Assembly (NCBI GenBank): GCA_020351995.1
Contig: CP070674.1
Location: 1,413,307 to 1,477,306, forward strand
Direction: 5' to 3'
Length of the DNA: 64,000 bases
Source of the DNA: Candidatus Zixiibacteriota bacterium
Lineage (GTDB): Bacteria; Zixibacteria; MSB-5A5; GN15; FEB-12
Of the stretch, positions 1 through 64,000 are shown piece after piece. The notes under the pieces were generated by a model. The model ran no database searches. It saw only the letters and a program-made list of their open reading frames with translations, and had not been told where the DNA came from. Numbering within the stretch: position 1 is the stretch's first letter; each line of letters starts with the position of its first letter. The position numbers and the translations under genes are program-made.

Positions 1-530
1 ATCATCTCATGGGCCGCCTCGTCCTCGCTGATTCCCCAGGCAAAGAAGTACGTCTCCGGAAAGAGAAAACCCTCCAGACCCGGTATATCATGCCGCGACA
101 GAAATATGGTGTCATCATCGAGACCCACGAAGGCGGCTGAGTCGAGGGGAAGTTTCTCGGTGACCAGCGCGGCTACCTCCCATAGACTGGCGCCCTCGGG
201 TATCGTGACTTTGATCCTTACAAAATCCGCTGACTCGAGCTTCTTCAAAACCGAACGGCACGAGTTCTCACCCGTGAAATCGTAACGACCCGGGGTAAGT
301 TTTCTATCGAGACTCATCAACCGGGCCGGATAAACGAGCATCGTCCGTGAATACACCACCCCCTCATCTACGAGCTGCTGGGCGATATGGCTGAGAGCAT
401 CTCCCTTCTTGATGATAATGGTAACGACGCGATCGCCGATATCAACCCCCTCCGTGTAAATCCGGACGAGATAGACAACGGTAACAAGCAGCGCGACTAT
501 GATTAAGGAAACTAAGGTCTTGAATCTCAT
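1..530 (-). CDS. mltG: Endolytic murein transglycosylase MltG/YceG family (5' part of gene; 3' end lies beyond the left window edge)
   Basis: Truncated by the window edge, so absent from the ORF track. My minus-strand translation from ATG (530..528) reads MRFKTLVSLIIVALLVTVVYLV (TM anchor)...VTIIIKKGDALSHIAQQLVDEGVV...LTPGRYDF...IKVTIPEGASLWEVA...GLEGFLFPETYFF, the YceG pattern. Classical ruvX-mltG adjacency. Confidence 0.8.
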   Translation of the reverse strand, partial: MRFKTLVSLIIVALLVTVVYLVRIYTEGVDIGDRVVTIIIKKGDALSHIAQQLVDEGVVYSRTMLVYPARLMSLDRKLTPGRYDFTGENSCRSVLKKLESADFVRIKVTIPEGASLWEVAALVTEKLPLDSAAFVGLDDDTIFLSRHDIPGLEGFLFPETYFFAWGISEDEAAHEM

Positions 531-626
531 CTATACACCTGTAACATTCACCACTCTCCCCTGAACATATATACCCGCCTGCCCAGATTTTCAACTTAAA
601 ATGTCCGGGGAAACTGTGTGGGAAAA

Positions 627-1061
627 TCAACCCGCCGGATTGTCATCGAGATACCGCTGAAGAATGATAACCGCCGCCAGCCGGTCTATCCGCTTTTTGT
701 CCTTGCCGGCTTTCTTGCCATGGGCATGGACTATCCCGGCCGCCTCCTGCGAGGAATACTGCTCATCGACCCGTTCGATCGGACCTTCAAAAATACCCCC
801 CAGTTTCTCAACAAAACTGTCAACCTCACGACATTTGTCACTCTTATCACCCGATGTCAGGACGGGGTATCCGATTATTAGCCGGTCCGGCTGATGCTCT
901 TCAAGGATGTCCCTAATCTGCGATAAAGCATCCTTGTCCGACATCACCTCAAGCGTCGTCAGTGCCGACGCGATGGTTCCGGTAGGATCGCTCTTGGCCA
1001 GGCCGATTCGCTTTGAACCATAGTCAATAGCGATGAAAGTTCGGTTATAATCTGAGGGCAT
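627..1061 (-). CDS. ruvX: Putative pre-16S rRNA nuclease / Holliday-junction-resolvase-like YqgF (RuvX)
   Basis: 144-aa ORF with the N-terminal FIAIDYGSKRIGLA motif of YqgF RNase H-like nucleases. Lies directly upstream of mltG. Confidence 0.9.
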   Translation of the reverse strand: MPSDYNRTFIAIDYGSKRIGLAKSDPTGTIASALTTLEVMSDKDALSQIRDILEEHQPDRLIIGYPVLTSGDKSDKCREVDSFVEKLGGIFEGPIERVDEQYSSQEAAGIVHAHGKKAGKDKKRIDRLAAVIILQRYLDDNPAG

Positions 1062-1106
1062 AGTCGAAATCTACAGGATTATATATACCCGGTCAAGGCG
1101 CCGATT

Positions 1107-2366
1107 TCAGGTCTTGCGCTCTTTCTTCTTGGCCGCCGGGAAAAGAACATTGTTGAGAATCAGCCGGTAGCCCGGCGAGTTCTTGTAAAGAGCTAAATCG
1201 GTCGGCGGATCGTGAACCATGTGCCGGTAATCTTCCGGGTCGTGCCCCGACAGAAAAGTGAATGTACCCCGCCCCAGGTTCCCGTGAATATACCGCACCT
1301 CATCGAAATTATCCGGCTGAGCCATCACCGTAACGAACTTCTTCAACAGCGACTTGCGAAACCCTGTCGTCTGCCCCATAAAACCGTCGATAGTGTTCAC
1401 ATGATTCTGCGTTAGCATGGTCGGGACCGGGTCCAGCTTGGCCGCGAAATCGAACAGGTAGAAAAAGTCATCATCCTCGCGAGGAAAACGAATCTGACGG
1501 TCGGGATAGGTATCGATATTCGAGTGATGATAGAGCAGAGGATCGATTGATATTCTAAAATTCTCGAAAGCGAAGGTTTTTTCGAAATCAAGCATATCCT
1601 GGCAGCCGGGATCAACCGGGTCACCGTCAAATTCACGCGGCACTATATCGACACCTTCAGCGGCAAGGGCAATATCGATTGTCTCCGGCGCCGAACACAT
1701 CGTAAAGAAAAAGCCGCCTCGGGTAACGTAGTCCTTGACAGTCCTGGCCACATCGAGCTTCATCAGCGATACCTTGGTGTAGCCGAGTTTCCTGGCCATT
1801 TGCTCGTTGGCCGCTACGTCGGACTGGTACCACAACTGGTGACTGAAAGCGGCGTAGAATTTACCATACTGGCCGGTGAAATCCTCATGGTGGCAATGCA
1901 GCCAGTCGTAATCATCGAGTGTTCCCGAAAGCACTTCCTCGTCCCAGATGACGTCGTAGGGGATTTCGGCATAGGTCAGCGCCAGGGTAACGGCGTCATC
2001 CCAGGGCTGCATCGACGGTGGCGAATAGACAGCTATGGACGGCGCTTTCTCCAATTCCACGCGTTCCATATTTTCGACCTCGATCACCCGGTATATATCC
2101 GCCACCTGCCCTGAGCTTACCTGCTGGTTCGCTACTCCCATCAGAAGGCACATATTGACTACTTCCTGGGAATAATCGATAAGGAACGAGCCTCCCTGGT
2201 AGTTCAGTAGCCATTCGGCTTCGTATCCTTTATCGAGGGCTTTATAGACCACTCCATAGGCTTTCAGATGGTCAGTTTGGGACTCATCCATCGGTATAAA
2301 CACCGACGCCCCCATCACGGGCAGCGGGAGGAGTAGGATTATAACTGAGACAATCAAGCGTTTCAT
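1107..2366 (-). CDS. Exported protein of unknown function
   Basis: 419-aa ORF with a signal-peptide-like N-terminus (MKRLIVSVIILLLPLPVMGA). Long, uninterrupted and protein-like in composition. Contains a WLHCHHEDFTGQYGKF block that I cannot assign to a family with confidence. Confidence 0.6.
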   Translation of the reverse strand: MKRLIVSVIILLLPLPVMGASVFIPMDESQTDHLKAYGVVYKALDKGYEAEWLLNYQGGSFLIDYSQEVVNMCLLMGVANQQVSSGQVADIYRVIEVENMERVELEKAPSIAVYSPPSMQPWDDAVTLALTYAEIPYDVIWDEEVLSGTLDDYDWLHCHHEDFTGQYGKFYAAFSHQLWYQSDVAANEQMARKLGYTKVSLMKLDVARTVKDYVTRGGFFFTMCSAPETIDIALAAEGVDIVPREFDGDPVDPGCQDMLDFEKTFAFENFRISIDPLLYHHSNIDTYPDRQIRFPREDDDFFYLFDFAAKLDPVPTMLTQNHVNTIDGFMGQTTGFRKSLLKKFVTVMAQPDNFDEVRYIHGNLGRGTFTFLSGHDPEDYRHMVHDPPTDLALYKNSPGYRLILNNVLFPAAKKKERKT

Positions 2367-2780
2367 AAGCTGTAAACTACGAAGTATCCTCTATCAGGCA
2401 ACTATAGTTTTAACGAATAAGGCTGGTGCTGGTTGCATGATATCGCCCCCTACCGCTCCACCCTGCCGAACGCGTCCGCGGCAGATGCCCTCAATAGATG
2501 GTCCTCCCCCGAACGGATCCCGCTTAGCCACACGGGTACGGCCCGGATCACCTCGCCTGAAAGCGATTTTCCGACACATACACGGCAATTTGCTCCCTCC
2601 GCGCCATAGATAAAGACGATTCCAGACTGACATGAAAGCCGGGACAGATGAAAAACAAAAAAATAACGAAACGAACCCAAATCGCCATAAGTTCATCTTC
2701 GAGAAACTCTTATAGCGAAATAACGATAGGGTCAAACTACATTGCTTATAGGAATTTTGTCGAAAGGAGTAGACGAGCCA

Positions 2781-3542
2781 CTACTTCTTCAAGAACTCGG
2801 CCAGCTTGTCTCTGAACTCGTTCTTTTTGATATCGCGGTAAAGGACGCCTTCGAAAGCTATAGATATCTGGCTGGTTTCTTCAGACACGACCACAACGAT
2901 GGCGTCGGAGACCTCACTTACGCCGATGGCCGCCTTGTGGCGCATGCCATACAATTTGCGATAGCGGGGATTATGGGAAAGCGGCAACGAGGCCGCCGCG
3001 GCCACGATGTATTCGCCGGAAACAATCACGGCGCCATCGTGAAGAGGTGTATATGGAGTGAAAAGCGTGATAAGCATCTCAGCCGACAGTTCCGCGTTGA
3101 GTTCTTTGCCGGTCTCGGCGAAATTGCGCAGCCCGGTGCGGCGCTCGATTACAATCAGGCCGCCGTGCCTCAATTCCGAAAGGCGAAGAACGGCGCGGGA
3201 GATTTCTTCCAGGGACTTGCGCTGTTCCAGCGTGACAAATCGCCTCAAAAGCCGGCTCTGTCCCAGCTGCGCCAGGACTGATCGTAACTCGGGCTGGAAA
3301 ACGATAATCAAGACGATAAGTCCGAATGTCGTCAGGTTGGAAAACAGCCAAGTCAATCCTTCAAGCTGGAACCAGTACGCGATAAACGCCACCCCGGCCA
3401 CGAGAAAGAAACCCACGATAATCTGGACCGAGCGCGTTCCCCTGACCAGCTTGAGTACCTGGAAAATGATGAACGACACGATCACAACGTCGATGAGATC
3501 TTTAAAACCGAACCTGATGAAATCAATCTGGAATAATGTCAT
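2781..3542 (-). CDS. cdaA: Diadenylate cyclase CdaA (membrane-anchored c-di-AMP synthase)
   Basis: 253 aa with three N-terminal hydrophobic segments. DisA_N core with PLHDGAVIV and GMRHKAAIGVSE (DGA and RHR-type motifs). ATGA start/stop overlap with folP. Confidence 0.9.
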   Translation of the reverse strand: MTLFQIDFIRFGFKDLIDVVIVSFIIFQVLKLVRGTRSVQIIVGFFLVAGVAFIAYWFQLEGLTWLFSNLTTFGLIVLIIVFQPELRSVLAQLGQSRLLRRFVTLEQRKSLEEISRAVLRLSELRHGGLIVIERRTGLRNFAETGKELNAELSAEMLITLFTPYTPLHDGAVIVSGEYIVAAAASLPLSHNPRYRKLYGMRHKAAIGVSEVSDAIVVVVSEETSQISIAFEGVLYRDIKKNEFRDKLAEFLKK

Positions 3543-4477
3543 ACGCCTTCCCTGATAGCCGAGATTATTTTGATCGCCTCGACACTTTCGGCCACATCGT
3601 GAACCCGGACGATATTCGCTCCGTTCAAGATTGCCGCTACCATCGAGGCAATCGAACCGCCGAGACGCCTGTGCGCCGGGGCGTCCTTGTCATGGAGCAT
3701 ACCTATAAACGACTTTCGCGAGGTCCCCACCAGAAGCGGCACGCCGAAACGCTTGAATTCCGCCAGCCGGGCCAGAACCTCTATATTATCGGACAACCTT
3801 TTTCCGAAACCGATTCCGGGATCGAGAATAATCCGATCGCCGCTTATTCCAACCGTTTCACAGAGCTGAAGACGCTCCTCGAAGAAGTCCGCGATCTCTT
3901 TCACACAATTATCGTAACGCGGTTCTTTCTGCATCGTCAAGGGTGTTCCCAGCATGTGCATCAGAATCACCGGCACTCCCCGCGAGCTTACCAGGCTGGC
4001 CATCTTGGAATCGAAACGAAGCGCCGAAACATCATTGACAATATCGGCCCCGTGATCGAGCGCGGCCGCGGCCACTTCGGACTTGTAAGTGTCTATCGAA
4101 ATCGGTATCCGTGTCTTTCGCCGAAGACCATCGATAACGGGAATTACTCGCTCCGTCTCGTCTTCAACGGAGACCCCGGTCGCGCCGGGACGGGTCGACT
4201 CACCGCCGATATCGATGATATCCGCGCCCTGCTTTTCCATCTCAAGGGCCCGGGATATGGCCCTGTCGGTATTCTCGAAGTTGCCGCCATCGGAAAAAGA
4301 GTCAGGTGTAACATTGAGCACACCCATCACTACCGTACCGGTTAAGCTGAGCTGGCGGCTGTCCTTGAGGCGGATTGCTCCCAGATCTGTCTTCTTTTTG
4401 GCTAACGGCATTAGTCTCAATATCTTGGCTAAATTGGCCTCCAATCGCATATAAATCGATTGTGCCCTTAAAAGCAA
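3539..4477 (-). CDS. folP: Dihydropteroate synthase
   Basis: GVLNVTPDSFSDGG pterin-binding signature, DIIDIGGESTRPG, and ILDPGIGFGK. Start uncertain: in-frame ATGs at 4477, 4450 and 4411. Confidence 0.9.
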   Translation of the reverse strand: MLLRAQSIYMRLEANLAKILRLMPLAKKKTDLGAIRLKDSRQLSLTGTVVMGVLNVTPDSFSDGGNFENTDRAISRALEMEKQGADIIDIGGESTRPGATGVSVEDETERVIPVIDGLRRKTRIPISIDTYKSEVAAAALDHGADIVNDVSALRFDSKMASLVSSRGVPVILMHMLGTPLTMQKEPRYDNCVKEIADFFEERLQLCETVGISGDRIILDPGIGFGKRLSDNIEVLARLAEFKRFGVPLLVGTSRKSFIGMLHDKDAPAHRRLGGSIASMVAAILNGANIVRVHDVAESVEAIKIISAIREGV

Positions 4478-4601
4478 GCAATAAACTCCGGCCCCCGGCT
4501 GTAAGTCGAGCCTGTATAGCGGCTTATTTCAAGGCCTGTCTGACCCGCGCCCGGACGGCAACTGACAGCCCACCAACCGGCCGGAAAGCCCGTCTTTTCC
4601 C

Positions 4602-4630
4602 TTGACATATAAGGGGTTAAGTAGTATACT
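4602..4630 (+). promoter_or_regulatory. Sigma70-type promoter candidate TTGACA-N17-TATACT for gene 4719..7103
   Basis: TTGACA at 4602..4607, a 17-nt spacer, then TATACT at 4625..4630. Lies about 90 nt upstream of the ATG. An AGGAGA RBS precedes the ATG. Confidence 0.6.
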
Positions 4631-4718
4631 TATCAGAGTAGGGCAATATAATACCCTAACCTTTTTACTGCAGTAAATTGCTGTTAAACCGCCATTTCTA
4701 TCAGGAGAGCCATACTTC

Positions 4719-7103
4719 ATGTTAGCGAAGTACGTTATACCTCTCGCGCTCGCTGCCATGTTGGTTTCCTCACTAGCCTACGCAAGCGGCGACTCTCGCC
4801 CCGCTATGAATCTCTCCCACGGCGCACCACTGGTTTTTACATCCAACGAAGGACAGTGGGATGACCAGGTCCATTTTCGAGCGAACATTAACGGGGCAAC
4901 CATCTGGTTCGCCACGGACGGTGTCTGTTATGAGTTCGTCCGGGACGTTTCAGGGAACAACGAAGCTCCCGACAGGCCCGACAAAACCGAAACTGCCCTC
5001 GAATGCCTGATGATCAAAAGCACGCTGGTTGGAGCCAACACGGCTGCGAAAGTATCGGGTGAGGGTCTTCTGGGTTACAAATCCAACTATTTCCTGGGTT
5101 CAGATCCTGCTCGCTGGCGTACCGGCGTACACAGCTACGAGGCAATCGTATACCATGACGTGTACCCGGGAATAGATCTGAGGTACTACTACAACGGCCG
5201 GAAGATGGAGTATGATTTCATTTTGTCTCCCGGTGCCGATCCTTCCGTTATACAGATTCGCTACGACGGTGTGGAATCAGTCGACGTCAATGAATACGGT
5301 GAGCTGGAAATCACCACCGCCTGGGGCACCGTTACGGAAACCTGCCCTTACATCTATCAGCAGGACGATTCCGGACGCCGGCAACTGACCGGAAGTTACA
5401 AGCTTATTTCGGAAAACAGCTTCGCCTTCAATTTAGACGACGACTACAACCCGGAAATGGCTCTGGTTATAGACCCGGTTCTGCTGTACAGCTCTTTCCT
5501 TGGAGGAAACTATACGCAGACCGCGTACGATAATGCTATTGATACCGACGGCTATGTCGTGATTGCCGGGCAGACGAGATCGGAAGATTTCCCGACTGTG
5601 GATCCTTATCAGGGTGAGCTCGCGGGCCAGTCCGACGTCTTTGCTACAAAGATAAACCCCGTCACCAGCGAGATTCTATACAGCACCTACTTCGGTGCCA
5701 CAAATGATGAAGAGGCTCCCAGGGTCGCTTTGGATTCGGAGGATAATATTTGCCTGGTTTTCAGAACCAACTCCCCCGATATGCCGACCGTCAACCCCTT
5801 TCAGTCCACTCTGGAAGGAGATCGCGATGCCTTTGTACTCAAGTTAAGCAGTACTGGTGACGCAGTTCTGGCCGCAACCTATCTCGGCGGAGATCGGGTA
5901 GAGTATCCATGGGGAATCACGGCCGATAACCAGGGCTACATGTATGTATGTGGTGAGACCGATTCTCGCTATTTCCCTCTCGAGAATGCCTATAGTACAG
6001 AAAACGCCGGCGGTGAAACGGATGGGTTTGTCACAAAACTCAGTCCCTCAGGTGATGCGTTGATTTACAGCACGTATCTCGGTGGAAGCGGCTCAACCGG
6101 TCTTACGGTCGCGGACGTCGATGCTTTGTATGATATCGCCGTAAATGACGCCGGAGAGGCCTATGTTGCCGGAGCCACGTACTCGCCAGATTACCCAGCC
6201 GTTAACGCCCTCTTCGAAACCATGATCAACAAAGAAGGTCCTACTGACGCCATAATAACCAAGTTCAGTGCTGCCGGAAACACCCTTGTCTTCAGTACCT
6301 TCCTCGGGGGCACCGAGGACGAGTGGATAAAGGATATCGAGATCGACGCCGACGGCAATCTGGTTATCGTTGGTTCCGTCGAATCGGACGATTTCCCAAC
6401 CTTAAATGCCTACCAGACAGAACGATGCCCTGGACCGGATCTGGGCATGGCCGCTGTTTTTATGACAAGAATGGCCGGCGACGGCAGCGCTCTTTTGTCA
6501 AGCACGTATCTCGGCGGGTGCGATGAGGATTTCGGAGAGGCATTGGGTATCGGACCAACCGGAAACATATTTATAAGCGGTACTACTTACTCAACCGATT
6601 TCCCCATGGTCGATCCCATCTACGGAGCACTCAACGGTGTGTGTGACGTTTTTCTCACAAAATTCGATTCGTCAGGATCAAACGTCATTTACAGCACCTA
6701 CTATGGCGGCAGCTCGGGCGATCATGGCATAGGCCTAAGCGTCGATAATAACGACTGGGCCCACATTACCGGGTACACACGGTCGTCTGACTTACCGCTG
6801 GTCAACCCGACACAAGCCAACGGGACCACCTATCCAAGCGGTAATGACGTCTTTCTAGCCATGATCAAAGGCGGATGCTGTAGATGGCTGACCGGTAACG
6901 CAGATGGTGACCCGAGTGACCGTCTGGACATACTTGATATTGGCTACGCCATTGACTGGCTGTTCCGCCAGGGCCCGGCGCTGCCGTGCGGGGCTGAACT
7001 CGACACCGATGCCAGCGGTCGACTCGATATAGAAGATATCGTGTATTTAGTAAATTACTTTTTCAAGTCGGGACCAGAACCGCTTCCGTGCCTCGATAAT
7101 TGA
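4719..7103 (+). CDS. Secreted SBBP beta-propeller-repeat protein with C-terminal dockerin-like module (subtype 1)
   Basis: 794 aa with a signal peptide (MLAKYVIPLALAAMLVSSLAYA). Many repeats of the pattern YSTY(L/F)GG...(D)..G..Y(V/I).G.T.S.DFP, the SBBP type. C-terminus at 6870..7100 reads GGCCRWLTGNADGDPSDRLDILDIGYAIDWLFRQGPALPCGAELDTDASGRLDIEDIVYLVNYFFKSGPEPLPC. Confidence 0.85.
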   Translation: MLAKYVIPLALAAMLVSSLAYASGDSRPAMNLSHGAPLVFTSNEGQWDDQVHFRANINGATIWFATDGVCYEFVRDVSGNNEAPDRPDKTETALECLMIKSTLVGANTAAKVSGEGLLGYKSNYFLGSDPARWRTGVHSYEAIVYHDVYPGIDLRYYYNGRKMEYDFILSPGADPSVIQIRYDGVESVDVNEYGELEITTAWGTVTETCPYIYQQDDSGRRQLTGSYKLISENSFAFNLDDDYNPEMALVIDPVLLYSSFLGGNYTQTAYDNAIDTDGYVVIAGQTRSEDFPTVDPYQGELAGQSDVFATKINPVTSEILYSTYFGATNDEEAPRVALDSEDNICLVFRTNSPDMPTVNPFQSTLEGDRDAFVLKLSSTGDAVLAATYLGGDRVEYPWGITADNQGYMYVCGETDSRYFPLENAYSTENAGGETDGFVTKLSPSGDALIYSTYLGGSGSTGLTVADVDALYDIAVNDAGEAYVAGATYSPDYPAVNALFETMINKEGPTDAIITKFSAAGNTLVFSTFLGGTEDEWIKDIEIDADGNLVIVGSVESDDFPTLNAYQTERCPGPDLGMAAVFMTRMAGDGSALLSSTYLGGCDEDFGEALGIGPTGNIFISGTTYSTDFPMVDPIYGALNGVCDVFLTKFDSSGSNVIYSTYYGGSSGDHGIGLSVDNNDWAHITGYTRSSDLPLVNPTQANGTTYPSGNDVFLAMIKGGCCRWLTGNADGDPSDRLDILDIGYAIDWLFRQGPALPCGAELDTDASGRLDIEDIVYLVNYFFKSGPEPLPCLDN

Positions 7104-7132
7104 TTATTGGTCCCGGAGATTCGTTCTGACAG

Positions 7133-7162
7133 TCGACAATATAAATTATAGGGTATTAGAAT
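7133..7162 (+). promoter_or_regulatory. Weaker sigma70-type promoter candidate TCGACA-N18-TAGAAT for gene 7274..9616
   Basis: Hexamers read by eye, 5/6 matches each, with an 18-nt spacer. Lies about 110 nt upstream of the ATG. A GGAGGG RBS precedes the ATG. Confidence 0.35.
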
Positions 7163-7273
7163 ATACATTGGAACAAACCTCATCGACGGGAATATTCAGT
7201 ATCATAAGTTCATAATCCTTGTACATATCCAGAGTAACTTTATCGTTACGCTCCGGCCGGAGGGTTCTCAGTC

Positions 7274-9616
7274 ATGTTGCAAAGAAAACTAATCGCCAGC
7301 TCGCTTCTGTTCACGACCCTGCTGCTCATGGTATTATTTAGCGCGGGGCAATTGGGCGCGGCGAGCGACCCGGGACAGAATCAGTCTCCGTTTTTCACAG
7401 AGAACGTTGGCCAATGGGACAGTCACATCAGATTCAAGACTGGTTCCATGGATGCCACAGCCTGGTTTGCCGACGACGGCACCTATTACCAGTTTTCCAG
7501 AGAAATAATCGAGAACAAACATCCCGACGCCATGAAGACGCCTGTTCGCGAGAGCATAGACTTCGAATGCTTGATGATCAAGGCAAGCTTCATCGGAACG
7601 AGCGCCGCTCTCAAGATCGTCGGTGAAGAAATGCTGGACTACAAATGTAATTACTTCCTCGGCAACGACCAGACAAGATGGCAAACCAATGTCCCTAACT
7701 ACAGCTCCATTCTTTATCGCAATATTTATAACGGAATCAATCTCAGATATTATGGCAACGGTTCCGAGTTAGAATATGATTTTATAGTAGCTCCCGGGGT
7801 CGATCCGTCACAGATACAGATTCGCTACGACGGGATCGAATCGCTGGCGGTCAACGGCGATGGAGAACTTGAGGTTACCACACTATGGGGCACTATAATC
7901 GAATCCTGCCCGTATATCTATCAGGTCGACGGCGACGAGCAGATTGAGCTTTCCGGAAGCTACGAGCTAATTTCGGATAACAGCTTCGGTTTTGCCGTAG
8001 ACGCGATCTATGATGCCAGACTCCCGGTTGTAATCGACCCGATTCTGACCTACAGCACTTATTTCGGGGGGACGCGCGCTGACTATGCCGTGACCCTTGA
8101 AATTGACGATGCTCGCAACGTATACATTGCCGGCGTTACCTCGTCATCGGATTTCCCTCTTCTATTTCCATACCAGGCGACCTATGGCGGATCCATAGAT
8201 GCCTTCGTGACCAAGATGGAGCTCGACGGCACCCTGCTGTTCAGCACCTACTTTGGCGGAGTCGGTGCCGAAGAGTGGCCTACCATGGCCCTCGATGACG
8301 AGTTTAACATTTACATCTCGGGCCGGACATTTTCAAGCGACTTCCCGGCCTACCTCGGGTATTCCAACGAGATGAACGGTAACTCGGATCTATTCGCCTT
8401 CAAACTCAATAGCACGGGCGATCAACTGATCTACAGTTCCTTTCTGGGCGGCAGCGCTGACGAATACGCGGGCTATGTGGACGTTGACCCAAACCGCAGA
8501 TTTTATGTTTTTGCCATCACCGAATCCGATGATTACCCGCTGGTGAATCACTTCCAGACCTATCCCAGCCAGAACCCGGTCTCCTATGATCTCTGCCTGA
8601 CCAGATTCAATACCGCCGGGAATGACCTGGAATACAGCACCTATCTGGGCGGGACTGAAGACGAGTCCGCCCTGGGTATCGCGGTAGATGCAGCCGGCTG
8701 CGCCCATGTCTGCGGTTACACTTACTCACCCGAGTTCCCCGTAGAAAACCCTTATGATGCCGTTCAGGAAGGATGCGATGGCTTCATCACCAAGTTCAGC
8801 CCCGAGGGGAATAGCCTGATTTTTGGTACATTCTTCGGCGGAACGGAAAACGACTGGATTGAAGCCATTGACGTGGACGGGGAAGGCGGCGTATATGTGA
8901 CCGGTTCAACGAGGTCGGACGATTTCCCGCTCGTAAATCCCTTTCAGTCAGAATTTCGCGGAGGCGTCGATCTCATCACTGATTTATTCGCTTCCAAGTT
9001 TAACAGCACCGGCACAACCCTCATTTACAGCACCTACCTCGGGGGAACCGGTGACGACTTTGTCGAAAAGATCCTGATTGATGACCTCGGGGTCGCTATC
9101 ATCTCCGGATATACTTACTCGGCGGACTTCCCGCTTGTCAACCCGCTGTTCAGCGACCTCAATGGTATATACGATGCGAGCTTGAGTGCCCTCGGGCCAA
9201 CGGGGAACGAACTCACCTTCGGCACCTATCTCGGTGGCAGTGAAACGGAAATTGGCTGGGATCTTGCCGTCGACGAGGTTCGTAATGTATATCTCGTAGG
9301 GTTCACCAAGTCGCCGGATTTCCCTCTCGTCGACCCCATCCAGACCACGCTGAAAGGAACATTCGACGGTTTCGTGGCAATTATTGAACTGGGTTGTTGC
9401 GTCGGCATGTCCGGCAACGCCGATCATGATCCCGATGACCTGGTTTCGATTCTCGACGCCGATTACCTTATAAGCTGGATGCATCGAGGCGGTCCGGAGC
9501 CTTTATGCTTCGGAGAGGCCGACCTCGATGGCAGCGGCGCATTGAATATTCTGGATGTTGACTACTTGGTCAACTACTTATTCAGGGATGGACCTCCACC
9601 TGTCATTTGCGAGTAA
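7274..9616 (+). CDS. Secreted SBBP beta-propeller-repeat protein with C-terminal dockerin-like module (paralog of 4719..7103)
   Basis: 780 aa, collinear with the upstream gene. The N-terminal domains match (FTENVGQWDSHIRFK vs FTSNEGQWDDQVHFR) and the SBBP repeats are shared. C-terminus at 9389..9613 reads LGCCVGMSGNADHDPDDLVSILDADYLISWMHRGGPEPLCFGEADLDGSGALNILDVDYLVNYLFRDGPPPVIC. Confidence 0.85.
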   Translation: MLQRKLIASSLLFTTLLLMVLFSAGQLGAASDPGQNQSPFFTENVGQWDSHIRFKTGSMDATAWFADDGTYYQFSREIIENKHPDAMKTPVRESIDFECLMIKASFIGTSAALKIVGEEMLDYKCNYFLGNDQTRWQTNVPNYSSILYRNIYNGINLRYYGNGSELEYDFIVAPGVDPSQIQIRYDGIESLAVNGDGELEVTTLWGTIIESCPYIYQVDGDEQIELSGSYELISDNSFGFAVDAIYDARLPVVIDPILTYSTYFGGTRADYAVTLEIDDARNVYIAGVTSSSDFPLLFPYQATYGGSIDAFVTKMELDGTLLFSTYFGGVGAEEWPTMALDDEFNIYISGRTFSSDFPAYLGYSNEMNGNSDLFAFKLNSTGDQLIYSSFLGGSADEYAGYVDVDPNRRFYVFAITESDDYPLVNHFQTYPSQNPVSYDLCLTRFNTAGNDLEYSTYLGGTEDESALGIAVDAAGCAHVCGYTYSPEFPVENPYDAVQEGCDGFITKFSPEGNSLIFGTFFGGTENDWIEAIDVDGEGGVYVTGSTRSDDFPLVNPFQSEFRGGVDLITDLFASKFNSTGTTLIYSTYLGGTGDDFVEKILIDDLGVAIISGYTYSADFPLVNPLFSDLNGIYDASLSALGPTGNELTFGTYLGGSETEIGWDLAVDEVRNVYLVGFTKSPDFPLVDPIQTTLKGTFDGFVAIIELGCCVGMSGNADHDPDDLVSILDADYLISWMHRGGPEPLCFGEADLDGSGALNILDVDYLVNYLFRDGPPPVICE

Positions 9617-9666
9617 AGCCCGGCGATCGCGTTGCTGCGAGCCAGCCGGACCACTGTAAATAGATT

Positions 9667-9705
9667 CCCCGCAGTGACCTTGAGTCACTGCGGGGTTCTA
9701 CTTTT
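9667..9705 (+). terminator. Intrinsic terminator candidate after 7274..9616 (hairpin lies between convergent genes)
   Basis: Perfect 12-bp stem ccccgcagtgac / gtcactgcgggg (9667..9678 and 9684..9695) with a 5-nt loop, followed by ttctacttttcgg. Confidence 0.65.
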
Positions 9706-9724
9706 CGGATGCTGTCACTCTATT

Positions 9725-11674
9725 TTATGAGTCCGGGGTAGGAGCGGGTTTCTCCTTTGCTTCAACGTCACCCGCCGAGCTCCCGATTATTTCATCAACT
9801 TCCTTGCTGTCGATGATCTCTCTCTCCAGAAGGGCCTTGGCCAGATCATGAAGTTTGTCGAGGTTCTTTTCGATTATATTCCTCGCTGTCTGCTCAGCAT
9901 TATCGATAAAAGCTCTAACCTCCCTGTCGATGATAACCGCCGTTGCCTCGGAATAATCCTGATGTTGCTGAATTTCTCGACCGAGAAATATGTGTTCTTC
10001 CGTTTTGCCGAAAGTCACCGGCCCAACTTTCTCGGACATGCCCCAATTGCATACCATCTTGCGAGCGAGACGCGTGGCACGTTCCAGATCATTTCCGGCG
10101 CCGGTATCGAGTTGATTGAACACTATCAACTCGGCGACTCTGCCGCCCATCAAGACCGACAGCACGGTTTCGAGATAATCCCGCGAATGGGTGTGCCGTT
10201 CATCGACGGGTAGTGACTGGGTGACGCCCAGGGCCATGCCCCGGGGTATAATGGTCACCTTGTGAATCGGATCGGCTTTCGGCAAGAACTTGGCTACTAA
10301 CGTATGCCCGGCCTCGTGATAGGCGATAATCTTCTTTTCCTCGTCAGTGATAACAAGAGACTTCCTCGCCGACCCCATCATCACCTTATCCTTGGCTTCC
10401 TCGAAATCATCCATGGTCACAGCGCTGCGGTCTTTTCGCGAGGCCAAAAGGGCGGCCTCATTGACCATGTTGGCCAATTCGGCGCCTGACATGCCCGGTG
10501 TTCCACGGGCAAGGATGGGCAGGTCCACGTCCTCGGCCAGCTTGATCTTGCGGACATGCACGCTCAGAATGCCTTCGCGGCCCTTGACATCGGGGGTAGG
10601 CACGATAATCTGGCGGTCAAACCGGCCTGGCCTCAACAGAGCCGGGTCGAGCACATCGGGACGGTTGGTGGCGGCGATCAGTATAACACCTTCATTCGAT
10701 TCGAAACCATCCATCTCCACCAACAACTGGTTGAGTGTCTGCTCCCGCTCATCATGACCACCGCCGAGCCCGGCACCGCGGTGGCGACCGACCGCGTCAA
10801 TCTCGTCTATAAAGATAATACAGGGGGCGTTCTTCTTGCCCTGGTCGAACAGGTCGCGAACACGGCTGGCGCCAACGCCGACAAACATCTCGACAAAGTC
10901 GGAACCCGACATTGAGAAAAACGGCACTCCCGCCTCACCGGCCACAGCTCTGGCCAGAAGGGTCTTGCCCGTTCCCGGAGGCCCAAGCAGCAGAGCACCT
11001 TTGGGTATTTTGCCGCCGAGCTTCTGGAACTTTGCCGGCTCCTTGAGAAACTCTATGATTTCCTGCAGCTCTTCCTTGGCCTCGTCGGCTCCGGCGACAT
11101 CTTTGAAAGTAACTTTTGGTCTATCCTCACTGAGAAGTTTCGCTTTGCTCTTGCCGAACGAGAACAGTCCTTTGGGACCACCACCCCCCTGCATCTGCCG
11201 GATGAAAAAGAGCCAGAAGAGAATGAGAATTATCCAGGGAGCCGCAGCTGCCAGGTATGAAAACAGATTCGGGCTTTGATCCTTCGCGGTAACTTTAGCA
11301 CCGTTATCCTGAAGCCGATTAATCAACTCGTAATTATAGTCATTGAATGGAATCCGCGTCTTGAACTTGCTGAAAGAATCGGGTGAGTTCACCGATGGAA
11401 ACCGCTGAGGTTCCCTGAGGACACCCTCCACCTTACGCTCCTCGAAAGTAGCCTCAAGTATGTTGTCACGTTCAAGTTCCGCGTAGAACTCGGAGTAAGT
11501 GATTTCCGGAGCGTCCTGACCGAAGTTGTTGTAATAGGAATAGGAAAGAAACACTATCAGGAATAGGGCCATCCAGAAAATGAGTGACTTGCCCGGGCCT
11601 CGCCAGCCCGTGGGTTCCTTTTGTTTATCCCCGCGATTCTTTCCTGATTGTCCCCTGTTATCCGAACTACGCAC
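9725..11674 (-). CDS. ftsH: ATP-dependent zinc metalloprotease FtsH
   Basis: 649 aa with two TM segments. Walker [17 protein letters not shown], and the zinc site [12 protein letters not shown] start. Confidence 0.95.
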
Positions 11675-11763
11675 GTGATTCTTACTCCAACATTACGGTT
11701 ACTCTTAATTATACAAGAAAAAGTCCATCATATTCATATTATATCGGTCACGGGGCTGAATAA

Positions 11764-12315
11764 TTAGACGTCTATGACCTTGCCGATGAACGGCAGGTTG
11801 CGGTATTTCTGAGTATTATCCAGTCCAAAACCGATTACGAATTCGTTCCCAATAGAAAAACCTTTAAAGGCAATATCCAGTTTCGTCCGGTGACTGCCCG
11901 GTTTGTCAACCAGTGTAACAATCTCAACCGAAGCCGGTTCCATCTTCGTCACCAGGTTGAGGATAGCCGAAACGGTACGACCGGAATCGACCACACCTTC
12001 CACAATCAGCACGTGTCGATCCTTCAGCGGAATATGGCTGGTGCTGCTAAACAGAATTTCGTCATCCGGGGTGGTGCCCCGTCGATACGAGGCCGCCGAG
12101 ACAAATTCGACTTCCAGCGGCAGCTTGATATAGCGCATCAAATCAGCCAGAAATACAACGCAGCCCTTCAGAACTCCCAGCAACACCGGATTTCTGTTCT
12201 TGTAGGCCGCGGTGATGTCGCGGCCGAGTTCGGCGATGCGCCGGGCGATGGTCTTCTGATCGAGAAGCAGCTCAAAGGGCTTCAACTCAAGATTCTTTTC
12301 GCCTGCTGAATCCAA
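11764..12315 (-). CDS. hpt: Hypoxanthine phosphoribosyltransferase
   Basis: 183 aa with PRPP-binding VLIVEGVVDSGRT and C-terminal LPFIGKV. The start at 12315 is TTG and overlaps the tilS 3' end, so the exact start is uncertain. Confidence 0.85.
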   Translation of the reverse strand: MDSAGEKNLELKPFELLLDQKTIARRIAELGRDITAAYKNRNPVLLGVLKGCVVFLADLMRYIKLPLEVEFVSAASYRRGTTPDDEILFSSTSHIPLKDRHVLIVEGVVDSGRTVSAILNLVTKMEPASVEIVTLVDKPGSHRTKLDIAFKGFSIGNEFVIGFGLDNTQKYRNLPFIGKVIDV

Positions 12316-13675
12316 TTTTCAGGACCTTTCTCGTTGTACTGTCAACTTTCGCGTGGTCGGAAATCTCGAATCCAACCAGCCACACAACTCCCCTGCTGTC
12401 ACAAACCAACGGTATTTCATCCCTGTAAACAGGGTGGACTTTTCGATCGGTGAGATAATCTCCTACTCGCTTGCTTCCTTTCATCCCGAGCGGCCTGAAC
12501 CGATCGCCCCGTCTGATATTACGAACCTCAAAAGGAGGAACCAATTTCTCATAGTCAACCTCCACGACTCTTGCCCGCCTCCGCCGGGTGGAAGGCTTCG
12601 TCCGCCGGTTATGCACCGACATACGCAAGTTTAGACGCAATGTTCGCAAGCAACATACTTTACCCGGCTCAATAGCAACACTATAACCGGTTCTACCACG
12701 ATGGTACACAACGGCTCTGTCGCCGGCCAGAGCAGCCTGAATCCCATCCGGTAAGGACAAGCTCTTGCGTCCGCGTTGACAAAACTCGTCCAGACGCTCA
12801 ACGACCGCCCTCTCGGGCATCATATCCGACGCTGAAAGTTTTGCCAGACAATACCTTAGCAGTCGGCGTCGGAACCATTTATCATAACGATTATATTTAT
12901 TCAAATCAAGCTCAATTTTCCCGCCGACGGTTTCGCTGATTATTCCCTTGATACGTTTGAGAAGATACTCCTGCAAGAATGCTTCATCCTCAACCGCGAT
13001 TTCCGACAAACTCAGCAAGGCCCGGTCAACGGCCGGGTTGAGCTTCTGGCGAATGTCGACCAGCAGGCGGTTGCGGATGAAATTTCGGTCGTATTCTTCA
13101 CTCAGGTTGGATTGGTCGATACAATAAGACTGTCGCTTCCGCCTGAGATATGCCAGAATCTCTTCCTTTGTAAGATCATAAAGGGGGCGAACGATTCGGC
13201 CACGCACTGGTGGTATTCCGCGCAGCCCGGCGGTCCCGGTCCCGCGGATTATCCTGAAAAGGACGGTCTCCACCCTGTCGTCTACATGATGTCCGAGGGC
13301 TACTCGCTGGGCCTCATACTGGTTGGCCAATCTTTCAAACGTCTCATATCGGAAATCGCGGGCTGTCTGCTCGATACTTTGGCGATTCGCTTTGGCCAGC
13401 GCGGGAATATCCTCAGCAACCAGCAACAGTTCCACGCCCAGTTTTCCGCACAGCCGGAAGCAAAATTTCTCTTCTTTTCTGGCTGCTTGTTTGCGGATGT
13501 TGTGGTTTATGTAGACGGCCCGGATAGTCAACTGATATCTCGCCCTGAGTCCCTGGAGAAGGCGCAGCAACGCCACTGAATCCGGTCCTCCCGAAAGAGC
13601 CACAATCACCGAGTCGCCCCGCTGGAGCATATGATACCCAACAATTGTCTCAAGGACTTTATTCTCAACGCTCAT
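12287..13675 (-). CDS. tilS: tRNA(Ile)-lysidine synthase
   Basis: 462 aa with the PP-loop VALSGGPDSVALL. Sits in the classical tilS-hpt-ftsH order. Confidence 0.9.
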   Translation of the reverse strand: MSVENKVLETIVGYHMLQRGDSVIVALSGGPDSVALLRLLQGLRARYQLTIRAVYINHNIRKQAARKEEKFCFRLCGKLGVELLLVAEDIPALAKANRQSIEQTARDFRYETFERLANQYEAQRVALGHHVDDRVETVLFRIIRGTGTAGLRGIPPVRGRIVRPLYDLTKEEILAYLRRKRQSYCIDQSNLSEEYDRNFIRNRLLVDIRQKLNPAVDRALLSLSEIAVEDEAFLQEYLLKRIKGIISETVGGKIELDLNKYNRYDKWFRRRLLRYCLAKLSASDMMPERAVVERLDEFCQRGRKSLSLPDGIQAALAGDRAVVYHRGRTGYSVAIEPGKVCCLRTLRLNLRMSVHNRRTKPSTRRRRARVVEVDYEKLVPPFEVRNIRRGDRFRPLGMKGSKRVGDYLTDRKVHPVYRDEIPLVCDSRGVVWLVGFEISDHAKVDSTTRKVLKIGFSRRKES

Positions 13676-13711
13676 AATACCAAGATAATACGACCGCCCG
13701 CCGCGTCGAGT

Positions 13712-13743
13712 AAAAAAAAGACCGCCTCGGTACTGAAGCGGTC
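13712..13743 (-). terminator. Intrinsic terminator candidate after 13771..14844
   Basis: On the minus strand, GACCGC-12 nt-GCGGTC is followed by eight T (the A-run at 13712..13719 on plus). Confidence 0.55.
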
Positions 13744-13770
13744 GCTAACGGGTATTCTCTTTTTTTTGAC

Positions 13771-14844
13771 TCAGTTGTCAGCGATGATCTTTTTCAGCGC
13801 AACTACATCAAGCAAATCCACTCGCCCGCTACCATCAACATCGAACCTCAAATCATTCGGGGTGGCGTCACGCGTATGGAACAGGTAGTTCATCAATACG
13901 TCCACGTCCCCGTTATCAGTTATCCCGTCGGCGTTAAGGTCAGCCCCGGGATAGATATGCACCACCAGATCACCAATCATCTCGAATCTTGTCTTATCGA
14001 GGAACTTCCCTGAAACGGTGTACGCCAGCTCTATATCGCCGGTCAATGGTTCATAGGGCTTGAGAAGATTCTTCAAGGCAACGGTGGCCCGGATAGCCTT
14101 TCCTCCATAGACGGGATCCTGCTGAACCACCATTATGGTCCTCGGTTTTACGGCATCAACCTTCACGGACTTAAGGTCAACGTCGTATACGTCTTTCCCC
14201 CACTCACAGAAATTCCCGAAATAGATGTCCACGAATCCTCTTATCGGCGTTGTAGTGACGATATACCCCGGATCCGCATACGTGAATGGGTCGGGGCAAG
14301 CGTCGCCAATGGTATACTCATATGGGCCTCCCCAGTCAGGCACCACATTTACGTCCCCCCATATCCAGTGGTCTACCGGCGGATAGGAAGACGAATCCAC
14401 GATAATCGTCTTTTCGGCGTGTTCGCTATCGATCGGCCCTATTGTGATAGTATAGGCCGGTTCGTCAAAGAACGGCGGCATCCCGGTACCGATCACGTCC
14501 ATGGCGACAAAACCTACCGTGTCGGCTACGGAACCGTCGCAACTGAACGTCAATAAACCGATTGGACCGGTAATATAACGGGTCAGGCCATCGGGAACCG
14601 TGTCAGGAACGGTAGCCGTCCACTCCGCACCATCGGGCGAGTATACCCTGAACCCATTGTCAAGAATCCGATGATAGTCCTCATCGCCGGTAACGTGAAG
14701 AACGAACTCTATCGTTTCACCGAGCTTGAGAGTGCCGTCGGGGTTGGTAGCCTCCACGTCCTCAATCCAGATTGACTGACCCCATGCCGCACTGCCGAAA
14801 AACATAAACAGGACAAACACGAGAAACAATCCTGCCAGTCTCAT
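13771..14844 (-). CDS. Secreted protein, third member of the family with 15091..16770 and 17193..18344; C-terminal dockerin-like module (subtype 2)
   Basis: The ORF track starts at 14856. I prefer the ATG at 14844 because ATGGGAGGTATTATG places a GGAGG just upstream of it. Signal peptide MRLAGLFLVFVLFMFFGSAAWG. C-terminus at 13774..13950 reads DLNADGITDNGDVDVLMNYLF...FDVDGSGRVDLLDVVALKKII. Confidence 0.8.
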   Translation of the reverse strand: MRLAGLFLVFVLFMFFGSAAWGQSIWIEDVEATNPDGTLKLGETIEFVLHVTGDEDYHRILDNGFRVYSPDGAEWTATVPDTVPDGLTRYITGPIGLLTFSCDGSVADTVGFVAMDVIGTGMPPFFDEPAYTITIGPIDSEHAEKTIIVDSSSYPPVDHWIWGDVNVVPDWGGPYEYTIGDACPDPFTYADPGYIVTTTPIRGFVDIYFGNFCEWGKDVYDVDLKSVKVDAVKPRTIMVVQQDPVYGGKAIRATVALKNLLKPYEPLTGDIELAYTVSGKFLDKTRFEMIGDLVVHIYPGADLNADGITDNGDVDVLMNYLFHTRDATPNDLRFDVDGSGRVDLLDVVALKKIIADN

Positions 14845-14926
14845 AATACCTCCCATTGAATCAGGTTTAAAGGATTAGTGTTTTTCCCAGCAGCGTCAAT
14901 TGTGAGGGGGGCTACGCTGCGACCGC

Positions 14927-14955
14927 AATATAGCTGGAGGCCCCCGTCTTGTCAA
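14927..14955 (-). promoter_or_regulatory. Sigma70-type promoter TTGACA-N17-TATATT for 13771..14844
   Basis: The minus strand reads cgTTGACAagacgggggcctccagcTATATTgc, with -35 at 14950..14955 and -10 at 14927..14932. Confidence 0.65.
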
Positions 14956-15021
14956 CGATATGCCCGGACAATCTGCCACAAATTGCGGCCTTTCGACACA
15001 AATTCGCCGGGCGTAAGCCAC

Positions 15022-15051
15022 AAAAAAACCCGCCCTGTAAAGGGCGGGTTT
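15022..15051 (-). terminator. Intrinsic terminator after 15091..16770
   Basis: The minus strand reads AAACCCGCCC-tttaca-GGGCGGGTTT followed by a T-run (the A-run at 15022..15028 on plus). Confidence 0.8.
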
Positions 15052-15090
15052 GTATTCTGATGCCTGAACGAATCAGACAACTCAGTTCGT

Positions 15091-16770
15091 TTACTGCATG
15101 ACGATATCAATGATAGCGCGAACGTCGAGCAGGTCGATACGCCCACTGTCATCGACATCCATGCACTCATCCATTCTCTCGCCCCAGAGCGTAGCTCTCG
15201 GGCCACCATTGAACAACCAGTCTATCATGAAGACTGCGTCTTCGATGTTGGTCACGCCGTCAAAGGTGACGTCGCCAACATACATCGTCAGGTTGAACAG
15301 GAACGTGAGCGTCTGATCGCCACCGGACTTGTAATCATAGTAGACCGGGCAGGGTCTATCCTGATAACCATCCGACGGAACCGGGCGCATACCACCGGCA
15401 CCAAGGAAGCGCATAATGAAACAATCCGTCACCAGCGCTGAATCATCTCCAAAATACTCTATTTGAGGATGATCAGCGGAGTAGGGCGGGATGTTGAACA
15501 CGCGGATGGTTCCCCAGTCAATGTCTTCAAAATCATCGCACCAGATACGAACGTCAAGTCTTCTCTCATTCTCAAGCGCTTTGAGTTTGGTCGTCTCCGG
15601 GAAGCAAGTAGCATAAGGGTCACAGCCTGAGACCGTAATCGTAAAGTCCTCGTCATCGCTCAACCCGGCAGTGTTGGTAGCGGTAACCGTAACCGCATGA
15701 ACACCAACCGCGGCGGTCCAGTCGATCACGCCGGTCACGGGCTCAATAGTCATGCCGGCGGGGCCAGCGATTGAAAAGGTCGGGGGAATCGGATAGCCGA
15801 CTTCGTCGAGTTCGACGTTATAAGTGAACGCCGCACCCTCGGTGGCTGTTTGGTCATCAATCGCGGTTATAACCGGAGCCTTATTGACCACGATCACGAA
15901 CTCCTCGGTTGCTTCGCTCGGGCAGTCGTTGGAAACTCTGACGGTTACGGGGTGGGTGCCTTTAACGCAGGTCCAGTTGATTAGGCCGCTCACAGGGTCA
16001 ATAGTCATGCCGGCCGGAGCGCCGGGGTCCAGCGCGAAAGTAATAGGAGCGTCACCGGTCGCGTCAACATCGTAGGTAAAAGCGTCGCCATCCAGGTACG
16101 GGCCGGCTGGAGCGGTCGTAGCAATCGCCACATCTTCACAGCCACCTGGCTCGAACTGAAACACGTACGGGCCATCCCAGGCGATCGAATCGCCAACGGC
16201 GGTCCAGAGCCAGAAGTTGCCCGGCTCCCAGTACGTGGTATCCAAAACCAGTTGGGCCTCCGCGGCGCCCGCGACACTGGCAACGTTCAAGGAATAAAGC
16301 CAGTTATTGAATCCCGCCGGCAAACCATCCCCTTCGTTAGACACACCGGCGATACCCAGACCACCAAGACCCTTGGTAAGGGCGGCAGCTCCCCAGTACA
16401 TGTCGAACCAGGAATAGCATCCTTGGAACGGGTAGCAGCCCGCCATGAACGCGCACTCCATTTCGAATGGGTAAGTGCAGTTCTTTCCCAGGGTCACTCC
16501 GCCAATGGTAACACCATCCGGAGAATCGAAGTAGAAGCCGTTCGAAATCGCGGTGCGGACCTCATTCACGCCATCACGATTTAGATTTAAGAAGTAAATT
16601 GGAATTACCAGATCACCACCAGCCAGGGGAATCTTTCCCTCGGCGGTCAGCCCTGTCACCTCGGCGAGATCTACATAGACCCTGCAGGAGTCTACTTGGG
16701 CGGTTGCCAGGCTGAATGAGGCAATTACCAAAACAGCAAGCAATGCTGTCACTTTGATGGGTGCTCTCAT
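15091..16770 (-). CDS. Secreted protein: family N-domain + two He_PIG/cadherin-like Ig domains + pre-dockerin module + dockerin-like module (subtype 2)
   Basis: 559 aa with signal peptide MRAPIKVTALLAVLVIASFSLATA. Ig-type repeats include FTYDVDATGDAPITFALDPGAPAGMTIDPVSGLINWT and FTYNVELDEVGYPIPPTFSIAGPAGMTIEPVTGVIDWT. C-terminus at 15094..15279 reads GDVTFDGVTNIEDAVFMIDWLFNGG...DVDDSGRIDLLDVRAIIDIV. Confidence 0.85.
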   Translation of the reverse strand: MRAPIKVTALLAVLVIASFSLATAQVDSCRVYVDLAEVTGLTAEGKIPLAGGDLVIPIYFLNLNRDGVNEVRTAISNGFYFDSPDGVTIGGVTLGKNCTYPFEMECAFMAGCYPFQGCYSWFDMYWGAAALTKGLGGLGIAGVSNEGDGLPAGFNNWLYSLNVASVAGAAEAQLVLDTTYWEPGNFWLWTAVGDSIAWDGPYVFQFEPGGCEDVAIATTAPAGPYLDGDAFTYDVDATGDAPITFALDPGAPAGMTIDPVSGLINWTCVKGTHPVTVRVSNDCPSEATEEFVIVVNKAPVITAIDDQTATEGAAFTYNVELDEVGYPIPPTFSIAGPAGMTIEPVTGVIDWTAAVGVHAVTVTATNTAGLSDDEDFTITVSGCDPYATCFPETTKLKALENERRLDVRIWCDDFEDIDWGTIRVFNIPPYSADHPQIEYFGDDSALVTDCFIMRFLGAGGMRPVPSDGYQDRPCPVYYDYKSGGDQTLTFLFNLTMYVGDVTFDGVTNIEDAVFMIDWLFNGGPRATLWGERMDECMDVDDSGRIDLLDVRAIIDIVMQ

Positions 16771-16812
16771 AATTTCTCCCTCAAATAGAGTTGAAAAGTT
16801 TATTGGGTTGTA
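16771..16812 (-). repeat. Conserved ATG-proximal leader block shared with 18345..18386
   Basis: By hand alignment, 38 of 42 nt are identical to the block upstream of the paralog. It contains the GAGGGAG RBS. Confidence 0.8.
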
Positions 16813-16961
16813 AACGGTAGTATTCTCCCAAAAATGCTGCGTCTAATCTTTTGCGACGATTTAGTGTGTCGTCACAAGTATTCCAAGCCACCCGGGTTAG
16901 CTAACACTTTTGATAAAGGCGGCGGAAGTAAACGGAACAGTAAGATTAATTCGTACACAAA

Positions 16962-16990
16962 AATATATCATCCGCAACCCATTTTGTCAA
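16962..16990 (-). promoter_or_regulatory. Sigma70-type promoter TTGACA-N17-TATATT for 15091..16770
   Basis: The minus strand reads gcaTTGACAaaatgggttgcggatgaTATATTttt. This implies a leader of about 185 nt. Confidence 0.65.
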
Positions 16991-17115
16991 TGCCAAAAAC
17001 GCGTCCTGACGGCAATTCTTTTCACAATACTTTATTAAAGTTTAAGGGATTAGCAAAAGCCGATATATTTTCTCCTATATTGCTGAGTTGCGGCGCAGGT
17101 GCCCCGGGACCACCG

Positions 17116-17148
17116 AAAAAAAACCCGCCCCTTTAGCAGAAGCGGGTT
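17116..17148 (-). terminator. Intrinsic terminator candidate after 17193..18344
   Basis: AACCCGC / GCGGGTT stem (17122..17128 and 17142..17148) followed on the minus strand by an 8-T run. Confidence 0.6.
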
Positions 17149-17192
17149 CTTATTCAGATTCCTGAAGCTATTCGATAGCTCAGACGCCTGTC

Positions 17193-18344
17193 TTAGTACA
17201 CATACTCGATCAGCGCCCGAATATCGAGCAGGTCAAAGCGACCACTCTGGTCGAAGTCCATGAATTCATCCATCCGATAACCGTCATAGGTGCAGGGCTC
17301 TCCGCCGTGGAAGAGGTAGTCAATCATGAAGACTACGTCATCGTTATTGACGGCGCCGTCAAAGTTCACATCGCCCTGGCTGATCATCTGAAGGAAGTCG
17401 CCATACAGAGTGTTTTCGCCACCAGCTAAATAGCTGTACGTGACCCAATACTCACCGGTATAGTCATCGGCAGGCAGCGGACGGAAGCCACCTGAGCCAA
17501 GGAAGCGCATCAGGTAGGCGTTGGTAACGACTGAGTCACCTTCGACCCAGGCCAGACCCTCATTAGTGTAGCACGGGATCTTGCCGAAGATCTTGACCGT
17601 GCCCAAGTCAACCGCATACGGATCATCTTCGCAATGAATCGAAACGTTCAGAACGCGGTCATTGTCATTGACACCGATCTCAAACGGGTTAGGCCAGCAA
17701 GTGGTAAACGGCCCTTCCGGACACGGGTCAAAACCACCCACGAATAGCGGGTCTGGAGGGGTCCAGCCCACATTAGCGCCAACACCGGTCCAGAGCCAGA
17801 AGTTGCCCGGTTCCCAGTAAGTAGTATCCATAACCAGCTGGGCCCCCAGCGGGCCGGAAACGCCCCAAGCCTTGATGGCGTAAATCCAGTCATCAAATCC
17901 CGGGGGAAGACCAGTACCCTTTTCCGCCAGGCCAGCAATACCCAGACCACCAAGACCCTTGGTAAGATCGGTGGCCGAGAAGTACATGTCAAACCAGGAA
18001 TAGCAATTGAACGGCTCGAATGGATAGCAGCCATTCATGATCGCGCACTCAAGGTCAACATTGTACACGCAGTTCTTGATAAGACTCAACGAATCAATGG
18101 TGACGCCGTCGGGCGATAAGAAGTAGTACCCGTTCGATACCGCGGTACGGAAATCCTCGGCGCCACTGGTGTTAACAAAGTGGATCGGAAATTCGAGGTC
18201 GGCGCCGACATCAGGGATATTGCCCTCTCCGTCAAGACCCGCAATCTCGCTATTAAGCACATAGACCTCTTGCCCCTGTGCGAAACCGAACGAGAAGAGT
18301 ACCATAACAGCAAGTAGTACTGTTGCTTTGAAGGGTGCTCTCAT
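17193..18344 (-). CDS. Secreted protein, short paralog of 15091..16770 (no Ig insert); dockerin-like module (subtype 2)
   Basis: 383 aa with signal peptide MRAPFKATVLLAVMVLFSFGFAQG. The N-domain is collinear with the paralog (LTKGLGGLGIAG, DTTYWEPGNFWLWT). C-terminus at 17196..17378 reads GDVNFDGAVNNDDVVFMIDYLFHGG...DFDQSGRFDLLDIRALIEYVY. Confidence 0.85.
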   Translation of the reverse strand: MRAPFKATVLLAVMVLFSFGFAQGQEVYVLNSEIAGLDGEGNIPDVGADLEFPIHFVNTSGAEDFRTAVSNGYYFLSPDGVTIDSLSLIKNCVYNVDLECAIMNGCYPFEPFNCYSWFDMYFSATDLTKGLGGLGIAGLAEKGTGLPPGFDDWIYAIKAWGVSGPLGAQLVMDTTYWEPGNFWLWTGVGANVGWTPPDPLFVGGFDPCPEGPFTTCWPNPFEIGVNDNDRVLNVSIHCEDDPYAVDLGTVKIFGKIPCYTNEGLAWVEGDSVVTNAYLMRFLGSGGFRPLPADDYTGEYWVTYSYLAGGENTLYGDFLQMISQGDVNFDGAVNNDDVVFMIDYLFHGGEPCTYDGYRMDEFMDFDQSGRFDLLDIRALIEYVY

Positions 18345-18386
18345 AGTTTCTCCCTCAATTAGAGTTGAAAAGTTTTATGGGTTGTA
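18345..18386 (-). repeat. Conserved ATG-proximal leader block shared with 16771..16812
   Basis: See 16771..16812. Confidence 0.8.
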
Positions 18387-18533
18387 GTTACAAACGAACA
18401 AATATGCTACGCCTTACTTTGGTGCTTAAAGGTTATTCTTCAGGCTCAAGCTAAAGTTCTCAACTTACTCAAACGCTATTTCAGCTAATAAGTAAGGAAT
18501 AAAGAAGTAAACTTCGTTTCGCTGTACGTCGGA

Positions 18534-18562
18534 AATATAACAATAATCGACCTGGCTGTCAA
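18534..18562 (-). promoter_or_regulatory. Sigma70-type promoter TTGACA-N17-TATATT for 17193..18344
   Basis: The minus strand reads ggTTGACAgccaggtcgattattgtTATATTtcc. This implies a leader of about 185 nt. Confidence 0.65.
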
Positions 18563-18663
18563 CCTATTTTTGGGCCTAAGACTCAGGCCCGTAGGCCATT
18601 TGTGCGCAATCTGGACAGGTTTTGAGGTGGCGAACAGACGTCTGGAAGAGTGCTCGAAAAGTA

Positions 18664-18686
18664 AACAGGATATATTCTCTCCTGTT
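18664..18686 (-). terminator. Hairpin overlapping the stop codon of the K+ channel gene (weak terminator candidate)
   Basis: AACAGGA-9 nt-TCCTGTT. On the minus strand it is followed by TACTTTTCG. Confidence 0.35.
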
Positions 18687-19710
18687 ACGTGGTCAGTTTC
18701 TTGCTGAGATCCTCAAGGCCCTGCATCTTGCCTATCAAGACCAATATGTCGTTCTCTTCGAGCACAGTTTCCGGGCCGGGGGCGATTACCATCTCCCGGT
18801 CTTCCTTCTTCACGCCGATTATGGTTATTCCAAACTCTTTTTTGAGGTTGGACTCAACGAGACTTTTTCCAGCCAACTCGCAGCCACCAGGGACGACCAT
18901 TTCCTCGATGGTCAGGTCGCTCTCACCCAGAGAGGTAGCGCTCATGAAATCGAGCACATTCGGCCTCAACGAGGCCATGGCCATCCGGATACCTCCGAGC
19001 ACGTGAGGTGTTACAACATGATTCGCTCCGGCCCGCATGAGCTTCTTGACACCTTCTTCGTAGTCCGCTCTCGCGATGATCTGAAGGTTTCTGTTCATGT
19101 CTCGCGCGGTCAGGGTCAGGTAAACGTTGTGGGCTTCGTCGGGCAACGTAGATATGAGCGTTCGGGCCAACTCGATCCCGGCTCGCCTGAGGGTATCATC
19201 GTCGGTGGCTTCACCCTGAATGAACAGAAAGCCGTCCCGGTGCAGTAATGAGACCGCCTCCTCGTCTTTCTCGATCACCACGAAATTGACCTTTTTCCTT
19301 TGAAACTCCATGGCCACCTGTCGCCCGACTCGGCCGAAGCCGGCAATTATGAAATGGTTCGAGAATTTTCGTATCTTATTCTCCATCTTTCTTCTCCCGA
19401 GTATTTCTTTGAATTGCCCTTCCAGGACGATCTGCCCGATTACAGTGGCCGTAAAGCCGGCCAGGGCCACCCCGAAGAGAATCAGGAATATGACAAATAC
19501 GCGCCCCTCAGGGTGAAGAGTTTTTACCTCCCCGAAGCCGACCGTTGACAGTGTTATGATCGTCATATAGAGGGCATCGAGCGGATCCATTCCTTCCAGC
19601 AATATGAAGCCGGTGCTCCCGAGCACTATCGCGATCATCAATCCCCCCAGAGCCAGGTTCAGCTTTTGGGTAGCCGTAAGGGGAATACCGGCATTTTGAT
19701 CAACAGCCAT
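18685..19710 (-). CDS. Two-TM potassium channel with cytoplasmic RCK (TrkA-N/TrkA-C) domains (MthK/Kch-like)
   Basis: 341 aa. Selectivity filter TLSTVGFGE. Rossmann motif IIAGFGRVGRQVA. C-terminal TrkA-C-like segment. Confidence 0.85.
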   Translation of the reverse strand: MAVDQNAGIPLTATQKLNLALGGLMIAIVLGSTGFILLEGMDPLDALYMTIITLSTVGFGEVKTLHPEGRVFVIFLILFGVALAGFTATVIGQIVLEGQFKEILGRRKMENKIRKFSNHFIIAGFGRVGRQVAMEFQRKKVNFVVIEKDEEAVSLLHRDGFLFIQGEATDDDTLRRAGIELARTLISTLPDEAHNVYLTLTARDMNRNLQIIARADYEEGVKKLMRAGANHVVTPHVLGGIRMAMASLRPNVLDFMSATSLGESDLTIEEMVVPGGCELAGKSLVESNLKKEFGITIIGVKKEDREMVIAPGPETVLEENDILVLIGKMQGLEDLSKKLTT

Positions 19711-19930
19711 AACGGCAATAACCTATTAAATTTTGACTGTCTTATCTACAAAAATATTGAGTGCCACAAATCACCGTATCAATCGGCGGCTTGACCCACC
19801 CTCGCACCTTCCGCCACCCGGTAGCTTGGTTGGCGCGAAAGGGGTTTTAGTTGACGAAGAGCATGCGGCCTATTAACAAAGGTAAGTTTAAGCCAGGGAG
19901 TCCAAACTGAGAAGTACCCATCGCTTTCTG

Positions 19931-20320
19931 TTGTATCATCTGCCGATGATTCTGTATGCGGGAATGATAATAGCAGTCTCTTCCATCCCGCATCTGAGAG
20001 GTCCGTCGATAGAGATACCAGGCGCCGACAAGATTGTCCACGGTATCGAATACGGAGTCTTCGCATTTCTGATATTCAGATCGTTTTTCAATTTCAGCGA
20101 CAACTTTTCGTTGAGAGGAACACTTGCCTGCGCGGCAACATTCATAGTGATCTTTGCCGTCTTCGACGAATTCTATCAGCGATCCGTCCCGGGACGTCAA
20201 TTTGATGTGAGCGATATGATCGCCGACATAATAGGCGCCCTGCTCGTGCTCTTGATTATAGGGATGCGCAAACGAAGAGCAAGACGGGCCGCGGGTCGGT
20301 CCGGTCAGACCGCGCTTTAG
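19931..20320 (+). CDS. VanZ-like family membrane protein
   Basis: About 125 aa with four hydrophobic segments. Motifs DKIVHGIEYGVFAFL and FDEFYQRSVPGRQFDVSDMIADIIGA are typical of VanZ. Start is either TTG 19931 or ATG 19946. Confidence 0.75.
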   Translation: MYHLPMILYAGMIIAVSSIPHLRGPSIEIPGADKIVHGIEYGVFAFLIFRSFFNFSDNFSLRGTLACAATFIVIFAVFDEFYQRSVPGRQFDVSDMIADIIGALLVLLIIGMRKRRARRAAGRSGQTAL

Positions 20321-20462
20321 CACTGAAGTCAGCGACTATTTGTTCCCGGGGCGAGCCAACGCCCGCACATATTTCCGCTTTTTTGTTTATTTTCTGTTGA
20401 CTTATACATATATTGCACGCAATCACATCGACTATTTGGGTTTATAATTCTTTAGGAACACC

Positions 20463-21467
20463 GTGCCACTCCAGATAAAAGTCGCGGGCAAAACTGATGT
20501 CGGCCTGGTCCGTACGGCTAACGAGGATTGCCTGCACCTGGATGAAAAAAACAGAATCTTCGCCGTCTGTGACGGCATGGGCGGGCATCAGGCCGGTGAG
20601 GTTGCCTCGATGATGTCGGCGGATATCATTGACATTATCTTCAATCATTTTCAGGATGAGATTCAGCGTGACGAACGACTTTCGTTTGGGCACGCATTGC
20701 CTCAGAGCGGCGAAATCCTGATCAAGGCCATACGAATCGCAAATCGGGCCATCTTCAATACCGCCGTGGAAAAACCCACCCTCCTGGGTATGGGCACCAC
20801 CGTTGTGGCGCTGGCCCTCGAGGGAGATGTGCTGTCGGTCGCCCACGTCGGGGACAGCCGCGCCTATAGGCTCAAGGAGCGGTCACTCGAGCCACTCACT
20901 GTAGATCACTCCTGGGTAGCCGAAATACAGCAGAATCAGAACCTGTCACATCAGGAGGCGGCCTCGGTGGTGGGAAAGAACGTCATAACCAGGGCCCTGG
21001 GCGTTCGCGAGAATGTCGAGGTCGATTACCGCCTGGTTAAAGTCGGGCCGGGCGACAAATTCATGATCTGCTCCGATGGCCTGTGCGGATTCGCTGATGA
21101 CGATGAGATATTCCATACCATGAACCGGGTTCGCGACGACAATGAGCATATCGTCACCGAACTGGTGCAGTTGGCCAATGATCGAGGTGGTGCCGATAAC
21201 GTCACGGTCGCTGTTCTGGAGGTGATCGACGTTGAGGCTTCCGACGCCCCGGAGATCGAGAGATTGACGATTCCGGCTGAGACAAACGAGATTCTCAGTG
21301 TCGAAGACGGGTGGCTGGAGAAATTGAACGCGTTTATCGCCCGCAGAAACGAAACACCTGAGATTGTGCCGCCCGAGAAACCGGTAAATAAGGCCACGGT
21401 AATCGTTATTTTCGTAATCTTCATTATCATCGCCGCTGTAATCATCTACTTCTCCGCCGTTCGTTGA
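20463..21467 (+). CDS. PP2C-family Ser/Thr protein phosphatase with extreme C-terminal TM anchor
   Basis: 334 aa. Motifs: TDVGLVRTANEDC, VCDGMGGHQAGEVAS, VGDSRAY, ICSDGL and GGADNVTV. The last about 25 aa are hydrophobic (ATVIVIFVIFIIIAAVIIYFSAV). GTG start. Confidence 0.9.
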   Translation: MPLQIKVAGKTDVGLVRTANEDCLHLDEKNRIFAVCDGMGGHQAGEVASMMSADIIDIIFNHFQDEIQRDERLSFGHALPQSGEILIKAIRIANRAIFNTAVEKPTLLGMGTTVVALALEGDVLSVAHVGDSRAYRLKERSLEPLTVDHSWVAEIQQNQNLSHQEAASVVGKNVITRALGVRENVEVDYRLVKVGPGDKFMICSDGLCGFADDDEIFHTMNRVRDDNEHIVTELVQLANDRGGADNVTVAVLEVIDVEASDAPEIERLTIPAETNEILSVEDGWLEKLNAFIARRNETPEIVPPEKPVNKATVIVIFVIFIIIAAVIIYFSAVR

Positions 21468-21519
21468 CATCCCGATCATATCACTGTCTCCTCACCGCAT
21501 TCTCATTCGGAAAATTCCC

Positions 21520-21549
21520 TTGACTTTTGAGTCTGATACGCCCTATTTG
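21520..21549 (+). promoter_or_regulatory. Promoter candidate for tRNA-Arg (TTGACT-N18-TATTTG)
   Basis: A -35-like TTGACT lies at 21520..21525 and an AT-rich -10-like hexamer ends about 12 nt before the mature tRNA 5' end. Confidence 0.35.
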
Positions 21550-21561
21550 GACTCGAAAAAT

Positions 21562-21635
<74 letters not shown>

Positions 21636-21674
21636 TTTTCTTATTGCAGATTTTCCAGATTTGCCGGCCCGGCG

Positions 21675-22397
21675 TCAGTGGAGAAAAGCGGCGACACGCC
21701 GGGCGATTTCGAAATTCTTGAAGGGCTTGGTTATATAACCGTCAGCGCCCGCCTCCAGAACATCGTGCTTATCGTAACCGTAAGTCTTGCCGGTGACTAT
21801 AAGCACCGGGATTTTGCGGGATTTCTCTTTTATGGCTTTGAGCAATTCCAGGCCGTTCATGCCAGGCATCTCGAGGTCCGAAATAACCAGCCCGATCTTC
21901 TTTGAATCAAACAGTTCCAGGGCCTGTTCGCCGCTCTCGGCTTCTTTCGTCTTATATCCCTCACGCTCGACGATCTTCTTAAGCAGGCCTCGCATGAGCG
22001 GATCGTCATCGACAATCAGAATCGTCTTCGTACTGTTTTCAATCAGGTGCTGAATTTTGGTGATAAGGATTCTGGCGTCGACCGGTTTGACAATAAAATC
22101 CTTGGCCCCCAACTCAATGCTTTTCATGACTGACTCGCGGTCGTGCTGAGCCGAAACCACCAGTACCGGGATCTTGTTGTACCGCTGGTTGGTCTGCAGG
22201 TACTCCAGAAACTGAAAGCCGTCCATACCGGGCATGTAGATGGTGCAGATTATGGCATCAAAAAAACGGTGCCCATTGAGCTCATTAATAGCCATTCGTC
22301 TGGAGTTGGCGATGACTACCTCGTATTCGGCCGCATCCAGGGTGGTTTTGATGGTTTTCAGCGTGACCGGATCTTCTTCGACCAGTAAGATTCTCAT
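21675..22397 (-). CDS. Stand-alone tandem receiver protein (REC-REC); first receiver lacks the phospho-acceptor Asp
   Basis: 240 aa. REC1 reads MRILLVEEDP...FFDAIICTIYMPGMDG, with Thr52 at the acceptor position. REC2 is canonical: ILIVDDDP...IGLVISDLEMPGMNG...ITKPF. No output domain. Confidence 0.85.
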   Translation of the reverse strand: MRILLVEEDPVTLKTIKTTLDAAEYEVVIANSRRMAINELNGHRFFDAIICTIYMPGMDGFQFLEYLQTNQRYNKIPVLVVSAQHDRESVMKSIELGAKDFIVKPVDARILITKIQHLIENSTKTILIVDDDPLMRGLLKKIVEREGYKTKEAESGEQALELFDSKKIGLVISDLEMPGMNGLELLKAIKEKSRKIPVLIVTGKTYGYDKHDVLEAGADGYITKPFKNFEIARRVAAFLH

Positions 22398-22547
22398 GAA
22401 GCAATACTCTCAAAAACCGGGTTGCTCGGTTGATAATCCAACCACGAGCCACATTGTCACAGACAGGGCCGATTACCCTATCTATAAGCTTATAATCGGC
22501 CAAATTGTCCTGTGGATTAGCCTTATGCCGGTGTAAGCCACTTTCCC

Positions 22548-22568
22548 GGTGTTCAACACCTGAACACC
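22548..22568. promoter_or_regulatory. Inverted repeat GGTGTTCA-N5-TGAACACC (candidate operator), copy 1
   Basis: Perfect 8-bp arms in the 523-bp divergent intergenic region between the REC-REC gene and the pilin cluster. The same GTGTTCA-N5-TGAACACCGA occurs at 32389..32410. Confidence 0.5.
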
Positions 22569-22920
22569 GATCAACCACCAGCAGCGGAAGATTCGACTCT
22601 AAAGTCACCGGACTCAATCCCGCTCTCCCGTAGATATCCGCCTTGTAGCGGCTCTCTAACATGGACAGAATTATCTTACCATTGCCTATGCTGTCCCCAA
22701 TGTCGGATGTCCGACAGTATTCAACGGGACTAATCCATCCCGGCTGCCATGACTTGACAGGGGCGGCGCAAGACGCTTTATAACAAACAATTACGTTCAG
22801 GCCTCGATGGCTGACGCCGGGACGACAATCTAAAGGTTTGGCCCCTGAAGCCGATATTTTCTTAAAGGACCGGCAGTGCCGGTTCCGCCCTACCATTTAT
22901 TAGAAAGGACTATCGGGGTT

Positions 22921-23352
22921 ATGTACCACATTACAGGATACCATTGGAAAAACGACCGCGGCCTCAGTCTACTCGAAGTGCTGGTGGCAATGATTGTGCT
23001 CGCGGTCGGTATCTTAGGACTGGCACCTATGGTTGTGTTATCTATCGAAGGAAACAGTATATCGCGCGACTTCATCGTCGCCACCGAACTGGCTAAGGAG
23101 CAGCTTGAGCTATATGAAGCGCAGGATGTATTGATGAAGGCCAAGCCGGCACCCGCGCTTCCCACTGATAGTCTCAGTGATACCTTGATTTACTTACCCG
23201 ACGTTGACGGCTATTCGCGCACCGTTACCATTCAGGCCGCTGAAGGAATCAATCCGCCGAATCTTGTGAAAGTGACAATCGACATATCCTGGACAGACAA
23301 GTTAGGCAAGGTCCGCGCGATAAGACACTCAACACTGATGATGAATAACTGA
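22921..23352 (+). CDS. Type IV pilus minor pilin, PilV-like
   Basis: Prepilin N-terminus MYHITGYHWKNDRG/LSLLEVLVAMIVLAVGILGLAPM, the class III signal with Glu at +5. The ORF track starts at GTG 22876; I prefer ATG 22921. Confidence 0.75.
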   Translation: MYHITGYHWKNDRGLSLLEVLVAMIVLAVGILGLAPMVVLSIEGNSISRDFIVATELAKEQLELYEAQDVLMKAKPAPALPTDSLSDTLIYLPDVDGYSRTVTIQAAEGINPPNLVKVTIDISWTDKLGKVRAIRHSTLMMNN

Positions 23353-23368
23353 GGGGGGCAGGTTGAAA

Positions 23369-23986
23369 ATGAATACAAAAGAGAAAAAGCTCATTGGCGG
23401 ACACGCCGGTTTCACTCTTATAGAGCTTCTTATAGCGGCTCTCATTACGGCGATTCTGGCCGTTGCGGCGTTTCAGTTCTATGTCACCATGCAGCAGCAG
23501 GTCACTTCTCAAAAAGAGATTTCGGACATGCAGCAGATAAGCCGCTCGTGTCTCCAGGAAATCAGCAAAACTCTCCGCATGGCGGGCTACATGCTTCCCG
23601 AGGGCCACCCTGCCTTTGACACGATAAGCTCTGCCGAAATATGGGTATACATCGGGACCGGTGACCTGAGTGCCCTGGACCCGGTCGACACGACCAAATA
23701 CTACCTTCAGGAGTTTGATGCTGCTCAGTATGACAAGGTTCCGGGTCTCGCTGCTGGCATGAAACTATACAATCTGATTAAGGAGTCCGAAGAGCCCGGC
23801 TGGACACAGCCCGAAATCTTCGCCGACTACATAACGTCGCTATCCTTTCTGCCTATTGGTTCGTCAGAAATAGCAGTCACCATAGAGGTGCAAACCTCGA
23901 AAAAGGATGAAACCTTCAACGCTAACAACGGCTTTCGAACCTTTGTCAACACCGAGCGCGTTAACATGCGCAACCTGACGATATGA
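23369..23986 (+). CDS. Type IV pilus minor pilin, PilW-like
   Basis: MNTKEKKLIGGHAG/FTLIELLIAALITAILAVAAFQFY prepilin cleavage/methylation motif. The gene order V-W-X matches the classical fimU-pilVWXY1E order. Confidence 0.75.
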   Translation: MNTKEKKLIGGHAGFTLIELLIAALITAILAVAAFQFYVTMQQQVTSQKEISDMQQISRSCLQEISKTLRMAGYMLPEGHPAFDTISSAEIWVYIGTGDLSALDPVDTTKYYLQEFDAAQYDKVPGLAAGMKLYNLIKESEEPGWTQPEIFADYITSLSFLPIGSSEIAVTIEVQTSKKDETFNANNGFRTFVNTERVNMRNLTI

Positions 23987-25188
23987 GGAGGATCAAGTTG
24001 AAGAAGCTGATAAATGACAATAGTGGCGGGGCGCTTGTTATCGTCCTCGGTTTAATGCTTCTGCTGACAATAGCGGCCATACTGGCGGTGCATACCGCCC
24101 AGACCGATATAGACCTGTCTTTCAATCAGGTAGACTACGACCACGCCTTCTACATCGCCGACGCCGGCCTGAAAAAGGCCTTCAATGAACTGAACAAGGA
24201 CAACTTCTGGTCAGCCGGCTACCTTGAAATGGCCTTTGAGGACGGCGCGTATACCGTCATCACGGAACGGGATATCCCCGTCACCGATTCGGCCTTCGAC
24301 CCGATCACCGACAGGGTGACCCTGCGATCAACGGCCAGCTATCGGGAGTCTCAGGCTAACCTGAGAGCAGTGGTGGTACCGGAATTATTCTACCCCTTCA
24401 AATACGCCGTGTATGGAGAAGATGGGATTCTCATGGACAACAATTCGGAAACCGATTCCTACAACTCCGATGACGGGGCTTATGTTGATTCGCTCGCCGG
24501 GACAGAAGGCGATGTCGCATCTAATGGAACTATAGTCCTGGAGAACTCAGCGTTGGTAAACGGCGACGCCAGTAGTTCCCTGACCGGTGGTGTCAGCGTT
24601 TGTGCCACGTGTGGCGTCACGGAAGATGTTAGCGATGCAGCCGAGCCTTTCGAAATTCCGCCGATACCGGATTCGGTGTTCACTTACTATGAATCAAACA
24701 ATGACAACATTACCGGTGTTGATCCGGTAACCAGCATGATTTACCCCGGGCCGGATCTGATCCTGGCCATCGCCGACACGATAACCCTGACAACCGGCGT
24801 TTACTACTTCAACGACATAACGATGAACTCAAATTCGGTGATCATTCTGGATCCGACAGATCCAGACGTTGAGGTAAAGATATATATTCGCGGAACACTC
24901 ACCCTGGACAATAACACCACCATAAACCCGAATAATGACCCGACGGATTGCCTGATCTTCTCCGACGGCCAGATAGTTACAATCGGCAACGATACTGAGA
25001 TTTATGCCGCGTTCTACGGACCGGATGCCGATGTTGATCTGGGTAACAGCTGCGATTGGTACGGTTCGATAATAGCTGAATCGGTGAGCATGGTCAATAC
25101 GGGAAGCCTTCATTATGACGAAGCGCTGGCACCGATTCCGATCACTACCACCGGCAATATGCTCATGATATCCTGGATCGAGGATTAG
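23983..25188 (+). CDS. PilX-N-domain pilus assembly protein with C-terminal beta-helix-like domain
   Basis: 401 aa. N-terminus GGALVIVLGLMLLLTIAAILAVHTAQTDIDLS is PilX_N-like, with no Glu5. ATGA overlap with the PilW-like gene. C-terminal block FYGPDADVDLGNSCDWYGSIIAESVSMVNTGSLHYDEAL. Confidence 0.7.
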   Translation: MRRIKLKKLINDNSGGALVIVLGLMLLLTIAAILAVHTAQTDIDLSFNQVDYDHAFYIADAGLKKAFNELNKDNFWSAGYLEMAFEDGAYTVITERDIPVTDSAFDPITDRVTLRSTASYRESQANLRAVVVPELFYPFKYAVYGEDGILMDNNSETDSYNSDDGAYVDSLAGTEGDVASNGTIVLENSALVNGDASSSLTGGVSVCATCGVTEDVSDAAEPFEIPPIPDSVFTYYESNNDNITGVDPVTSMIYPGPDLILAIADTITLTTGVYYFNDITMNSNSVIILDPTDPDVEVKIYIRGTLTLDNNTTINPNNDPTDCLIFSDGQIVTIGNDTEIYAAFYGPDADVDLGNSCDWYGSIIAESVSMVNTGSLHYDEALAPIPITTTGNMLMISWIED

Positions 25189-25420
25189 CACTTTTGGCCC
25201 GAATCGCCTCACAGGCACATGGGAACTATAGCAGTATGTGAGGCACGACCGACGGCCCGGGCCCGATGAAAAGGTCGTCGATATTGAGAGTCAATTGGAC
25301 TCGAACGCTTTTAGACAGGTAACATGCGAGGGGCCTTTCTTCCTGGCGGGGGCTGACCAGCCTGCATGACATCAAGCGTGTTACAACAAGATAACGCTGT
25401 AATACGAGGAGTGTGTAGCC

Positions 25421-26587
25421 GTGGGACAACTACACATCAGTCAGCAAGGCGGGGCATTGCTCATCGCTCTGGGCATCATGTTACTGCTCACTATCGCAGC
25501 CCTCATAGCCGTGGATACCGCTCAAACCGATATGGAGCTATCCTTTAACCAGGTTCACTCCAGCCAGTCATTCTATGTCGCCCAGGCCGGGCTTATCCGG
25601 GCTTTCAACGAGATTAACAATGACAATGACTGGACGGCGGGCTTTCTGAACGAGCCGTATGAGGGGGGCTATTACACCGTCATCGTGGTTGACAGCACGG
25701 TCGAGGGTGCTCTGGTAGACACTGTCATTCTTCGCGCCACCGGTAAGATCGGCGACGCCAACACTAATCTCGAGGCACTGGTCGTTCCCGAATACTGGCG
25801 ACCATTTCAGTATGCTATGTTCGGAGACAGCGCCATAGTGATGGACAATAACACCTGTACCGACTCCTATAACTCGGACTCAGGCGACTATGCCTCCACC
25901 ATGGATCTAATCAATGGTGATGTCGCCTCTAACGGCGACCTGGAGTTCATCCATACCGCCGTTGTCGGCGGCGACGCCTCGAGCGCGACCGAAGGAGGCA
26001 TCTTTGTCTGTGCCACCTGCACCGTTTATGGAGATACCACCAGCAAGATCGATCCTCTCCCCGTTCCACCGGTACCGGATTCCGTTTACGATTGGGCACG
26101 GTCGGTCAACGCCGCTCCCGGCGGGCTTTCGGATCCATCCATGTACGATGGCGTCACTCATGCTTTAAACATGAATCTCAACTCAACGCTGACTCTATCC
26201 GGAGGCGTCTATTATTTCTCCGAAATCACAATAGAGAACAATTCCCGGCTGCAGGTTGCGCCTGGCGAAAGCGTCGAAATCTACGTGACCGGCGATATAT
26301 CTATCGGGCAAAACGCGTATGTCAATACTGACGGCGATCCGGCCGACATGGTGATTTTCTCCGATGGCGACTCCCTGCAGCTAGGCATGAGCACGGTGGT
26401 GCACGCCGCCTTTTATGGGCCTTCGGCAATTATGACAATGGAGAACAATTGTCAGTACTATGGATCAATCGTAGCCTACTCCGGCAGCGCCGTAAATGCC
26501 GCCTGTATACACTACGATCGGGCACTCCGGGAAGTGGAAGGCGGAAAAACCGGCGTGATGCATATGATCGCCTGGAAAGAATTATAA
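25421..26587 (+). CDS. Second PilX-N-domain protein (paralog of 23983..25188)
   Basis: 388 aa, GTG start. N-terminus GGALLIALGIMLLLTIAALIAVDTAQTDMELSFNQV. Collinear with its paralog, including the VCATC and FYGPSA...YGSIVA...IHYDRAL blocks. Confidence 0.7.
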   Translation: MGQLHISQQGGALLIALGIMLLLTIAALIAVDTAQTDMELSFNQVHSSQSFYVAQAGLIRAFNEINNDNDWTAGFLNEPYEGGYYTVIVVDSTVEGALVDTVILRATGKIGDANTNLEALVVPEYWRPFQYAMFGDSAIVMDNNTCTDSYNSDSGDYASTMDLINGDVASNGDLEFIHTAVVGGDASSATEGGIFVCATCTVYGDTTSKIDPLPVPPVPDSVYDWARSVNAAPGGLSDPSMYDGVTHALNMNLNSTLTLSGGVYYFSEITIENNSRLQVAPGESVEIYVTGDISIGQNAYVNTDGDPADMVIFSDGDSLQLGMSTVVHAAFYGPSAIMTMENNCQYYGSIVAYSGSAVNAACIHYDRALREVEGGKTGVMHMIAWKEL

Positions 26588-26596
26588 CAAAACAGG

Positions 26597-26630
26597 AGGC
26601 CGAGGCGACAATCCACTGCCGTCTCGGCCT
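26597..26630. terminator. Hairpin between convergent genes (PilX-like 2 and the giant gene)
   Basis: AGGCCGAG...CTCGGCCT 8-bp stem. On the minus strand it is followed by CCTGTTTTG; there is no T-run on the plus strand. Confidence 0.45.
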
Positions 26631-26659
26631 GCTATAATCAACTCTAATATCAAAGAAAT

Positions 26660-29600
26660 CTATGGCACGTTGATTGTGTAACTCTGGTAGTCGGTGCCAT
26701 AGTCATTGGTCGCCTCAATCACGACATCGTAATCGCCCGAAGAACCGGGCGTAAACTCCACTTCGCCGGTCACAGGGTCTATGGTCATCCCGCTCGGGTA
26801 GGTTGTCAATGCGTAAGTTGGGGCGGGATACCCGCTGGCGTCAGCGTCGTACGTGTACAGTACACCGACGGACCCGGTCGTTATCGGCGTGGACGTAAAC
26901 GACGGCGCAATTCCAACTACCGTAATAGCAAATGACTGAGTGTCGCTGCCGTAAGAGTTGATAGCAACAACCGTGACGTCATAATCACCAACATCAGCCG
27001 GGGTCCACTCGATCACGCCGGTATTGGCATCGACTGTCATACCCGACGGCTTTGTCGTCAGCGCGTAAGTCGGGGCCGGATAGCCATCAGCTTCAACATC
27101 ATAGCTGTAAAGTTGACCGTAGGTACCCGTTGTGACCGCCGTGGAAGTGATTGTCGGGACCTCGACGATGGTCAACACGAAGTCATCAGTATCGGTGCCG
27201 TAAGCGTTGGTAGCTTCAACGACTACATCGAAATCACCCACTCCCGTCGGGGTCCAGGCAATTTCCCCGGTGATGGGATCAATCGTCATTCCCGTCGGGT
27301 AAGTCGTCAGCGAATAGGTTGGAGCAGGGTAACCCGTGGCATCGGCATCTTCAGTGAAACCTACGCTAAGAAGCTGTACCTGATCAGGGATATCAGCCAG
27401 GAAAGGCGCCACGCCCGATACACTGATAGTGAACGGCTGCGTATCGGTGCCATAAATATTGGTAGCTTCAACAACCACATTATAATCGCCTATATCCGAC
27501 GGTGTCCACTCTACCACACCCGTATTGGCGTCAATTGTCATACCTGTTGGGTATGTTGTCAGTGAGTAAGTTGCCGCCGGGTAGCCTCCGGCCTCGGCGT
27601 CATAGCTATACAATTGGCCATAAGTACCTGTCGTCACCGGCGTTGACGTAAACGCCGGGGCAACACCTGTCACCGAGATCGTGAAGCTCTGGGGTGTCGT
27701 TCCAGCGGAGTTGGTGGCTTCAATGACAACGTCGACATTCCCGGTATCAGACGGCGTCCAGCGAACCAAACCCGTACCACTATTGATAGTCATTCCCGCG
27801 GGGTACGTAGTAAGAGAATATGTCGGCGTCGGCTCACCGGTAGCGTCGGCGTTGTACTCATAGAGTACATTATAGGTACCGGTGGTTATCGGAGTCGAGG
27901 TGAAGGTCGGCGGTATTCCTACAACGGTAAGGATGAAACTCTGGGTGTCGGCGCCATTAACATTAGCCGCTTCAACCTCCACATCGTAATCCCCGATACT
28001 GCCCGGGGTCCAAGTAATTACACCAGTGGTGGCGTTAATCTTCATGGCCGAAGGAGACGTTATCAAATCGAACGTAGGTGCCGGATTTCCCGTAGCCTCG
28101 ACATCATAAGTGTATGGTTGGTCAATCGTGGCAGTCGTAACCGGTGTTGATGTTATCACGGCTCCAGCCGGGGCCGCCGATACACTGATCGTGAAATTCT
28201 GGTATGCGGTTCCATAAGTGTTAGTGGCCTCGATTTCGACATCGTAGTCACCCTCCGAATCCGGGGTCCATTCCACAAGACCGGTTCCGCTATTAATCGT
28301 CATTCCGGTCGGATAGGTGGTTAGCGAATACGTCGGGGTCGGATAACCATCGGCATCCGCGTCATAGGAATATAGTACACCGGTTACTCCGGTAGTGACC
28401 GGCGTCGAGGTAAAGCTCGGCGCGACACCGCTCACGGATATGGTAAAGCTCTGATAATCCGTGCCGTAAATATTGGTAGCTTCCACCACAACATCGGCAT
28501 CGCCGGTGGCGTCTGGTGTCCATTCAATGACACCGGTGTTGCCATCGATGGTCATCCCGGTCGGGTACGTTGTGAGAGCGAATGTCGCCGCAGGGTATCC
28601 GCTGGCATTGGCATCATAGCTGTAGAGCTGACCGTAAGTCGCCGTGGTAACAGGAGTTGACGTAAACGCTGGAGCCACACCGGTGACACCGATAGTATAG
28701 CTCTGCTGTGTACTTCCGGCGGCATTGATCGCTTCGATAACGACATCGACATCACCCGTATCTGCGGGCGTCCAGCGTACAACACCGGTTCCACTATTGA
28801 TTGTCATACCGGCTGGCCCATCGAGCAGGGCGTAGGTAGGCGTGGGATCGCCCGTGGCGTCGGCATCATACTCGTACTGTACACCGTAGGTCGCCGTAAG
28901 AATCGGCGTGGAGGTAAAGCTTGGAGCAACTCCCGACACCGTCACCACGAAACTCTGGGTGTCGGCGCCATTGACGTTAAGAGCCTCCACTTCAACATCG
29001 AAGTCACCGACAGACCCCGGTGTCCAGCTGATAAGCCCGGTCGTTGAGTTGATGTTCATGCCCGACGGCGAGGTAATGAGGTCAAACGTCGGGGCCGGGT
29101 AGCCGGTAGCCTCAACGTCGTAAGCATACGCCTGCCCCACCGTCACGCTCGTGACAGGTGTAGAGGTAATCACCGGTGGTTCCGGGGTTCCGGAAACCGA
29201 TATGGTGTAATTCTGAATATCAAGACCGTAGGCGTTACTGGCTTCGATAGTAACATCAACATCACCCTCTTCGGTCGGTGTCCACTGCACCACACCGGTC
29301 GCCGGATCAATCGTCATACCGGTCGGGAATTCTGTAAGGGCGAACGTCGCCGCCGGGTAACCGTCGGTCTCGGCATCATAACTATATAGCACTCCAACCA
29401 CACCGGTCGTCGGAGGACTTGATATAAAAGTCGGGGCAATGCCGGCCACCGAAATAGTGAAATTCTGAATGTCCGTTCCATAAGCGTTTGCGGCCTCGAC
29501 GATGACATTATGATCGCCATCATCATCCGGTGTCCACTGAATAAGGCCGCTCGCCGGGTCAATCGTCATTCCGGTGGGGAAGGTTGTCAGCGAGAACGTA

Positions 29601-32182
29601 GCCGCCGGGTAACCATCGGCGTCGGCATCATAACTATATAATTGTTGATATGTTCCGGTGGTGATCGGGGTCGAGGTAAAGGTCGGCGCGATTCCGGCTA
29701 CCGATATGGTGAAGCTCTGCGGATCGGTACCCGAACTGTTACTGGCTTCAACCACAACATCGTAATCCCCTACGTCACCAGGCGTCCACTGAATCAGCCC
29801 CGTAGCCGGGTCGATGGTCATCCCGGTAGGGTAAGTCGTGAGCGCGAAGGTTGGGGCCGGATTGCCGCTTGCTTCAACATCGTATGTGTATAATTGATTG
29901 TACGTCCCGGTGAGAATAGGAGTCGAGGTGATCACTGGCGCCTCGGCAGGCAGGACCGAGATTGTGAAATTCTGCGGCGTCGTGCCGGCCGAGTTAGTGG
30001 CCTCCAGAACAACGTCGTAGTCACCGTCCGAAGGCGGAGTCCACTGGATAAGACCGGTAATAGGATCGACAGTCATTCCGGCCGGAAAGGTAACCAGAGA
30101 ATAACTGGGCACCGGATACCCGTCAGCATCGGCGTCATAAACATATAGTTCACCGGAAACACCTGTCAGGGGTGGGCTTGTGGTAAACGAAGGGGCGATA
30201 CCGCTGACCGAGATGGTATAGGGCTGATAATCATCGCCCCACGTATTCGAAGCGTTAATGGTAACATCGAAATCGCCAACGTCATCCGGCGTCCATTCTA
30301 CGAGGCCGGTAACCGGATCGATAGTCATTCCCGGCGGTGCCAAAGTAAGTGAGAAATCCGGATCTGGGTCGCCATCGGCGTTGGCGTCATAGCTATACAG
30401 CACACCGTAAGTAGCCGTCGTTACTGGAGTGGACGTGAACATGGGCGCGATTCCGCCGAGGGGACAGTCGATTGGAGCGGGGCCGCCGCGGTGCAGGTAG
30501 TCGATCAAATAGTCAACATCGAGAATATCTACCTGGTCATTGTCATCGGCATCGGCCTCCTGCTCGCAAATCGGTGCCGAGCCGTCTCGAAAGAGATAGT
30601 CGACTATAAAGTCCAGGTCAAGAAGATCGAATTGACCGTTATGGTCGGCATCGCCACGCAATTCACAGCACTCCAGCCATTCAAGCTCGGTGTTGACGTA
30701 TAAATACATTCGCTCACCCACAATTGAGTCAACCCGCACATAGATGCCCGAATAACCATAGTAACTGTCACTGCTCGGATAAGTCTGCGGACCAAACTCG
30801 CTCTGTCCGGGGACATCGGACGAAAAAAGCGCCCCTTTTCTGGTCTCCCAGGGATACCACCATTGGGCGCTGTCGGTCAAACGGCCTTCAGGGTTATAAG
30901 TATAATCCTTGAGCGGGTTGTAACCGGCATCCTCGACGCACACGGCATAGTGGGGATCTAAGGGCGTTCCCTGGTTGAGTGATATAATCTCTTGGGGGTC
31001 GACCAGCGAATCATCAATATGTGTTATCAATAGTCCGCGGTCCAGCACGTCATAACCGAACGTGAGATTGGGATAGAACCATGAGCAAAAATCGGAGTCG
31101 AATTTATCGAACTTACCTGCTGACTGCGGATTTCGGTACTCGAGTAAGAAGTACTCCAGGTCGCTGTCATTGATGGGTATTCTATATAATGAAGAATCTG
31201 CGGTTGTCTCAACATTGTATATGACGAGATCATGATACTCGCCCTCAAGAATGATCGGCTCGATATACCCCAGCCGCACCTTGTTCCAGCCGCAGTAATG
31301 ATTGGCGCTTACCCCGCCCAGCGACAAATAACCGTAGCCATAGTAACCCATTGGATCCCAATCAACAAGCGGATGGTCGTTCTGGTCGTTCGCAATATTA
31401 TAGGTCGATGTCACCAGTTTGCCGTCGTAGTCGTACAGGTCTGCCAGGCCGATGTTATGGCCAACTTCGTGAACAAACACGCGGATACCGCTCCGTACAG
31501 TCTCTCCGCTGAACTGCACCGGGTATATGGGGTCCCGCAGTGGTTTGAGCTCCGGACAGGTGTTCCAGGCGTCCACCTGGACCCGGTCATAGCGGCCCCA
31601 GCCCTGATCACTGGCAGCGGCATAGGACCAGATATCGAGAGGATCCTGGGAATCTTCTTCTCCGACACCGGAACGGATGAAACAGATCGCGTCGGCCTTC
31701 CTATCCTCGTTGCCATCATATAGAGAATAGTCAATGTACGGATCTAATATCTCAAACAGCGAACTGAATGGAAAATACTTTCCAAATGTGGGGCCGGCGT
31801 TGTACCAATCAAATACATCGCCGGTAAGCTTCACCTGGCCATACGAAACCTCATGGATGTAATCGGCCAGAGAACCCTCGGGAAGAACGTCGCGGGAGAA
31901 GAGCAAAGTATCGAAAGCCTGCCATGGTAACGTCCCGGGCCGATCTCCCCATTCCACCAGAATAGCCAGCAGCCTGAGACTGTCTCCCTTAAAGCTTGCC
32001 GCTGAGAGGAGGTCAGCTTGTGTCCCGGCATATCCGTGCCAGGGAAGTCTGCCCCATTGAACCTGGACCTGTGATTCGGGCATATCGAAGACGAGAAAAT
32101 AATCGGGGTCGGAAGCCAGCGCGGGCACGCCAAGGAGTAAGACAAGGCTGCCAATTAGAAGTTTTCTGGGCATTTTCTTCAC
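26660..32182 (-). CDS. Giant secreted protein: M6/InhA-like metalloprotease domain + internal dockerin-like module + 15 tandem He_PIG/cadherin-like Ig repeats
   Basis: 1840 aa with signal peptide MKKMPRKLLIGSLVLLLGVPALA. Zinc site FVHEVGHNIGLADLYDYDG, with HEVGH at 31457..31471. Dockerin-like CCELRGDADHNGQFDLLDLDFIVDYLFRDGSAPICEQEADADDNDQVDILDVDYLIDYLHRGGPAPIDC at 30455..30673. Repeats span 26663..30454. Confidence 0.9.
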   Translation of the reverse strand: MKKMPRKLLIGSLVLLLGVPALASDPDYFLVFDMPESQVQVQWGRLPWHGYAGTQADLLSAASFKGDSLRLLAILVEWGDRPGTLPWQAFDTLLFSRDVLPEGSLADYIHEVSYGQVKLTGDVFDWYNAGPTFGKYFPFSSLFEILDPYIDYSLYDGNEDRKADAICFIRSGVGEEDSQDPLDIWSYAAASDQGWGRYDRVQVDAWNTCPELKPLRDPIYPVQFSGETVRSGIRVFVHEVGHNIGLADLYDYDGKLVTSTYNIANDQNDHPLVDWDPMGYYGYGYLSLGGVSANHYCGWNKVRLGYIEPIILEGEYHDLVIYNVETTADSSLYRIPINDSDLEYFLLEYRNPQSAGKFDKFDSDFCSWFYPNLTFGYDVLDRGLLITHIDDSLVDPQEIISLNQGTPLDPHYAVCVEDAGYNPLKDYTYNPEGRLTDSAQWWYPWETRKGALFSSDVPGQSEFGPQTYPSSDSYYGYSGIYVRVDSIVGERMYLYVNTELEWLECCELRGDADHNGQFDLLDLDFIVDYLFRDGSAPICEQEADADDNDQVDILDVDYLIDYLHRGGPAPIDCPLGGIAPMFTSTPVTTATYGVLYSYDANADGDPDPDFSLTLAPPGMTIDPVTGLVEWTPDDVGDFDVTINASNTWGDDYQPYTISVSGIAPSFTTSPPLTGVSGELYVYDADADGYPVPSYSLVTFPAGMTVDPITGLIQWTPPSDGDYDVVLEATNSAGTTPQNFTISVLPAEAPVITSTPILTGTYNQLYTYDVEASGNPAPTFALTTYPTGMTIDPATGLIQWTPGDVGDYDVVVEASNSSGTDPQSFTISVAGIAPTFTSTPITTGTYQQLYSYDADADGYPAATFSLTTFPTGMTIDPASGLIQWTPDDDGDHNVIVEAANAYGTDIQNFTISVAGIAPTFISSPPTTGVVGVLYSYDAETDGYPAATFALTEFPTGMTIDPATGVVQWTPTEEGDVDVTIEASNAYGLDIQNYTISVSGTPEPPVITSTPVTSVTVGQAYAYDVEATGYPAPTFDLITSPSGMNINSTTGLISWTPGSVGDFDVEVEALNVNGADTQSFVVTVSGVAPSFTSTPILTATYGVQYEYDADATGDPTPTYALLDGPAGMTINSGTGVVRWTPADTGDVDVVIEAINAAGSTQQSYTIGVTGVAPAFTSTPVTTATYGQLYSYDANASGYPAATFALTTYPTGMTIDGNTGVIEWTPDATGDADVVVEATNIYGTDYQSFTISVSGVAPSFTSTPVTTGVTGVLYSYDADADGYPTPTYSLTTYPTGMTINSGTGLVEWTPDSEGDYDVEIEATNTYGTAYQNFTISVSAAPAGAVITSTPVTTATIDQPYTYDVEATGNPAPTFDLITSPSAMKINATTGVITWTPGSIGDYDVEVEAANVNGADTQSFILTVVGIPPTFTSTPITTGTYNVLYEYNADATGEPTPTYSLTTYPAGMTINSGTGLVRWTPSDTGNVDVVIEATNSAGTTPQSFTISVTGVAPAFTSTPVTTGTYGQLYSYDAEAGGYPAATYSLTTYPTGMTIDANTGVVEWTPSDIGDYNVVVEATNIYGTDTQPFTISVSGVAPFLADIPDQVQLLSVGFTEDADATGYPAPTYSLTTYPTGMTIDPITGEIAWTPTGVGDFDVVVEATNAYGTDTDDFVLTIVEVPTITSTAVTTGTYGQLYSYDVEADGYPAPTYALTTKPSGMTVDANTGVIEWTPADVGDYDVTVVAINSYGSDTQSFAITVVGIAPSFTSTPITTGSVGVLYTYDADASGYPAPTYALTTYPSGMTIDPVTGEVEFTPGSSGDYDVVIEATNDYGTDYQSYTINVP
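26663..30454 (-). repeat. 15 tandem coding repeats of 246-258 nt (82-86 aa Ig-like units)
   Basis: Repeat boundaries counted by hand. Consensus: G(V/I)AP.FTSTP.TT.TYG.LYSYDADA.GYPAPTY.LTTYP.GMTID..TG...WTP...GDYDVV.EATN.YGTD.Q.FTISV. Confidence 0.9.
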
Positions 32183-32318
32183 TGTTGTTGTCCTGTTCTT
32201 AACTGGTGTGTACGTAAGTGTCAGAGTTCTTAAGTAATCGGAGTAAATCTCTCACCCGGACGGGGGTCCTGGGGCGAATCGGGTAAAGTGCTACTCGACA
32301 CGGTGATTAACTGGCCTA

Positions 32319-32347
32319 AATATAGGCTACAAAGTCTTTTTTGTCAA
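32319..32347 (-). promoter_or_regulatory. Sigma70-type promoter TTGACA-N17-TATATT for the giant gene
   Basis: The minus strand reads gtgTTGACAaaaaagactttgtagccTATATTtagg. This implies a leader of about 130 nt. Confidence 0.65.
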
Positions 32348-32353
32348 CACTTT

Positions 32354-32407
32354 GTCTTCCTTCAGAAGACATTATTTCCGATCGGAAAGTGTTCATATAA
32401 TGAACAC
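32354..32407. promoter_or_regulatory. Three back-to-back inverted repeats immediately upstream of the giant-gene -35
   Basis: GTCTTC-N5-GAAGAC at 32354..32370. The perfect 14-bp palindrome TTTCCGATCGGAAA at 32375..32388. GTGTTCA-N5-TGAACAC at 32389..32407. Confidence 0.5.
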
Positions 32408-32674
32408 CGAAAAACGTCCTCCTGTATCCGGCAAACATTCATTGTTATTTCTGTCTTAATTATCGGCCGCAAGACCATCTACCTGCACCCGCAAAATCAA
32501 GCGAAGGCGATAAAGCCAAAGGCCTTACGCTTGTCACGTGAGGCTCAATGAGAAGATCTTGTTTCTTCTCAAAGGTGAGGTTATTTGCAGTGACGGTGCC
32601 CCGCTTATGGCATCAGCCCCCTGCCATACGTGCTAAACACGTATATGGAAGGCTCCATAAGTCGTATTAAATAT

Positions 32675-32762
32675 TGGTGCCGAAGGGGGGACTCGAACCC
32701 CCACTCCCGTAAAGAGAACTGCGCCCTGAACGCAGCGCGTCTACCAGTTTCACCACTTCGGC
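32675..32762 (-). tRNA. tRNA-Leu (anticodon CAG), CCA encoded
   Basis: Folded by hand. Acceptor GCCGAAG/CTTCGGC, anticodon stem CTGCG/CGCAG with loop TTCAGGG, long variable arm, T arm GGGGG-TTCGAGT-CCCCC, discriminator A and CCA. Confidence 0.9.
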
Positions 32763-32912
32763 ACACGGTGAACCGCGCTAATAATAGTCCAAGACACTAA
32801 GGTTGTCAAGCAAGTTCGCGCGCAGACGCATAAACCCGATATAGCACAACGCCTTTAAGTTACAGAAAAAAGGTTGCCCTCACTCACAGCCAGCCATATA
32901 CTTAACGACTAA

Positions 32913-33923
32913 ATGGATAAGAGACAGGGAACGACGGCAATGAACCTTATGCGCATATGTTGGCGCTGGCTCGGTCCTATCCTTCTGATGCTTATGACCC
33001 ATAATTCCGTTGCGGGTGACGAGGAAGTAATAATCAGAGATCGGGGTTTTGACCGGGAATTCAAAATAAAATATCCTGACGAATGCATATCGTACCAGTT
33101 CGACATCGATTCGCTGCCGTACAGCAAGCTATCCAACATCACCTATTCCGAAAAAACACTTAACGATACATCCGGATTCATTGATGGCGACGGTATTGCC
33201 ATGACCAAATACAGGGGTCGGCTCTACTACCACCCTGTAAACATGTGCCACCGGGCATTTCAGATAGTGGCCGCTTACCGCGAAACCGGGGATTCAACGT
33301 ATCTTCATTTGGCCGAGCGACATGTAAAACGGCTAATAAAGGAAAGCCACGAGTACGATGGAGCTATATACTATACCTATGCGATGAACCACAAGGTTCA
33401 CAGTCAGAACAGAGCCTTGCTAACAGCACCCTGGTACTCCGGTATGGCCCAGGGTGAAATTCTCGGACTGATGGTGCGGATGTTCTGGGCCACCGGTGAC
33501 TCAATATATGTTGAGTATGCACGCAGAACCTTCAGGTCCTTCCTCAGGCCGCGCGGGGGATTCGAGCCCTGGACGGTGTTCGTCGATCATACTGGATGTT
33601 ACTGGATTGAGGAATATCCCACCGAGGATCCGAGCAAGACACTTAATGGATTTATCTATGCTCTCTACGGTGTCTATGATTATTATCTACTGACAAACGA
33701 CGACCAGGTTAAGAAAGTCCTTACCGATTGCCTGAGCACGCTAAAGAACTATATTCCTTCTTACCGGCGTCCCGGACAGGCTTCCTTCTACGGTCTTGAG
33801 TTCCGACATTGGTCTCAGCCCTATCACAAAGTGCACGTTAGGCAGCTCAGACAGCTATATAAGATTAGTAAAGATCAGTTCTTTAATGAGTGGGCCAACA
33901 TTTTCGAGCAGGATTTCCACTGA
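32913..33923 (+). CDS. D-glucuronyl C5-epimerase C-terminal-domain family protein (exported)
   Basis: The blocks APWYSGMAQGEILGLMVRMFWATGD and YWIEEYPTEDPSKTLNGFIYALYGVYDYY match my recollection of the animal heparosan C5-epimerase motifs (WYSAMAQGQ..., EEYPT..., VLNGFMYSLIGLYD). A signal-like segment follows the alternative start at 32940. Confidence 0.75.
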   Translation: MDKRQGTTAMNLMRICWRWLGPILLMLMTHNSVAGDEEVIIRDRGFDREFKIKYPDECISYQFDIDSLPYSKLSNITYSEKTLNDTSGFIDGDGIAMTKYRGRLYYHPVNMCHRAFQIVAAYRETGDSTYLHLAERHVKRLIKESHEYDGAIYYTYAMNHKVHSQNRALLTAPWYSGMAQGEILGLMVRMFWATGDSIYVEYARRTFRSFLRPRGGFEPWTVFVDHTGCYWIEEYPTEDPSKTLNGFIYALYGVYDYYLLTNDDQVKKVLTDCLSTLKNYIPSYRRPGQASFYGLEFRHWSQPYHKVHVRQLRQLYKISKDQFFNEWANIFEQDFH

Positions 33924-34040
33924 GGTGACCGTAATCTCGTACCTGTTGGGAATACGTGGCGTTAAGAGTTAATATCCGCATGAACGGAACCACGGATCGG
34001 GGCCGACAACTTATCTGCTGTCGGGCAATCTTCTTTAGAT

Positions 34041-35207
34041 GTGGGGTCGATTGCTATGATTGAAGTTGCACTTCTTATCGTTATTCTGATGTTCAAATTC
34101 GGCCGCGACCTTTCTGGCCTCTCGTATGATTGGTTGGACCGGGCCCTGATCGGCCTCGAATCTCGCATGCGCATGGTTGGTTGGACGCTGCTTCTCTCGC
34201 TGCTGCTTATTGCCCTGGCTACGGTGTATGCTCGTATCGCCGTCGAATGTACCTATCTCGGTAGGCACTATGCCGCGTTGGCAGAGAACCCCTTTGCTCT
34301 TGGCAGCTCAAACCCGGTCTCATATCGCATATTGACTCCCCTTATCAGCTACTTGATCGGCCTTCGTGGCCAGGGAATCATCATCACCAACCTGCTAATA
34401 TCGGTGGTAATGGTAGCATGCGTTTACATGTATTTCCGCAAAACTGCCCCCCGACCTGGAGACGCTTTTCTGATGTCTACTGTGATCACCTTCTCTCTGG
34501 TGGTGCTGACCTCCATACACTGCGGAGGATACTGCGACATCATGTCCTATCTCCTGATTTTTCTCATGTGGTGGTTTCGTAAGCACCGGACGTTGTTCTA
34601 CCTGATGTTCCTGGCCGGACTCCTTAATCGAGAATCCGTTCTGTTTCTGCTGCCGTGGTTCATTGTTATAAGCCTCGATTCTGACAGACCATGGTATCTT
34701 AGGATTGTGGAGATGATATTTGGCTTCGGCATTACTATCCTCGTTTACTACTTATTCCGTCAGTGGGTAACCTCGGGTGCCGAGATAAAGTACTCTCTGA
34801 GCTATTATCTCGAGCCGTTCGTCACGAACCCACTGCAGAGACTCAAACGGACCGTTTATTATCATTCCCTGGGTCTCTTCTCAGTCTACAAAGTTCTCTG
34901 GGTCTTCCCCTGTGTTGCAGCGCTATCCTGGTGGCGCAACCGGAAGTATGCCTCGCTCGCAAACGTTCTCATCCTATTGTTGTGCGCATGGGCACAGCTT
35001 TTTCTCGCCATTGACACATCCCGTATGTTCACATTAGGTTTCATGGTTATGATTGTTGCCGTGGATGACTTGCTCAAGACCGACTTCATGCACTTTCGAC
35101 GGTGGGCATTCTGGGCCGTGCTGTTTAACCTGATGATTCCTCAAGTCTATACTGCGGGTAAAGTGGTAGAAGTGTGGCAGACTCTCACCACGCACATTTC
35201 GTTATGA
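34041..35207 (+). CDS. Polytopic integral membrane protein, unknown function
   Basis: 388 aa with about 9-10 hydrophobic segments and no soluble domain. GTG start at 34041; an ATG lies at 34056. Confidence 0.6.
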   Translation: MGSIAMIEVALLIVILMFKFGRDLSGLSYDWLDRALIGLESRMRMVGWTLLLSLLLIALATVYARIAVECTYLGRHYAALAENPFALGSSNPVSYRILTPLISYLIGLRGQGIIITNLLISVVMVACVYMYFRKTAPRPGDAFLMSTVITFSLVVLTSIHCGGYCDIMSYLLIFLMWWFRKHRTLFYLMFLAGLLNRESVLFLLPWFIVISLDSDRPWYLRIVEMIFGFGITILVYYLFRQWVTSGAEIKYSLSYYLEPFVTNPLQRLKRTVYYHSLGLFSVYKVLWVFPCVAALSWWRNRKYASLANVLILLLCAWAQLFLAIDTSRMFTLGFMVMIVAVDDLLKTDFMHFRRWAFWAVLFNLMIPQVYTAGKVVEVWQTLTTHISL

Positions 35208-35234
35208 CTGCTCTAAGAATCCAGTTGATCCTGA

Positions 35235-37541
35235 TTAATCGAAAGTATAGAGTTCAGCTATTAGACGGTCGCGGTGAAGGAAGCCCAGCGAAAATCTGAG
35301 CGCGTCAGTCAACCGTGGCGCAGCTCGACAACAGTAGTAAAGGTCCGCCTTCTTCCATTTGTAACTGGGTGGGTCAGGATAGAAATCGAAACTGAGTTCC
35401 TTACCGGTTTCGCCCCGAACCTGAAGCGATATTTTGAGGGTGTCGTCAAGATCATACCGCGGCTGAAAACAGAAAAGGAAATACGTTGAGTCGTTGTCAT
35501 TAACCACAAAACCTGCAGGCATGGAAATACTGTCACCGAAATCGATAGCTCTGTCCGTAATACGCCTCCAATCCTTCATACCAGTGCCAAGGTATTCACT
35601 GACAAGTGTTTGTCCGTCCGGATCGAGAAAAGTTTGCAGGTGGGCAGCTCTGACTAGAAAAGCCAGACTATCCCTTTGCGAGGTGAAGCGCGGACTGGTC
35701 CACTCAATACCCTGCACATCCGGAATGTCCACGACTTTGTACCGGCAAGGCACGCCAACGTTCTGAAACAGGCGGGTGTCCGAAACCACGGCCTGATCGA
35801 TCCTGAAGATCCTCGTGGTGAAACGATTAGGGTAATTACTCAGATTAGCATATACCTCCAGATTCCGACCCTGCTTACGCGGCAGATAGTAGTCAACCGT
35901 ATCGAAAACGTTGTGTCGAAGACCAATATTGAATAAACAAGGATCTGACAGGTCATGAAGAAGATAAAGCAGATTGTGCCTCTCCAGATACTCACACGCG
36001 GGATGACCATAATGCTCATTACGGGCTATGAATGTGTACACCGGATGAAAAGAGAATATCCAGTCGTAGCCGGACAGAGCTACTCTGCCTGTTATATCAG
36101 CACTCAACTCGTCCTCCAGCGGCACGGGTGGCAGGGTCGTTTTCCGGGCGACCTGGATGTCCTTATCGGTGGTATGCGCGTGAAAATTGTGGATGAAGAC
36201 GAGCAGAAGAACCGCCGCCAGTACGACCATGACGTTGTTTCTTCTGTTCCTCCATATGTTGGACCTTACAAGTGCCGCCGCAGCCAGACCGATGAAAGGT
36301 CCGCCGGCCATGGCGACGAACTCCCTCGATTTCACCAGATTGATCGGCCTGTCGATATAACCAAGCAACGAGCCCGCCAGAAAATATACAACCACGCTTC
36401 CTATCAACAGGAGCAATCCTTTGTGAAGTGAGCGGCGGGAGCGACGTAATGAAAAGATCAGTGCGGCCAGAAACAAAATTCCCGGTAGCGTGAACTCCAC
36501 AAAGGGAAAATCCAGTCCCGGCGATCCCAGGTGATGCCAGCCGCCGCGGGAGCGGTCTATCCCGTTTTCAATGATGGATCTCAGAACCGGAAACCAGTAG
36601 ATAGCACTGACCAACGCCGATACCGCGAGTACGCCGAGAGCATTCACAAATCTGAAGGGATGATTATCCTTTAAGAAAGTCCACCCCCTCAGTATTGTCG
36701 TTCTGATCAGTAGGAGAAATGCGCCTATGAAAAAAGGATAGAAATATGTCATGAACAAACAGCCCCCGATCAATCCTCCCGCCAGATAGTATTTCCAGTT
36801 GCTCCTGGGCCGTCTCACCCGCTCAATATAGTAGAGCCACCAGGGGACGAATAATGTGTTGGCGAGAAATGCATGCGGAGCCTTGAACGGGAATATAGCC
36901 GGCAACGAACAGAACAAGTAGGTCGCGAAGGTGACCATGATGGCTTGAAACGGGGTCACGAGCCTTCGCCACATGTAATAAAGCAGGAAAGGACCGATCA
37001 GGTAAATCCCCATCGAAGCGATTTTGACCATCTTGTAGTTCTCAACCGAAAACAACCGGGAATAGAGTGAGAGAAGATAGTAGACCACGGGAGGATAGAA
37101 CGCCGGCAGATCTCGGTAATAAAAATCTCCAAGATGCTTGAATGTCGCGAATTTCAGAATCATGGTCATCCGGAATCCCTGATCGCCGGAGTAACCGTTG
37201 AGTCCAAACGGCGTGCCATCAAACATTAAGCTAACTGTAATAAAACCATACAGTGAAAATGCAATTGCCAGTAAGAACGATTTCAGCCTCCAGCTGACCC
37301 TGGCCACCCAGAGTGTTATAACAATCAAGAAGAACGACAGACCCCAGGCATCAAGCAGAATGAGGTCTCTGATCAGGACGTCTTCGTGAAAAACCTTTGG
37401 GACGTGCGAATATCGGAAAAGATAGAGGGCAAAATAAAGATATCCTATCGCCAGGATTAGTGGCAGAACCGTCACTTGAGCCTGCAGCTTCTGTTTAAGG
37501 GATGCCGTCCAGCGAAAACGACTCTTATTCATCGCCCTCAT
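35235..37541 (-). CDS. Large polytopic membrane protein, probable GT-C-fold glycosyltransferase (AftA-like by recollection)
   Basis: 768 aa with more than 10 TM segments in the first about 440 aa and a C-terminal soluble domain. The block YSGDQGFRMTMILKF...YYRDLPAFYPPVVYYL resembles the N-terminal motif I recall from mycobacterial arabinofuranosyltransferase AftA. Unverified. Confidence 0.55.
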   Translation of the reverse strand: MRAMNKSRFRWTASLKQKLQAQVTVLPLILAIGYLYFALYLFRYSHVPKVFHEDVLIRDLILLDAWGLSFFLIVITLWVARVSWRLKSFLLAIAFSLYGFITVSLMFDGTPFGLNGYSGDQGFRMTMILKFATFKHLGDFYYRDLPAFYPPVVYYLLSLYSRLFSVENYKMVKIASMGIYLIGPFLLYYMWRRLVTPFQAIMVTFATYLFCSLPAIFPFKAPHAFLANTLFVPWWLYYIERVRRPRSNWKYYLAGGLIGGCLFMTYFYPFFIGAFLLLIRTTILRGWTFLKDNHPFRFVNALGVLAVSALVSAIYWFPVLRSIIENGIDRSRGGWHHLGSPGLDFPFVEFTLPGILFLAALIFSLRRSRRSLHKGLLLLIGSVVVYFLAGSLLGYIDRPINLVKSREFVAMAGGPFIGLAAAALVRSNIWRNRRNNVMVVLAAVLLLVFIHNFHAHTTDKDIQVARKTTLPPVPLEDELSADITGRVALSGYDWIFSFHPVYTFIARNEHYGHPACEYLERHNLLYLLHDLSDPCLFNIGLRHNVFDTVDYYLPRKQGRNLEVYANLSNYPNRFTTRIFRIDQAVVSDTRLFQNVGVPCRYKVVDIPDVQGIEWTSPRFTSQRDSLAFLVRAAHLQTFLDPDGQTLVSEYLGTGMKDWRRITDRAIDFGDSISMPAGFVVNDNDSTYFLFCFQPRYDLDDTLKISLQVRGETGKELSFDFYPDPPSYKWKKADLYYCCRAAPRLTDALRFSLGFLHRDRLIAELYTFD

Positions 37542-37761
37542 CCCGCATTATCGAATGCCGCATTTCATCACCCTGATATATAAAATTCGCCCTTCTTGGT
37601 TAAAACACTTTTGGACTGTGGCTGGAGGAGACAGGGGTCGTATTCGCGCCACACCAATTTCACAAAAGTAAACTCCCTTCACTTAATGCTGTCAAGAAAA
37701 TACTTACCTCAATCTGTACTGCAGCCTCATGCCGCCCGGAACTGGCCACTGAGTTTAACGC

Positions 37762-37790
37762 TTGACAGAATCACCGGCGATCAGTAATCT
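37762..37790 (+). promoter_or_regulatory. Promoter candidate TTGACA-N17-TAATCT for the 37961.. operon
   Basis: Hexamers and spacer read by eye. Lies about 170 nt upstream of the small ORF. Confidence 0.35.
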
Positions 37791-37960
37791 ACTGTGCAAT
37801 GGTTGCTACGCCGGTTAACTTTAATCAGCGACACCCTCGGCGCCGGTCTGCAATCTGGAATCGATTGACATATAATGCCAGCGATGGCGGCTTACTATTG
37901 ACGCCTTGGTATTCGCCCCGCACAAGAACAGTTGCCGAAAGGGAGGAGAGTAATAGATTG

Positions 37961-38191
37961 ATGACGCGAAGAATAATCTACATCACACTGGCCTCAGGGG
38001 TGATAGTAATAACAATGCCCGACCATGCCCACGCTTATATAGACCCATCAACTGGCAGCTATATTCTGCAGATCCTGCTCGCGGGACTACTTGGTGCTCT
38101 CTTCACTCTCAAAATCTTTTGGAGAAATATCAAGGGATTCTTATCCAGATTTCTCGGTAAAGACAGACAGCACGATGTCGGAGCAGACTGA
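37961..38191 (+). CDS. Small membrane protein (76 aa): signal-like segment + IDPSTGS motif + TM + basic tail
   Basis: A GGGAGGAGAG RBS lies 10 nt upstream of ATG 37961. Sequence: MTRRIIYITLASGVIVITMPDHAHAYIDPSTGSYILQILLAGLLGALFTLKIFWRNIKGFLSRFLGK... The 3' end overlaps the methyltransferase start by 17 nt. Confidence 0.5.
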   Translation: MTRRIIYITLASGVIVITMPDHAHAYIDPSTGSYILQILLAGLLGALFTLKIFWRNIKGFLSRFLGKDRQHDVGAD

Positions 38192-39560
38192 AAATCAAGT
38201 CAACGGTTCCTTTCGCGACCCCAGTGGATTCGTATTCTCAAGATCCGGGACTCTGTACCGTCAGGTCAATGCATGCTACAGCCAAAATTATGATCTCTTG
38301 ATGGATTCAGGGCTGTACGCAAGACTTGTGAAAGATAAGCTGCTCGTGGCTCACGAGGAGATCGAAGACCACAGTGAGCGTAAGGAACAGGTCTACAGGG
38401 TCTTAAAGCCGACGCGGGTCAACTTCATATCATACCCGTTTGAGTGGTGCTTCGGCCAATTGAAGGATGCTGCCCTGGCAACACTTGGAATTCAACAGCG
38501 AGCAATGGAATATGGAATGGTGCTGAAGGACGCCAGCGCCTACAATATTCAGTTCGTTGAGGGAAATCCCCTACTGATTGACACGCTGTCCTTTGATCGA
38601 TACGAAGAAGGCCATCCCTGGATTGCGTATAAGCAGTTCTGCCAGCATTTCCTGGCGCCGTTAACACTCATGAAATATTGCGACGTCAGGCTGGGTCAGA
38701 TGCTGCGAACCCATCTGGACGGGATACCGCTCGATTTGACCAGTAGCCTGCTACCGAGAAAGACCTGGCTATCTTTCCCACTGTTAACCAATATTCACCT
38801 TCATGCCAGGAGTCAGATAAAGTACGCGTCGAAGTCCCGCGGCACCAGAGTAAATGGGATGAGTCGCCGGGCTCTTATGGGACTTATCGATACCCTTCTC
38901 TCCGCCGTTAAGCGTCTCAGTTGGCAGATAAAAAATAGTACCTGGGCCGACTATTACGAAAACACCAACTACGAGATCCAGGCGCTTGAGCAGAAAGAGA
39001 AATTGGTTGCCGATTTCCTCGATCTTATTAAACCCAAATTGGTTTGGGATTTGGGCGCGAACACCGGCCGCTTCAGTCGTATAGCGGCCCGCAGAGGAAT
39101 AAACACTATAGCTTTCGACTTTGACCCGGCCGCTGTCGAGATCAATTATCGCGAGTGCCGGAAAAACTCGGACACCAGGGTCCTTCCACTGGTGATCGAT
39201 CTAACCAACCCCAGTCCCGGGATTGGCTGGGAACACAGAGAGAGGATGTCACTTATCGACCGCGGTCCTGCTGACTGCGCCATGGCACTGGCCCTGATAC
39301 ACCACCTCGCCATAGGCAACAATTTGCCCCTGGGTCGAATAGCTCGATTCCTCCGTTCAATCTGCAGCACGCTGATAATAGAATTTGTCCCTAAGGAAGA
39401 TTCGCAGGTGCAGCGATTGCTCAGGTCGCGCGAAGACATCTTCCCACAATACACCCCTTCCGGCTTCGAGCGCAGTTTTGAGCCTTTCTTCTCAATCGAA
39501 AAAAAAGCCGGCATCTCCGACAGCAGCAGATCCTTATACTATATGAAGGCAAGGCCCTGA
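38175..39560 (+). CDS. Class I SAM-dependent methyltransferase (461 aa, long N-terminal extension)
   Basis: SAM-binding block VWDLGANTGRFSRIAARRGINTIAFDFD and N-terminal FRDPSGFVF motif. I chose ATG 38175 (MSEQTENQ...) rather than the ORF-track start at 38091. Confidence 0.8.
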   Translation: MSEQTENQVNGSFRDPSGFVFSRSGTLYRQVNACYSQNYDLLMDSGLYARLVKDKLLVAHEEIEDHSERKEQVYRVLKPTRVNFISYPFEWCFGQLKDAALATLGIQQRAMEYGMVLKDASAYNIQFVEGNPLLIDTLSFDRYEEGHPWIAYKQFCQHFLAPLTLMKYCDVRLGQMLRTHLDGIPLDLTSSLLPRKTWLSFPLLTNIHLHARSQIKYASKSRGTRVNGMSRRALMGLIDTLLSAVKRLSWQIKNSTWADYYENTNYEIQALEQKEKLVADFLDLIKPKLVWDLGANTGRFSRIAARRGINTIAFDFDPAAVEINYRECRKNSDTRVLPLVIDLTNPSPGIGWEHRERMSLIDRGPADCAMALALIHHLAIGNNLPLGRIARFLRSICSTLIIEFVPKEDSQVQRLLRSREDIFPQYTPSGFERSFEPFFSIEKKAGISDSSRSLYYMKARP

Positions 39561-39561
39561 C

Positions 39562-41526
39562 ATGAAACACAAACTACCCGTACATCCAATTCTGTTCTGC
39601 ATTTTTCCCGTGCTCTTTCTTTATGCCCAGAACGCCACTGAGATGGAACTTGGTGACCTGATATTACCGCTTCTGCTCATCTGCGCCAGTACCGTGGCAC
39701 TCACCGTTGTTATCGGCCTTTTGTTGCGCTCTCTTATGAAAGGCGCTCTGCTCTCCACGGTGATAGTCTTTCTGTTCTTTTCGTTTGGGCATGCCGTAAA
39801 AATTATTCCCGAGTTCACACACCAGATGGCGGAATCCGTTTTCGGGCCAAGTTTGCTGGTACTGATAACCTTTATAGTCATCATTTACCTGACATCTCGA
39901 ATCATCTCACGGACACGCCGAGACCTCGGTTCCGCTACAGCGTGCCTGAATTGGCTCGGCACACTGCTGGTAATTTTTCAGGTCGTTCACATAGGGTTAA
40001 CGGTAGTTCCACGCCAGAGTAACCCAGCCAATACGGATGAGACAAAGATCTGGACGGAGAATGCAGGCAGAACAGCTACCGCTCCCCAGAACTCCTATCC
40101 CGACATTTACTATATTGTACTGGACGGCTATGGCCGTAGTGACATCCTCCGCGAAATATTTGCCTTCGACAACTCCGATTTTATTGACCGACTTCGCCAA
40201 CTGGGCTTCTATGTAGCAGATAGCAGTTATGCCAATTACCCACAAACGATATCTTCCCTTGGCGCATCATTGAACATGGCTTATGTCGATGATCTGGGAA
40301 GCTTTCTACGGACCTCCGGGGACAGGGTCCCGCTGATGAACAAACTTCAGAAAAATGCAGTGGTCAAGTATCTAAGAGAGGCCGGCTATGTCGTGGTCTC
40401 ATTTGAATCCGGGTACAGCGCCACCAAAATGAAAGAAGCTGACACGGTCCTTTCACCGGATTGGAGTTCCAGTGAATATCAGAATATTCTTCTTTCTACA
40501 ACGCCTCTTCCGCTATTCGCTGAAAGCCGACAATCACCGTTTTTCCAGCATAGACAGCGCATTCGGTATATTATGGACAAGCTGGCGGTCCTATCAGGTA
40601 TGAACTTCCCGAAGTTTGTTTTCGCCCATGTCGTTTCCCCTCACCCGCCATTTGTGTTCGATGCGGACGGCAGTCCGGTAAGACCCAAACGTGAATGGTC
40701 CCTTAACGACGGTTCGCACTTGATAAAGGACTCTCTGGACAGGATCGAATACATTGATGGGTACAGACGTCAGATCACACACATGACACAGGTAATTTTG
40801 GAGACAGTAACGGAGATACTCGAAGTGTCCGGTGATAACCCGCCGGTGATTATCCTCCAGTCCGACCACGGACCCGGCTCCGGACTTAACTGGTATTATG
40901 CCCGACAGACCAACCTTCGTGAACGCCTCTCTATTCTTAATGCCTATTATATTCCGGGCCTTCAACCCGGTGTCATTTACGATGAGATCACCCCGGTGAA
41001 CACCTTCCGTATAGTGTTGAACAAGTGTTTCGGTGCCAATCTGGATCTCTTACCGGATAAACACTTCTACGCATCATGGAATCAACCCTACACCTTTCAA
41101 CCCGTTTCAAAGCTGTTAGGCGGCAGCGCATACGAGCATCTATTGAAGCAATATTCGTACCTCTGCCCCGATACCGTGGCTGCGGAGGAATTACTTGAGC
41201 CCGTCCAGTACGATGCTAGAATAAACGACGAAAATATACATTTCATGTGCGAGGCAGGACTATGTATAGCGTTCAATTTCAAGCAGCGGACTTCACGATT
41301 TGAAGTCAGCATTGACTATGACGACGATTACGAGTTTCAGTTTCGAGCCGGACAGAAGGTATTGGCTGTCGATACGGTACGTCATAGGTGGATTAAGGCG
41401 AAGGGGATCCGCATTGATACTGTATTGGTGCCCCAGGATGCCTCAAAGCATGGCTTCGACAATATTGTCATATACCCCTCCGGTGGCAATGGCTGGTACG
41501 CCATTGGACATCTCATGCCAATCTAG
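39562..41526 (+). CDS. Membrane-anchored alkaline-phosphatase-superfamily transferase (LtaS/sulfatase-fold)
   Basis: 654 aa with about 5 N-terminal TM segments. Then DIYYIVLDGYGRSD (metal-binding Asp), YPQTISSLGASL (candidate Thr nucleophile), VVSPHPPF and ILQSDHGPG. Confidence 0.75.
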   Translation: MKHKLPVHPILFCIFPVLFLYAQNATEMELGDLILPLLLICASTVALTVVIGLLLRSLMKGALLSTVIVFLFFSFGHAVKIIPEFTHQMAESVFGPSLLVLITFIVIIYLTSRIISRTRRDLGSATACLNWLGTLLVIFQVVHIGLTVVPRQSNPANTDETKIWTENAGRTATAPQNSYPDIYYIVLDGYGRSDILREIFAFDNSDFIDRLRQLGFYVADSSYANYPQTISSLGASLNMAYVDDLGSFLRTSGDRVPLMNKLQKNAVVKYLREAGYVVVSFESGYSATKMKEADTVLSPDWSSSEYQNILLSTTPLPLFAESRQSPFFQHRQRIRYIMDKLAVLSGMNFPKFVFAHVVSPHPPFVFDADGSPVRPKREWSLNDGSHLIKDSLDRIEYIDGYRRQITHMTQVILETVTEILEVSGDNPPVIILQSDHGPGSGLNWYYARQTNLRERLSILNAYYIPGLQPGVIYDEITPVNTFRIVLNKCFGANLDLLPDKHFYASWNQPYTFQPVSKLLGGSAYEHLLKQYSYLCPDTVAAEELLEPVQYDARINDENIHFMCEAGLCIAFNFKQRTSRFEVSIDYDDDYEFQFRAGQKVLAVDTVRHRWIKAKGIRIDTVLVPQDASKHGFDNIVIYPSGGNGWYAIGHLMPI

Positions 41527-41584
41527 TCTTCCCTATAACCCGGGGGTGACCGCTTCCGGTATTGAGTAGCATCGGAGCCCCCAC

Positions 41585-41611
41585 AAAAAAACCGCCCCCA
41601 AAAGAGGGCGG
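41585..41611 (-). terminator. Intrinsic terminator after rpoD
   Basis: On the minus strand, CCGCCC-tcttttgg-GGGCGG is followed by seven T. Confidence 0.75.
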
Positions 41612-41637
41612 CTCAATGTCCTAAAAGCAAACTAATC

Positions 41638-42492
41638 TCAGTTCAGGTAGGCCCGTAGCGAACGGCTGCGCGAAGCATGCCGAAGTCGACGAATGGCCTT
41701 CTCCTTAATCTGCCGCACCCGCTCACGGGTCAGCGAAAAACGCGCGCCAATCTCCTCGAGCGTCAGCGGCTTCTCGTGATTAAGCCCAAAATACAGATTG
41801 ATAACCTCGGCCTCGCGCGGAGTCAGCGAGTCAAGGGCTTTCTCGATCTCGAGCTTGAGCGAGCCGCTCAGCAAAGCCTCGTCCGGAGACGGCTGGTACT
41901 CATCTTCGAGCACATCAATAAGTGAATTATCCTCCGAAGATGAAAACGGCGCGTCCAGCGACAGGTGCGAGTTCGATATCTTCAGCGTGTCCGATACCTC
42001 ACCTTCCGACAACTCCAGCTCTTTGGCAATTTCTTTGGGCGAGGGAATTCGTCCCAACCCCTGCTCTAACTGGCTGGACACCTTGCCGATCTTGTGAAGC
42101 GTTCCGACACGGTTCAACGGCAGGCGCACAATGCGGCTCTGTTCCGCAAGCGCCTGAAGGATCGCCTGGCGAATCCACCAGACGGCGTAACTGATGAACT
42201 TGAACCCGCGGGTCTCGTCAAATCGCTTGGCCGCCTTGATCAATCCGATATTACCCTCGTTAATCAAGTCCGCCAGCGAAAGCCCCTGGTTCTGATACTG
42301 TTTTGCCACCGATACAACGAAGCGCAAATTGGCCTTGGTCAATTTCTCCAGGGCTCTCTTATCGCCCTGCTTTATACGTCGTGCCAGGCGCACTTCCTCA
42401 TCGGCGCTGATGAGAGGTGTTTCCCCGATCTCACGCAAATAAAGGTCTAACGACCTGTCTTCGTCGCGATACTTTAGGGATTGTTTAGCCAC
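41638..42492 (-). CDS. rpoD: Primary-like RNA polymerase sigma-70 factor (short form lacking region 1.1)
   Basis: 284 aa. Region 2 reads [12 protein letters not shown]...[17 protein letters not shown]...[13 protein letters not shown]. Region 4.2 reads [32 protein letters not shown] start with a GGAAGGAG RBS. Confidence 0.9.
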
Positions 42493-42579
42493 AGTCTAAG
42501 ACTTACTCCTTCCATCATATATACTGTTGGTGACCGCCTTTATGCAGTCGTAATATCAAAAAACGCCAATTTTCTTACT

Positions 42580-44082
42580 CTATGGCCGAATCACCTTTCG
42601 GGCAACGGTGCCATCGGGCTCCACGACTATCAAAGCCACTCGCTCCTTGACAGGCAGTTCCCGGCTGATGCGGTCAATATCTTCAATCGACGAAACCGAC
42701 TTATTATTCACCTGCACGATCACCGTTCCCATGGAAATCGACGACCGGTCGGCTGGTCCGCCCCGGGCAACTCGGCGCACATAGACACCGTCAATTCGCT
42801 CGACTGCCAGCGCCTGGGCAACCGCTTCCGTAAACGTCACCAGTTCCATCCCCAGCCAACTTTTAACCTCAAGATTACCTGAGGCATCCCCCTCTGTCGA
42901 GCCGTCCATGGAGGCCAGGAAACTGTCTCGGTCACCGATCACCGTCTTCAAGGTCATCCTTTTACCGTTGCGCACAATCTCTACCGGATAGGGTTGACCG
43001 GCGCGCAACTGCGAAACCGCCACCGAAAGCTGGCTGATGTTGTCAACCGGATGATTATCCACACTCAGTATGATATCACCGGCCTTTATACCAGCCCGCT
43101 CCGCCGGAGAGTTCGCAAAAACAGAATCGATCTTCACACCACGCATGGCATCCAAACCCTGGCGCCGCGCCTCCTGTTCCGTCAGATTGCCCAGAATCAC
43201 ACCAAGCCATCCCCGGCTGACTTTGCCGGTAGCAATCAAATCGGGTACCACCGTCCGGGCCAGATTGATCGGAATCGCGAATCCAATTCCCACCGAGCCG
43301 CCCGTGGGACTGGAGATAGCCGCGTTGACCCCGATGCACTCGCCGCGAATATTGAGCAACGGACCCCCGGAATTCCCCAGGTTGATCGAGGCATCGGTCT
43401 GAATATAATCCTGATAGGTCGGTGTTTCCCGCCGACCGAAATTCAGGTTGCTTCGACCCTTGGCCGAGACCACACCCACCGTCACGGATCGAAATAGACC
43501 CTGCTCAGGAAAAGGATTACCGATAGCGATCGCCCAACTTCCGACTTTGATGGCTTCCGAGTCGCCGAAAGGTATAACTGTTATCTGCTCTTCCGGTTCA
43601 ATCTTTATCACGGCCAGGTCTGTCAGCGGGTCAGCACCGACCAACCGCGCCTCATACTGATAACCGCTGGCTGTCGTTACATTGATCTGCTGGGACCCCT
43701 CAATGACATGGTTGTTGGTGAGAATGTAACCGTCATCGCGAAAGAAGAAGCCCGAACCCGCCGACGTTGAATAAGACGGGCCATGATGCCACCACGGTAA
43801 ATCCTCCAGCTTGGTACGAGCCGATATGTGAACAACCGCCTGCTGGGCATTCTCGACCACCGCTACGAAAGGCGACTCCAGATCACCGCCGACATTTACC
43901 ACCGGATAAGCCAGAAATGAATCAGGATCCACGGGATCCTGGGCCACCGATTTGGTGGTCAGGTCGAGGTTGGAGGAGATAATAATCCCCGCGACGAGGC
44001 AAACGGCCGCGACGATTATGACAACAAGAAAGCGTTGCCCCCTGGATGCGCTGTTTTCAGGGGAGAGAGAGCGCGAGTTCAA
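42580..44082 (-). CDS. htrA: HtrA/DegP-family periplasmic serine protease with two PDZ domains
   Basis: 500 aa. The catalytic triad context is intact: TNNHVIEG, LTDLAVIKIE and GNSGGPLLN. TTG start in the ORF track, so the start is uncertain. Confidence 0.9.
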   Translation of the reverse strand: MNSRSLSPENSASRGQRFLVVIIVAAVCLVAGIIISSNLDLTTKSVAQDPVDPDSFLAYPVVNVGGDLESPFVAVVENAQQAVVHISARTKLEDLPWWHHGPSYSTSAGSGFFFRDDGYILTNNHVIEGSQQINVTTASGYQYEARLVGADPLTDLAVIKIEPEEQITVIPFGDSEAIKVGSWAIAIGNPFPEQGLFRSVTVGVVSAKGRSNLNFGRRETPTYQDYIQTDASINLGNSGGPLLNIRGECIGVNAAISSPTGGSVGIGFAIPINLARTVVPDLIATGKVSRGWLGVILGNLTEQEARRQGLDAMRGVKIDSVFANSPAERAGIKAGDIILSVDNHPVDNISQLSVAVSQLRAGQPYPVEIVRNGKRMTLKTVIGDRDSFLASMDGSTEGDASGNLEVKSWLGMELVTFTEAVAQALAVERIDGVYVRRVARGGPADRSSISMGTVIVQVNNKSVSSIEDIDRISRELPVKERVALIVVEPDGTVARKVIRP

Positions 44083-44420
44083 CTAAACCAATCCTCCAGA
44101 CACTTAGCCTTACATAATACGTAATTGCGGTAATGTAGTCAAGAGAAATATCCCGGCTTCCATTGCCTAATACTTTAAACGCAACAGAAATACGATTGAT
44201 TCAAAAAATTTTCCCCATATTTAAGCCTCGCTTTATCAACAACTTATGTCAAACCACGGTATTCTCCGGCCAAACCCTTGCCAGCCTCACAGATAACTCA
44301 AACCTGGCACTAAGTTGCTGACCTACAATAAATTAAGGCTTGAGCGACACTGCCGGGGTGTCGGGCGTCATGCTTAGTGGTTGACTTTCCCTGAATCAGC
44401 GTCTAACTTCCACTACGATT

Positions 44421-45089
44421 ATGGCGCTACCCACTAATTTTGTTGACGAAATGATCGAAGTCGGCCGGCTGTTGTATGACCGCGGCCTGATCGCAGGTAC
44501 CGAGGGCAATATCTCTGTCCGTCTTGATGAACAGCGAATACTGATCACGCCGTCAGGTCTGCCCAAGGGCCGTCTTACGGCCGACGACCTGGTAGTTGTG
44601 GACAGCGAAGGTCGCCAGCTGGAGGGACGCAAAGCCGCCTCATCCGAACTACCCATGCACCTGAAAGTTTATAAGAAGCGGTCGGAAGTCAATGCCTGCG
44701 TGCACTCGCACGCCCCTTACGCCACCTCGTTCGCAGTAGCGGGCGTGGAACTTACCGGCAACATCCTTCCCGAGGTCGTCCTGTTTGTCGGTTCTATATC
44801 ACTGACCGACTACGCCCCGCCCGGTACCGATGCCGTGGGTGACTCACTCGAACCCTTTATCGGCGAAAGCACAGCCTTCCTGCTCAGGAACCACGGCCTT
44901 TTGACTATCGGAAGGGATTTGCGGGAGGCTTTTTACAGACACGAAACCGTTGAGCAGTATGCCCGAATCATTCACCATGCCCGCCAGTTGGGCAATATCG
45001 ATTCGATACCTCCGGAGGATGTTGCCAGACTCGAGCGAATTCGCCGGCGCATGGGACCCGACCCGGCCGGTCAGCAGCGAGACCTATAA
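44421..45089 (+). CDS. Class II aldolase/adducin-family protein
   Basis: 222 aa. Motifs: GTEGNISVR, ILITPSG, the metal ligands in CVHSHAPYAT, and LLRNHGLLTIG. Confidence 0.8.
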   Translation: MALPTNFVDEMIEVGRLLYDRGLIAGTEGNISVRLDEQRILITPSGLPKGRLTADDLVVVDSEGRQLEGRKAASSELPMHLKVYKKRSEVNACVHSHAPYATSFAVAGVELTGNILPEVVLFVGSISLTDYAPPGTDAVGDSLEPFIGESTAFLLRNHGLLTIGRDLREAFYRHETVEQYARIIHHARQLGNIDSIPPEDVARLERIRRRMGPDPAGQQRDL

Positions 45090-45091
45090 AC

Positions 45092-46270
45092 ATGATTATC
45101 AAAAAGGCCGTTATCGACAAAGCCAACCGGCTCTATCAACTGCCCCCTGACATATTCTCCTTCACCCGGGAGAGAACCCGTCCGATGGCTATAAAGAAGG
45201 TTGACCTGCTTGATCTGGCCCGGTTCAGATGGCCGGTGTCGATGGAACCGGATAAGCTTCCGGCCAAGTCCGACTTCGAGCCCGCCGGCAAGTCAGAGCT
45301 AAGCAAGCTAAAGGGCACCCTGGTCGAGTGGTTCTCATCTTTCGCCGGTGTCAAGCTTAACGATACTAAAGAGGTATTCATCGGTGGTGGTATATCGTCC
45401 CTGATTTTTGCAACTACGCTAGCCTTTATAGATAATGGCGATATCGTTTTTGTCCCGGAACTGGCCGTGCCTCTGTATAAGAAGGCTACCACCGCTTGTG
45501 GGGGCGAGCCGGTCCATTATTCCGTCTCATTCAAGGACGATTGGCGTCCAAAATTCGATCGCATTAGCACCCGGCTCGGCCGGGTAGCGCGGCTACTGTT
45601 TTTGAACTCACCTCACAACCCGACCGGTGTTTCCCTCGACGAAAAGGAGATGGAGGACCTGATATGGATGGCGGCCAGAGAGAACATCGTCATTATAAAC
45701 GATGCCGCCTACCGCTCGGTCAGCGCTCGTCCGCCTGTTTCGCTGCTTAGTGTGGAGGGTGGCAAGAAAGTAGGAGTTGAAATATACTCCTTCGCTTATA
45801 TGTTCGGACTGCCGCCAATGCCTTTTGGCTTCGCGGTTGGAAACCGGGACGTCGTCAGCGGCATGGAAATGGCTTCAAGTCTGGTGCCGGCCCATATCCC
45901 GAAATATTTCGTTGACCTGGCCTTAACGGCTATCCGCCAGTATCCGAATCAGCAGCTTCGGACTATGAGACAACACCTGGAACGAACCGAGGCGGAAGCT
46001 ACAAGATTTCTCGGTTTGCTCTCGCTGGAAAAGTGCGGGTATGACACCGTGCCGTTCGTCTGGGCAAGTATTTCCGGACGTAAGAGTTCCCGGACCCTGG
46101 CCAGCACGCTTTACCGCCGAAGCCGCGTTCTGGCTGCGCCCGGCACGGCCTTCGGCGATACCGGCGAAGGGTTTCTCAGATTCTCATTGACGGCCCCTGC
46201 GGCTGACTATCAGGCCGCTTATGACCGGGTCAAGCGCAAGATCAACTTGCTGAAGGCTGGAGAGCAATAG
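45092..46270 (+). CDS. PLP-dependent aminotransferase, class I/II
   Basis: 392 aa with LFLNSPHNPTG and downstream YSFAYMFGLP blocks. The substrate cannot be called from sequence. Confidence 0.75.
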   Translation: MIIKKAVIDKANRLYQLPPDIFSFTRERTRPMAIKKVDLLDLARFRWPVSMEPDKLPAKSDFEPAGKSELSKLKGTLVEWFSSFAGVKLNDTKEVFIGGGISSLIFATTLAFIDNGDIVFVPELAVPLYKKATTACGGEPVHYSVSFKDDWRPKFDRISTRLGRVARLLFLNSPHNPTGVSLDEKEMEDLIWMAARENIVIINDAAYRSVSARPPVSLLSVEGGKKVGVEIYSFAYMFGLPPMPFGFAVGNRDVVSGMEMASSLVPAHIPKYFVDLALTAIRQYPNQQLRTMRQHLERTEAEATRFLGLLSLEKCGYDTVPFVWASISGRKSSRTLASTLYRRSRVLAAPGTAFGDTGEGFLRFSLTAPAADYQAAYDRVKRKINLLKAGEQ

Positions 46271-46671
46271 TGAAGGACGTCATCAGGCTGAGCGGATTAT
46301 CATTCTACGGATACCACGGCGCCACGGCCGCCGAGAAGGAAACCGGCCGCGTATTTGAGGTGGACTGCGAATTGGAGGTAGACCTGGCCGAGGCTGGACG
46401 AACCGACCAACTGGCCGATACTATTGATTATAGACAGGCTTATGACGTTATTAAGGAAACCGTCGAGGGACGGGCCTTTTCCCTGCTGGAGGGACTGGCT
46501 AGCCATCTGGCCAAGAAAATGCTGGAGGTTTTTCCGGTCTATCGGGTCACCCTGCGGGTACGCAAAATGAACCCGCCGATACCCGGCCAGATCGAGTCTA
46601 TCGAAGTCGAATTGACCCGGTTTCAGCAGGACACGTCTAAGCTAATCGGCAACGACCAGCGCAAGGAGTAA
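46270..46671 (+). CDS. folB: Dihydroneopterin aldolase
   Basis: 133 aa with LSFYGYHGATAAEKETGRVFEVD and DTIDYRQAYDVIKE. The GTG start overlaps the preceding stop by 1 nt. Confidence 0.85.
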   Translation: MKDVIRLSGLSFYGYHGATAAEKETGRVFEVDCELEVDLAEAGRTDQLADTIDYRQAYDVIKETVEGRAFSLLEGLASHLAKKMLEVFPVYRVTLRVRKMNPPIPGQIESIEVELTRFQQDTSKLIGNDQRKE

Positions 46672-46680
46672 ATAACGATC

Positions 46681-47190
46681 ATGACTGAAACAGTATATAT
46701 TCTGCTCGGCTCCAACATCGGCGACCGTGAAAAGAATCTGACTCATGCCCTCAATGCCATTGAGCAGATTGCCGGCCTGGAAATTGTGGCCACGTCGTCA
46801 ATCTACGTTTCCGAGGCGGTGGATATGGAAGGTGAGAATCCATCGTTCATGAACCAGGTGATCATGGCCGAATATCAGTTCACACCCAATGCTTTGCTAT
46901 CGGAACTGGAAGCACTGGAGAAAGCGATGGGACGTACCGGTAAAGGCCAGAAACTGCCCCGGGCCATGGACCTGGACATCCTTATGTTCGGTGACCGAAT
47001 CGTGGATACCGATAACCTGGTCATCCCGCATCGCGAACTGTTGAACAGGCCTTTCGCGATGGTGCCGCTTCTGGAAATCATGCCCGAGTTGATACACCCG
47101 GTCACGGGTACACCAATAGCTGACCATGTCAGCGAACAGGACAAACAGGAAGTTATCCTGTATAAGGAACATGTCGCCCGAGTCTTTTGA
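46681..47190 (+). CDS. folK: 2-amino-4-hydroxy-6-hydroxymethyldihydropteridine diphosphokinase
   Basis: 169 aa with ILLGSNIGDR, LPRAMDLDILMFG and IPHRELLNRPF. Confidence 0.9.
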   Translation: MTETVYILLGSNIGDREKNLTHALNAIEQIAGLEIVATSSIYVSEAVDMEGENPSFMNQVIMAEYQFTPNALLSELEALEKAMGRTGKGQKLPRAMDLDILMFGDRIVDTDNLVIPHRELLNRPFAMVPLLEIMPELIHPVTGTPIADHVSEQDKQEVILYKEHVARVF

Positions 47191-47833
47191 AGCGAAATAT
47201 ATCGCCGTCGAAGGCGTTATAGGCGTCGGCAAGACCACCTTCGCCCAGATGCTGGCGGAGAGAATCGACGCCGAGTTGATCAATGAGGAAGTCCTGGAGA
47301 ACCCTTTCCTGATCGACTTCTACAAAAACCGCAAACGCTTTGCTTTCTCCTGCCAGCTGTATTTTCTCATTTCCCGTTTTCAGCAGCAGCAAGGCTTGAT
47401 GGTTCGCGACCTGTTCGCCCAGCGAATAGTGGCTGATTACCTGTTCGCCAAGGACTCCATTTTCGCCTCTGTCAACCTTTCCGACAGAGAGCTGGCACTC
47501 TACAACAGGATCGCTCCGGTTTTGTTGAGCGACATACCCAGGCCGGATCTGGTCATTTACCTTCAGGCATCGACCCCGACTCTTCTGAAACGCGTTCAAC
47601 GACGGAATTTCAGCTTCGAGAAATCCATCGACTATGACTATATCGAGGTCCTCAATAAAGCCTACGATTACTACTTTTTCAATTACACCGAAACACCGCT
47701 GCTGGTCGTCAAAACAGACCAGATCGATTTTGTCAATAATACCACGCACTTCGATGATCTTATCGAGCAGATAAGCAAACCCATTTCCGGCAAGAAGTAT
47801 TACGCTCCCGCCGGAGATCTAGCCGGGAGATAA
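47171..47833 (+). CDS. Deoxynucleoside kinase family protein
   Basis: P-loop YIAVEGVIGVGKTT, then ENPFLIDFY and a C-terminal LID-like RRNFSFE. I chose ATG 47171, a 20-nt overlap with folK, over the ORF-track start at 47126. Confidence 0.8.
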   Translation: MSPESFEAKYIAVEGVIGVGKTTFAQMLAERIDAELINEEVLENPFLIDFYKNRKRFAFSCQLYFLISRFQQQQGLMVRDLFAQRIVADYLFAKDSIFASVNLSDRELALYNRIAPVLLSDIPRPDLVIYLQASTPTLLKRVQRRNFSFEKSIDYDYIEVLNKAYDYYFFNYTETPLLVVKTDQIDFVNNTTHFDDLIEQISKPISGKKYYAPAGDLAGR

Positions 47834-47838
47834 CCGAA

Positions 47839-48660
47839 ATGTCTTCCACCAGGAACAAGAACAAGGTCACTGTTGAAACGATAACAGCCAAGAAGGCCCG
47901 GGGCGAGAAGATAACCATCCTGACCGCGTATGATTACTTCATAGCCAAACTGATTGACGACGCTGGCATTGACGCCATCCTCGTCGGTGATTCGGCCAGC
48001 AACGTCATCCACGGCCATGATTCCACACTCCCTATATCAATGGACATCATGGTAGCCCACACAGCGGCTGCCGCTCGCGGAACCAAACGGGCGCTCTTGA
48101 TAGCTGATATGCCTTTTATGTCATTTCAGCCATCTGTCCAGACCGCCATTGAAAACGCCGGGAGATTTCTGCAGGAGGGCAACGCCGAAGCTGTGAAAAT
48201 CGAAGGCGGTATCGAAATGGTCCCCACTGTGAAACGAGTGATCGAATGCGGCATCCCGGTGATGGGACACATCGGCCTGACCCCTCAATCCATACACCGC
48301 TTCGGCGGACCCAGAGTTCAGGGCCGGCACGAAAAATCGCGGGCCTATCTCATGGAGTCCGCCCTGGCCCTCCAGGAGGCCGGCTGCTTCTCAATGGTAT
48401 TGGAGCTCATGGAGGCCTCTATCGCCGCCGAGATAACCAAAGCCCTCGACACCATGGCCACCATTGGCATCGGCGCCGGAACCGACTGCGACGGCCAGGT
48501 TCTCGTAATCAACGATATTCTGGGGCTAAGACCGGAAGGCTTCAAACCCAAGTTCCTTCGCGAATACGCCAACCTCTCCCCCATTATCAGCGAGGCCGTG
48601 AAAAAATACATCGACGACGTCAAGACCGGGCGATACCCTGGAAAAGACGAGTCCTATTAG
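47839..48660 (+). CDS. panB: 3-methyl-2-oxobutanoate hydroxymethyltransferase
   Basis: 273 aa, collinear with E. coli PanB as I recall it: ILTAYDY, ILVGDS, GHIGLTPQS, GIGAG and YPGKDESY. Confidence 0.95.
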   Translation: MSSTRNKNKVTVETITAKKARGEKITILTAYDYFIAKLIDDAGIDAILVGDSASNVIHGHDSTLPISMDIMVAHTAAAARGTKRALLIADMPFMSFQPSVQTAIENAGRFLQEGNAEAVKIEGGIEMVPTVKRVIECGIPVMGHIGLTPQSIHRFGGPRVQGRHEKSRAYLMESALALQEAGCFSMVLELMEASIAAEITKALDTMATIGIGAGTDCDGQVLVINDILGLRPEGFKPKFLREYANLSPIISEAVKKYIDDVKTGRYPGKDESY

Positions 48661-48981
48661 GCCCCTCGGTCCACAAAGACGGCTTGACTGCCTCCGTCGC
48701 ACTCAATTATAGAGTTTATCGACAACGGCAATGACCTTGCTGGTGTTGCCGGGAACAAAGCCGCGGGGAACGATGTTTTCAGGCTAAATCTATCGCAGAG
48801 AAAGCTTACAATGCTCCGAAAGACCTCCTCGCAGGAAGCATCTTTCGGCCGATGGCAGGCGCATATCGGAACTTTAACGGAGGGCGCTCAGGTAACTTCT
48901 GTTTTTAACCTTGCAAGAATTATTAGTGGATTCAATAGAATCTTAATCCCTTAATCTAACATTCACGGGAGTAATTTCAAA

Positions 48982-49449
48982 GTGGGCATGATCAAAGAAT
49001 TCAAAGAGTTTGCCGTCAAAGGCAATGTAGTTGACATGGCCGTGGGAATCATCATTGGCGCCGCGTTCGGCACCATTGTTAAATCCCTCGTAGCGGATGT
49101 AATTATGCCACCCATAGGCCTGCTTCTGGGCAACGTCGACTTTTCCAATCTGTTTATCGTTTTGAAACAGGGTGCCGAAGTGGCCGGGCCGTACGCAACT
49201 ATGGCCGACGCGCAGACGGCGGGCGCGGTGACCCTGAACTACGGTATGTTCATCAACACCGTTATCAGCTTCCTGATCGTAGCATACGCCGTCTTCCTCG
49301 TCGTTCGCAGTATGAATAAGCTTAAACGAAAAGAAGAGGCACCGGCACCGGCCGAACCAACTATGAAGGACTGTCCTTATTGTGCTTCCGAGATCTCAAT
49401 CAAGGCCAGGAAGTGCCCGAATTGCACATCGGAACTCGCCACATCTTAG
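48982..49449 (+). CDS. mscL: Large-conductance mechanosensitive channel MscL with C-terminal zinc-ribbon extension
   Basis: [46 protein letters not shown] is near-identical in pattern to E. coli MscL. The C-terminus reads [18 protein letters not shown] (49372..49425). Start is GTG 48982 or ATG 48988. Confidence 0.9.
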
Positions 49450-49474
49450 AAATAAACAATAGGAGGTAGTATCA

Positions 49475-50389
49475 ATGACCAGCACTCTCAGAGCGTCCTT
49501 TGTCCTCACTCTGCTGCTTTTGGTCGCTTCCGGGGCATCGGCCGCCGAAGAAGACAGCACCTTTGTCGGCTGGAGAAAATCACTCACAGCCGACATTACC
49601 GTCACCCAGACTGGCTACTCCGACTCATGGACCGGTGACGAAGTCAGTTCGTTCAACTGGGTAAGCAATCTCAACGGCACCGCCGAGAAACAACTCGCCC
49701 CATGGTTCGACTTTAAGTCTACCCTGAAAATCTCCTTCGGGCAGACCATAACACAAGACACGACCTCCGACGGTGGCCGCGAGTGGGGCGACTGGAGAAA
49801 ATCCACCGACCTTATCGACTGGGAAAATGTCGGACTGTTTACACTGCACCAATTTGTTGATCCTTATGTCGCTTTCAGACTGGAGACAAGGTTCTACGAC
49901 GGTAGTAACGCCGATAAGAAGCTCTGGTTCTCGCCACTCCGCCTGACAGAATCGGCCGGTATCGCCCGCAAGTTCTATACGAAGGAAGATGATTTCGTCC
50001 TGAGCCGCCTGGGCCTGGCCGTAAGAGAAACATTCATATCATCGATCGCCGACCCGGTAACCCTCAAAACCACCGACACAACCCTTACTGACGGCGGGCT
50101 TGAAAGCGTTACCGATGTCAGTCTTACACTTCACCAGAATATTCTCTACACCGCGAAATTGACGCTTTACAGGGCCTTCTTTTTCTCCAGGAGCGACGAG
50201 GTGAAAGGAACTGAGTACGAGGATTTTTGGAAGGCGGTCGATGTCGCGTGGGAAAATATACTGGCCGCCCAGGTTACCAAGTTCGTCACCGTTAATCTTT
50301 ACACCCAGATCCTTTACGACAAAGAAATATCCAGGAAAGGCCGTTTTAAAGAAACCGTCGCGATCGGTCTGGCCTTCAAGCTGATCTAG
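49475..50389 (+). CDS. Probable outer-membrane beta-barrel protein (DUF3078-like by recollection)
   Basis: 304 aa with a signal peptide (LLLLVASGASAA). Alternating amphipathic beta-strand pattern and an aromatic C-terminal strand (IGLAFKLI). Lies 25 nt after mscL. Confidence 0.5.
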   Translation: MTSTLRASFVLTLLLLVASGASAAEEDSTFVGWRKSLTADITVTQTGYSDSWTGDEVSSFNWVSNLNGTAEKQLAPWFDFKSTLKISFGQTITQDTTSDGGREWGDWRKSTDLIDWENVGLFTLHQFVDPYVAFRLETRFYDGSNADKKLWFSPLRLTESAGIARKFYTKEDDFVLSRLGLAVRETFISSIADPVTLKTTDTTLTDGGLESVTDVSLTLHQNILYTAKLTLYRAFFFSRSDEVKGTEYEDFWKAVDVAWENILAAQVTKFVTVNLYTQILYDKEISRKGRFKETVAIGLAFKLI

Positions 50390-50422
50390 AATTCCCTTGG
50401 GACCCGTATCGGGTAGACAGGC

Positions 50423-50449
50423 AAGGGTGAGTCGGCATGGCTCACCCTT
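50423..50449. terminator. Hairpin between convergent genes (49475..50389 and 50465..51364)
   Basis: 9-bp stem AAGGGTGAG / CTCACCCTT with a 9-nt loop. There is no clear T-run on either strand. Confidence 0.4.
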
Positions 50450-50464
50450 CTGTAATATCACCGG

Positions 50465-51364
50465 TTATTGATCATCCTCGGTGCTCCAGAAGGGAGCATG
50501 GTAGCTGCCGTCAAAATCCGATTCATAAAAACGTCCGTCCGGACCCTGGTAGATTAGCTGGTTGAAATCCAGCAGGTAGGGTTTCACGTGACCGGTCTGG
50601 GCGATAAAGTTCTTTGTTTGCGTTCCGACCTGCCCGGTGAAAACCAGGTTCGCGTCATCCCGTTGCTCCACGTAAACGTAGCGATTCAGGGTCGGCTCCA
50701 TACTCAGCCACCGAACCTTACCCTCGGAGGTAATGGTTACAAGCGTATCAACCGTAATCTCAGGACCTTCTTCGATGTCAAAATATCTTAATCGGCACAC
50801 ATCCCAGACACCGTTGTCGCGCTCCGACAGGGTAATAACCCGATCGGCCGAGTAATAGGTGGGGTCGGACCCGTTAACATCAAGCTGGGAAACACCGGGA
50901 TTCTCAATATTGATCAGGTAGAGAAGCTTTCCCACACAACCTATCAAAAGGCTATCATCGAGGAACGCGATTGCATGATAATTTCCGGTTACACCCGCTG
51001 TTGACACCGAGCCACTGGCAAAGTCGAGAACGTTGAGGGTCCCTCCGGTCAGAAATGCTACACCCGATCCGTCAGGAAATTGCACCGGCGAATGAAAACC
51101 GAATCCATAGAGAATCTCTTCTCTGGCAGGGCTCGTCACGCGCGCACGATATATACCGTTCTTATCCGCCAGGAGAGTATCACTGGTTATGTAATAGATA
51201 TACTCGCGATCCGTCGAAAGAGACGGTTCAAGCTCCGTTGAGTAGTACGAAGGCTCGTTTGGGAGATTGGGCGCGTTGGTCCCCGAATTATTATTGTTGC
51301 ACCCTGACGCGAAAACGAGTGCCAGACCGACCAGAAGACCTCCATACGCGAATACTTTGAACAT
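50465..51364 (-). CDS. Lipoprotein, beta-propeller-like, unknown function
   Basis: I chose ATG 51364 (MFKVFAYGGLLVGLALVFASGC, lipobox FASGC) instead of the ORF-track start at 51529, whose first 55 aa look non-coding. Confidence 0.65.
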   Translation of the reverse strand: MFKVFAYGGLLVGLALVFASGCNNNNSGTNAPNLPNEPSYYSTELEPSLSTDREYIYYITSDTLLADKNGIYRARVTSPAREEILYGFGFHSPVQFPDGSGVAFLTGGTLNVLDFASGSVSTAGVTGNYHAIAFLDDSLLIGCVGKLLYLINIENPGVSQLDVNGSDPTYYSADRVITLSERDNGVWDVCRLRYFDIEEGPEITVDTLVTITSEGKVRWLSMEPTLNRYVYVEQRDDANLVFTGQVGTQTKNFIAQTGHVKPYLLDFNQLIYQGPDGRFYESDFDGSYHAPFWSTEDDQ

Positions 51365-51470
51365 AACAAATCCTGAAAACCGCTCTTTGTATCTAATATA
51401 ACACCGAACAGATAGAATCCATTCCGAAAAAATGCCGGTAAAACCGAGAGTTTTGTGGGATAACGGGAAG

Positions 51471-53180
51471 TTAAGGGATGATATTGGCGACGTAGAGCAC
51501 TGCCAGGATACCGGCCAACAAGCCGGCACCGATGGTCACGTACATCCAGAGACGACCGTTCTTGCCGGTTGGCGCGTCCGGTTCTTCTTTGACAACCGGT
51601 GCCTGCTTGCGAGCCTCCCGCTGATGCTCATACTCCTCGAAATCCAGCAGGAACTCGTCGCAGGATTTGTAGCGACGCGTCACTCTGATCGCCAGAAGCT
51701 TGGCCAGCATCCTCTGAACGTCTTCAGGTAACTGCATCTTAACGTCGTGGAGAAGCAGGTTGCTGGCTGTGTCATAACTGGGATTTCGACCGGTTATCAT
51801 CTGATGAGCGATAACGCCCAGACTGTAAATGTCTCCCTGGCGTGTCTTCTTACGTTCAGGGGGCATATACCAGTTCTTCTTGCGGGGATTTTCATAGTGA
51901 GCCGGCAGGCCAAAATCCGTGATCTTCACAACGTCATCGGCATCAAACAGAATATTCGATGGCCTCAGGTTACCGTGAATTATGTTGTTCTTGTGGGCAT
52001 GGTGAAGTCCTGAGGCAACCGCCGTGATAATTCCAAAGGCCTTGTCCCACCGATACTTACGCACCATCCGATCTGCCAGAGACCCCCCCTGGGCGTAATC
52101 AATAATTATGACCGTGGACTTAGTGTCACCACCGGAACCGTAGATATCAATAATGTTCGGGTGCTTGAGCGTGCCGAGTACTTTCGCCTCCTTGCGTCCG
52201 GCTTCGCCCTTGCCGTGTTTCTTGATTACGTAGAGTTTCTTGTTTACCCGGTTCTCCACCAGAATGGTGGAACCAAACCTCGTTTCTTTTATCGTATCCA
52301 GATATCGGCATTTGCCCAAGAATGAATCCGTTCCCTCAAGAGAAAGGCTATCGGTCTTGGCGCCGGATTCATCGCGAATGATCACATTGAGTACGGCATC
52401 TTTCAATTCCACTGCTCTCTGGTAACGATCCTTGGCCTCCTGGGCCAGGCACTTCAGGATGATTTCATCAAACTCTTTGGGCAGCTTGCCATTTATCTCG
52501 GACGGAAGTTTGAAATGCCCCTGCGGCTTGTTACCGACGAGGATCTCATACAGCATCACACCTACAGCATAGATGTCGGTCGTCTGGTCCACCCGGGCAG
52601 AACTGATTTTTTGCTCCGGTGACATGTAGGCCAGGGTCCCCATGATGATATCCGATGACGTCATCTCGCTGTCGGGCGCGCACACCATCTGAGCTATCCC
52701 GAAATCACTCACCATGGCATTGCCCTGACGATCCACCAGAACATTGGTAGGCTTTATGTCCCGATGGATAACACCGTTCTTATGGGCATAGTCGAGCGCC
52801 TTGCACACCTGTACAATCATCTCGAGCTTCGTCCTCAGCAGTATCTTGGGACTATCGATTACTTCGCGCAGCGAGGTACCGTTGATGTACTCCATGACGA
52901 AGTAGTAACGACCACTGGCCTTGCCCCGATCGATGATGTGGACAATATTGGGATGATTGAGCCGCGCGATTACCAGCGACTCCCTTTCAAATCGGCGCAC
53001 GATATCCTGGTCCTCGGTCATCTTGGAGGACAGGATCTTTATGGCCACGTCACGATCCAGCGATTCCTGCCTGGCCTTATAGATCTCAGCCACACCCCCC
53101 CGGCCGATCTTGCCGGTTATGACGTAATCGCCAATCTTTACCGCTTTCTTGGGCTGCGCTACCTGTGCTGTTTCAACCAT
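51471..53180 (-). CDS. Tail-anchored Ser/Thr protein kinase with tandem kinase + pseudokinase domains
   Basis: 569 aa. Domain 1 has GKIGRGGVAEIYKA, VAIKIL, HRDIKPTNVLV, DFGIA and YMSPEQ. Domain 2 (51636..52310) has a degenerate G-loop, YVIKK, IIHGNLRPSNILF (HGN at 51969..51977), DFGLP and YMPPER. A single TM sits at aa 545-566, with only about 3 aa beyond it. Confidence 0.9.
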   Translation of the reverse strand: MVETAQVAQPKKAVKIGDYVITGKIGRGGVAEIYKARQESLDRDVAIKILSSKMTEDQDIVRRFERESLVIARLNHPNIVHIIDRGKASGRYYFVMEYINGTSLREVIDSPKILLRTKLEMIVQVCKALDYAHKNGVIHRDIKPTNVLVDRQGNAMVSDFGIAQMVCAPDSEMTSSDIIMGTLAYMSPEQKISSARVDQTTDIYAVGVMLYEILVGNKPQGHFKLPSEINGKLPKEFDEIILKCLAQEAKDRYQRAVELKDAVLNVIIRDESGAKTDSLSLEGTDSFLGKCRYLDTIKETRFGSTILVENRVNKKLYVIKKHGKGEAGRKEAKVLGTLKHPNIIDIYGSGGDTKSTVIIIDYAQGGSLADRMVRKYRWDKAFGIITAVASGLHHAHKNNIIHGNLRPSNILFDADDVVKITDFGLPAHYENPRKKNWYMPPERKKTRQGDIYSLGVIAHQMITGRNPSYDTASNLLLHDVKMQLPEDVQRMLAKLLAIRVTRRYKSCDEFLLDFEEYEHQREARKQAPVVKEEPDAPTGKNGRLWMYVTIGAGLLAGILAVLYVANIIP

Positions 53181-53364
53181 ACTAAGTGCAATTTGTCGCA
53201 GACAGCCGATAATCCGGCTATCCCTATTATAGTCGGCACAATCAAAGGGATGGTTTATTGGGCTGAGGCTATTTTTTGGGGATGGGGGCAGGACCCGTGC
53301 ACACGGATTCTATGCCCCGTGCCGGGACCAGTGTGGGCCCGTATGGAGCTGCTATCGCGGCAAT

Positions 53365-54822
53365 TTAGTTCCAGTGAGTCTTAACGTTTACGAAAAGAGT
53401 CTTGTTGTTTCGCCAGACAAAGAAAATGACTTCGGCCGGTTTCGTCTCCTGGACCTCATCCATAATAGGTTTTATATCGTCTATCGTCTCAACCGCCACA
53501 TCTCCCACCTTCTGGATAACATCACCAATAGCCAGACCTTCAAGCGCGGCCAGCCCGCCCTGTTTGAGTTCTGAAACGACGACCCCGTGAAAGGTCTCGG
53601 GATCCTGATTATAGAACAGGTAGTCCGCGAAAACCAGGTCGCGCACCTTGAATTCCAGGGCTTCACTTTCGTACTCGGGAGCGTCAGCGGCAGCCAGCGG
53701 GGCCGCCTCCAGGGTCGCGAGCACCCGAAGCGTGTCTACCCGATCATCACTAACCCGAAGAATCGAAAATTCGACCGCTGTCCCGGGTCCCAGGTCGGCT
53801 ATGAATCGCTGGAAAACAGGTATCTTCTCATCCTTGTCGACCTCAACCGGTTGACCGTTGACTTCGTAGACAATATCCCCAATCTCCAAACCGGCCTGTT
53901 CGGCGGGGGAACCCTTTACGACATCATTGACGATTATCCCGCTGGAAGTCTCCAGCCCCCAGAAGTCGGCAATGTCTTCCGTTAACGCCTGAAGCGTAAT
54001 GCCCAGCCAGCCCCGGTCGATCTTTCCCTTTTCAGGGGGGTCAGCAATTAGTTCGGAAAGTCGATCCCCGGTCACGACTCCCAGTAAAGGCATGCCGAAT
54101 CTTTCAAAAGAGTTCATCATACCACCGGGATCAATGCCGGATACGGCCGGGTCTTCGAGTTGGCCAAGAACGCCGACTGGCTGTAAGGCCTCGTTGAATA
54201 GAACCGAGGCTATCTGAAGAGAGCTGAAGCCAACGGTCAGGGGGAAATACTCCGGTGACTCCACGATGGTCGATATCATACCGACATCAACTGCCAGCGG
54301 CGGACTCACAAACTCCGGCAAAAGCATAAAGAGCGCCAGCCACCGGCCGGTATTGAATTTCTGAGTGGTCGTGAAAGTTATCGGTACAAATTCGTCCGGT
54401 CCGACACCCTCAATCCGCAGGAAGCCGATTTTGGTGTACCGGTCGACGCCCACGTACTCGCCCGTGAAACTCCGGCCGTCAAGGGTTGTAACCTCTATAT
54501 TCGTTGGTTTCGTCCTTATCGAGAAACCGGCAAACGACGACGAGGAGTTATCGGTCGCCAGAGAAGCACCATCGAAAAGAACCAGCCCGTCACTCGATAC
54601 GATCGTGCCGAGCAGACGGTCCTCCTGTTCATTCACATGAACGCCGAACGAGATCTCTAACTTCATGTCGATTACGACCGTGTATCCCTTTATGGCCTGC
54701 CCGAGCTTCTCAAAATCAAAATTCTGCGAATAACTGGACTGCCATAGTGCCGCCGACACCAGACCGAGGGCAAGGATTGTTGCTCGGAGAAGAACCTGCA
54801 CGCCAGATTTACTGCTCATCAA
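53365..54822 (-). CDS. HtrA-like protein lacking the catalytic triad (pseudoprotease) with two PDZ domains
   Basis: 485 aa with a signal peptide. The HtrA-like N-half carries FDGAS in place of TN.HV, YTKIGFLRI in place of TDIAVIKL, and no GNSGG. The PDZ blocks are retained (RGWLGITLQ...GSPAEQAGLEIGDIVYEVNG; LAALEGLAIGDVIQKVG). It overlaps the upstream active HtrA by 14 nt. Confidence 0.8.
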   Translation of the reverse strand: MMSSKSGVQVLLRATILALGLVSAALWQSSYSQNFDFEKLGQAIKGYTVVIDMKLEISFGVHVNEQEDRLLGTIVSSDGLVLFDGASLATDNSSSSFAGFSIRTKPTNIEVTTLDGRSFTGEYVGVDRYTKIGFLRIEGVGPDEFVPITFTTTQKFNTGRWLALFMLLPEFVSPPLAVDVGMISTIVESPEYFPLTVGFSSLQIASVLFNEALQPVGVLGQLEDPAVSGIDPGGMMNSFERFGMPLLGVVTGDRLSELIADPPEKGKIDRGWLGITLQALTEDIADFWGLETSSGIIVNDVVKGSPAEQAGLEIGDIVYEVNGQPVEVDKDEKIPVFQRFIADLGPGTAVEFSILRVSDDRVDTLRVLATLEAAPLAAADAPEYESEALEFKVRDLVFADYLFYNQDPETFHGVVVSELKQGGLAALEGLAIGDVIQKVGDVAVETIDDIKPIMDEVQETKPAEVIFFVWRNNKTLFVNVKTHWN

Positions 54823-56182
54823 CTATTTCTCCCGTTTTTTCTTCAATCTTAATCGGCACAAAGCGCGTGGCGCCACCCCTCCTTATGGTCAGAAGAGCTT
54901 TTTCGGCTTCCTGCCTCGTCAGATTATTGTATGCTTCCACAAAGTCGGCCAGGGAATTGATCGTACTCTTATCAACCTTTTTCACCACGTCGCTGCGGCG
55001 CAGGCCTCCTTCATCAGCTGTGCTGACCGCTTTTACACCAATCACCATCACACCGAGAGTGTCCTCAAGTTGATTATCAATTTGCATCTGCTTGGTGATT
55101 GCCTTAACCGTAAATCCCCACCCTTTGCATTCGAAATCTTCACCCTGGAGATCCCCAAGTTCTTTCGTAACTACCTTGAACTTGTGATGCTGGTCGCCCC
55201 GCAGGACTTTCAGCGTTATCTCGGAACCGGGTTCTCGATGCGCGATCAGGCTGTAGAAGGCCGGAAGTTCCTCGACAAATCGCCCCGCCACCGGCTGATC
55301 GTCAACTTCGAGTATAACGTCACCGGCTTTCAAAAAACTCTTCTCCGCGGGCGAACCGGGATCAATGGATGAGACCAGCACGCCCACATCCCGATCGGTA
55401 CCGAAGTAATCCTCCAGCTCCTGAAGGGCCTGACAGTGAACACCTATCCAGCTACGTATCACTTTGCCCTGAGATAGAATCGAGGCGGTGGCTTCTTTAA
55501 CAATGTTTATCGGTATCGCGAAGCCGATATTATTGGCGAACCAGGTTCCTCGCGAGTTTATGCCAATTACGCGACCGGACAGGTCAACCAGCGGGCCACC
55601 CGAATTGCCCGGGTTAATGGCCGCGTCGGTCTGAATCCAGAGGTTGTATTGACCCGTGCGTTCACCCGTGGGAAGGCGAACATCTCCACTGAAATAGCGG
55701 TCCTTGGTGGAGATGACACCCGCCGAAACCGACCTGGAGAGGGCCAATGGTGAACCCATCGCAATCACATACTGACCCACTGCGATCGAATCGGAATCGC
55801 CAAATTCCGCCACCATCACCTCTCCCGTGTATTCAGACAAATCCAGTTTGATTACAGCGATATCGGTCAGCGGGTCGCCGCCCACAAATTCAGCCGGGAC
55901 AATCTCGCGGTCGGCAAGAGTGCACAAAATCCGCTCGGCTTTCGCGGTCACATGATAGTTGGTTACGACATACCCGTCGGCATGGAAAATTACGCCGGAT
56001 CCGACCACTTGCTGCTTTTCCAGTTCACCGGTATTGTAATTCTTCACCACCGGTTGAATATGAACGAGTGCTGGCATCACCCTGTCCCTGGCAAAATATA
56101 TCTCATTCTGAACCGTTCCGGCACGCGCGACGGCCGTTACCATTATCGGGACCAAAAGAATGATAAGTGTAATTCTAGACAT
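54809..56182 (-). CDS. HtrA/DegQ-family serine protease with two PDZ domains (catalytically intact)
   Basis: 457 aa with TNYHVTA, LTDIAVIKLD and GNSGGPLVDLSGRVIGINS. Confidence 0.9.
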   Translation of the reverse strand: MSRITLIILLVPIMVTAVARAGTVQNEIYFARDRVMPALVHIQPVVKNYNTGELEKQQVVGSGVIFHADGYVVTNYHVTAKAERILCTLADREIVPAEFVGGDPLTDIAVIKLDLSEYTGEVMVAEFGDSDSIAVGQYVIAMGSPLALSRSVSAGVISTKDRYFSGDVRLPTGERTGQYNLWIQTDAAINPGNSGGPLVDLSGRVIGINSRGTWFANNIGFAIPINIVKEATASILSQGKVIRSWIGVHCQALQELEDYFGTDRDVGVLVSSIDPGSPAEKSFLKAGDVILEVDDQPVAGRFVEELPAFYSLIAHREPGSEITLKVLRGDQHHKFKVVTKELGDLQGEDFECKGWGFTVKAITKQMQIDNQLEDTLGVMVIGVKAVSTADEGGLRRSDVVKKVDKSTINSLADFVEAYNNLTRQEAEKALLTIRRGGATRFVPIKIEEKTGEIVDEQ

Positions 56183-56382
56183 TGACTTTCCTGGATATGT
56201 TGGTTCTTCGCATCTCTTAAACAGAATTTAGCTGTGCTGGTTCAAAAGTAAACTAAAAAACCGCCTGCTGCCGGCTACAGGAGCGTCTTATAACCGTCAA
56301 CAGGCGATGATTTCAGCGTCGGGAATACCGGCGCCGGTCTGCTGCCTCTCTACCTATGTCAGCCGGCGGTCAGGGCACCGCT

Positions 56383-57231
56383 TCATTTCCAGTAAACATC
56401 CACTGAACCCAGACCGACCGAGATTTCGAGAGTTATTCGCGTATTAGCTCCATCGAAATCGTCGGACTCGTAAACGTCATCGTCCACTTCATCCATGTCA
56501 CGGTTGTGGAGATCGACCGAGGATAACCAGTTGTCGCCCTCGGTTTCGATACGGAAAGGAACACCATCGGGCAGAGTAATATCCGCCGAGCCAAGGCCTA
56601 TGTCGACACTTATCACCGATTCGCCGGAATACTCGCCCCGGAGATCAAGTTCAAAGGAACCTGCCCCACCGTCGAAATCAAAATACTCGAAATTGGCGTT
56701 GCCCACGCTGTGAATCTCAACGGAGGACGCCCCGGCATCAATATCGATTTCTTCCAGCCGGATAGGGTTGGGCTCGGAGAACTCCAGCACAGCCGAGGCC
56801 GCGCCAACGTCAAGCGAAAATTCCTGAAGAGGTATTCCTCCCAGGTCAATGTCGGCGTCACAGGCCCCAATATCCATCTCGATAGATGTCGGATACTTCT
56901 TGGATAACACAATGTCCCAGCGATTATCGTCCGTGTCGATGTTGGTCGATGAACGATGTTCACTTTCCAGGTCTATAAAGCAGGTACCTCGTTTCTCCGC
57001 GTAATCAACCAAATATTCGACCCGGCGCGGATCATAGGTGATATCAATTACGGCTGCCTCGGCCATGTCCTTCGACCGAACCGTAAACTCTCCTGCCCCC
57101 AGATCGCATCGAACGAATACTTCATCAGCATTCTTTAATTCTACTGTATCGCTGACGTGCTCTTTTCTGTCAGCCACGACCGAACCGGAAAGAAGCATAA
57201 TCGCCGCAAGAACAACAATCCATCTATTCAT
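56383..57231 (-). CDS. Exported Toastrack-type (DUF2154/DUF4097-like) beta-rich protein
   Basis: 282 aa with a signal peptide. Repetitive D/G-rich short strands are typical of the LiaF/PspC-associated Toastrack fold: DIGACDADIDLGG, DVGAASAVLEF, IDAGASSVEIH, FDGGAGSFELDL and DIGLGSADITL. Confidence 0.55.
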   Translation of the reverse strand: MNRWIVVLAAIMLLSGSVVADRKEHVSDTVELKNADEVFVRCDLGAGEFTVRSKDMAEAAVIDITYDPRRVEYLVDYAEKRGTCFIDLESEHRSSTNIDTDDNRWDIVLSKKYPTSIEMDIGACDADIDLGGIPLQEFSLDVGAASAVLEFSEPNPIRLEEIDIDAGASSVEIHSVGNANFEYFDFDGGAGSFELDLRGEYSGESVISVDIGLGSADITLPDGVPFRIETEGDNWLSSVDLHNRDMDEVDDDVYESDDFDGANTRITLEISVGLGSVDVYWK

Positions 57232-57276
57232 AGCCTAATCTCCCAAAATTGATATTCTACTTGCCTTTATATAAGA

Positions 57277-58521
57277 TTACGAGCCGGCAGGACCGGAGGT
57301 TTCATCCTCATTCTCCCCGTCGAAAACCCCGGGCGTAGGTTCCGGGGGCGTCTTGGGAATAGGTGGCGGAGCCGGGGTTACGGTTGCTCCGGCTCGCCGC
57401 TGACGCTCTTTCCAGGGAATGTACACTTTGAAGCCGAACCGCGTCATTACTGCTCCCCCAACACCAGTCAAAATAGGGTAAGTACTCAGAACTATTGAAA
57501 CCACCAGGAAGAAAACCCCAAAACCGCGAGCTACGTCGGCGCTTGCCCTCAGCAGGGCCGCCGTTAAGAACCACAGCGCCATGAACGCCAGTATCCCCAC
57601 CATTGACCGTAGTAACACGTTAGATCCGGGGCCCTCAAACCTCGCCAGAACCACCCGGCCAACATCTTCACCAAATGCGACTACTCCGAGTAAGATCGCA
57701 AACAGGTAGACAAAAGGTACAAACGGTAAGAGTACTACACCGACGATGGTAATTGCCACCAACACCAATATGAATGGCATCAGCAACATGAAGAAAAGCC
57801 CGATAAGATAAGCCTTGAGCCTGTTCTCAGAGAGACAGGTCTTGAAATTTGCGGTCTGACGGGGCAAAAGCGTCACAATCAAAAAACCGAAGAATAAGAA
57901 GACACTGGTGAATATCACGATCAGAATCATCCCGACATCGGAGCCGGGCGGCGGTATGTAATCTCCCGGATCGATGTCAACGATCACCCGCTCACCCAGA
58001 ATTTGCCCCCCCGGTTTGACCACGATTTCCGAGGCAGTAACGTCCCCATCGACCCTCCCGCCTCCCGCAATCAGTACCCGGTTATTTATGGATGTTACAT
58101 CGCCTTTGACCCACCCCCGAATCGTTACCCGACCCAGCGCGATGATATTCCCATCGACATACTCGTCATAGTCAATCACAATCCGTTGGACGACCGGCTT
58201 TACTTTCACCTCCCGCGAGTCACGTTCCTCGACCGGAGCATATACATCACCCAGCTCGTCGGGGGCCTCGGGCGCCTCGACATCCTCACCATCGCCCGGA
58301 ATTCCGACTACAAAGACGCCCCTGTCAAAGTCGTAGTACCAGTCATAGCCGGCCGTGTCAACGGCCGCGACGCCGTCTGCAGTCAGTGTTATTTCATTGA
58401 AAACGGTGTCGGAAGGCGCGTATTCGCCGGCCTCGTCCTGCGCCCGCGATACGGCCACGCTTGCCGAAAGCAAAAGGACGGAGGCAAATAGCACCTGTGT
58501 GCCCACCGGGGGGATTCTCAT
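57277..58521 (-). CDS. Membrane protein with exported bactofilin-like (DUF583) beta-helix segment, about 5 TM segments and a Pro-rich tail
   Basis: 414 aa with signal-like MRIPPVGTQVLFASVLLLSASVAVSRA. The block GNIIALGRVTIRGWVKGDVTSINNRVLIAGGGRVDGDVTASEIVVKPGGQILGERV follows the bactofilin repeat pattern. The C-terminus reads TPAPPPIPKTPPEPTPG. Confidence 0.6.
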   Translation of the reverse strand: MRIPPVGTQVLFASVLLLSASVAVSRAQDEAGEYAPSDTVFNEITLTADGVAAVDTAGYDWYYDFDRGVFVVGIPGDGEDVEAPEAPDELGDVYAPVEERDSREVKVKPVVQRIVIDYDEYVDGNIIALGRVTIRGWVKGDVTSINNRVLIAGGGRVDGDVTASEIVVKPGGQILGERVIVDIDPGDYIPPPGSDVGMILIVIFTSVFLFFGFLIVTLLPRQTANFKTCLSENRLKAYLIGLFFMLLMPFILVLVAITIVGVVLLPFVPFVYLFAILLGVVAFGEDVGRVVLARFEGPGSNVLLRSMVGILAFMALWFLTAALLRASADVARGFGVFFLVVSIVLSTYPILTGVGGAVMTRFGFKVYIPWKERQRRAGATVTPAPPPIPKTPPEPTPGVFDGENEDETSGPAGS

Positions 58522-58549
58522 CGTTACATCCTATGTATTCTGCCGATGC

Positions 58550-59464
58550 CTAGTAAAGCACAACATCGACATCACCAGTGCCCGAGGAAAGCGATATGGT
58601 CGGCCCGCCGTTTCCAAACTGACCCACCAATCGCTTGCCCGATACAGATTTTATCGTCACTGGTATTTGCGTACGTATTTCTCCGGCTTCGGTTTCGATA
58701 TCCAGCAAACCTGATGATGATACCGGCACCGAGAAAGTAATAGAACCGCTCGCTGTCTCAACAAAATAGTCTTTGGGGCTGTCCAGTTCCGTCTGGACTT
58801 TTACCTCGCCCGCCGACGTGGAAAGGTCAATAGCCCCCCGAACCTGTATGATGGAGATCGCGCTGGACGTCGACTTGACTCTGATATCCCCTTCAATCCA
58901 GTGCAGGTCAATTTGCCCCGTCGGCTGTACCAAGGCCACTGATCCAAATATGTACTCGCCGGTAGTCGTACCACCCGAATTCTCCACAACCACGTCTCCC
59001 TCGACGGAGGAAATACTAACATCACCGTTCATGCTCACAATCGATACCGACGAGTTAATCGGCACGGTAATCTGAAAATCAACAGCCCCGTACGAGTCTT
59101 TGCCGGCTGTGCCAAGCAGACGGCTCCAGAATGAGCGACCGCGGTTAAGCATTTTCAGATAATGCGTTTCGATTTCTACGTGTCGGTCGTCCGATTTCAC
59201 TTTGATCTCAACGTGATCAGCAACTTCTTCGGCCTCATCCCGGTTTGAACCTCGTACTTTCTTAATAGCCTCGATAATGACACGACCATCGCTGCCACCG
59301 GTGACAGTCACATCACCCTTGACGGAATACAGGTCCAGCTCCACGGGTTCATCGATTTCAAGAATCTTCTGATATTCAAACGAGAATTCCTCACCGCTGA
59401 CCGGCAGACCCAGACCAAAGACAATTACCGCTGCGGGGAGCAGCCTGATAAGCAACCAACGCAT
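58550..59464 (-). CDS. DUF4097/Toastrack-domain protein with N-terminal signal anchor
   Basis: 304 aa. It starts directly with a hydrophobic segment (MRWLLIRLLPAAVIVFGLGLPVSG). Repeated G(D/S)V.V strands follow: KGDVTVTGGSDGRVIIEA, NGDVSISSVEGDVVVEN and GTGDVDVVLY. Confidence 0.65.
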   Translation of the reverse strand: MRWLLIRLLPAAVIVFGLGLPVSGEEFSFEYQKILEIDEPVELDLYSVKGDVTVTGGSDGRVIIEAIKKVRGSNRDEAEEVADHVEIKVKSDDRHVEIETHYLKMLNRGRSFWSRLLGTAGKDSYGAVDFQITVPINSSVSIVSMNGDVSISSVEGDVVVENSGGTTTGEYIFGSVALVQPTGQIDLHWIEGDIRVKSTSSAISIIQVRGAIDLSTSAGEVKVQTELDSPKDYFVETASGSITFSVPVSSSGLLDIETEAGEIRTQIPVTIKSVSGKRLVGQFGNGGPTISLSSGTGDVDVVLY

Positions 59465-59490
59465 AATCTTTGCCGTCCTGTTTTCACCGG

Positions 59491-60057
59491 CTATACCACC
59501 GATTTCAACCTTTTCTTTAGCAGCTCCCGGGCTCTGAAAATCCGGGCTTTGACGGTACCAACCGGTATACTCAGTAAATCGGCTATTTCCTCGTATGATT
59601 TATCGTCTTTGTGACGGTAAATTATTACCTCACGGTACTTATCCGGCAGAGAGGCAATGGCTTCTTCGATATTATAGCGCTGCTCCTTTCGCTCCAGTTG
59701 CTTTTCGGGGTTGAACGAATGGTCGGCTACCTCAATCCCCACCGCTCCGTCCTTAGTCTGAACTTCCTGATCCAGTGACAGGGCGCTGATGCGCTTCTTC
59801 CGGAGATAATCGATAGAGCAGTTGGCCGCGATTTTGTAAAGCCAGGTCGAGAATCTGTACTCGGAACGGTAGCTGCCGAGCGAAGAAAAGGCCTTCATAA
59901 AGGTCTCTTGTACCAGGTCATGGGCAGTCTCGCTGTTGCGCACTATCTTGAAGATAATGTGATAGATGGCCAGGCGATGCCTTTCGGTCAGGTTTTCATA
60001 GGCCTTTTGGTTGCCTTTCAAAGCCTCGGATATAACTTGTGTCTCGTCGTCGTACAA
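59491..60057 (-). CDS. ECF-type RNA polymerase sigma factor
   Basis: 188 aa. Region 2 reads AHDLVQETFMKAF...FSTWLYKIAANCSIDYLR. Region 4 reads EIADLLSIPVGTVKARIFRARELLKK. TTG start in the ORF track with an AAGGA upstream. Confidence 0.9.
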   Translation of the reverse strand: MYDDETQVISEALKGNQKAYENLTERHRLAIYHIIFKIVRNSETAHDLVQETFMKAFSSLGSYRSEYRFSTWLYKIAANCSIDYLRKKRISALSLDQEVQTKDGAVGIEVADHSFNPEKQLERKEQRYNIEEAIASLPDKYREVIIYRHKDDKSYEEIADLLSIPVGTVKARIFRARELLKKRLKSVV

Positions 60058-60249
60058 CCGAATCCTTCTGCCCGTTTTGTTAATCCACTTCCCTGGCTCG
60101 ATTTAGCCGGTATATAATAAGCAACCTGAAATCTACTCACAAGGGAAAAGTCTGAACGCAGTCGGAACACGCAAGCGCTTGAGGGAAACTAAAGAATGGT
60201 TCAGAATGAAACACTCGCCTCAACATCGGTTTAACCGATTAGCATCGAG

Positions 60250-61440
60250 TCAATCCGTCGCTCCAGTAACTTCTCTAAAGTGCTCAGGGTCGGTATCACC
60301 CTCGGTATTGAAGACCAGGATTGTTGAATCGGATCCGATTTCCAATCGCTCTTTGGCTTCCGCCAGCTTCTCCGCCGTCGCAAGAGCAATCAGGGCCGCC
60401 AGGCCGGCGGCTCCGGATTCTCCGGATATAACCCGAGGATCATCACCGACAGGGTGGTAGAATTGCCGCATGGCCTTGCGGCATGACTCGTCTGATATCG
60501 CCACAGCCAAGCGAAAGCCGTCCCGAATGAGCGGCCATGCGTTCAGTGATGGTGTGCCGCAATTTAGCCCGGCCATAATGGTCCTGAGACTCCCCCGGCT
60601 CGATCTGAGCTCGCCGTCGCCATGGCGAATCGATTCCAGAATGCAGTCAGCCTCGGTCGGCTCAACCCCGATCAGAAGCGGTGGGTTTCTCTTCTGCAGG
60701 TAATACCAGGCGGCCGCCCCGGCAAAACTACCCACGCCCACCTGGAATATGGCATGACTCGGCGGTGTTTCGGCACTGTCATCTAACGCCCGGTCAATTT
60801 CTCTAAACATGGTTGTATAAGCAGCCATAATCCAGGCCGACACCTCCGTGTATCCCGGGTACGAAGTATCCGATATGACGTGCCAGCCCTGTTCCTCGGC
60901 ATCCTGAGCCATCCGCTTGAGCGTCTGGTCATAGCTGCCATCCACCACGACTACCTCCGCACCTTCCTTCCGGATATTGTCAATCCGGGCTTTCACGGCA
61001 CACGAGGGAATGTAGATAACGGCCCGCTGGCCGATCTTGTTGGCGAACCAGGCTACCGCTCGGCCATGATTACCATCCGTCGCGGTGCAAAACGGACGCA
61101 GATCAATCTGAGCCAGCAGGGCAGGATCATAAAGATTCGCTATCTCGAATTTGACGCCAAAACGATTTTCCCACACTCTCTTGATGAACCTGTAAATGGC
61201 ATAAGACGCTCCCATCGACTTGAATGCCTTGAGGCCGAACCGATGAGATTCGTCTTTCACCAGAATCTCCCGGACCCCGATTTTACGGGCTAAACAGGAA
61301 AGGCGCACCAGTGGGGTAAAACTGTACCCCGGCACGGAACGATGGAACTCTTCAATGTCTTCGCTCAGAAACGCGGTGTATTCCGGGTCGCTCCAGACAG
61401 GGTTGTCGGTCACATGCCGGTTGAGGCTGTAATCGCACAT
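60250..61440 (-). CDS. dpaL: Diaminopropionate ammonia-lyase (PLP-dependent)
   Basis: 396 aa, collinear with E. coli YgeX as I recall it: ILVKDESHRFGLKAFKSMGASYAI, TATDGNHGRAVAW, RVISGESGAAGL and NTEGDTDPEHFREV. Confidence 0.85.
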   Translation of the reverse strand: MCDYSLNRHVTDNPVWSDPEYTAFLSEDIEEFHRSVPGYSFTPLVRLSCLARKIGVREILVKDESHRFGLKAFKSMGASYAIYRFIKRVWENRFGVKFEIANLYDPALLAQIDLRPFCTATDGNHGRAVAWFANKIGQRAVIYIPSCAVKARIDNIRKEGAEVVVVDGSYDQTLKRMAQDAEEQGWHVISDTSYPGYTEVSAWIMAAYTTMFREIDRALDDSAETPPSHAIFQVGVGSFAGAAAWYYLQKRNPPLLIGVEPTEADCILESIRHGDGELRSSRGSLRTIMAGLNCGTPSLNAWPLIRDGFRLAVAISDESCRKAMRQFYHPVGDDPRVISGESGAAGLAALIALATAEKLAEAKERLEIGSDSTILVFNTEGDTDPEHFREVTGATD

Positions 61441-61684
61441 AGTCTCAAACTACGGTTACAGTGGGAGGTTTTCAAGGCCTTTGTTGATACGTCGCCTTGA
61501 GTGGTCCGACAAACAGCCGGATACACTCCAGCCTCGACGCGACCGCGCCGACCTCGACAGCAGCCGCCATGGCAAAAAACGATTACCTTCCTCAATCCGG
61601 GGACTGAGGTCTATTTTTCACAAGGAGCTTCGCGCAGATACTTCGAGAATTAATGCCGCCCTTTGAATCGCTGAACGAGCGGCA

Positions 61685-62089
61685 CTAATACTTAATCACA
61701 CGAGGTAAAGTCTTGGCAGTCTCGACCCAGGTCGCAACAGTCGTACGGGATGGTACTTGCCGAACCAGGTTTTTTTGCTCATTGACATCGATCAACACGT
61801 CGTAAAGGTTCTCCGGGTTGCGCTTGGCCATCTCAGGGACCGTGTCGATTCCCGCGGCCTCCAACAGATCCGAGTATTCTTCCCCGATCCCTTTAATCCT
61901 GAAGAGGTCCGACAGGTTTACCCAGCGCAGGATTCTCTCCTCACCGATGCCGGTCATCTGAGCTATTTCTTTTCTGCCTTTGGGAGTAGCTCCCCTTTCC
62001 AGCAGAACCTCTGTCGTGGTAATGCCGGAACTTTTGAGCTTCTCGACAAAGGTCGGTCCAATGGCCTCGATTCTGTTGAGCTTTGTCAT
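61685..62089 (-). CDS. DUF4332-type helix-hairpin-helix protein
   Basis: 134 aa with IEAIGPTFVEKLKSSGI and FRIKGIGEEYSDLLEAAGIDTVPEMA (tandem HhH-like). Confidence 0.6.
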   Translation of the reverse strand: MTKLNRIEAIGPTFVEKLKSSGITTTEVLLERGATPKGRKEIAQMTGIGEERILRWVNLSDLFRIKGIGEEYSDLLEAAGIDTVPEMAKRNPENLYDVLIDVNEQKNLVRQVPSRTTVATWVETAKTLPRVIKY

Positions 62090-62254
62090 GGTGACTCTCC
62101 TTGGTTTGTTTTTCTTTGATACCCTGCCGCTCCGCTGTCGTCACCCCTGAATTCTCTCACCCTGTCGGCCGACAGCAGAGTCCTTAAGAACAATGCGGTA
62201 TATATACGATGTCCCCTGTTCTTTGGAGGGGAACTGTTTGAGCCTCTTGAGCGC

Positions 62255-62279
62255 AAAAAAATAGACCCGCGGGGGGTCT
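62255..62279 (-). terminator. Intrinsic terminator after 62338..63780
   Basis: On the minus strand, AGACCC-cccgc-GGGTCT is followed by a T-run (TATTTTTTT). Confidence 0.7.
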
Positions 62280-62337
62280 CAAAACACCCGCAGATCCATA
62301 AGAACTTGGCCGTGTATGGCCAGATCGCCGCCGCGAA

Positions 62338-63780
62338 TTACTTGATTAACAACATCTTACGGTTTTCGACGTATTGTCCGGCAACCAGCCGGTAGAGATA
62401 CAACCCACCTGCTACCACGTCACCCACGTCATTGCGCCCGTCCCAGGATAGGGCGTGGTCTCCCGCCGAAAACGACCTGTCGGCCAGCACACGGACCTTC
62501 TGCCCCAGTGCATTATATATCACCACCGATACACTCGACCGGTTGGGCAAAGAGAACGCAATAATAGTGTTAAGGTTAAACGGATTCGGGTAATTCTGCC
62601 CGAGGGCGACCGAGGCCGGCAATGCATCGTAGCCTATACCATCATCTATGCCCACCAGAATATCGGTTCCATTTAAAAGGATTGTTACGGTGTTGTCATC
62701 AAAGTTCGTAATTGCCAGATCATTATCCATGTCGCCGTCAAAGTCGGCGCCACAAACCGCAGTGGGGCCAAGACCGACGGGATAGTCCAACGCCGGCTGG
62801 TCAAAATTTCCGCTGCCCAAATTCATCAGAAGCGCGACCTCATCCGAGGTATTTGTAACGGCCGCCAGATCAAGATCGGTGTCGCCGTTGAGCTCAACCG
62901 CACAAATCCCCCGCGTCGCCGCTCCCGCTACCAGGTAGTTGCTGGCGGTGCCGAAAGTGCCATCACCATTATTCTTCAGTACCGAAACGTCGTGGGTGGC
63001 AGAATTCGCCGTCGCGATATCATAGCTCCCATTCCCATCAACATCGGCTGTCGTTATGGCTCGCGGAGTACCATTAACAGCGTAGTCAACCGGGCCGGTA
63101 AAGGTGCCGCCACCGGCATTAGTGAAAATCGAAACACTATTGAAACCCGAGTTCGCCACGGCTAAGTCGACTGAACCGCTCCCGTCAAAGTTGGCGGCAC
63201 AAATCGCAAACGGGGTTGAACCCAGACCGGTACTATAGGTGACATATGATGGAAAGGTCCCATCGTCATTGTTAATCAGAACCGTAATGCTGTCGCCCCA
63301 CTCATCAGCCACCGCCAGGTCAATCAATCCGCTGCCGTTGAGCTCAGCCGCACATATTGCCCGCGGGCCAATCCCGTCCACGCCGACCGCGTAACTAACC
63401 GGTGCCGCAAAAACCCCTAAGCCGTCGTTTTTTAAAATCGTTACATCATCGGACATAAAATTCGTGACTGCCAGGTCAATATCGCCGTCGCCATCAACGT
63501 TGGCGGCACAAATTCCGGAAGGCTCCGTACCGGCATCGTAACTCACAGCTGCCAGAAATGTGCCGTCACCCACCCCCAGTAGCACCGACACATTGTTCGA
63601 ATTTGTGTTCGCCACGGCCAGATCAAATTCGCTGTCGCCGTTAAAGTCAGCAACGCAAATAGCGCGTGGACCCTGGCCTACCGGATAATCCACCCGAGAA
63701 GCGGAAAACGGGGTATCAGCCAATACCGAAACCGAGACAACGCCAATCGTCATCACAATAGTGATTAACAGTAAACGCAT
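62338..63780 (-). CDS. FG-GAP/VCBS-repeat beta-propeller protein with T9SS-type (Por/FlgD-Ig-like) C-terminal sorting domain
   Basis: Seven repeats of the pattern (F/V)DGDG..D(L/I)AV.N...(N/D).V(S/T)(V/I)(L/F).N.G.GTF. The C-terminus QNYPNPFNLNTIIAFSLP...VVIYNALGQKV...SWDGRNDVGDVVAGGLYLYRL...KMLLIK is the classical T9SS CTD. I chose ATG 63780 (MRLLLITIVMTIGVVSVSVLA). Confidence 0.85.
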   Translation of the reverse strand: MRLLLITIVMTIGVVSVSVLADTPFSASRVDYPVGQGPRAICVADFNGDSEFDLAVANTNSNNVSVLLGVGDGTFLAAVSYDAGTEPSGICAANVDGDGDIDLAVTNFMSDDVTILKNDGLGVFAAPVSYAVGVDGIGPRAICAAELNGSGLIDLAVADEWGDSITVLINNDDGTFPSYVTYSTGLGSTPFAICAANFDGSGSVDLAVANSGFNSVSIFTNAGGGTFTGPVDYAVNGTPRAITTADVDGNGSYDIATANSATHDVSVLKNNGDGTFGTASNYLVAGAATRGICAVELNGDTDLDLAAVTNTSDEVALLMNLGSGNFDQPALDYPVGLGPTAVCGADFDGDMDNDLAITNFDDNTVTILLNGTDILVGIDDGIGYDALPASVALGQNYPNPFNLNTIIAFSLPNRSSVSVVIYNALGQKVRVLADRSFSAGDHALSWDGRNDVGDVVAGGLYLYRLVAGQYVENRKMLLIK

Positions 63781-63917
63781 ACAAACCTCCTCGCGGAGAA
63801 AAAGGTTCAGCACAAGTACGACCCTTCCAGTCGCAACGCCTGGCTTTACTTTGAGATAACCGCATACACCGGGAAACTCCGGTGACCAGATCGCTGGCTC
63901 GCCCGATCTTCTGCCTG

Positions 63918-63946
63918 AATATGCTCAGCAACAACAATGATGTCAA
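63918..63946 (-). promoter_or_regulatory. Sigma70-type promoter candidate TTGACA-N17-CATATT for 62338..63780
   Basis: The minus strand reads aacTTGACAtcattgttgttgctgagCATATTcagg. This implies a leader of about 130 nt. Confidence 0.5.
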
Positions 63947-64000
63947 GTTTGTGCGGACTAATCCAACAAGAGCTGCTGGAATCGTCAAATATGGTTATCT

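Follow-up and report, generated by a model that had tools for sequence, protein, structure and literature searches.

Dockerin modules of two subtypes and a candidate cohesin-like domain in a Zixibacteria genome suggest a non-cellulosomal cohesin-dockerin-type assembly system

The sequence analyzed is a 64-kb window (the whole stretch of DNA considered here) of a Candidatus Zixiibacteriota MAG (GCA_020351995.1, contig CP070674.1, positions 1,413,307-1,477,306). The window contains exactly six dockerin-bearing open reading frames, P1 to P6, encoding proteins of 360-1840 aa, each of which starts with a typical Sec signal peptide (6/6, judged by eye from sequence). A sequence-only reading of this DNA had proposed six exoproteins that carry a duplicated Ca-loop/helix module, and an HMM built from the six module copies and run against the six-frame translation of the whole window indeed finds, at E<1, the same six modules and no others. 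P1 (4719-7103, + strand; DUF7948 5.6e-67 and SBBP 3.4e-11 in Pfam) and P2 (7274-9616, + strand; domains from Pfam) share one architecture: signal peptide, DUF7948, SBBP beta-propeller, and C-terminal Cys-framed dockerin (subtype 1); P2 is 100% identical to P0001, an NCBI Zixiibacteriota MAG protein. P3 (13771-14856, − strand; Dockerin_1 24.6 bits for the whole protein), P4 (15091-16770, − strand), and P5 (17193-18344, − strand; read from the translation) are a tandem paralogue array with a second architecture: signal peptide, cohesin-like domain X, domain Y, and subtype-2 dockerin, with two He_PIG Ig domains inserted between X and Y in P4 (He_PIG 8.5e-19; alignment A3). P6 (26660-32182, − strand) comprises a signal peptide, an M6-like metalloprotease domain (HEVGH motif), an internal Cys-framed dockerin, and about 15 He_PIG Ig domains. 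Interleaved with the six genes are ftsH, hpt, tilS, and genes for a TrkA-type K+ channel, a PP2C protein, a response regulator, and pseudopilins, and these intervening genes rule out a single operon or island. Set among housekeeping genes as they are, the six owe their local density to a genome that has many such proteins and to the P3-P5 array.

The modules had been read as following the dockerin type-I pattern, and Pfam, profile, and structure comparisons agree. The proposed hmmscan check with Pfam Dockerin_1 (PF00404; gathering score 22.9 bits), run on isolated modules, yields matches for five of the six. The subtype-2 modules of P3 (13774-13950, − strand; 27.6 bits) and P5 (17196-17378, − strand; 30.9 bits) score above the gathering score; below it, at E ~1e-3, are the internal subtype-1 module of P6 (30455-30673, − strand; 20.1 bits, and 101 bits with the module HMM), the subtype-2 module of P4 (15094-15279, − strand; 19.7 bits, E=1e-3), and the subtype-1 module of P2 (9389-9613, + strand; 19.6 bits). 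The isolated P1 module (6870-7100, + strand) gives no direct Dockerin_1 match; it shares 51% identity with the P2 module, scores 116.5 bits with the module HMM, and carries the CC...C...C frame of subtype 1. No dedicated NCBIfam model matches the modules. Each module consists of two tandem loop-helix segments of ~22 residues, and in the translations all 12 Ca loops have D, N, T, or S at positions 1, 3, 5, and 9 and D at position 12, with a helix following, a pattern that predicts Ca2+ binding. A profile of 42 subtype-1 sequences searched against the PDB matches 4fl4_A (C. thermocellum Cel9 dockerin) at E=8e-8, with both repeats aligned, followed by ~20 more dockerins, far above calmodulins. 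The AlphaFold2 (AF2) model of the P2 module (pLDDT 90.8) has helices at residues 24-35, 44-47, and 57-68 and an N-/C-terminal beta-bridge between residues 10 and 76, and all of its first 31 Foldseek matches in the PDB are dockerins (target TM 0.70-0.82), so that the proposed check of the fold by predicted structure came out in favor of a dockerin. The subtype-2 region of the P5 model has a like helix pattern (334-345, 359-362, 372-382). A generic EF-hand or TSP3 repeat was rejected as an identity for the modules: the dockerin alignment runs end to end through both repeats, and calmodulins score at least five orders of magnitude worse. We conclude that the modules are true dockerin homologues.

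The division into two subtypes likewise held. Subtype 2 lacks a Cys frame (0-1 Cys per module), and subtype 1 has four Cys that are invariant in all three window modules and in 42 homologous modules of 27-60% identity. The frame is absent from solved dockerins, including, as had been supposed, the clostridial ones; the spacing first given for it, CC-x4-G, does not hold for P6, which has CC-x3-G. A word-indexed homology search with a lone 75-aa module gave no match, but exhaustive HMMER with the subtype-1 profile retrieved 25,845 cluster representatives, comprising dockerins of all kinds. Across 544 inspected modules the C-terminal Cys goes together with an N-terminal Cys, the patterns being CC-C-C (101 modules), C9+C75 (37), and C4/5+C51+C75 (~85). 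Clostridial and ruminococcal dockerins are stabilized by an intramolecular clasp that is non-covalent, formed by stacking or salt bridges (Slutzki et al., 2013, PMC3821032). In that clasp, residues preceding loop 1 touch C-terminal residues, which stabilizes the fold and the cohesin-binding surface, and the AF2 model of the P2 module has a like N-/C-terminal pairing in its beta-bridge. Subtype 1 differs in that the residues are conserved Cys, and in that the inter-repeat linker would supply a third point of attachment. Since the conserved clasp-site residues are Cys, disulfide staples are implied, and the frame probably represents the N-/C-terminal clasp in covalent form. The N-terminal CC pair would, together with the linker Cys and the C-terminal Cys, probably form two disulfides, which are predicted to pin the N-terminal strand at two places, the inter-repeat linker and the C-terminus.

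The three subtype-2 proteins have in common an N-terminal domain of ~175 aa, domain X, located at 14308-14775 in P3 (− strand; Xall HMM aa 28-183, 1e-51; part of alignment A5), 16153-16677 in P4 (− strand; X HMM 1e-46), and 17739-18269 in P5 (− strand; aa 26-202). In the P5 AF2 model, which was built from 12 sequences and is of medium confidence (pLDDT 70.5 for the whole, 80-93 within the strands of X), X is a beta-sandwich. Foldseek, with the whole three-domain P5 model as query and the aligned part unspecified in the output, retrieves cohesin-only chains at probability 1.00: 4uyp_C (TM 0.68), 4uyq_A (0.67), and 1ohz_A (0.60), and further 2ccl_A (0.59) and 5lxv_C (0.56). Profile-profile comparison points the same way through a second, metagenomic domain family, Z, whose profile (alignment A6) finds 28 PDB cohesins (best E=2.6e-8) and whose member in P0192 scores 32.9 bits with Pfam Cohesin (PF00963; gathering score 24.1). 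In hhalign, X (A5) matches Z (A6) at 92.3% and E=5.5e-7 over 120 columns (92-94% and E ~5e-7 across runs; negative controls <1%), with 33% for a non-iterated Z core, and the best match of the Z profile in the window is domain X of P4 (E=0.006). HMMER finds no similarity at E<=10 between 12 members of X and either Pfam Cohesin or any PDB sequence, and when X is aligned directly to three CipA cohesins by hhalign, the match (6%) falls short of significance. Beta-sandwiches are generically alike, and the link of X to cohesins, made by neither HMMER nor direct hhalign, therefore rests on intermediate sequences and a medium-confidence model. From fold search, profile-profile comparison, and domain architecture, X appears to be a divergent cohesin-like module. 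The initial claim that the window holds no binding partner or scaffoldin thus needs amendment. It stands in that Pfam Cohesin, the other search proposed, matches no ORF of the window, and in that the window has no multi-cohesin scaffoldin; it does not stand for P3-P5, dockerin-bearing proteins with one cohesin-like module apiece, three in all. An anchoring protein, with X or a cohesin joined to a T9SS CTD, lipobox, or TM segment, is absent from the window.

Directly N-terminal of the dockerin in P3-P5 is domain Y (P5: aa 207-322, 17379-17726, − strand), modeled in P5 as a beta-sandwich with predicted strands at 213-321. Domain Y has no Pfam match and stays at <1% in hhalign with the cohesin, He_PIG, and Z profiles. 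It occupies the position of the stabilizing X-module in type II X-module-dockerin dyads (CipA X-Doc, PDB 2B59), a resemblance of position only, with no sequence or profile similarity detected.

The cargo is non-cellulolytic, as the sequence-only reading had it; it comprises SBBP propellers that come with DUF7948, arrays of He_PIG Ig domains, and an M6-like metalloprotease. The metalloprotease domain of P6 matches TIGR03296 at E=2.4e-24, under the trusted cutoff, and He_PIG matches P6 at 1.9e-126 in 15 stretches. Profile searches of the Pfam/NCBIfam type find no glycoside hydrolase, CE, PL, or CBM domain in the six proteins, and the C-terminal T9SS sorting domain PF18962 (Por_Secre_tail) is absent from all six in Pfam searches. 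Elsewhere in the window, an FG-GAP protein (62338-63813) has a T9SS-like tail, with a partial PF18962 match of 20.8 bits and FlgD_ig at 35.7 bits. Since the dockerin-tagged proteins carry no recognisable outer-membrane export signal, their surface exposure in a diderm is an assumption.

Relatives place the same domains in further combinations. Domain X recurs in metagenomic and Zixibacteria proteins, including alternating Doc-X-Doc-X arrays with linkers of only ~5-10 residues, and in Doc-X/Z-Doc arrays X and Z swap places. On other Zixibacteria chromosomes, too, X-Y-Doc genes lie in tandem arrays; housekeeping genes are the only neighbors at the P0272 locus. Unclassified MAGs encode fusions of X with a T9SS sorting domain (PF18962, 29.6 and 33.0 bits), in some cases in proteins without a dockerin, and the X-T9SS genes adjoin genes for dockerin-bearing S8 protease and TSP3 proteins; P0280 has a T9SS CTD in place of the Y-Doc of P5. 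The DUF7948-SBBP body of 120 P2 homologues leads into either the Cys-framed module (72) or a PF18962/PF13860 T9SS-type tail. The Cys-framed module is internal in P0220, a 1757-aa relative of P6, as in P6 itself, and elsewhere as many as 9-12 copies stand in tandem.

Set beside the type I pairs of dockerin and cohesin known from clostridial and ruminococcal cellulosomes (PDB 1OHZ, 4FL4, 4UYP), the modules have the same two 22-residue F-hand repeats, whose loops carry D/N at positions 1, 3, 5, 9, and 12, the same three-helix fold, and sequence homology, and X has, in the model, a cohesin-like beta-sandwich; two dockerin subtypes and an adaptor with both cohesin and dockerin further recall hierarchical scaffoldin systems. 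The differences are that the host is a diderm of the FCB group, Zixibacteria, not a Firmicute; that the window holds neither glycoside hydrolase cargo nor a multi-cohesin scaffoldin; that subtype 1 has four invariant Cys, unlike all solved dockerins; that X is too divergent for Pfam Cohesin; and that loop positions 10/11 are hydrophobic (IL/LL), not S/T. No paper in the literature searched combines Zixibacteria with dockerin, cohesin, or cellulosome. A close precedent is the 'planctosome' hypothesis (Andrei et al., 2019, PMC6461901), a purely genomic model in which freshwater Planctomycetes have a cohesin/dockerin machinery that is non-cellulosomal and involves metallopeptidases; it shares with the present case a non-cellulolytic, diderm, uncultured host, Zn-metallopeptidase cargo, dockerin-plus-cohesin adaptors, and a basis in genes alone. 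It differs in phylum, in having Pfam-detectable cohesins, and in its anchor, a lamin-tail domain, and it describes neither a Cys-framed dockerin nor a T9SS-anchored cohesin-like module. The Dockerin-type giants of Omnitrophota, proteins of >30,000 aa with helices on either side of a CBM35-like barrel (West-Roberts et al., 2023, 10.1101/2023.11.21.568195), likewise represent non-cellulosomal dockerin repeats with TSP3 in candidate phyla, and their alternating barrel/dockerin units are comparable to Doc-X/Z arrays; here, however, the proteins are of 360-1840 aa, the dockerin modules are complete and separate, and the beta-sandwich appears to be cohesin-related.

We consider it probable on balance that the window encodes part of a non-cellulosomal, two-specificity cohesin-dockerin-type assembly system, in which binding is predicted. 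It looks like a cellulosome-style docking kit that serves proteases and binding proteins, not cellulases, and its most plausible role is Ca-dependent assembly or attachment. On the model of hierarchical cellulosomes, each of the two dockerin subtypes would represent a binding specificity of its own: the subtype-1 dockerin of the cargo (propellers, protease) would dock to the cohesin-like X of the small adaptors P3-P5, and the subtype-2 dockerin of the adaptor would dock to another cohesin-like module, on a cell-surface anchor or a second adaptor. Such an anchor has a counterpart in the relatives whose X carries a T9SS C-terminal sorting domain, and the system would be expected at the cell surface. 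Which X pairs with which dockerin is assigned here by analogy and may differ. Against the reading stands the fact that many genomes have dockerins without functional cohesin partners.

An unlikely reading is that the modules are partner-less Ca2+-binding tails, which help the exported protein to fold or stay stable or attach it to polysaccharide, EPS, or mineral surfaces, and that X is another Ig- or CBM-like beta-sandwich. The failure of Pfam Cohesin in the window and of HMMER to relate X to cohesins would fit such tails, as would the reading of the dockerin-adjacent beta-barrel as CBM35-like in the Omnitrophota preprint. So would genome content, inasmuch as dockerins reportedly outnumber cohesins in many non-cellulolytic genomes (Peer et al., 2009, cited in PMC6461901). 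Tails of this kind do not account for the exchange of X with the bona fide cohesin family Z in Doc-X/Z-Doc arrays, for the 92% hhalign match of X to Z, for the Foldseek ranking of cohesin chains at probability 1.0, or for the full dockerin architecture, beyond the Ca loops, kept in both repeats.

We give still less credence to an architectural reading in which X and dockerin bind in cis, forming Doc-X units of rods or ladders and self-docked P3-P5. The short linkers of the Doc-X arrays suit docking in cis, and the Omnitrophota Dockerin-type giants are predicted ladders of alternating beta-barrels and dockerin-like helices; P1, P2, and P6, however, have a dockerin but no X, and so require a partner in trans, the X-T9SS CTD relatives without dockerin suit a cell-displayed receptor, and in P3-P5 domain Y and up to two Ig domains separate X from the dockerin. 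Least probable, and to our minds remote, is that the C-terminal Cys-framed module is primarily a tag for sorting or attachment, standing in for the T9SS CTD and read by export or anchoring machinery and not by a cohesin. The interchange of this module with PF18962/PF13860 tails on the P2-type body, the T9SS CTD of P0280 at the place of Y-Doc, and the T9SS-like tail of the FG-GAP protein in the window all favor a tag, whereas the internal position of the module in P6 and P0220, its multi-copy tandem arrays, and a fold and profile that are those of a dockerin all speak against one.

A broader form of the cohesin-dockerin reading is one that we advance tentatively, as possible but in some doubt: that Zixibacteria and related FCB-group lineages possess a Pfam-invisible cohesin family X, T9SS-displayed or dockerin-fused, which builds a hierarchical, two-specificity extracellular 'proteosome/adhesosome' with disulfide-clasped dockerins and with proteases and beta-propeller binders as its cargo, the X-Y-Doc proteins being monovalent adaptors or head-to-tail polymerizing units.

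Cohesin-dockerin docking is the textbook case of programmable extracellular protein assembly. To our knowledge, functional understanding of this docking comes almost only from cellulolytic Firmicutes. If the cohesin-dockerin reading is true, current domain libraries miss a cohesin family, which would account in part for the excess of 'orphan' dockerins that has long been noted in genomes. A disulfide-stapled dockerin variant would be widespread, the full four-Cys frame occurring in 101/544 inspected modules, and disulfide-clasped dockerins and orthogonal cohesin-dockerin pairs would be useful for designer protein scaffolds. For the organisms themselves, it would mean that an uncultured sediment phylum uses plug-and-socket logic for proteases and binding proteins.

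Translation of the window bore out the six dockerin modules proposed in the sequence-only reading, at the positions stated there and one in each of six ORFs (P1–P6, numbered by position), and an HMM built from the six returned exactly six matches in a six-frame translation of all 64 kb. All calcium loops (12/12) carry D, N, S, or T at positions 1, 3, 5, and 9 and D at position 12. Searched as whole proteins, P3 and P5 exceed the gathering score of Pfam Dockerin_1; isolated modules score 30.9 (P5), 27.6 (P3), 20.1 (P6), 19.7 (P4), and 19.6 bits (P2), and the P1 module, 51% identical to that of P2, gives no Dockerin_1 match. One paralogue carries the NCBI label 'dockerin type I repeat-containing protein', and P2 (7274–9616) matches an NCBI protein of a Candidatus Zixiibacteriota MAG at 100% identity. 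By-eye reading finds Sec-type signal peptides in all six proteins, and the cargo is, as had been claimed, non-cellulolytic: DUF7948 plus SBBP, He_PIG arrays, and an M6-like metalloprotease with HEVGH.

The six genes do not form a single operon: P1 and P2 are neighbours (4719–9616, +), P3, P4 (JSV52_06420), and P5 (JSV52_06425) form a tandem array (13771–18344, −), and P6 lies apart from the other five (26660–32182, −). Intervening genes comprise ftsH, a phosphoribosyltransferase, tilS, a TrkA-type K+ channel, PP2C, a response regulator, and a pseudopilin cluster; housekeeping genes make up the remainder of the window, and GC content (49–54%) reveals no compositional island. The four-gene pseudopilin/minor-pilin-like cluster (22876–26587, +; N_methyl x2, PilX_N, DUF7305 x2), convergent with the P6 3' end, could belong to a T2SS or type IV pilus. 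At higher coordinates, P6 is followed by an envelope/polysaccharide-type run (32913–41526): genes resembling a glucuronyl C5-epimerase, a membrane glycosyltransferase (AftA_N-like), a methyltransferase, and a sulfatase, together with an unknown 388-aa ORF. Two HtrA/DegP-like trypsin-PDZ proteases and a PDZ-only paralogue (42580–44082, −; 53365–56182, −) lie near a 569-aa Ser/Thr kinase with two kinase-domain stretches (51471–53180).

The Cys-framed modules of P1, P2, and P6 (subtype 1) are a genuine, conserved dockerin variant. The same module terminates 72 of 120 P2 homologues, and an alignment of 42 modules (27–60% identity) upholds the four-Cys frame noted previously: the four Cys are invariant, as are G0 and both position-12 Asp. 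The AF2 model from this alignment (pLDDT 90.8) has three helices and a beta-bridge between residues 10 and 76, and its Foldseek matches in the PDB at ranks 1–31 are all dockerins (target TM 0.70–0.82). The sequence profile matches the C. thermocellum Cel9 dockerin across both repeats (E=8e-8), with calmodulins at E>=0.005 only. Searched exhaustively with HMMER, the three window modules gave 25,845 cluster representatives at E<=1e-3, of which 5,063 reach E<=1e-10, counts that include other dockerins, the profile being non-specific for Cys type. The subtype-1 Cys are absent from every solved dockerin, in agreement with the earlier view, which did not associate disulfide staples with clostridial dockerins. 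Dockerin stability and cohesin binding require a non-covalent 'intramolecular clasp' between residues immediately ahead of the first loop and those at the C-terminus (Slutzki et al. 2013, PMC3821032). Among 544 related modules, a C-terminal Cys is accompanied by an N-terminal Cys in several frameworks (CC-C-C, 101; C9+C75, 37; C4/5+C51+C75, ~85). Because the clasp positions are known and these Cys co-occur, we infer from sequence a putative covalent clasp in subtype 1, with one Cys of the CC pair predicted to pair with the C-terminal Cys and the other with the linker Cys.

P3–P5 are paralogues in which a signal peptide is followed by domain X (~175 aa), domain Y (~115 aa), and a dockerin without the Cys frame (subtype 2), with He_PIG x2 between X and Y in P4; the family is small (11 proteins), and every named host is Zixibacteria. 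X has no Pfam match and no PDB sequence match. The P5 AF2 model (pLDDT 70.5 overall, 80–93 in X strands) nevertheless matches cohesin-only chains in Foldseek with probability 1.00 (TM 0.68 for 4uyp_C, 0.67 for 4uyq_A, 0.60 for 1ohz_A, 0.59 for 2ccl_A, 0.56 for 5lxv_C and 4ums); the remaining matches are generic two-domain Ig adhesins (TM ~0.2). Profile comparison of X with Z, a metagenomic cohesin-family domain, gives 92–94% probability (E ~5e-7, 120–129 columns), vs <1% for He_PIG and Y controls; the non-iterated Z core gives just 33%, and direct comparison with CipA 6%. X is probably a divergent cohesin homologue, a candidate partner overlooked in P3–P5, and the contention that no scaffoldin is present in the window calls for revision, although Pfam Cohesin matched nothing there and no multi-cohesin scaffoldin was found. 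Three ORFs of 350–420 aa (1107–2366, −; 34041–35207, +; 50465–51529, −) match neither Pfam nor the dockerin, X, and Z profiles. Y, a conserved beta-sandwich with several Cys immediately before the subtype-2 dockerin (17379–17726, −, in P5, with equivalents in P3 and P4), has no Pfam or profile-comparison match; it occupies the place that the X-module has in type II X-dockerin dyads.

Run against GTDB, the X profile picked out 11 loci, most in Zixibacteria MAG chromosomes, one with four tandem X-Y-dockerin genes mirroring P3–P5. Unclassified MAGs encode X fused to T9SS C-terminal sorting domains (PF18962; 29.6, 33.0, and 26.9 bits), also the architecture of homologue P0280, and these genes adjoin a subtilase S8-PKD-cohesin-dockerin gene (L009:237–2621) or a TSP3-repeat-dockerin gene (L010:3–2255), candidate cargo/anchor gene pairs. 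P2 homologues occur with a T9SS C-terminal domain in place of the dockerin. A 491-aa FG-GAP repeat protein in the window (62338–63813, −), whose end matches FlgD_ig at 35.7 bits and, below the gathering score, part of Por_Secre_tail at 20.8 bits, resembles T9SS-type cargo, encoded by a genome that also uses dockerin tails. The X fusions, the tail swaps, and this FG-GAP tail suggest that cohesin-like modules of this group can be cell-anchored.

Dockerins and cohesins outside cellulosomes were reportedly already known from Peer et al. 2009. The published 'planctosome' proposal likewise has metallopeptidase cargo (PMC6461901). Literature searches found no description of the invariant four-Cys frame, of cohesin-like family X, which Pfam misses, and its T9SS-anchored forms, or of a comparable dockerin/cohesin system in Zixibacteria.

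The modules could instead be calcium tails without a partner, could act as a sorting tag, or could be docked in cis as structural repeats, along the lines of the dockerin-type giant proteins already described in Omnitrophota (doi 10.1101/2023.11.21.568195). Dockerin and cohesin(-like) modules alternate, as (Doc-X/Z)n repeating every ~240–265 aa, in ~47 of the top 150 relatives (metagenome representatives P0138, P0143, P0154, P0192, P0146, P0207, and others); with plug and socket alternating along one chain, these polyproteins could self-polymerise, or each could fold back on itself. P0121 consists of nine dockerins in tandem over 720 aa. We favour two-step docking, modelled by analogy on the type I/type II hierarchy: subtype-1 dockerin cargo would dock onto X of the small adaptors P3–P5, and the adaptor's subtype-2 dockerin would dock onto another cohesin-like module, in an anchor or a second adaptor. 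Two-step docking would explain both the existence of two subtypes and the limitation of subtype 2 to X-bearing proteins.

Follow-up and report, generated by a model that had tools for sequence, protein, structure and literature searches.

What do three neighbouring dockerin proteins of an uncultured bacterium assemble, and is their large N-terminal domain a receptor for dockerins or the cargo that dockerins attach? Dockerins are abundant in uncultured FCB-group bacteria (e.g., Zixibacteria and Calditrichota), and their assemblies are essentially unstudied; no paper linking Zixibacteria with dockerins was found in the literature searched. The three genes, designated here as A, B and C, lie in the window, i.e., the 64,000-nucleotide stretch of a Zixibacteria MAG that we analysed (GCA_020351995.1, contig CP070674.1, positions 1,413,307 to 1,477,306). 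A sequence-only reading of this stretch had suggested that the N-terminal domain (N-domain) may be cohesin-like, so that cohesin and dockerin would sit in one polypeptide. In this study, we examined the layout of the three proteins, the predicted fold of the N-domain, and its relatives. The locus reveals a large domain family, not represented in Pfam, whose members are tied to dockerins, to canonical cohesins and to tails for type IX secretion; for the N-domain, a role as cargo is more probable than one as a receptor for dockerins.

Three paralogous genes with a shared layout

The three ORFs are present at the coordinates assigned to them before, all on the minus strand, as are all of the features given in this section. 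Gene C (17193..18344; 383 aa; JSV52_06425, "hypothetical protein" at NCBI) encodes a signal peptide (18270..18344; aa 1–25, MRAPFKATVLLAVMVLFSFGFAQGQ; recognized by eye from the sequence, not by a predictor), an N-domain (17730..18269; aa 26–205) that is predicted to form a nine-strand beta sandwich and whose best PDB matches are cohesins, a pre-dockerin module (17391..17726; aa 207–318) modelled as an Ig-like beta sandwich (AlphaFold2 pLDDT 81.7), and a dockerin (17196..17390; aa 319–383) with the Ca-loop motifs DVNFDGAVNNDD and DFDQSGRFDLLD. Gene A (13771..14844; 357 aa) has the same layout, with an N-domain of the mainstream family type (14299..14775; aa 24–182), an Ig-like module assigned by alignment with that of C (13954..14298; aa 183–297), and a dockerin (13774..13953; aa 298–357) with the Ca-loop motifs DLNADGITDNGD and DVDGSGRVDLLD. 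Immediately 5' of the ATG of A at 14844, within the alternative start at 14856, there is an RBS-like GGGAGG; its position favours 14844, the start given by the earlier reading. Gene B (15091..16770; 559 aa; JSV52_06420) comprises an N-domain (16144..16695; aa 26–209; 56% identical to that of C), two He_PIG Ig domains (15631..16137; approximately aa 212–380; Pfam He_PIG E = 8.5e-19, two stretches), an Ig-like module likewise assigned by alignment with C (15292..15630; aa 381–493), and a dockerin with two Ca-loop motifs (15094..15291; aa 494–559).

The layout proposed for the three proteins, namely a signal peptide (seen by eye), an N-domain, a beta-rich module of about 112 aa, and a C-terminal dockerin, is therefore common to all of them, although a single architecture holds for A and C only, B having the He_PIG pair inserted after the N-domain, ahead of the pre-dockerin module. 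The N-domain is somewhat shorter than the 190 aa or so first estimated (about 160–185 aa), and the landmark motifs listed for it are roughly correct, except that C has NGY rather than NGF, A has GMPPFF where a motif ending in GF was expected, and B has LDTT. The claim that the genes are monocistronic agrees with the signals around them. Each has its own promoter-like site on the 5' side (TTGACA-17-TATATT, 11/12 positions; 18534..18562 for C, 16962..16990 for B, and 14927..14955 for A) and a terminator-like hairpin with a T-run on the 3' side (17124..17140 for C, 15026..15051 with 11 base pairs for B, and 13720..13743 for A).

The N-domain of A is only 20–24% identical to those of B and C and 39–53% identical to relatives in other MAGs. 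A single family HMM matches all three N-domains far beyond chance (E = 7.9e-52 for A, 1.1e-34 for B, and 4.2e-33 for C), and the C-terminal halves of A and C, dockerin included, share 34% identity.

Dockerins and the Ig-like pre-dockerin module

The C-terminal modules of A, B and C are dockerins (PF00404) by both profile and the presence of two Ca2+-loop/helix repeats. Pfam Dockerin_1 scores 24.7 bits with A and 25.8 bits with C, above the cut-off of 22.9, and 15.8 bits, below it, with B; an HMM derived locally from the dockerins of the family detects B with E = 3.6e-28 for the whole protein and 3.6e-27 for the dockerin stretch. By motif scan, each dockerin contains two D-x-[ND]-x-[DN]-G-x5-D loops, and that of C has three helices in the AlphaFold2 model. 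Dockerin-like modules are encoded by six ORFs of the window (motif scan, HMM), the number counted earlier, and the N-domain is the commonest dockerin partner among them.

Canonical cohesins were found neither in the window nor in Zixibacteria-labelled loci, so no canonical receptor for the dockerins of A, B and C was found in either. No T9SS C-terminal domain (Por_Secre_tail; hereafter CTD) was detected in A, B or C by Pfam or HMM; another gene in the window (62338-63813) carries one. With the Ig-like module of C as a query, the best Foldseek matches were NCAM Ig1, an alpha2-macroglobulin MG domain, and CopC, and cohesins were absent from the top 50. This argues against a general attraction between beta sandwiches as the source of the cohesin matches of the N-domain, described below.

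Predicted fold of the N-domain

The structure check envisaged by the earlier reading, a Foldseek search with an AlphaFold model, pointed to a cohesin-type fold. The AlphaFold2 model of the C N-domain (pLDDT 79, pTM 0.79) has nine strands in cohesin order, and cohesins of types I, II and III account for 33 of its 50 best Foldseek PDB matches (probability ~1.0). The TM-scores to cohesins are 0.45–0.51 when normalised to the query and 0.55–0.59 when normalised to the target, part of them above 0.5, the customary limit for a shared fold. All of them lie below the threshold of 0.65 applied in a recent structure-based cohesin survey, which is a TM-align value and not the same score as those from Foldseek. 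CBM2 structures appear among the matches at ranks 19, 36 and 37 (TMq 0.26–0.29), and CBM3, whose fold is reported to be similar to that of cohesin and which served as the look-alike control in that survey, is absent from the top 50. No Pfam CBM matches A, B, C or 25 family members. A cohesin-like fold of the N-domain is supported at the level of the predicted structure.

The cohesin-like character of the N-domain holds for this predicted fold and not for its sequence. Pfam Cohesin gave no match at E <= 1 to full-length A, B and C or to 25 diverse family members, and two family profiles, A2 and A3, gave none at E <= 10 to PDB sequences. By hhalign, the probability for the N-domain against cohesins is 0.2–1.4%, and the score with the CipA cohesin (17.3) is no better than those with unrelated beta domains (16.5–17.4), other cohesins scoring 10.6–13; the resemblance to type-I cohesin strands that had been proposed is not borne out. 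A cohesin alignment signal that none of 80 shuffles equalled was rejected because unrelated beta domains score equally. The cohesin profile used for hhalign is shallow (Neff ~2), as a word-index search with the CipA cohesin gave only 11 close relatives, and the positive control is insensitive, with a Pfam-validated FCB cohesin reaching only 1.9–5.8% probability against CipA. Hence, the hhalign negatives weigh little, and those from Pfam weigh more.

Conservation within the family is highest in beta8 (2.81 bits), beta3 (2.34) and beta6 (1.85) and lowest in beta4 and beta5 (0.5–0.6). D148, W158, W160 and W169 show little or no variation across the family. A conserved Trp-rich loop, extra relative to cohesins, lies between beta8 and beta9; three near-invariant Trp residues sit in a low-confidence loop of the model. 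In B and C, a Cys-rich insert separates beta4 from beta5.

Distribution and partners of the N-domain

The N-domain family comprises 684 cluster representatives, none of them covered by a Pfam model of the domain, and ranges over Zixibacteria, Calditrichota and Ignavibacteriales-labelled MAGs, with numerous paralogues in each genome. Only 6 proteins, none of which bears a name, matched in a word-index search that used a diverse alignment of the N-domain. Dockerin-like modules occur in 104 of 157 representatives (66%) and a CTD in 46 (29%), 18 of the 157 carrying both; among 93 N-domain ORFs from genome loci, 45 have a dockerin and 20 a CTD. The dockerin often abuts the N-domain with 0–10 residues in between, and two relatives (P0019 and P0051) are linker-less alternations of the form Doc-N-Doc-N-Doc-N-Doc. 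Relatives also include tandem arrays of 2–5 N-domain copies, short lipoprotein-like proteins consisting of the N-domain alone, and anchor-like forms in which one N-domain or 4–5 copies precede a CTD; P0011 and P0014–P0016 are relatives with a CTD. In GCA_975963145.1, the gene of a dockerin protein is located directly upstream of two N + CTD genes. A further cassette, X1-Doc-X2-CTD, occurs in relatives. Its X1 and X2 modules look cohesin-like by eye and have no Pfam match at E <= 1 or, in a further search, at E <= 10, and X2 HMM matches to cohesin-bearing ORFs are driven mainly by the motif at the start of the CTD.

In at least two relatives, the N-domain adjoins canonical Pfam cohesins within scaffoldin-like proteins: P0112 is arranged as SP-Coh-N-Ig-Coh-Ig-Coh...CTD (Pfam Cohesin 49.2 bits; cut-off 24.1) and P0037 as N-Ig-Ig-Coh x4-N-Ig-Coh (58.7 bits; same cut-off). 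Genome loci L008 and L018 have the same arrangement, and no cohesin was found near the relative P0003. Given that canonical cohesins co-occur with it in one protein, the N-domain is a separate module, and at least some of these lineages possess an ordinary dockerin receptor. Among 45 large relatives, nearly every Pfam partner is non-catalytic (PKD, BACON_2, He_PIG, TSP_3, cadherin-like, CARDB and LamG). Few relatives contain a peptidase (M6 once; C10 in P0034), and no glycoside hydrolase is found among the 25 commonest of the 42 Pfam families matched in the 45 large proteins.

Role of the N-domain

A, B and C would best be explained as modular proteins without catalytic function that are exported by Sec and belong to a cellulosome-like system of surface assembly. 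The dockerin would be a Ca2+-dependent plug for a partner with cohesins, located at the cell surface or in the extracellular matrix, and the Ig-like module, together with the He_PIG domains in B, may act as a spacer, much like the X-module in X-dockerin dyads. The N-domain would be the payload, a member of a large undescribed FCB-group family with a predicted cohesin/CBM-like beta-jelly-roll fold, and would most likely bind a ligand as an adhesin or in CBM-like targeting. Its putative binding surface comprises the conserved beta8-beta3-beta6 region, the invariant Asp, and the Trp-x-Trp...Trp loop, and the ligand would most likely be a glycan or a particle or cell surface. We give about even odds to the N-domain being a non-catalytic binding module that is shown via dockerin, secretion-tail or lipid anchors. 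The variety of dockerin, CTD and lipoprotein-like partners across the family is the pattern of a displayed payload, and tandem copies are usual in binding modules of the avidity type. The position of the N-domain beside cohesins in P0112, P0037, L008 and L018 mirrors the cohesin + CBM2/CBM3 + CTD scaffoldin inferred for Ca. Stygibacter, and the mostly non-catalytic partners, the cohesin-like jelly roll, and the focused conservation point the same way. Against this reading count the best structural matches, which are cohesins rather than CBMs; the absence of carbohydrate-active catalytic domains from the N-domain fusions observed, uncommon for a CBM of the classical kind; the tight, linker-less juxtaposition with dockerins, which also fits a direct partnership; and the failure to find the receptor of the A, B and C dockerins in the window or in Zixibacteria-labelled loci.

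That juxtaposition, seen in a family with dockerins in 66% of its members, is one of several observations that favour a sequence-cryptic cohesin, i.e., a dockerin receptor through which, as the sequence-only reading proposed, the proteins would assemble head-to-tail or cross-link other dockerin proteins, with relatives that bear a T9SS tail or are of lipoprotein form as cell-surface anchors. The Foldseek matches to all three cohesin types, the nine strands in cohesin order, the Ig-like module that retrieves no cohesins, the anchor-like forms, and the gene order in GCA_975963145.1 are consistent with it. The dockerin-binding face of cohesins is formed by strands 8-3-6-5 (PDB 1OHZ), and if the cohesin topology is correct, the most conserved strands of the N-domain, beta8, beta3 and beta6, would form that sheet. 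There is also precedent for cohesin families that are visible by structure alone. However, Pfam, the PDB HMM search and hhalign give no sequence-level link, the Foldseek TM-scores stay below the TM-align criterion of the survey, and a conventional receptor adjoins the N-domain in proteins of related lineages. A dockerin on two thirds of the members is a cargo pattern rather than a receptor pattern, and the N-domain motifs are far more conserved across phyla than cohesins usually are. We consider this role unlikely, and are equally doubtful that the N-domain represents a second, sequence-cryptic cohesin class, restricted to FCB-group diderms, that binds the family's own dockerins. The wholly non-catalytic composition, the many paralogues per genome, and the tandem arrays would also suit a structural block without a specific ligand, a surface-layer or matrix subunit joined by dockerins and beta-sandwich contacts, and the strong consensus promoter-like site of each gene would agree with structural proteins made in large amounts. 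The invariant Asp and Trp residues and the conserved face suggest a site for specific binding and not a passive spacer; spacers are already provided by the Ig-like, He_PIG and PKD modules, and a purely structural function is rather improbable. An unrecognised enzyme on a beta sandwich, e.g., of a lytic or esterase type, delivered by the dockerin as in cellulosomal enzymes, is very improbable. The N-domain does hold the N-terminal "catalytic" position of dockerin-bearing subunits, and its polar and aromatic residues are strongly conserved, but it matches no enzyme in structure or sequence (Foldseek PDB, Pfam, PDB profiles), and arrays of 4–5 copies are atypical of enzymes. The Cys and His conserved in the mainstream family are missing from A, B and C, which suggests a disulfide rather than a catalytic dyad, and they were dropped as catalytic candidates.

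As a binding payload, the N-domain would define an adhesion system of sediment and soil bacteria that is cellulosome-like but works without enzymes. As a cryptic cohesin, it would be a new receptor class with a self-polymerising use of the cohesin–dockerin pair: A, B and C would self-assemble as Ca2+-dependent chains or lattices, nucleated on cell-surface N + T9SS-tail or lipoprotein anchors, and this would account for some of the "orphan" dockerins that have long been in surplus outside Firmicutes.

Comparison with known systems

Cohesins (PF00963; 1OHZ, 2CCL, 4UYP, 2ZF9) resemble the N-domain in their nine-strand beta-jelly-roll, predicted for the latter, in their similar size, and in the tandem arrays and surface anchors of its relatives, and they are its best PDB matches. 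They differ in that the N-domain has no profile match and an extra Trp-rich loop and that most of its members carry a dockerin themselves; unlike the usual cohesin receptors, each of A, B and C contains just one copy, with the dockerin as its sole anchor. The CBM3a of CipA and CBM2 are likewise non-catalytic beta-jelly-rolls with conserved aromatics. Clostridial scaffoldins carry a CBM beside cohesins, the position of the N-domain in P0112 and P0037, but the structural match is weak for CBM2 and absent from the top 50 for CBM3, and no glycoside hydrolase fusion was seen.

Dockerin-bearing non-catalytic subunits and X-module-dockerin dyads are known from CipA (X-DocII) and R. flavefaciens CttA. 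A, B and C share with these dyads a C-terminal dockerin with two Ca-loop repeats and an Ig-like beta sandwich directly before it; the host here is a Gram-negative FCB-group bacterium, and Foldseek retrieved no X-modules with the Ig-like module of C. Adaptor scaffoldins carry both cohesin and dockerin. A cohesin and a dockerin in one polypeptide, which the sequence-only reading took to be undescribed, have in fact been reported in R. bromii Amy4, whose cohesin recognizes the dockerin of the same protein and for which multimerisation is predicted; the paper on Amy4 mentions such pairs in other systems. Should the N-domain prove to be a cohesin, Amy4 would serve as precedent, although it combines a canonical cohesin with a GH13 catalytic module, whereas A, B and C have a putative cohesin and nothing catalytic. 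In Ca. Stygibacter (Cloacimonadota), a T9SS-anchored scaffoldin with cohesin, CBM2/CBM3 and CTD has been inferred. The payloads there are annotated enzymes or CBMs rather than an undescribed domain, and A, B and C have no CTD; both systems belong to the FCB group, that of Ca. Stygibacter combines dockerin proteins with a CTD-anchored scaffoldin, and P0112, L018 and P0014–P0016 have comparable layouts.

Organization of the three genes

Genes A (13771–14844), B (15091–16770), and C (17193–18344), all on the minus strand, are open reading frames for proteins of 357, 559, and 383 aa, respectively, and protein C is identical to JSV52_06425 in NCBI (Candidatus Zixiibacteriota MAG, 3.6-Mb contig). 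Pfam detected a C-terminal Dockerin_1 domain in each, above the curated cut-off for A and C and below it for B. A pair of He_PIG Ig domains was found in B alone, and the N-terminal 160–185 residues (the N-domain) of all three matched no Pfam model. The proteins are alignable over their full length, except for the Ig insert of B. Taken together, the reading frames, the Pfam assignments, and the alignment confirmed the common architecture proposed in the sequence-only reading.

That the genes are monocistronic, as was also proposed, is reasonable because each has a promoter-like site upstream (TTGACA-17-TATATT, 11/12; minus strand, 18534–18562 for C, 16962–16990 for B, and 14927–14955 for A) and a downstream hairpin with a T-run. 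The region contains 16 promoter-like sites, compared with 4.9 ± 2.3 in shuffled sequences. An approximately 50-nt leader ending in a GGGAG ribosome-binding site is conserved between B and C, and a GGGAG site also favors 14844 as the start of A. The near-consensus hexamers common to all three promoter-like sites and the B/C leader suggest that the paralogs are co-regulated or strongly expressed.

Housekeeping genes flank the trio: tilS and ftsH below, together with a 183-aa ORF that we take from its sequence to encode an hpt-like phosphoribosyltransferase, and a gene for a TrkA-type K+ channel above. The gene order channel/C-like/B-like recurs in a second genome, GCA_975963145.1. Near this syntenic pair lie pilin-like genes (N_methyl, PilX_N, and DUF7305) and a gene for a 1757-aa He_PIG protein (locus L080, 1562–5227); the region of the window that corresponds in position is about 21675–32182.

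Other proteins encoded in the window

Other dockerin cargo comes from two tandem paralogs on the plus strand (4719–7103 and 7274–9616), whose products contain DUF7948 and SBBP beta-propeller repeats and end in a dockerin-like module. The 1840-aa protein encoded at 26660–32182 (minus strand) has 15 He_PIG stretches, and its dockerin-like module is internal, near residues 500–570, rather than C-terminal. With those of A, B, and C, six dockerins or dockerin-like modules are encoded in the window. An FG-GAP repeat protein (62338–63813, minus strand) ends in a T9SS C-terminal sorting domain (CTD); therefore, T9SS tails as well as dockerins are in use on the secreted proteins of this genome. Two HtrA-like proteases (trypsin plus PDZ) and a PDZ-only protein (42580–44082, 53365–54822, and 54809–56182, minus strand) are encoded near a Ser/Thr kinase (51471–53180) and a bactofilin-domain protein (57277–58521).

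Structural and sequence relationship of the N-domain to cohesins

The AlphaFold2 model of the N-domain of C, built from a 12-sequence alignment, has nine strands and one short helix, with a low-confidence loop at residues 151–174 (mean pLDDT 79.1, pTM 0.79). Foldseek found no PDB match to the model at E ≤ 0.001. Among the 50 best matches, 33 were cohesins, which represent types I, II, and III and come from numerous species (probability of about 1.0; TM-scores 0.45–0.51 normalized to the query and 0.55–0.59 normalized to the cohesin), and the others were pilins, Als adhesins, and CBM2 (query-normalized TM-scores 0.24–0.35). The C-terminal half of C, modeled as an internal control (pLDDT 81.7), contains a beta module resembling Ig-like domains (NCAM Ig1, alpha2-macroglobulin MG, and CopC), with no cohesin among its top 50 matches. 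Given these cohesin matches and the cohesin-free control, the suspected resemblance of the predicted fold is real but moderate. It gives the cohesin interpretation partial support, and neither membership in the cohesin family nor cohesin function follows from it.

The proposed sequence likeness to type-I cohesin strands did not rise above background. Pfam Cohesin matched neither full-length A, B, and C nor 25 diverse family members at E ≤ 1. Nor did searches of the PDB with two N-domain family profiles give a match at E ≤ 10. With hhalign, the probability of a match to a CipA-type cohesin alignment and to the 1AOH sequence was 0.2–1.4%. The alignment to 1AOH recovered the register that had been drawn by eye and outscored 80 of 80 shuffled sequences; as a cohesin signal, this result is undone by unrelated beta domains from the window and relatives, which scored equally well (16.5–17.4, versus 17.3 for 1AOH). 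Three further cohesins scored 10.6–13.

Distribution and architecture of the N-domain family

An exhaustive profile search retrieved 684 cluster representatives at E ≤ 0.001 (281 at E ≤ 1e-10) of a family that has no Pfam model. Among species-representative genomes, it occurs, frequently in several copies per genome, in MAGs labeled Zixibacteria, Calditrichota, Ignavibacteriales, GN15, FCB group, and Bacteroidetes. The 157 best representatives carry one to five N-domains each; 104 have at least one dockerin-like module, 46 have a CTD, 18 have both, and 25 have neither. Genome loci yielded 93 ORFs with an N-domain, of which 45 encode a dockerin and 20 a CTD. The N-domain may precede a dockerin (P0021, 267 aa), follow one (P0116 and P0096), precede a CTD (P0011 and P0022), stand alone in lipoprotein-like proteins (P0123 and P0140), or follow Peptidase_C10 and PKD in three copies (P0034).

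In P0019 (833 aa) and P0051 (828 aa), dockerins and N-domains alternate three to four times almost without linkers (Doc-N-Doc-N-Doc-N-Doc), and the near identity of units 2 and 3 of P0019 indicates a recent duplication. A C-terminal cassette of X1 (about 150 aa), dockerin, X2 (about 135 aa), and CTD is conserved in 18 of the 157 relatives, including P0033, P0038, P0040, and P0015 and P0016, in which it follows four or five N-domains. X1 and X2 have no Pfam match; by eye, they contain cohesin-like motifs (e.g., LRGVQLEL versus GVAGVELHL), and should X2 prove to be a cohesin, a single polypeptide of this kind would combine a cohesin, a dockerin, and an anchor. At locus L081 of GCA_975963145.1 (contig CDLTIA010000129.1, 675–6934), a gene for a 1149-aa protein with a weak C-terminal dockerin and no Pfam match lies directly upstream of two tandem genes encoding an N-domain and a CTD, an arrangement reminiscent of scaffoldin/enzyme gene clusters.

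Canonical cohesins are present in lineages bearing the family, and the N-domain adjoins them as a distinct module. Pfam Cohesin domains were found in two of 45 large relatives, namely P0037 (N-Ig-Ig-Coh×4-N-Ig-Coh; 58.7 bits) and P0112 (signal peptide-Coh-N-Ig-Coh-Ig-Coh...CTD; 49.2 bits, three stretches). One canonical cohesin of P0112 spans residues 20–147. Genome loci L008 and L018 have the same layout as these two proteins, each with a small cohesin-plus-CTD gene upstream.

Putative function of the N-domain

On balance, the evidence favors a candidate role of the N-domain as a non-catalytic binding payload put on display: a dockerin, T9SS tail, or lipid anchor would attach it to the surface, and it also forms part of scaffoldins. 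The most likely reading of A, B, and C is that they are binding proteins, tethered through their dockerins, of a surface system resembling a cellulosome. The Pfam scan of the 45 large relatives matched 42 families, and of the 25 commonest nearly all are non-catalytic (CTD, dockerin, PKD, BACON_2, He_PIG, TSP_3, cadherin-like, CARDB, and LamG); Peptidase_M6 is present in a single protein. Residues D148, W158, W160, and W169 show no or almost no variation, and the most conserved strands are beta8 (2.81 bits), beta3 (2.34), and beta6 (1.85), a pattern that fits a specific, putative binding site.

The sequence-only reading had suggested that the N-domain itself may be a cohesin, which would bind dockerin. 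In cohesins, the beta8-beta3-beta6 sheet is the dockerin-binding face (PDB 1OHZ), so that the conserved strands would correspond to this face, provided that the topologies are equal. Because of this possible correspondence, the exceptionally tight association of N-domain and dockerin, and the absence of any detected canonical cohesin from the 64-kb window, we retain a cohesin role as an unlikely alternative to the binding payload.

Comparison with known systems

A cohesin and a dockerin in one polypeptide, which had been put forward as undescribed, have precedents. Adaptor scaffoldins combine the two as well. Amy4 of R. bromii carries both in one chain, its cohesin binds its own dockerin, and multimerization has been predicted; according to the same paper, other systems also have such pairs. 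The novelty here lies in the N-domain family and in its links to dockerins, cohesins, and T9SS tails among uncultured bacteria of the FCB group; our literature search found no earlier description of these. In a reported scaffoldin of Ca. Stygibacter, also of the FCB group, CBM2/CBM3 hold the place that the N-domain takes in the scaffoldin-like proteins of the relatives.

Follow-up and report, generated by a model that had tools for sequence, protein, structure and literature searches.

The stretch of DNA analysed here (the window, 64 kb) belongs to a metagenome-assembled genome of Candidatus Zixiibacteriota and contains exactly four copies of TTGACA-N17-TATATT, every one on the minus strand. 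Three of these precede adjacent genes that alignment identifies as tandem paralogs. Promoter P3 (18534..18562), which displays TG at -15/-14 and an A-tract 5' of its -35 box, is assigned to gene 17193-18344, whose 383-aa secreted product has a signal peptide, an N-terminal domain and a C-terminal dockerin (Pfam Dockerin_1, 25.8 bits against a cutoff of 22.9; a profile search of the PDB returns dockerins at E = 1e-4). The N-terminal domain may tentatively be assigned a cohesin-like fold, as the top Foldseek matches of a low-confidence model are cohesins. Promoter P2 (16962..16990), again with TG at -15/-14, drives 15091-16770, a 559-aa paralog with an inserted pair of He_PIG domains (Pfam E = 8.5e-19) and a C-terminus that is dockerin-like solely through the paralog alignment and falls below the Pfam Dockerin_1 threshold. 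Promoter P1 (14927..14955) drives the more distant 361-aa paralog 13771-14856, with a Pfam Dockerin_1 domain (24.6 bits, cutoff 22.9); the true start of this gene is likely the ATG at 14844, preceded by a GGGAGG ribosome-binding site. The fourth promoter, P4 (32319..32347), drives a giant gene (26660..32182, minus strand) encoding a secreted protein of 1840 aa whose N-terminal domain is M6 (immune inhibitor A)-like and is followed by 15 He_PIG repeats (Pfam), and in which no Pfam Dockerin_1 domain was found; homologs of its first 400 aa come from Zixibacteria and carry the annotation of M6-family metalloprotease-like dockerin proteins. An earlier sequence-only reading of the window had described all four genes as dockerin-family, a label that stands by Pfam for 13771-14856 and 17193-18344 and by alignment for 15091-16770, and does not extend to the giant gene.

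The exact search recovered the same four promoter copies as that reading, all of them intergenic and facing the next minus-strand gene, and all four downstream genes encode a signal peptide. Each copy matches the consensus at six of six positions of the -35 hexamer and five of six of the -10 hexamer, with a 17-bp spacer throughout. No exact match arose in any of 100 dinucleotide-preserving shuffles, and the chance expectation is 0.005 from base composition or 0.005-0.009 per strand from the observed hexamer counts, close to the 0.008 calculated previously. Within the window, exact matches precede four of the seven secreted-protein units of the dockerin, He_PIG or T9SS-tail kind and none of the 32 others (Fisher p = 4e-4), although the four copies are not independent, because the three adjacent genes are tandem paralogs and two of these have homologous leaders.

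The -10 box lies 70 nt from the listed start codon for P1, 191 nt for P2, 189 nt for P3 and 136 nt for P4. Transcription would be expected to begin about 7 nt past the -10 box, which gives leaders of roughly 63-184 nt, in keeping with the 65-185 nt of the sequence-only reading. These comprise the short leader of 13771-14856 (14857..14926), those of 15091-16770 (16771..16961) and 17193-18344 (18345..18533, some 182 nt counted from the predicted start) and that of the giant gene (32183..32318, about 130 nt), all on the minus strand. Intrinsic terminators on the same strand flank the three tandem genes: a G+C-rich hairpin followed by T8 after 17193-18344 (17116..17148), an 11-bp stem followed by T7 after 15091-16770 (15019..15051, confirmed at 15051-15026) and a 9-bp stem followed by T8 after 13771-14856 (13712..13743, confirmed at 13743-13720). 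The giant gene has a weaker terminator-like hairpin (26586..26630, minus strand), with an 8-bp stem (26630-26597), an 18-nt loop and then CCTGTTTTGTT, in which the T-run is just four consecutive T; this hairpin sits between two convergent genes. The terminators were as first described, with a hairpin and T7-T8 after three of the four genes and a weaker hairpin at 26597..26630. The exoproteome had been proposed to consist of strong, independent monocistronic units with long leaders. The order of terminator, promoter, leader, gene and terminator supports the single-gene layout; the motif is not specific to the exoproteome, and some copies are related by descent. In more distant relatives, genes of the family lie 8-28 nt apart and are without promoters of their own.

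Two of the leaders share a conserved element. In orthologs with coding-sequence identities of 0.51-0.65, the last 75 nt of the 17193 leader (18345-18419) are 0.92-0.93 identical, and the last 78 nt of the 15091 leader (16771-16848) are homologous to this segment; the leaders of 13771 and the giant gene are unrelated to one another and to the remaining two. An nhmmer profile of the segment found just six copies in all the DNA searched, and in six leaders the block CGCAGCAT(A/T)TTTG, approximately 60 nt 5' of the start codon, is nearly invariant. A search of Rfam gave a best E of 1.1 in the leader region, with two tRNAs alone reaching the gathering threshold across the window, and predicted folding of the leaders is no more stable than that of shuffled sequence (z = -0.7 and -1.2), with no conserved stabilising 5' hairpin. 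What is conserved is primary sequence adjoining the ribosome-binding site, and conservation extends into the first 75 nt or so of the coding sequence, which encode the signal peptide (0.76-0.88). It is possible, if doubtful, on this pattern of conservation that the last ~75 nt of the ~190-nt leader of the cohesin-like/dockerin family form a new cis-acting regulatory element, of which the signal-peptide-coding segment may be part. Such an element could control translation via a small hairpin covering the ribosome-binding site, or through a bound protein or small RNA, and could couple the translation of surface proteins to their secretion.

The promoter is found at corresponding positions in three other Zixibacteria genomes. 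Across these loci, which encode proteins 42-60% identical, the 29-nt promoter is 0.83-0.90 identical, while identity falls to 0.45-0.56 in the 100 nt upstream of it and to 0.49-0.64 in the main part of the coding sequence; between the two closest genomes, intergenic regions at orthologous loci retain fairly high identity throughout (0.75 in the 5' portion of the leader), and thus only the comparison with bin295 (CP070756.1) cleanly separates the promoter from its surroundings. Exact copies are present in GCA_975963145.1 as the counterparts of P3 (L003:9776), P2 (L003:11477) and P1 (L003:14331, at a contig end) and in bin295 as the counterpart of P3 (L005:9782), while another P1 counterpart reads TTGACT-N17-TATACT (L006:11253). 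In both P3 counterparts the spacer segment GTCGATnAT is conserved as well. Near-exact copies stand before paralogs and M6-like dockerin genes across four genomes (L002:6071, L004:8421, L005:11226, L009:4555, L010:484, L011:7770, L011:9843, L012:7827 and L012:9837), and among them the sites before M6-like dockerin genes (L010:484, L011:9843, L011:7770, L012:7827 and L012:9837) are homologs of P4 with similar spacers.

In 213 kb of Zixibacteria DNA the looser pattern TTGACA-N16-18-TAnnnT occurs 22 times in intergenic and 9 times in intragenic sequence, a density difference of about 18-fold, and 17 of about 24 intergenic hits precede genes for secreted proteins; the loci outside the window were picked for encoding these gene families and many of their promoters share ancestry, so that the counts from outside the window are neither unbiased nor independent. 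Of 21 compiled sites, 13 have T, four have C and four have A at position 5 of the -10 box, 10 have T at -15 and 12 have G at -14, and the spacer measures 16-17 bp in related sites. One family conserves GTA 5-8 nt past the -10 box, which is only suggestive as a sign of the start site.

The window itself shows how general this signal is. Both near-copies noted previously are present: TTGACA-N17-TATACT (4602..4630, plus strand) lies 88 nt before 4719-7103, a secreted-protein gene with DUF7948 and SBBP domains, and TTGACA-N17-CATATT (63918..63946, minus strand) lies 104 nt before 62338-63813, which encodes FG-GAP repeats and a T9SS C-terminal tail. No good promoter match was seen upstream of the secreted-protein gene 7274-9616. 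A tRNA-Leu gene (mature tRNA at 32675-32762) has TTGACA-N17-TATTAT (32781..32809, minus strand) ending 18 nt before the mature tRNA, and an HtrA protease gene has TTGACT-N17-TATTAT upstream. Because the tRNA-Leu promoter shares this -35 box and spacing, genes for secreted proteins are not the only ones to use the signal. The sequence-only reading had not found the motif before the housekeeping genes it inspected; the tRNA-Leu and HtrA genes have the forms just given. The motif is thus a general housekeeping-sigma consensus rather than an exoproteome signal. A candidate primary sigma factor is encoded at 41638-42492; this 284-aa protein has regions 1.2, 2, 3 and 4, without region 1.1, and retains the TRERVRQI helix of region 4.2; its alignment with SigA/RpoD structures runs from end to end (E = 7e-83). 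The window also encodes an ECF sigma factor (59491-60057).

The four promoters are almost certainly real, and ordinary in kind. Very probably they are canonical promoters of the housekeeping sigma-70 family driving single-gene units with long leaders and intrinsic terminators, copied with their genes and kept by selection. In this model, a housekeeping sigma-70-family factor would read the canonical -35 and -10 boxes; each unit would consist of a promoter, a 60-190 nt leader, a signal-peptide-bearing surface or secreted-protein gene and an intrinsic terminator; and promoter and leader would have been duplicated along with the family genes and then held by purifying selection. The repetition could instead be mostly a by-product of gene duplication, reflecting common descent and not a principle by which the exoproteome is organised. 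In favour of this, the three neighbours are paralogs, the 15091 and 17193 leaders have a homologous 3' segment, and promoters of the M6-like family have similar spacers. Yet the spacers and flanks of the paralogs have diverged to near-random (the 29-nt identity of 0.55 corresponds to the 12 hexamer bases) with 12 of 12 hexamer positions identical, the leaders of 13771 and the giant gene show no relationship to one another or to those of 15091 and 17193, and near-consensus promoters also stand at the unrelated 4719-7103, 62338-63813 and tRNA-Leu loci. We therefore regard duplication as an unlikely explanation by itself; descent accounts for the origin of some copies, and selection is still required for their exactness.

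Two further readings would place the functional signal elsewhere. Transcription might start inside the conserved 3' leader, from a proximal promoter near CGCAGCAT(A/T)TTTG, with TTGACA-N17-TATATT being secondary or regulatory; this near-invariant block of the six leaders loosely resembles the Bacteroidetes -7 box TAnnTTTG, and Zixibacteria belong to the FCB group together with Bacteroidetes. This is highly improbable given that the block is without the leading T of that box and without TTTG at -33, that the composite TTTG-N19-21-TAnnTTTG occurs 0 times in the 213 kb, that the sigma factor has canonical region 4.2 residues and that the upstream promoter is itself conserved, even in families without the leader block. 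We give almost no credence to an alternative sigma factor or dedicated regulator governing a secretion or surface-protein regulon apart from housekeeping transcription. Within the window the exact TATATT variant does precede secreted-protein genes only, family-conserved spacer parts such as GTCGATnAT could hold an operator, and the ECF sigma factor offers a candidate; but the hexamers are the classic housekeeping consensus, whereas promoters of the ECF type carry AAC in the -35 box and have a CGT-like -10 box, the -35 box and spacing are common to tRNA-Leu, and TATATT, TATTAT, TATACT and TATAAT are interchangeable among paralogs.

Comparison with known systems places the canonical housekeeping promoters in context. 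They share with the sigma-70/SigA promoters of Escherichia coli and Bacillus subtilis (TTGACA-N17-TATAAT, with an optional extended -10 TGn) the -35 hexamer, the optimal 17-bp spacing, the critical A at position 2 and T at position 6 of the -10 box, TG at -15/-14 in roughly half of the 21 sites, and an intergenic position 5' of a Shine-Dalgarno sequence and start codon. They differ in mostly carrying T or C, not A, at position 5 of the -10 box, and in that the host is an uncultured member of the Zixibacteria with a short sigma factor (284 aa) lacking region 1.1. In well-studied bacteria, near-perfect hexamers and 17-bp spacing make promoters strong; these features, with the extended -10 TG at 16962 and 18534, suggest high promoter strength, and the four genes probably rank with the most highly and most constitutively expressed ones at the level of transcription. 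In well-studied bacteria slow promoter escape can also limit a perfect consensus promoter, so these four need not be the strongest. Abundant envelope and secreted proteins such as those of E. coli ompA, B. subtilis aprE and S-layer genes are made from strong promoters with long stabilising leaders. The present single-gene units resemble these in joining a presumably strong promoter and a leader of about 60-190 nt to a gene for a signal-peptide protein that ends in an intrinsic terminator, and the leaders may have a role in mRNA stability or translation, although no conserved stabilising 5' hairpin is present here. Within the same FCB superphylum, the RpoD motif of Chlorobaculum tepidum defined by dRNA-seq has the second box TA[ATC][ATC][AT]T (bioRxiv 10.1101/172254), which TATATT and TATTAT fit; TATACT was also counted as fitting, though its position-5 C falls outside [AT]. 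The first box of that motif is reported as just TTG, with looser spacing, and its authors liken it to Bacteroidetes promoters (bioRxiv 10.1101/172254); the sites here have the full TTGACA and strict 16-17 bp spacing. The Bacteroidetes are a related phylum and likewise have genes for secreted proteins with T9SS C-terminal tails, but their promoter type (TTTG, 19-21 nt, TAnnTTTG) had no match in the 213 kb of Zixibacteria DNA, and strong Shine-Dalgarno sequences (GGGAGG, GAGGGAG) precede the genes here, whereas mRNAs of Bacteroidetes are largely devoid of them (PMC6847099).

These promoters reveal no new mechanism. The literature searched contained no report on promoters of Zixibacteria, and we know of no cultured representative; the sites therefore provide a well-supported working definition of a strong Zixibacteria promoter, namely TTGACA, 16-17 bp, TAT(A/T)(T/C/A)T, in many cases joined by an extended -10 TG. 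This definition can be used to annotate transcription units in metagenome-assembled genomes, to choose promoters and leaders for expressing genes in other hosts, and to guess which surface proteins are made in bulk, the candidates here being the cohesin-like/dockerin and M6-like protease proteins. Our analysis indicates that Zixibacteria, contrary to their Bacteroidetes relatives, use canonical promoters together with Shine-Dalgarno sequences.

Searching the window for TTGACA-N17-TATATT returned exactly four matches, all on the minus strand (14927-14955, 16962-16990, 18534-18562 and 32319-32347), against 0.005 expected from base composition. The co-occurrence of the two hexamers predicted from their observed counts is 0.005-0.009 per strand, and none of 100 dinucleotide-preserving shuffles of the window contained a match, which rules out a chance origin. 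All four sites are intergenic and face the next minus-strand gene, with 70, 191, 189 and 136 nt, respectively, between the -10 box and the listed start codon. Each of the three tandem genes (13771-14856, 15091-16770 and 17193-18344) has a G+C-rich hairpin and a run of seven or eight T at its 3' end; after the giant gene (26660-32182) an 8-bp stem at 26630-26597 leads into just four consecutive T. These features had been described from the sequence and are reproduced here, as are two near-copies at 4602-4630 (TATACT) and 63918-63946 (CATATT). A repeated or mobile element could also place identical motifs at several positions; this source is disfavoured, as the upstream regions of the 13771 gene and the giant gene, outside the hexamers, align neither with each other nor with those of the other two genes. 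The promoters of the 17193 and 15091 paralogs are 0.55 identical over 29 nt, a value accounted for by the 12 invariant hexamer bases. The sequence-only reading overstated the independence of the four copies; its interpretation is largely right apart from this point, the specificity of the motif and the label of one gene, both treated below.

The window lies in a metagenome-assembled Candidatus Zixiibacteriota genome (locus tags JSV52_, 3.6-Mb contig), and the motif recurs in related genomes. At L003, a syntenic locus of GCA_975963145.1 whose orthologs share about 60% protein identity, the exact motif is present at all three corresponding positions. In the more distant bin295 (CP070756.1), with orthologs 41-42% identical, one exact motif lies 190 nt upstream of an ortholog (L005:9782), and ahead of the other gene copies the sequence is TTGACA-N17-TATACT or TTGACT-N17-TATACT. 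The window's genome carries a further paralog at another locus (L002), preceded by TTGACA-N17-TATTAT, and the same pattern precedes its counterpart in the related genome (L004). The M6-like dockerin genes, an independent gene family, display the near-consensus pattern too, with leaders of about 130 nt and spacers similar to that of the giant-gene promoter; the loci are L010 in the window's genome, L011 (two genes) in bin295 and L012 (two genes) in a fourth genome. When orthologs of the 17193 gene are compared in pairs, identity is 0.45-0.56 over the 100 nt upstream of the promoter, 0.83-0.90 over the 29-nt promoter, 0.55-0.75 in the 5' part of the leader and 0.92-0.93 in its last 75 nt; the coding sequence itself is 0.76-0.88 identical over its initial 75 nt, corresponding to the signal peptide, and 0.49-0.64 over the remainder.

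In kind, the four sites are textbook bacterial promoters. In 213 kb of DNA drawn from four Zixibacteria genomes, there are 22 intergenic and nine intragenic occurrences of TTGACA-N16-18-TAnnnT; as intergenic DNA makes up only 12% of this sequence, the density between genes is enriched 18-fold. The Bacteroidetes-type composite TTTG-N19-21-TAnnTTTG has no match in 213 kb of Zixibacteria DNA. Base counts over 21 compiled sites give T-A-T-(A 17, T 3, C 1)-(T 13, C 4, A 4)-T for the -10 box; 13 of these sites have a T immediately downstream of it, and roughly half carry TG at -15/-14 (T at -15 in 10/21, G at -14 in 12/21). This -10 composition agrees with the second box of RpoD promoters in Chlorobaculum tepidum, from a related lineage, which dRNA-seq defined as TA[ATC][ATC][AT]T (bioRxiv 10.1101/172254). 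A sigma-70-family factor of 284 aa, encoded at 41638-42492 (-), contains region 1.2 and canonical regions 2, 3 and 4 and lacks region 1.1; along its whole length it aligns with SigA/RpoD structures, and it retains TRERVRQI, the helix that reads the -35 box. It may be the primary sigma factor. The primary sigma factor of Bacteroidetes is short; the 284-aa factor is similarly short, yet the promoters here are canonical and without the Bacteroidetes-type motif. Elsewhere in the window, a gene for an ECF-type sigma factor leads a group encoding secreted DUF4097 (toast-rack), bactofilin-like and LiaF-like proteins (56383-60057, -), which looks like an envelope-stress operon; two HtrA-like PDZ proteases are encoded nearby (54809-56182 and 42580-44082).

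All four downstream genes had been called dockerin-family, a label that is loose, since the giant gene has no dockerin and the dockerin-like tail of 15091-16770 is seen by alignment alone. It holds for 13771-14856 (361 aa) and 17193-18344 (383 aa), which encode signal-peptide proteins whose C-terminal dockerin scores above the Pfam cutoff; their paralog 15091-16770 (559 aa) has an inserted He_PIG pair. The giant protein, of 1840 aa, has an N-terminal M6 (immune inhibitor A)-like metalloprotease domain and 15 He_PIG repeats. Over its first 400 residues it belongs to a large family in Zixibacteria that bears the annotation M6-family metalloprotease-like and in which most members end in a dockerin; its relatives are 570-690 aa long and end in dockerin or thrombospondin-type repeats, and Zixibacteria metagenomes contain them in great number (273 matches at E <= 1e-10). 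Matches to these 400 residues were M6-like dockerin paralogs and did not include the 1757-aa ortholog of the giant gene. A type IV pilin-like cluster at 22876-26587 (+), with N_methyl, PilX_N, DUF7305 and a putative adhesive domain, is convergent with the M6-like secreted-protein gene, an arrangement shared by three genomes (the window, L003:1562-5227 and L012:11749-16760).

The dockerin was all that sequence profiles detected in 17193-18344, whose homologs include P0002-P0011. In Foldseek searches, the best matches to the N-terminal domain of 17193-18344 (residues ~30-175) were cohesin modules (E = 1e-5 to 1e-3; TM-score on target 0.5-0.66); because the structure model is low in overall confidence (mean pLDDT 55, about 75-90 in the N-terminal domain), the domain can only tentatively be called cohesin-like. 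If this is true, one secreted protein would combine a cohesin-like domain with a dockerin, which would permit self-assembly or scaffolding. The homolog P0011 (L009:4739-5692) joins this N-terminal domain to a T9SS C-terminal sorting domain in place of the dockerin, so the family swaps its anchoring or export tag; a near-consensus promoter, TTGACT-N17-TATATT, lies 155 nt upstream of this gene.

The proposed tie between the motif and the exoproteome is seen in the window, the sole unbiased sample for comparing gene classes: exact matches precede four of seven units encoding dockerin, He_PIG or T9SS-tail proteins and 0/32 other units (p = 4e-4), and with one mismatch allowed the counts are 6/7 and 2/32 (p = 6e-5). 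Its specificity was overstated: near-consensus promoters also precede tRNA-Leu and an HtrA protease gene. At tRNA-Leu, TTGACA-N17-TATTAT ends 18 nt ahead of the mature tRNA; the signal is thus a general housekeeping one. The tRNA-Arg gene (21561-21636, +) has a moderate match only, TTGACT-N18-TATTTG at 21520-21549, so a consensus promoter is not common to all tRNA genes here. The secreted-protein gene 7274-9616 has no near-consensus promoter. It forms a plus-strand pair with its paralog 4719-7103, the only one of the two with such a promoter; the secreted products of both contain DUF7948 and SBBP beta-propeller domains, and their C-termini carry a half-dockerin-like motif, D..YLVNY.F..GP.P..C, common to M6-like dockerin proteins. 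Of about 24 intergenic matches in the extra loci, 17 lie upstream of secreted-protein genes, a count that is not independent because the loci were picked for such genes and many of the promoters share ancestry. In more distant relatives (L008:55-2006 and the P0009 contig), family genes lie head to tail with gaps of 8-28 nt and without promoters of their own, an apparent operon arrangement in place of single-gene units.

The last ~75 nt of the leader, between promoter and start codon, are the most novel part of the locus. Their primary sequence is CGCAGCAT(A/T)TTTG ... TACAACCCAnnAAACTTTTCAACTC ... TTGAGGGAGAAACT-ATG, which is 92-93% identical between orthologs of 42-60% protein identity and 66-72% identical when the 17193 paralog group is compared with the 15091 group. 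Copies lie at 18345-18419 and 16771-16848 (both minus) in the window, and at L003:9926-10000, L003:11619-11698, L005:9928-10000 and L006:9929-9999 in relatives. An nhmmer profile found six family copies only among all DNA compared here, and an exact-pattern scan of metagenome contigs for AAACNTTTCAACTC-N3-6-TTGAGGGAG gave no match; protein-based scans for family loci returned one weak locus in metagenome contigs (L007) and two, from one genome, in genome contigs. A structured RNA would be one account of the leader, and the sole structure in a consensus fold is a weak 8-bp hairpin, backed by a single compensatory change, that spans the ribosome-binding site; this account is rejected, as single-sequence folds are no stabler than shuffled ones (z = -0.66 and -1.22) and no Rfam family matches the leaders. 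Inspection of the leaders by eye revealed neither a conserved upstream reading frame nor CsrA-like paired GGA sites.

Reading start sites, strength and leader function from sequence features, we propose a model in which the housekeeping polymerase would bind the near-perfect -35 and -10 boxes at their optimal spacing and would begin transcription about 7 nt downstream of the -10 box, a position with which the GTA conserved 5-8 nt past this box in one family is consistent. The polymerase would then transcribe the long leader and a single gene and halt at the intrinsic terminator. In this arrangement each surface protein is probably expressed independently and at a very high level. Our literature search found no report on promoters in Zixibacteria, and a textbook bacterial promoter is now documented for this phylum.

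Follow-up and report, generated by a model that had tools for sequence, protein, structure and literature searches.

The window, here the whole 64-kb stretch of DNA that was analysed, derives from a Candidatus Zixiibacteriota MAG. It encodes a protein with two receiver domains (REC-REC), a cluster of pseudopilin-like proteins and a giant exoprotein, and it carries a short inverted repeat twice in the DNA beside these genes (Table 1). Matches of REC-REC in the PDB were to receiver domains only, with no DNA-binding or output domain. Its first receiver has Thr52 at the position of the phospho-acceptor Asp (…IICTIYMPGMDG) and the second is canonical (…VISDLEMPGMNG), an architecture of a pseudo-receiver followed by a receiver. 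The giant exoprotein begins with an N-terminal M6-type metalloprotease (HEVGHNIGLADLYD), which is followed by dockerin repeats and ~15 He_PIG Ig-like repeats. The sigma factor gene of the window is RpoD/RpoS-like and not FliA.

Table 1. Coordinates of genes, predicted promoters and repeat copies in the window
Feature	Position	Strand	Details
tRNA-Arg	21561-21636	+	
Gene for REC-REC, a 240-aa protein	21675-22397	-	Pfam Response_reg twice; orthologues
REC-REC sigma-28-type promoter, predicted	22493-22519	-	TAAT-N15-GCCGATTA
Dyad copy 1	22549-22567	.	ccgGTGTTCAacaccTGAACACcga = GTGTTCAACACCTGAACAC; GTGTTCA-acacc-TGAACAC
Pilin cluster sigma-28-type promoter, predicted	22831-22857	+	TAAAGGTT-n11-GCCGATAT
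Pseudopilin-like genes, n=4	~22921-26587	+	N_methyl, PilX_N, DUF7305; weak PilV/GspI/J/K matches
Giant exoprotein gene, 1840 aa	26660-32182	-	M6-type metalloprotease/dockerin/He_PIG
Giant gene sigma-70-type promoter, predicted	32319-32347	-	TTGACA-17-TATATT, near-consensus
Dyad copy 2	32389-32407	.	aaaGTGTTCAtataaTGAACACcga = GTGTTCATATAATGAACAC; GTGTTCA-tataa-TGAACAC
GGCCGATAAT, sigma-28 -10-like decamer	32459-32468	-	51 nt 5' of dyad 2
tRNA-Leu	32675-32762	-	

The M6 metalloprotease/dockerin family is highly expanded in Zixibacteria. Genes of this family converge on a DUF7305/N_methyl pseudopilin cluster in the window (22921-32182) and in a separate Zixibacteria genome (L136, 6220-17341), the convergent partner of the pilins being one giant gene in the former vs four tandem ~575-aa genes in the latter. 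Further dockerin/He_PIG secreted proteins are encoded at 13771-14856 (-), 15091-16770 (-) and 17193-18344 (-), and the inverted repeat lies upstream of none of them.

The gene order from 21.6 to 41.6 kb is rearranged relative to three related loci (L006, L137 and L008). In the relatives, the REC-REC gene adjoins a sigma factor/HtrA block in an orientation opposite to that of the window, as a convergent pair in L006 and L137. In the window, REC-REC is inverted and separated from this block by ~19 kb holding the pilins, the giant gene, tRNA-Leu and glycosyl-modifying genes, tRNA genes being located at its borders or close to them. Judged by this gene order, the 21.6-41.6 kb region is a rearranged or inserted segment.

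Recurrence of the dyad in the window

The inverted repeat is a dyad of 19 bp, GTGTTCA-N5-TGAACAC. An earlier note on this DNA had reported two copies with identical arms and a shared 3' CGA, and direct reading confirmed both copies in their places, the arms being identical at 14 of 14 positions and CGA following on the 3' side each time. In copy 1 the arms extend to 9 bp (CGGTGTTCA / TGAACACCG, CG/CG included), and its core, TGTTCA-N5-TGAACA, occupies 22550-22566. Each half-site is 6 bp long, and the two begin at an interval of 11 bp, close to a helical turn. Neither copy falls in coding sequence, and each is found 5' of a predicted promoter. The placement of copy 1 inside a 523-bp divergent region between REC-REC and a PilV-like gene fits the REC-REC start at 22397 and a PilV-like start that is probably 22921, and copy 2 lies, as had been described, some 50 nt 5' of the -35 element of the giant gene, its centre being 51-56 nt from TTGACA.

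The recurrence exceeds chance, in agreement with the earlier claim. The window contains two exact matches to the full pattern, and a search allowing up to two mismatches returned the same two, against a mean of 0.15 expected from 100 dinucleotide shuffles, none of which (0/100) gave two or more matches. For the relaxed core, two exact matches were found vs 0.03 expected. Among the 32 perfect palindromes of the window with 7-bp arms and spacers of 3-8 nt, GTGTTCA-N5-TGAACAC alone recurs, so the result stands after correction for its post-hoc choice.

Conservation at the REC-REC gene and the giant gene

Orthologues of REC-REC with their flanks were collected at 87% identity (L002, L003), 83% (L007), 74% (L005, L008, L011), 56-57% (L006, L137) and 49% (L138). 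Copy 1 lies ~152 nt 5' of the REC-REC gene, and a dyad occupies the matching position in six lineages, namely the window, L002, L007, L005, L008 and L011. The window, L002 and L011 carry an exact core, whereas L007 (TGCTCA) and L008 (TGACCA) depart from it at one position and L005 at two. In all six, 59-62 nt separate the centre of the dyad from a CCGATTATA block and 160-166 nt separate it from the REC-REC ATG. A footprint test at REC-REC gave a column identity of 0.81-0.86 at the dyad vs ~0.5 in the flanks; in the sliding identity profile of the upstream region, the other peaks over the background of ~0.5 were GGCTAA (0.78) and TTTGGCCGATTATA (0.96). The dyad is missing at the 56-57% orthologues, where the gene further upstream has its terminator, canonical and GC-rich, at the corresponding place. 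By this distribution, copy 1 was gained or kept within one subclade.

The CCGATTATA block matches the -10 element recognized by sigma-28 (FliA/SigD), whose E. coli consensus is TAAAGTTT-n11-GCCGATAA (PMC2859248). The predicted REC-REC promoter, TAATCCAC-n11-GCCGATTA, combines a weak -35 with a strong -10 that agrees with this consensus at 7/8 positions. The pattern TAAK-N15-(G/T)CCGATTA is present in the window and at the equivalent position in L002, L005-L008, L011, L137 and L138. Its N15 spacing is unchanged in the orthologues as far as those at 56-57%, the CCGATTATA block does not vary among proteins of at least 56% identity, and the 49% orthologue has an element of similar form. Because the dyad keeps its place at REC-REC across lineages, copy 1 belongs to the REC-REC promoter region.

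The earlier note had attached copy 1 to the minor pilins and had proposed one regulon of pilins and giant protease/adhesin. The PilV-like gene is divergent from REC-REC, with the dyad in their common intergenic region, in the window, L002 and L007, and in these lineages only; there the dyad could serve as a bidirectional operator that places the minor-pilin cluster and the giant exoprotein in one regulon. The convergence of M6 protease genes and pilin cluster in the window and L136 likewise hints at a functional association. Against this, the dyad stays with REC-REC in L005, L008 and L011, where the 5' neighbour is a co-directional Peptidase_C1 (cysteine protease) gene and pilins lie elsewhere, and the pilin clusters of L005 and L136 have no dyad. 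The dyad is also ~270 nt from the pilin -35 element, with ~190 nt of unalignable DNA between them, and the promoter of the pilins is by itself of good sigma-28 type. It has 7/8 consensus positions in each element, much better than the REC-REC promoter, and has counterparts in L002 at 9566-9540 (-), in L007 at 308-282 (-) and in L136 at 17431-17405 (-). The pilin promoter is context and stands outside the dyad system, and a bidirectional operator of this kind is unlikely. Since the dyad follows REC-REC and the pilins have their own promoter, the supported regulon link is that of REC-REC with the giant protease/adhesin. The giant gene thereby keeps its place in the proposed regulon and REC-REC replaces the pilins as the gene at copy 1, where the comparison of loci indicates that the earlier note had assigned the wrong gene.

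At copy 2, an orthologous dyad, GTGTTCAGTAAATGAGCAC, lies at 234-252 of L002, 5' of the orthologous giant gene, with 13/14 arm positions kept. Between the window and this relative, the spacer and flanks of copy 2 have diverged, no indel separates dyad and -35, and the giant gene promoter is 100% conserved. The REC-REC copy is kept in the same 87%-identity relative despite diverged flanks, and the maintenance of both copies supports a selectively maintained dyad of the operator-like kind that the earlier note had described. In a metagenome search with the giant protein N-terminus, one locus was found, whose 5' end was missing and which had no upstream DNA. No dyad was present 5' of the paralogous M6 protease gene from the same sample (L134) or of the M6 protease genes in L135 and L136. 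Its absence from the M6 genes of L134-L136 and from the L005 and L136 pilins indicates that the dyad is not a generic feature of the family or of intergenic DNA, and L134, L135, L136 and L005 rule out that it marks M6 protease genes or pilin genes in general.

Chance could have produced the pair, with short divergence time giving the appearance of conservation: only two copies exist in the window, and site 2 is known from two closely related species. The expectation of at most 0.15 (~0.03 for the core) and the retention of 10-12 of 12 core positions in lineages with 74-87% protein identity, where the flanks fall to ~50% identity, make this reading very unlikely, with next to no probability left to it.

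Several further features surround copy 2. The 5' leader of the giant gene, 32183-32328 (-), is ~95% identical to L002/L003, far above the adjacent intergenic DNA. The -10 region of this gene sits within a palindrome, GGCCTAtattTAGGCC, in L002, of which the window version has one mismatch. Leader conservation and palindrome together suggest a second operator or a leader RNA. Upstream of dyad 2, the block at ~32465-32618 (-), between tRNA-Leu and dyad, is conserved in L002 at ~20-175. Its predicted multi-helix structure has nine pairs kept by compensatory changes in a comparison of two sequences only (GAGAAGA/TCTTCTC vs GACAGG/CCTGTC, for example), and a match in Rfam was not found. One possibility is that the block forms part of the tRNA-Leu transcript as a small RNA not described before.

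DNA site, RNA hairpin, terminator or repeat

An inverted repeat may be conserved for pairing in RNA, and both copies could be hairpins in transcripts, acting as leader, attenuator or processing signal. Stable folds are predicted for both copies in the window and in L002 (-12 to -15 kcal/mol, z-scores near -3 to -4.5). A sigma-28 -10-like decamer, GGCCGATAAT, 5' of copy 2 could also set that copy inside a transcript; GGCCGATWAT has two matches in the window vs 0.35 expected, the second being this decamer, which is conserved in L002 as GGCCGATAAG and has no TAAA at its -35 position. The variation among sites speaks against this reading. Over eight dyad sites, 4/7 arm pairs show no variation, and the arm changes are almost all one-sided (TGACCA, TTACCA, TGAGCA, TGCTCA), with 7/56 unpaired cells and one compensatory cell. 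Covariation does not exceed the shuffle level, the observed score being reached in 267/500 column shuffles and the count of paired cells in 253/500. Neither L005 (0 kcal/mol) nor L008 (-3.1 kcal/mol, not from the arms) forms the hairpin, although both retain the half-site TGTTCA. In addition, the conserved REC-REC promoter is situated downstream of copy 1, and Rfam searches by gathering threshold and by E-value matched the two tRNAs alone. One-sided changes, shuffle-level covariation and lost hairpins fit recognition of the sequence by a protein and not selection for pairing. The conservation of the dyad is thus of sequence, not of pairing, and a hairpin role for both copies retains little probability.

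The main rival for copy 2 alone is a Rho-independent terminator of the tRNA-Leu unit, which would include the conserved structured region and whose likeness to copy 1 would be coincidental or secondary. On the giant-gene strand, which also carries tRNA-Leu further upstream, a few U come after the hairpin (UUUCC in the window, UUUUUG in L002), and the folded 41-nt stretches have predicted energies of -12.3 and -14.8 kcal/mol (z -3.5 and -3.3), respectively. The DNA from tRNA-Leu to the dyad holds no other terminator-like hairpin, and the single L002 arm change preserves a G-U pair. This explanation meets several difficulties. Terminators seen in the phylum have GC-rich stems and that of copy 2 is AT-rich; the window copy has three U only and was missed by the terminator scan. 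A 7-bp stem of preset sequence with the same loop length would arise at an estimated ~6e-5 per hairpin, or ~0.005 per window. Copy 1 lacks a U-tract on both strands and is left unexplained, as is the identity of the two copies, and, as shown above, it is the sequence that is conserved. We therefore regard termination as the principal function of copy 2 as improbable, but with TTTTTG behind it the L002 copy looks like a terminator, and copy 2 might serve as one in addition.

The earlier note had itself named a dispersed, REP-like repeat as the alternative to a regulatory site. In the window and ~200 kb of related Zixibacteria DNA, copies occurred only at orthologous positions, which does not bear out that alternative. 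In a wider form of it, the 9.8-kb pilin/giant-gene block would be bracketed by sites, or by remnants, of a repeat that is mobile or dispersed, or else of site-specific recombination. The copies do bracket this convergent block, tRNA genes lie just outside, and the locus is rearranged vs L006, L137 and L008, in that REC-REC is inverted and the window has ~19 kb more. On the other hand, the spacers are wholly different (ACACC vs TATAA) and hence provide no recombination core in common, and no recombinase or transposase gene is annotated in the window. Similarity ends at the dyad with none in the flanks, ~260 kb of Zixibacteria DNA yielded no extra copies, and copy 1 also occurs in lineages without the pilin/giant-gene block. 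Recombination-site and dispersed-repeat explanations are disfavoured and have only a slim chance of being correct.

A pattern scan of genome contigs with GTGTTCANNNNNTGAACAC gave at least 120 matches; the matches listed were all from unrelated taxa, with no Zixibacteria among them. The same 19-bp pattern was seen at Streptomyces loci L015, L030, L035, L036, L052, L062, L066, L085, L098, L102, L111, L114, L129 and L130, in a conserved context (ATCACAATCAAACAAAGAAC … dyad … GGCGTAGGTTCCGC … GATCAGTTC). In Mycobacterium fortunisiensis (L058, 4547-4602) it occurs twice, 37 bp apart. These copies are probably functional elements in their own genomes and are unrelated to the Zixibacteria dyad.

Other identities were also set aside. 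A sigma-54 promoter with an enhancer-binding protein was rejected, as TGGCAC-N5-TTGCW was found 24 times vs 24 expected, and inspection of the alignments revealed no conserved GG-N10-GC downstream of either dyad. A micro-ORF inside the dyad, GTG-TTC-ANN-NNN-TGA, is out, since GTG is changed to CTG in four lineages. LexA boxes have GAAC/GTTC cores, such as the TGTTC-N4-GAACA reported for Verrucomicrobia; the dyad has TGTTC-N7-GAACA, and it lies at genes for a receiver protein and an exoprotease instead of SOS repair genes. TnrA binds TGTNA-N7-TNACA and NifA binds TGT-N10-ACA. The dyad departs from the sites of these two proteins, and from parS and CRP/FNR sites, in spacing or key positions.

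Proposed regulation and the nearest known systems

The dyad is, on balance, likely to be the operator of a putative dimeric regulator that would link REC-REC and the giant exoprotein. From the sequence-type conservation we infer binding of a dimeric transcription factor to the core TGTTCA-N5-TGAACA. Relative to the predicted transcript starts, copy 1 would be centred near -73 of the REC-REC sigma-28-type promoter and copy 2 near -86 of the giant gene sigma-70-type promoter. The distances from dyad centres to -10 hexamers are ~66.5 and 76.5 bp, a difference of ~10 bp or one helical turn (n=2). Since both sites lie upstream of the -35 and the REC-REC -35 is poor, the factor would most likely be an upstream (class-I-like) activator or modulator; occlusion would be less likely, and we infer activation in preference to repression. 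The signalling protein REC-REC and the giant exoprotein would then come under one input, and REC-REC might conceivably feed back on its own promoter via a partner. No gene for a helix-turn-helix transcription factor was found in the window, which has only sigma factors, or conserved beside REC-REC, and searches with E-values up to 1 found no DNA-binding domain in the 136-138 aa proteins beside REC-REC in L005, L006 and L007.

A palindromic transcription-factor site is a routine, ordinary kind of element. A more specific version, in which a Zixibacteria-specific regulator new to science would act from an unusually distal site (~-73) on a promoter of the sigma-28 holoenzyme and couple the tandem-receiver protein to the 1840-aa M6 protease/adhesin, is rather unlikely. 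If true, it would form, with the adjacent sigma-28-driven pseudopilin cluster, a switch of motility, adhesion and proteolysis in an uncultured phylum. The Zixibacteria have no cultured members, and their transcriptional wiring is essentially uncharted. The operator footprint and the sigma-28-type promoters at a tandem CheY-like gene and at pseudopilins are concrete, testable cis-elements, which hint at a tie between a signalling module and the genes for surface proteins and exoproteins.

Among known systems, the tandem-receiver organization of REC-REC is reminiscent of Myxococcus FrzZ. NtrC-type enhancer sites are 17-bp dyads, TGCACC-N5-GGTGCA, with which the Zixibacteria dyad shares the 6-N5-6 geometry and the distal upstream location; it differs in that neither copy has a conserved sigma-54 GG-N10-GC promoter downstream. 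Class I activators at sigma-70 promoters are exemplified by CRP at -61.5, with further sites upstream at steps of about a helical turn. Copy 2 resembles these in lying upstream of a sigma-70-type -35, at ~-86, but the giant gene promoter is already near-consensus (TTGACA-17-TATATT) and has no obvious need of an activator, so that a modulating or anti-activating role at this gene is equally possible.

Literature searches for the motif strings gave no match, and those for the half-sites brought up nothing beyond a half-site of B. subtilis DeoR and the 12-2-12 repeats of ArsR type, both arranged differently from the dyad. DeoR, a SorC-family protein, binds an operator with the half-site TTGAACA located between -60 and -21 (PMC11229326). 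The REC-REC dyad of L002 and L011, TGTTCAA-N3-TTGAACA, has the identical 7-nt half-site; the half-site order is reversed in DeoR (ATTGAA-N6-TTCAAT), and a SorC-family gene was not found here. The likeness is one of letters and does not make the dyad a member of this operator class.

Among documented systems the closest is that of the E. coli aer promoter, where a CRP dimer activates a sigma-28-dependent promoter and helix face matters (PMC2859248). The two differ in sequence and position, TGTGA-N6-TCACA at -49.5 vs TGTTCA-N5-TGAACA at ~-73, and no gene for a CRP-family or other candidate regulator was found here. In both, a dyad-symmetric, dimer-type site lies upstream of an imperfect sigma-28-type promoter, and the dependence on helix face at aer has its parallel in the Zixibacteria dyads, whose positions relative to the -10s are about one helical turn apart.
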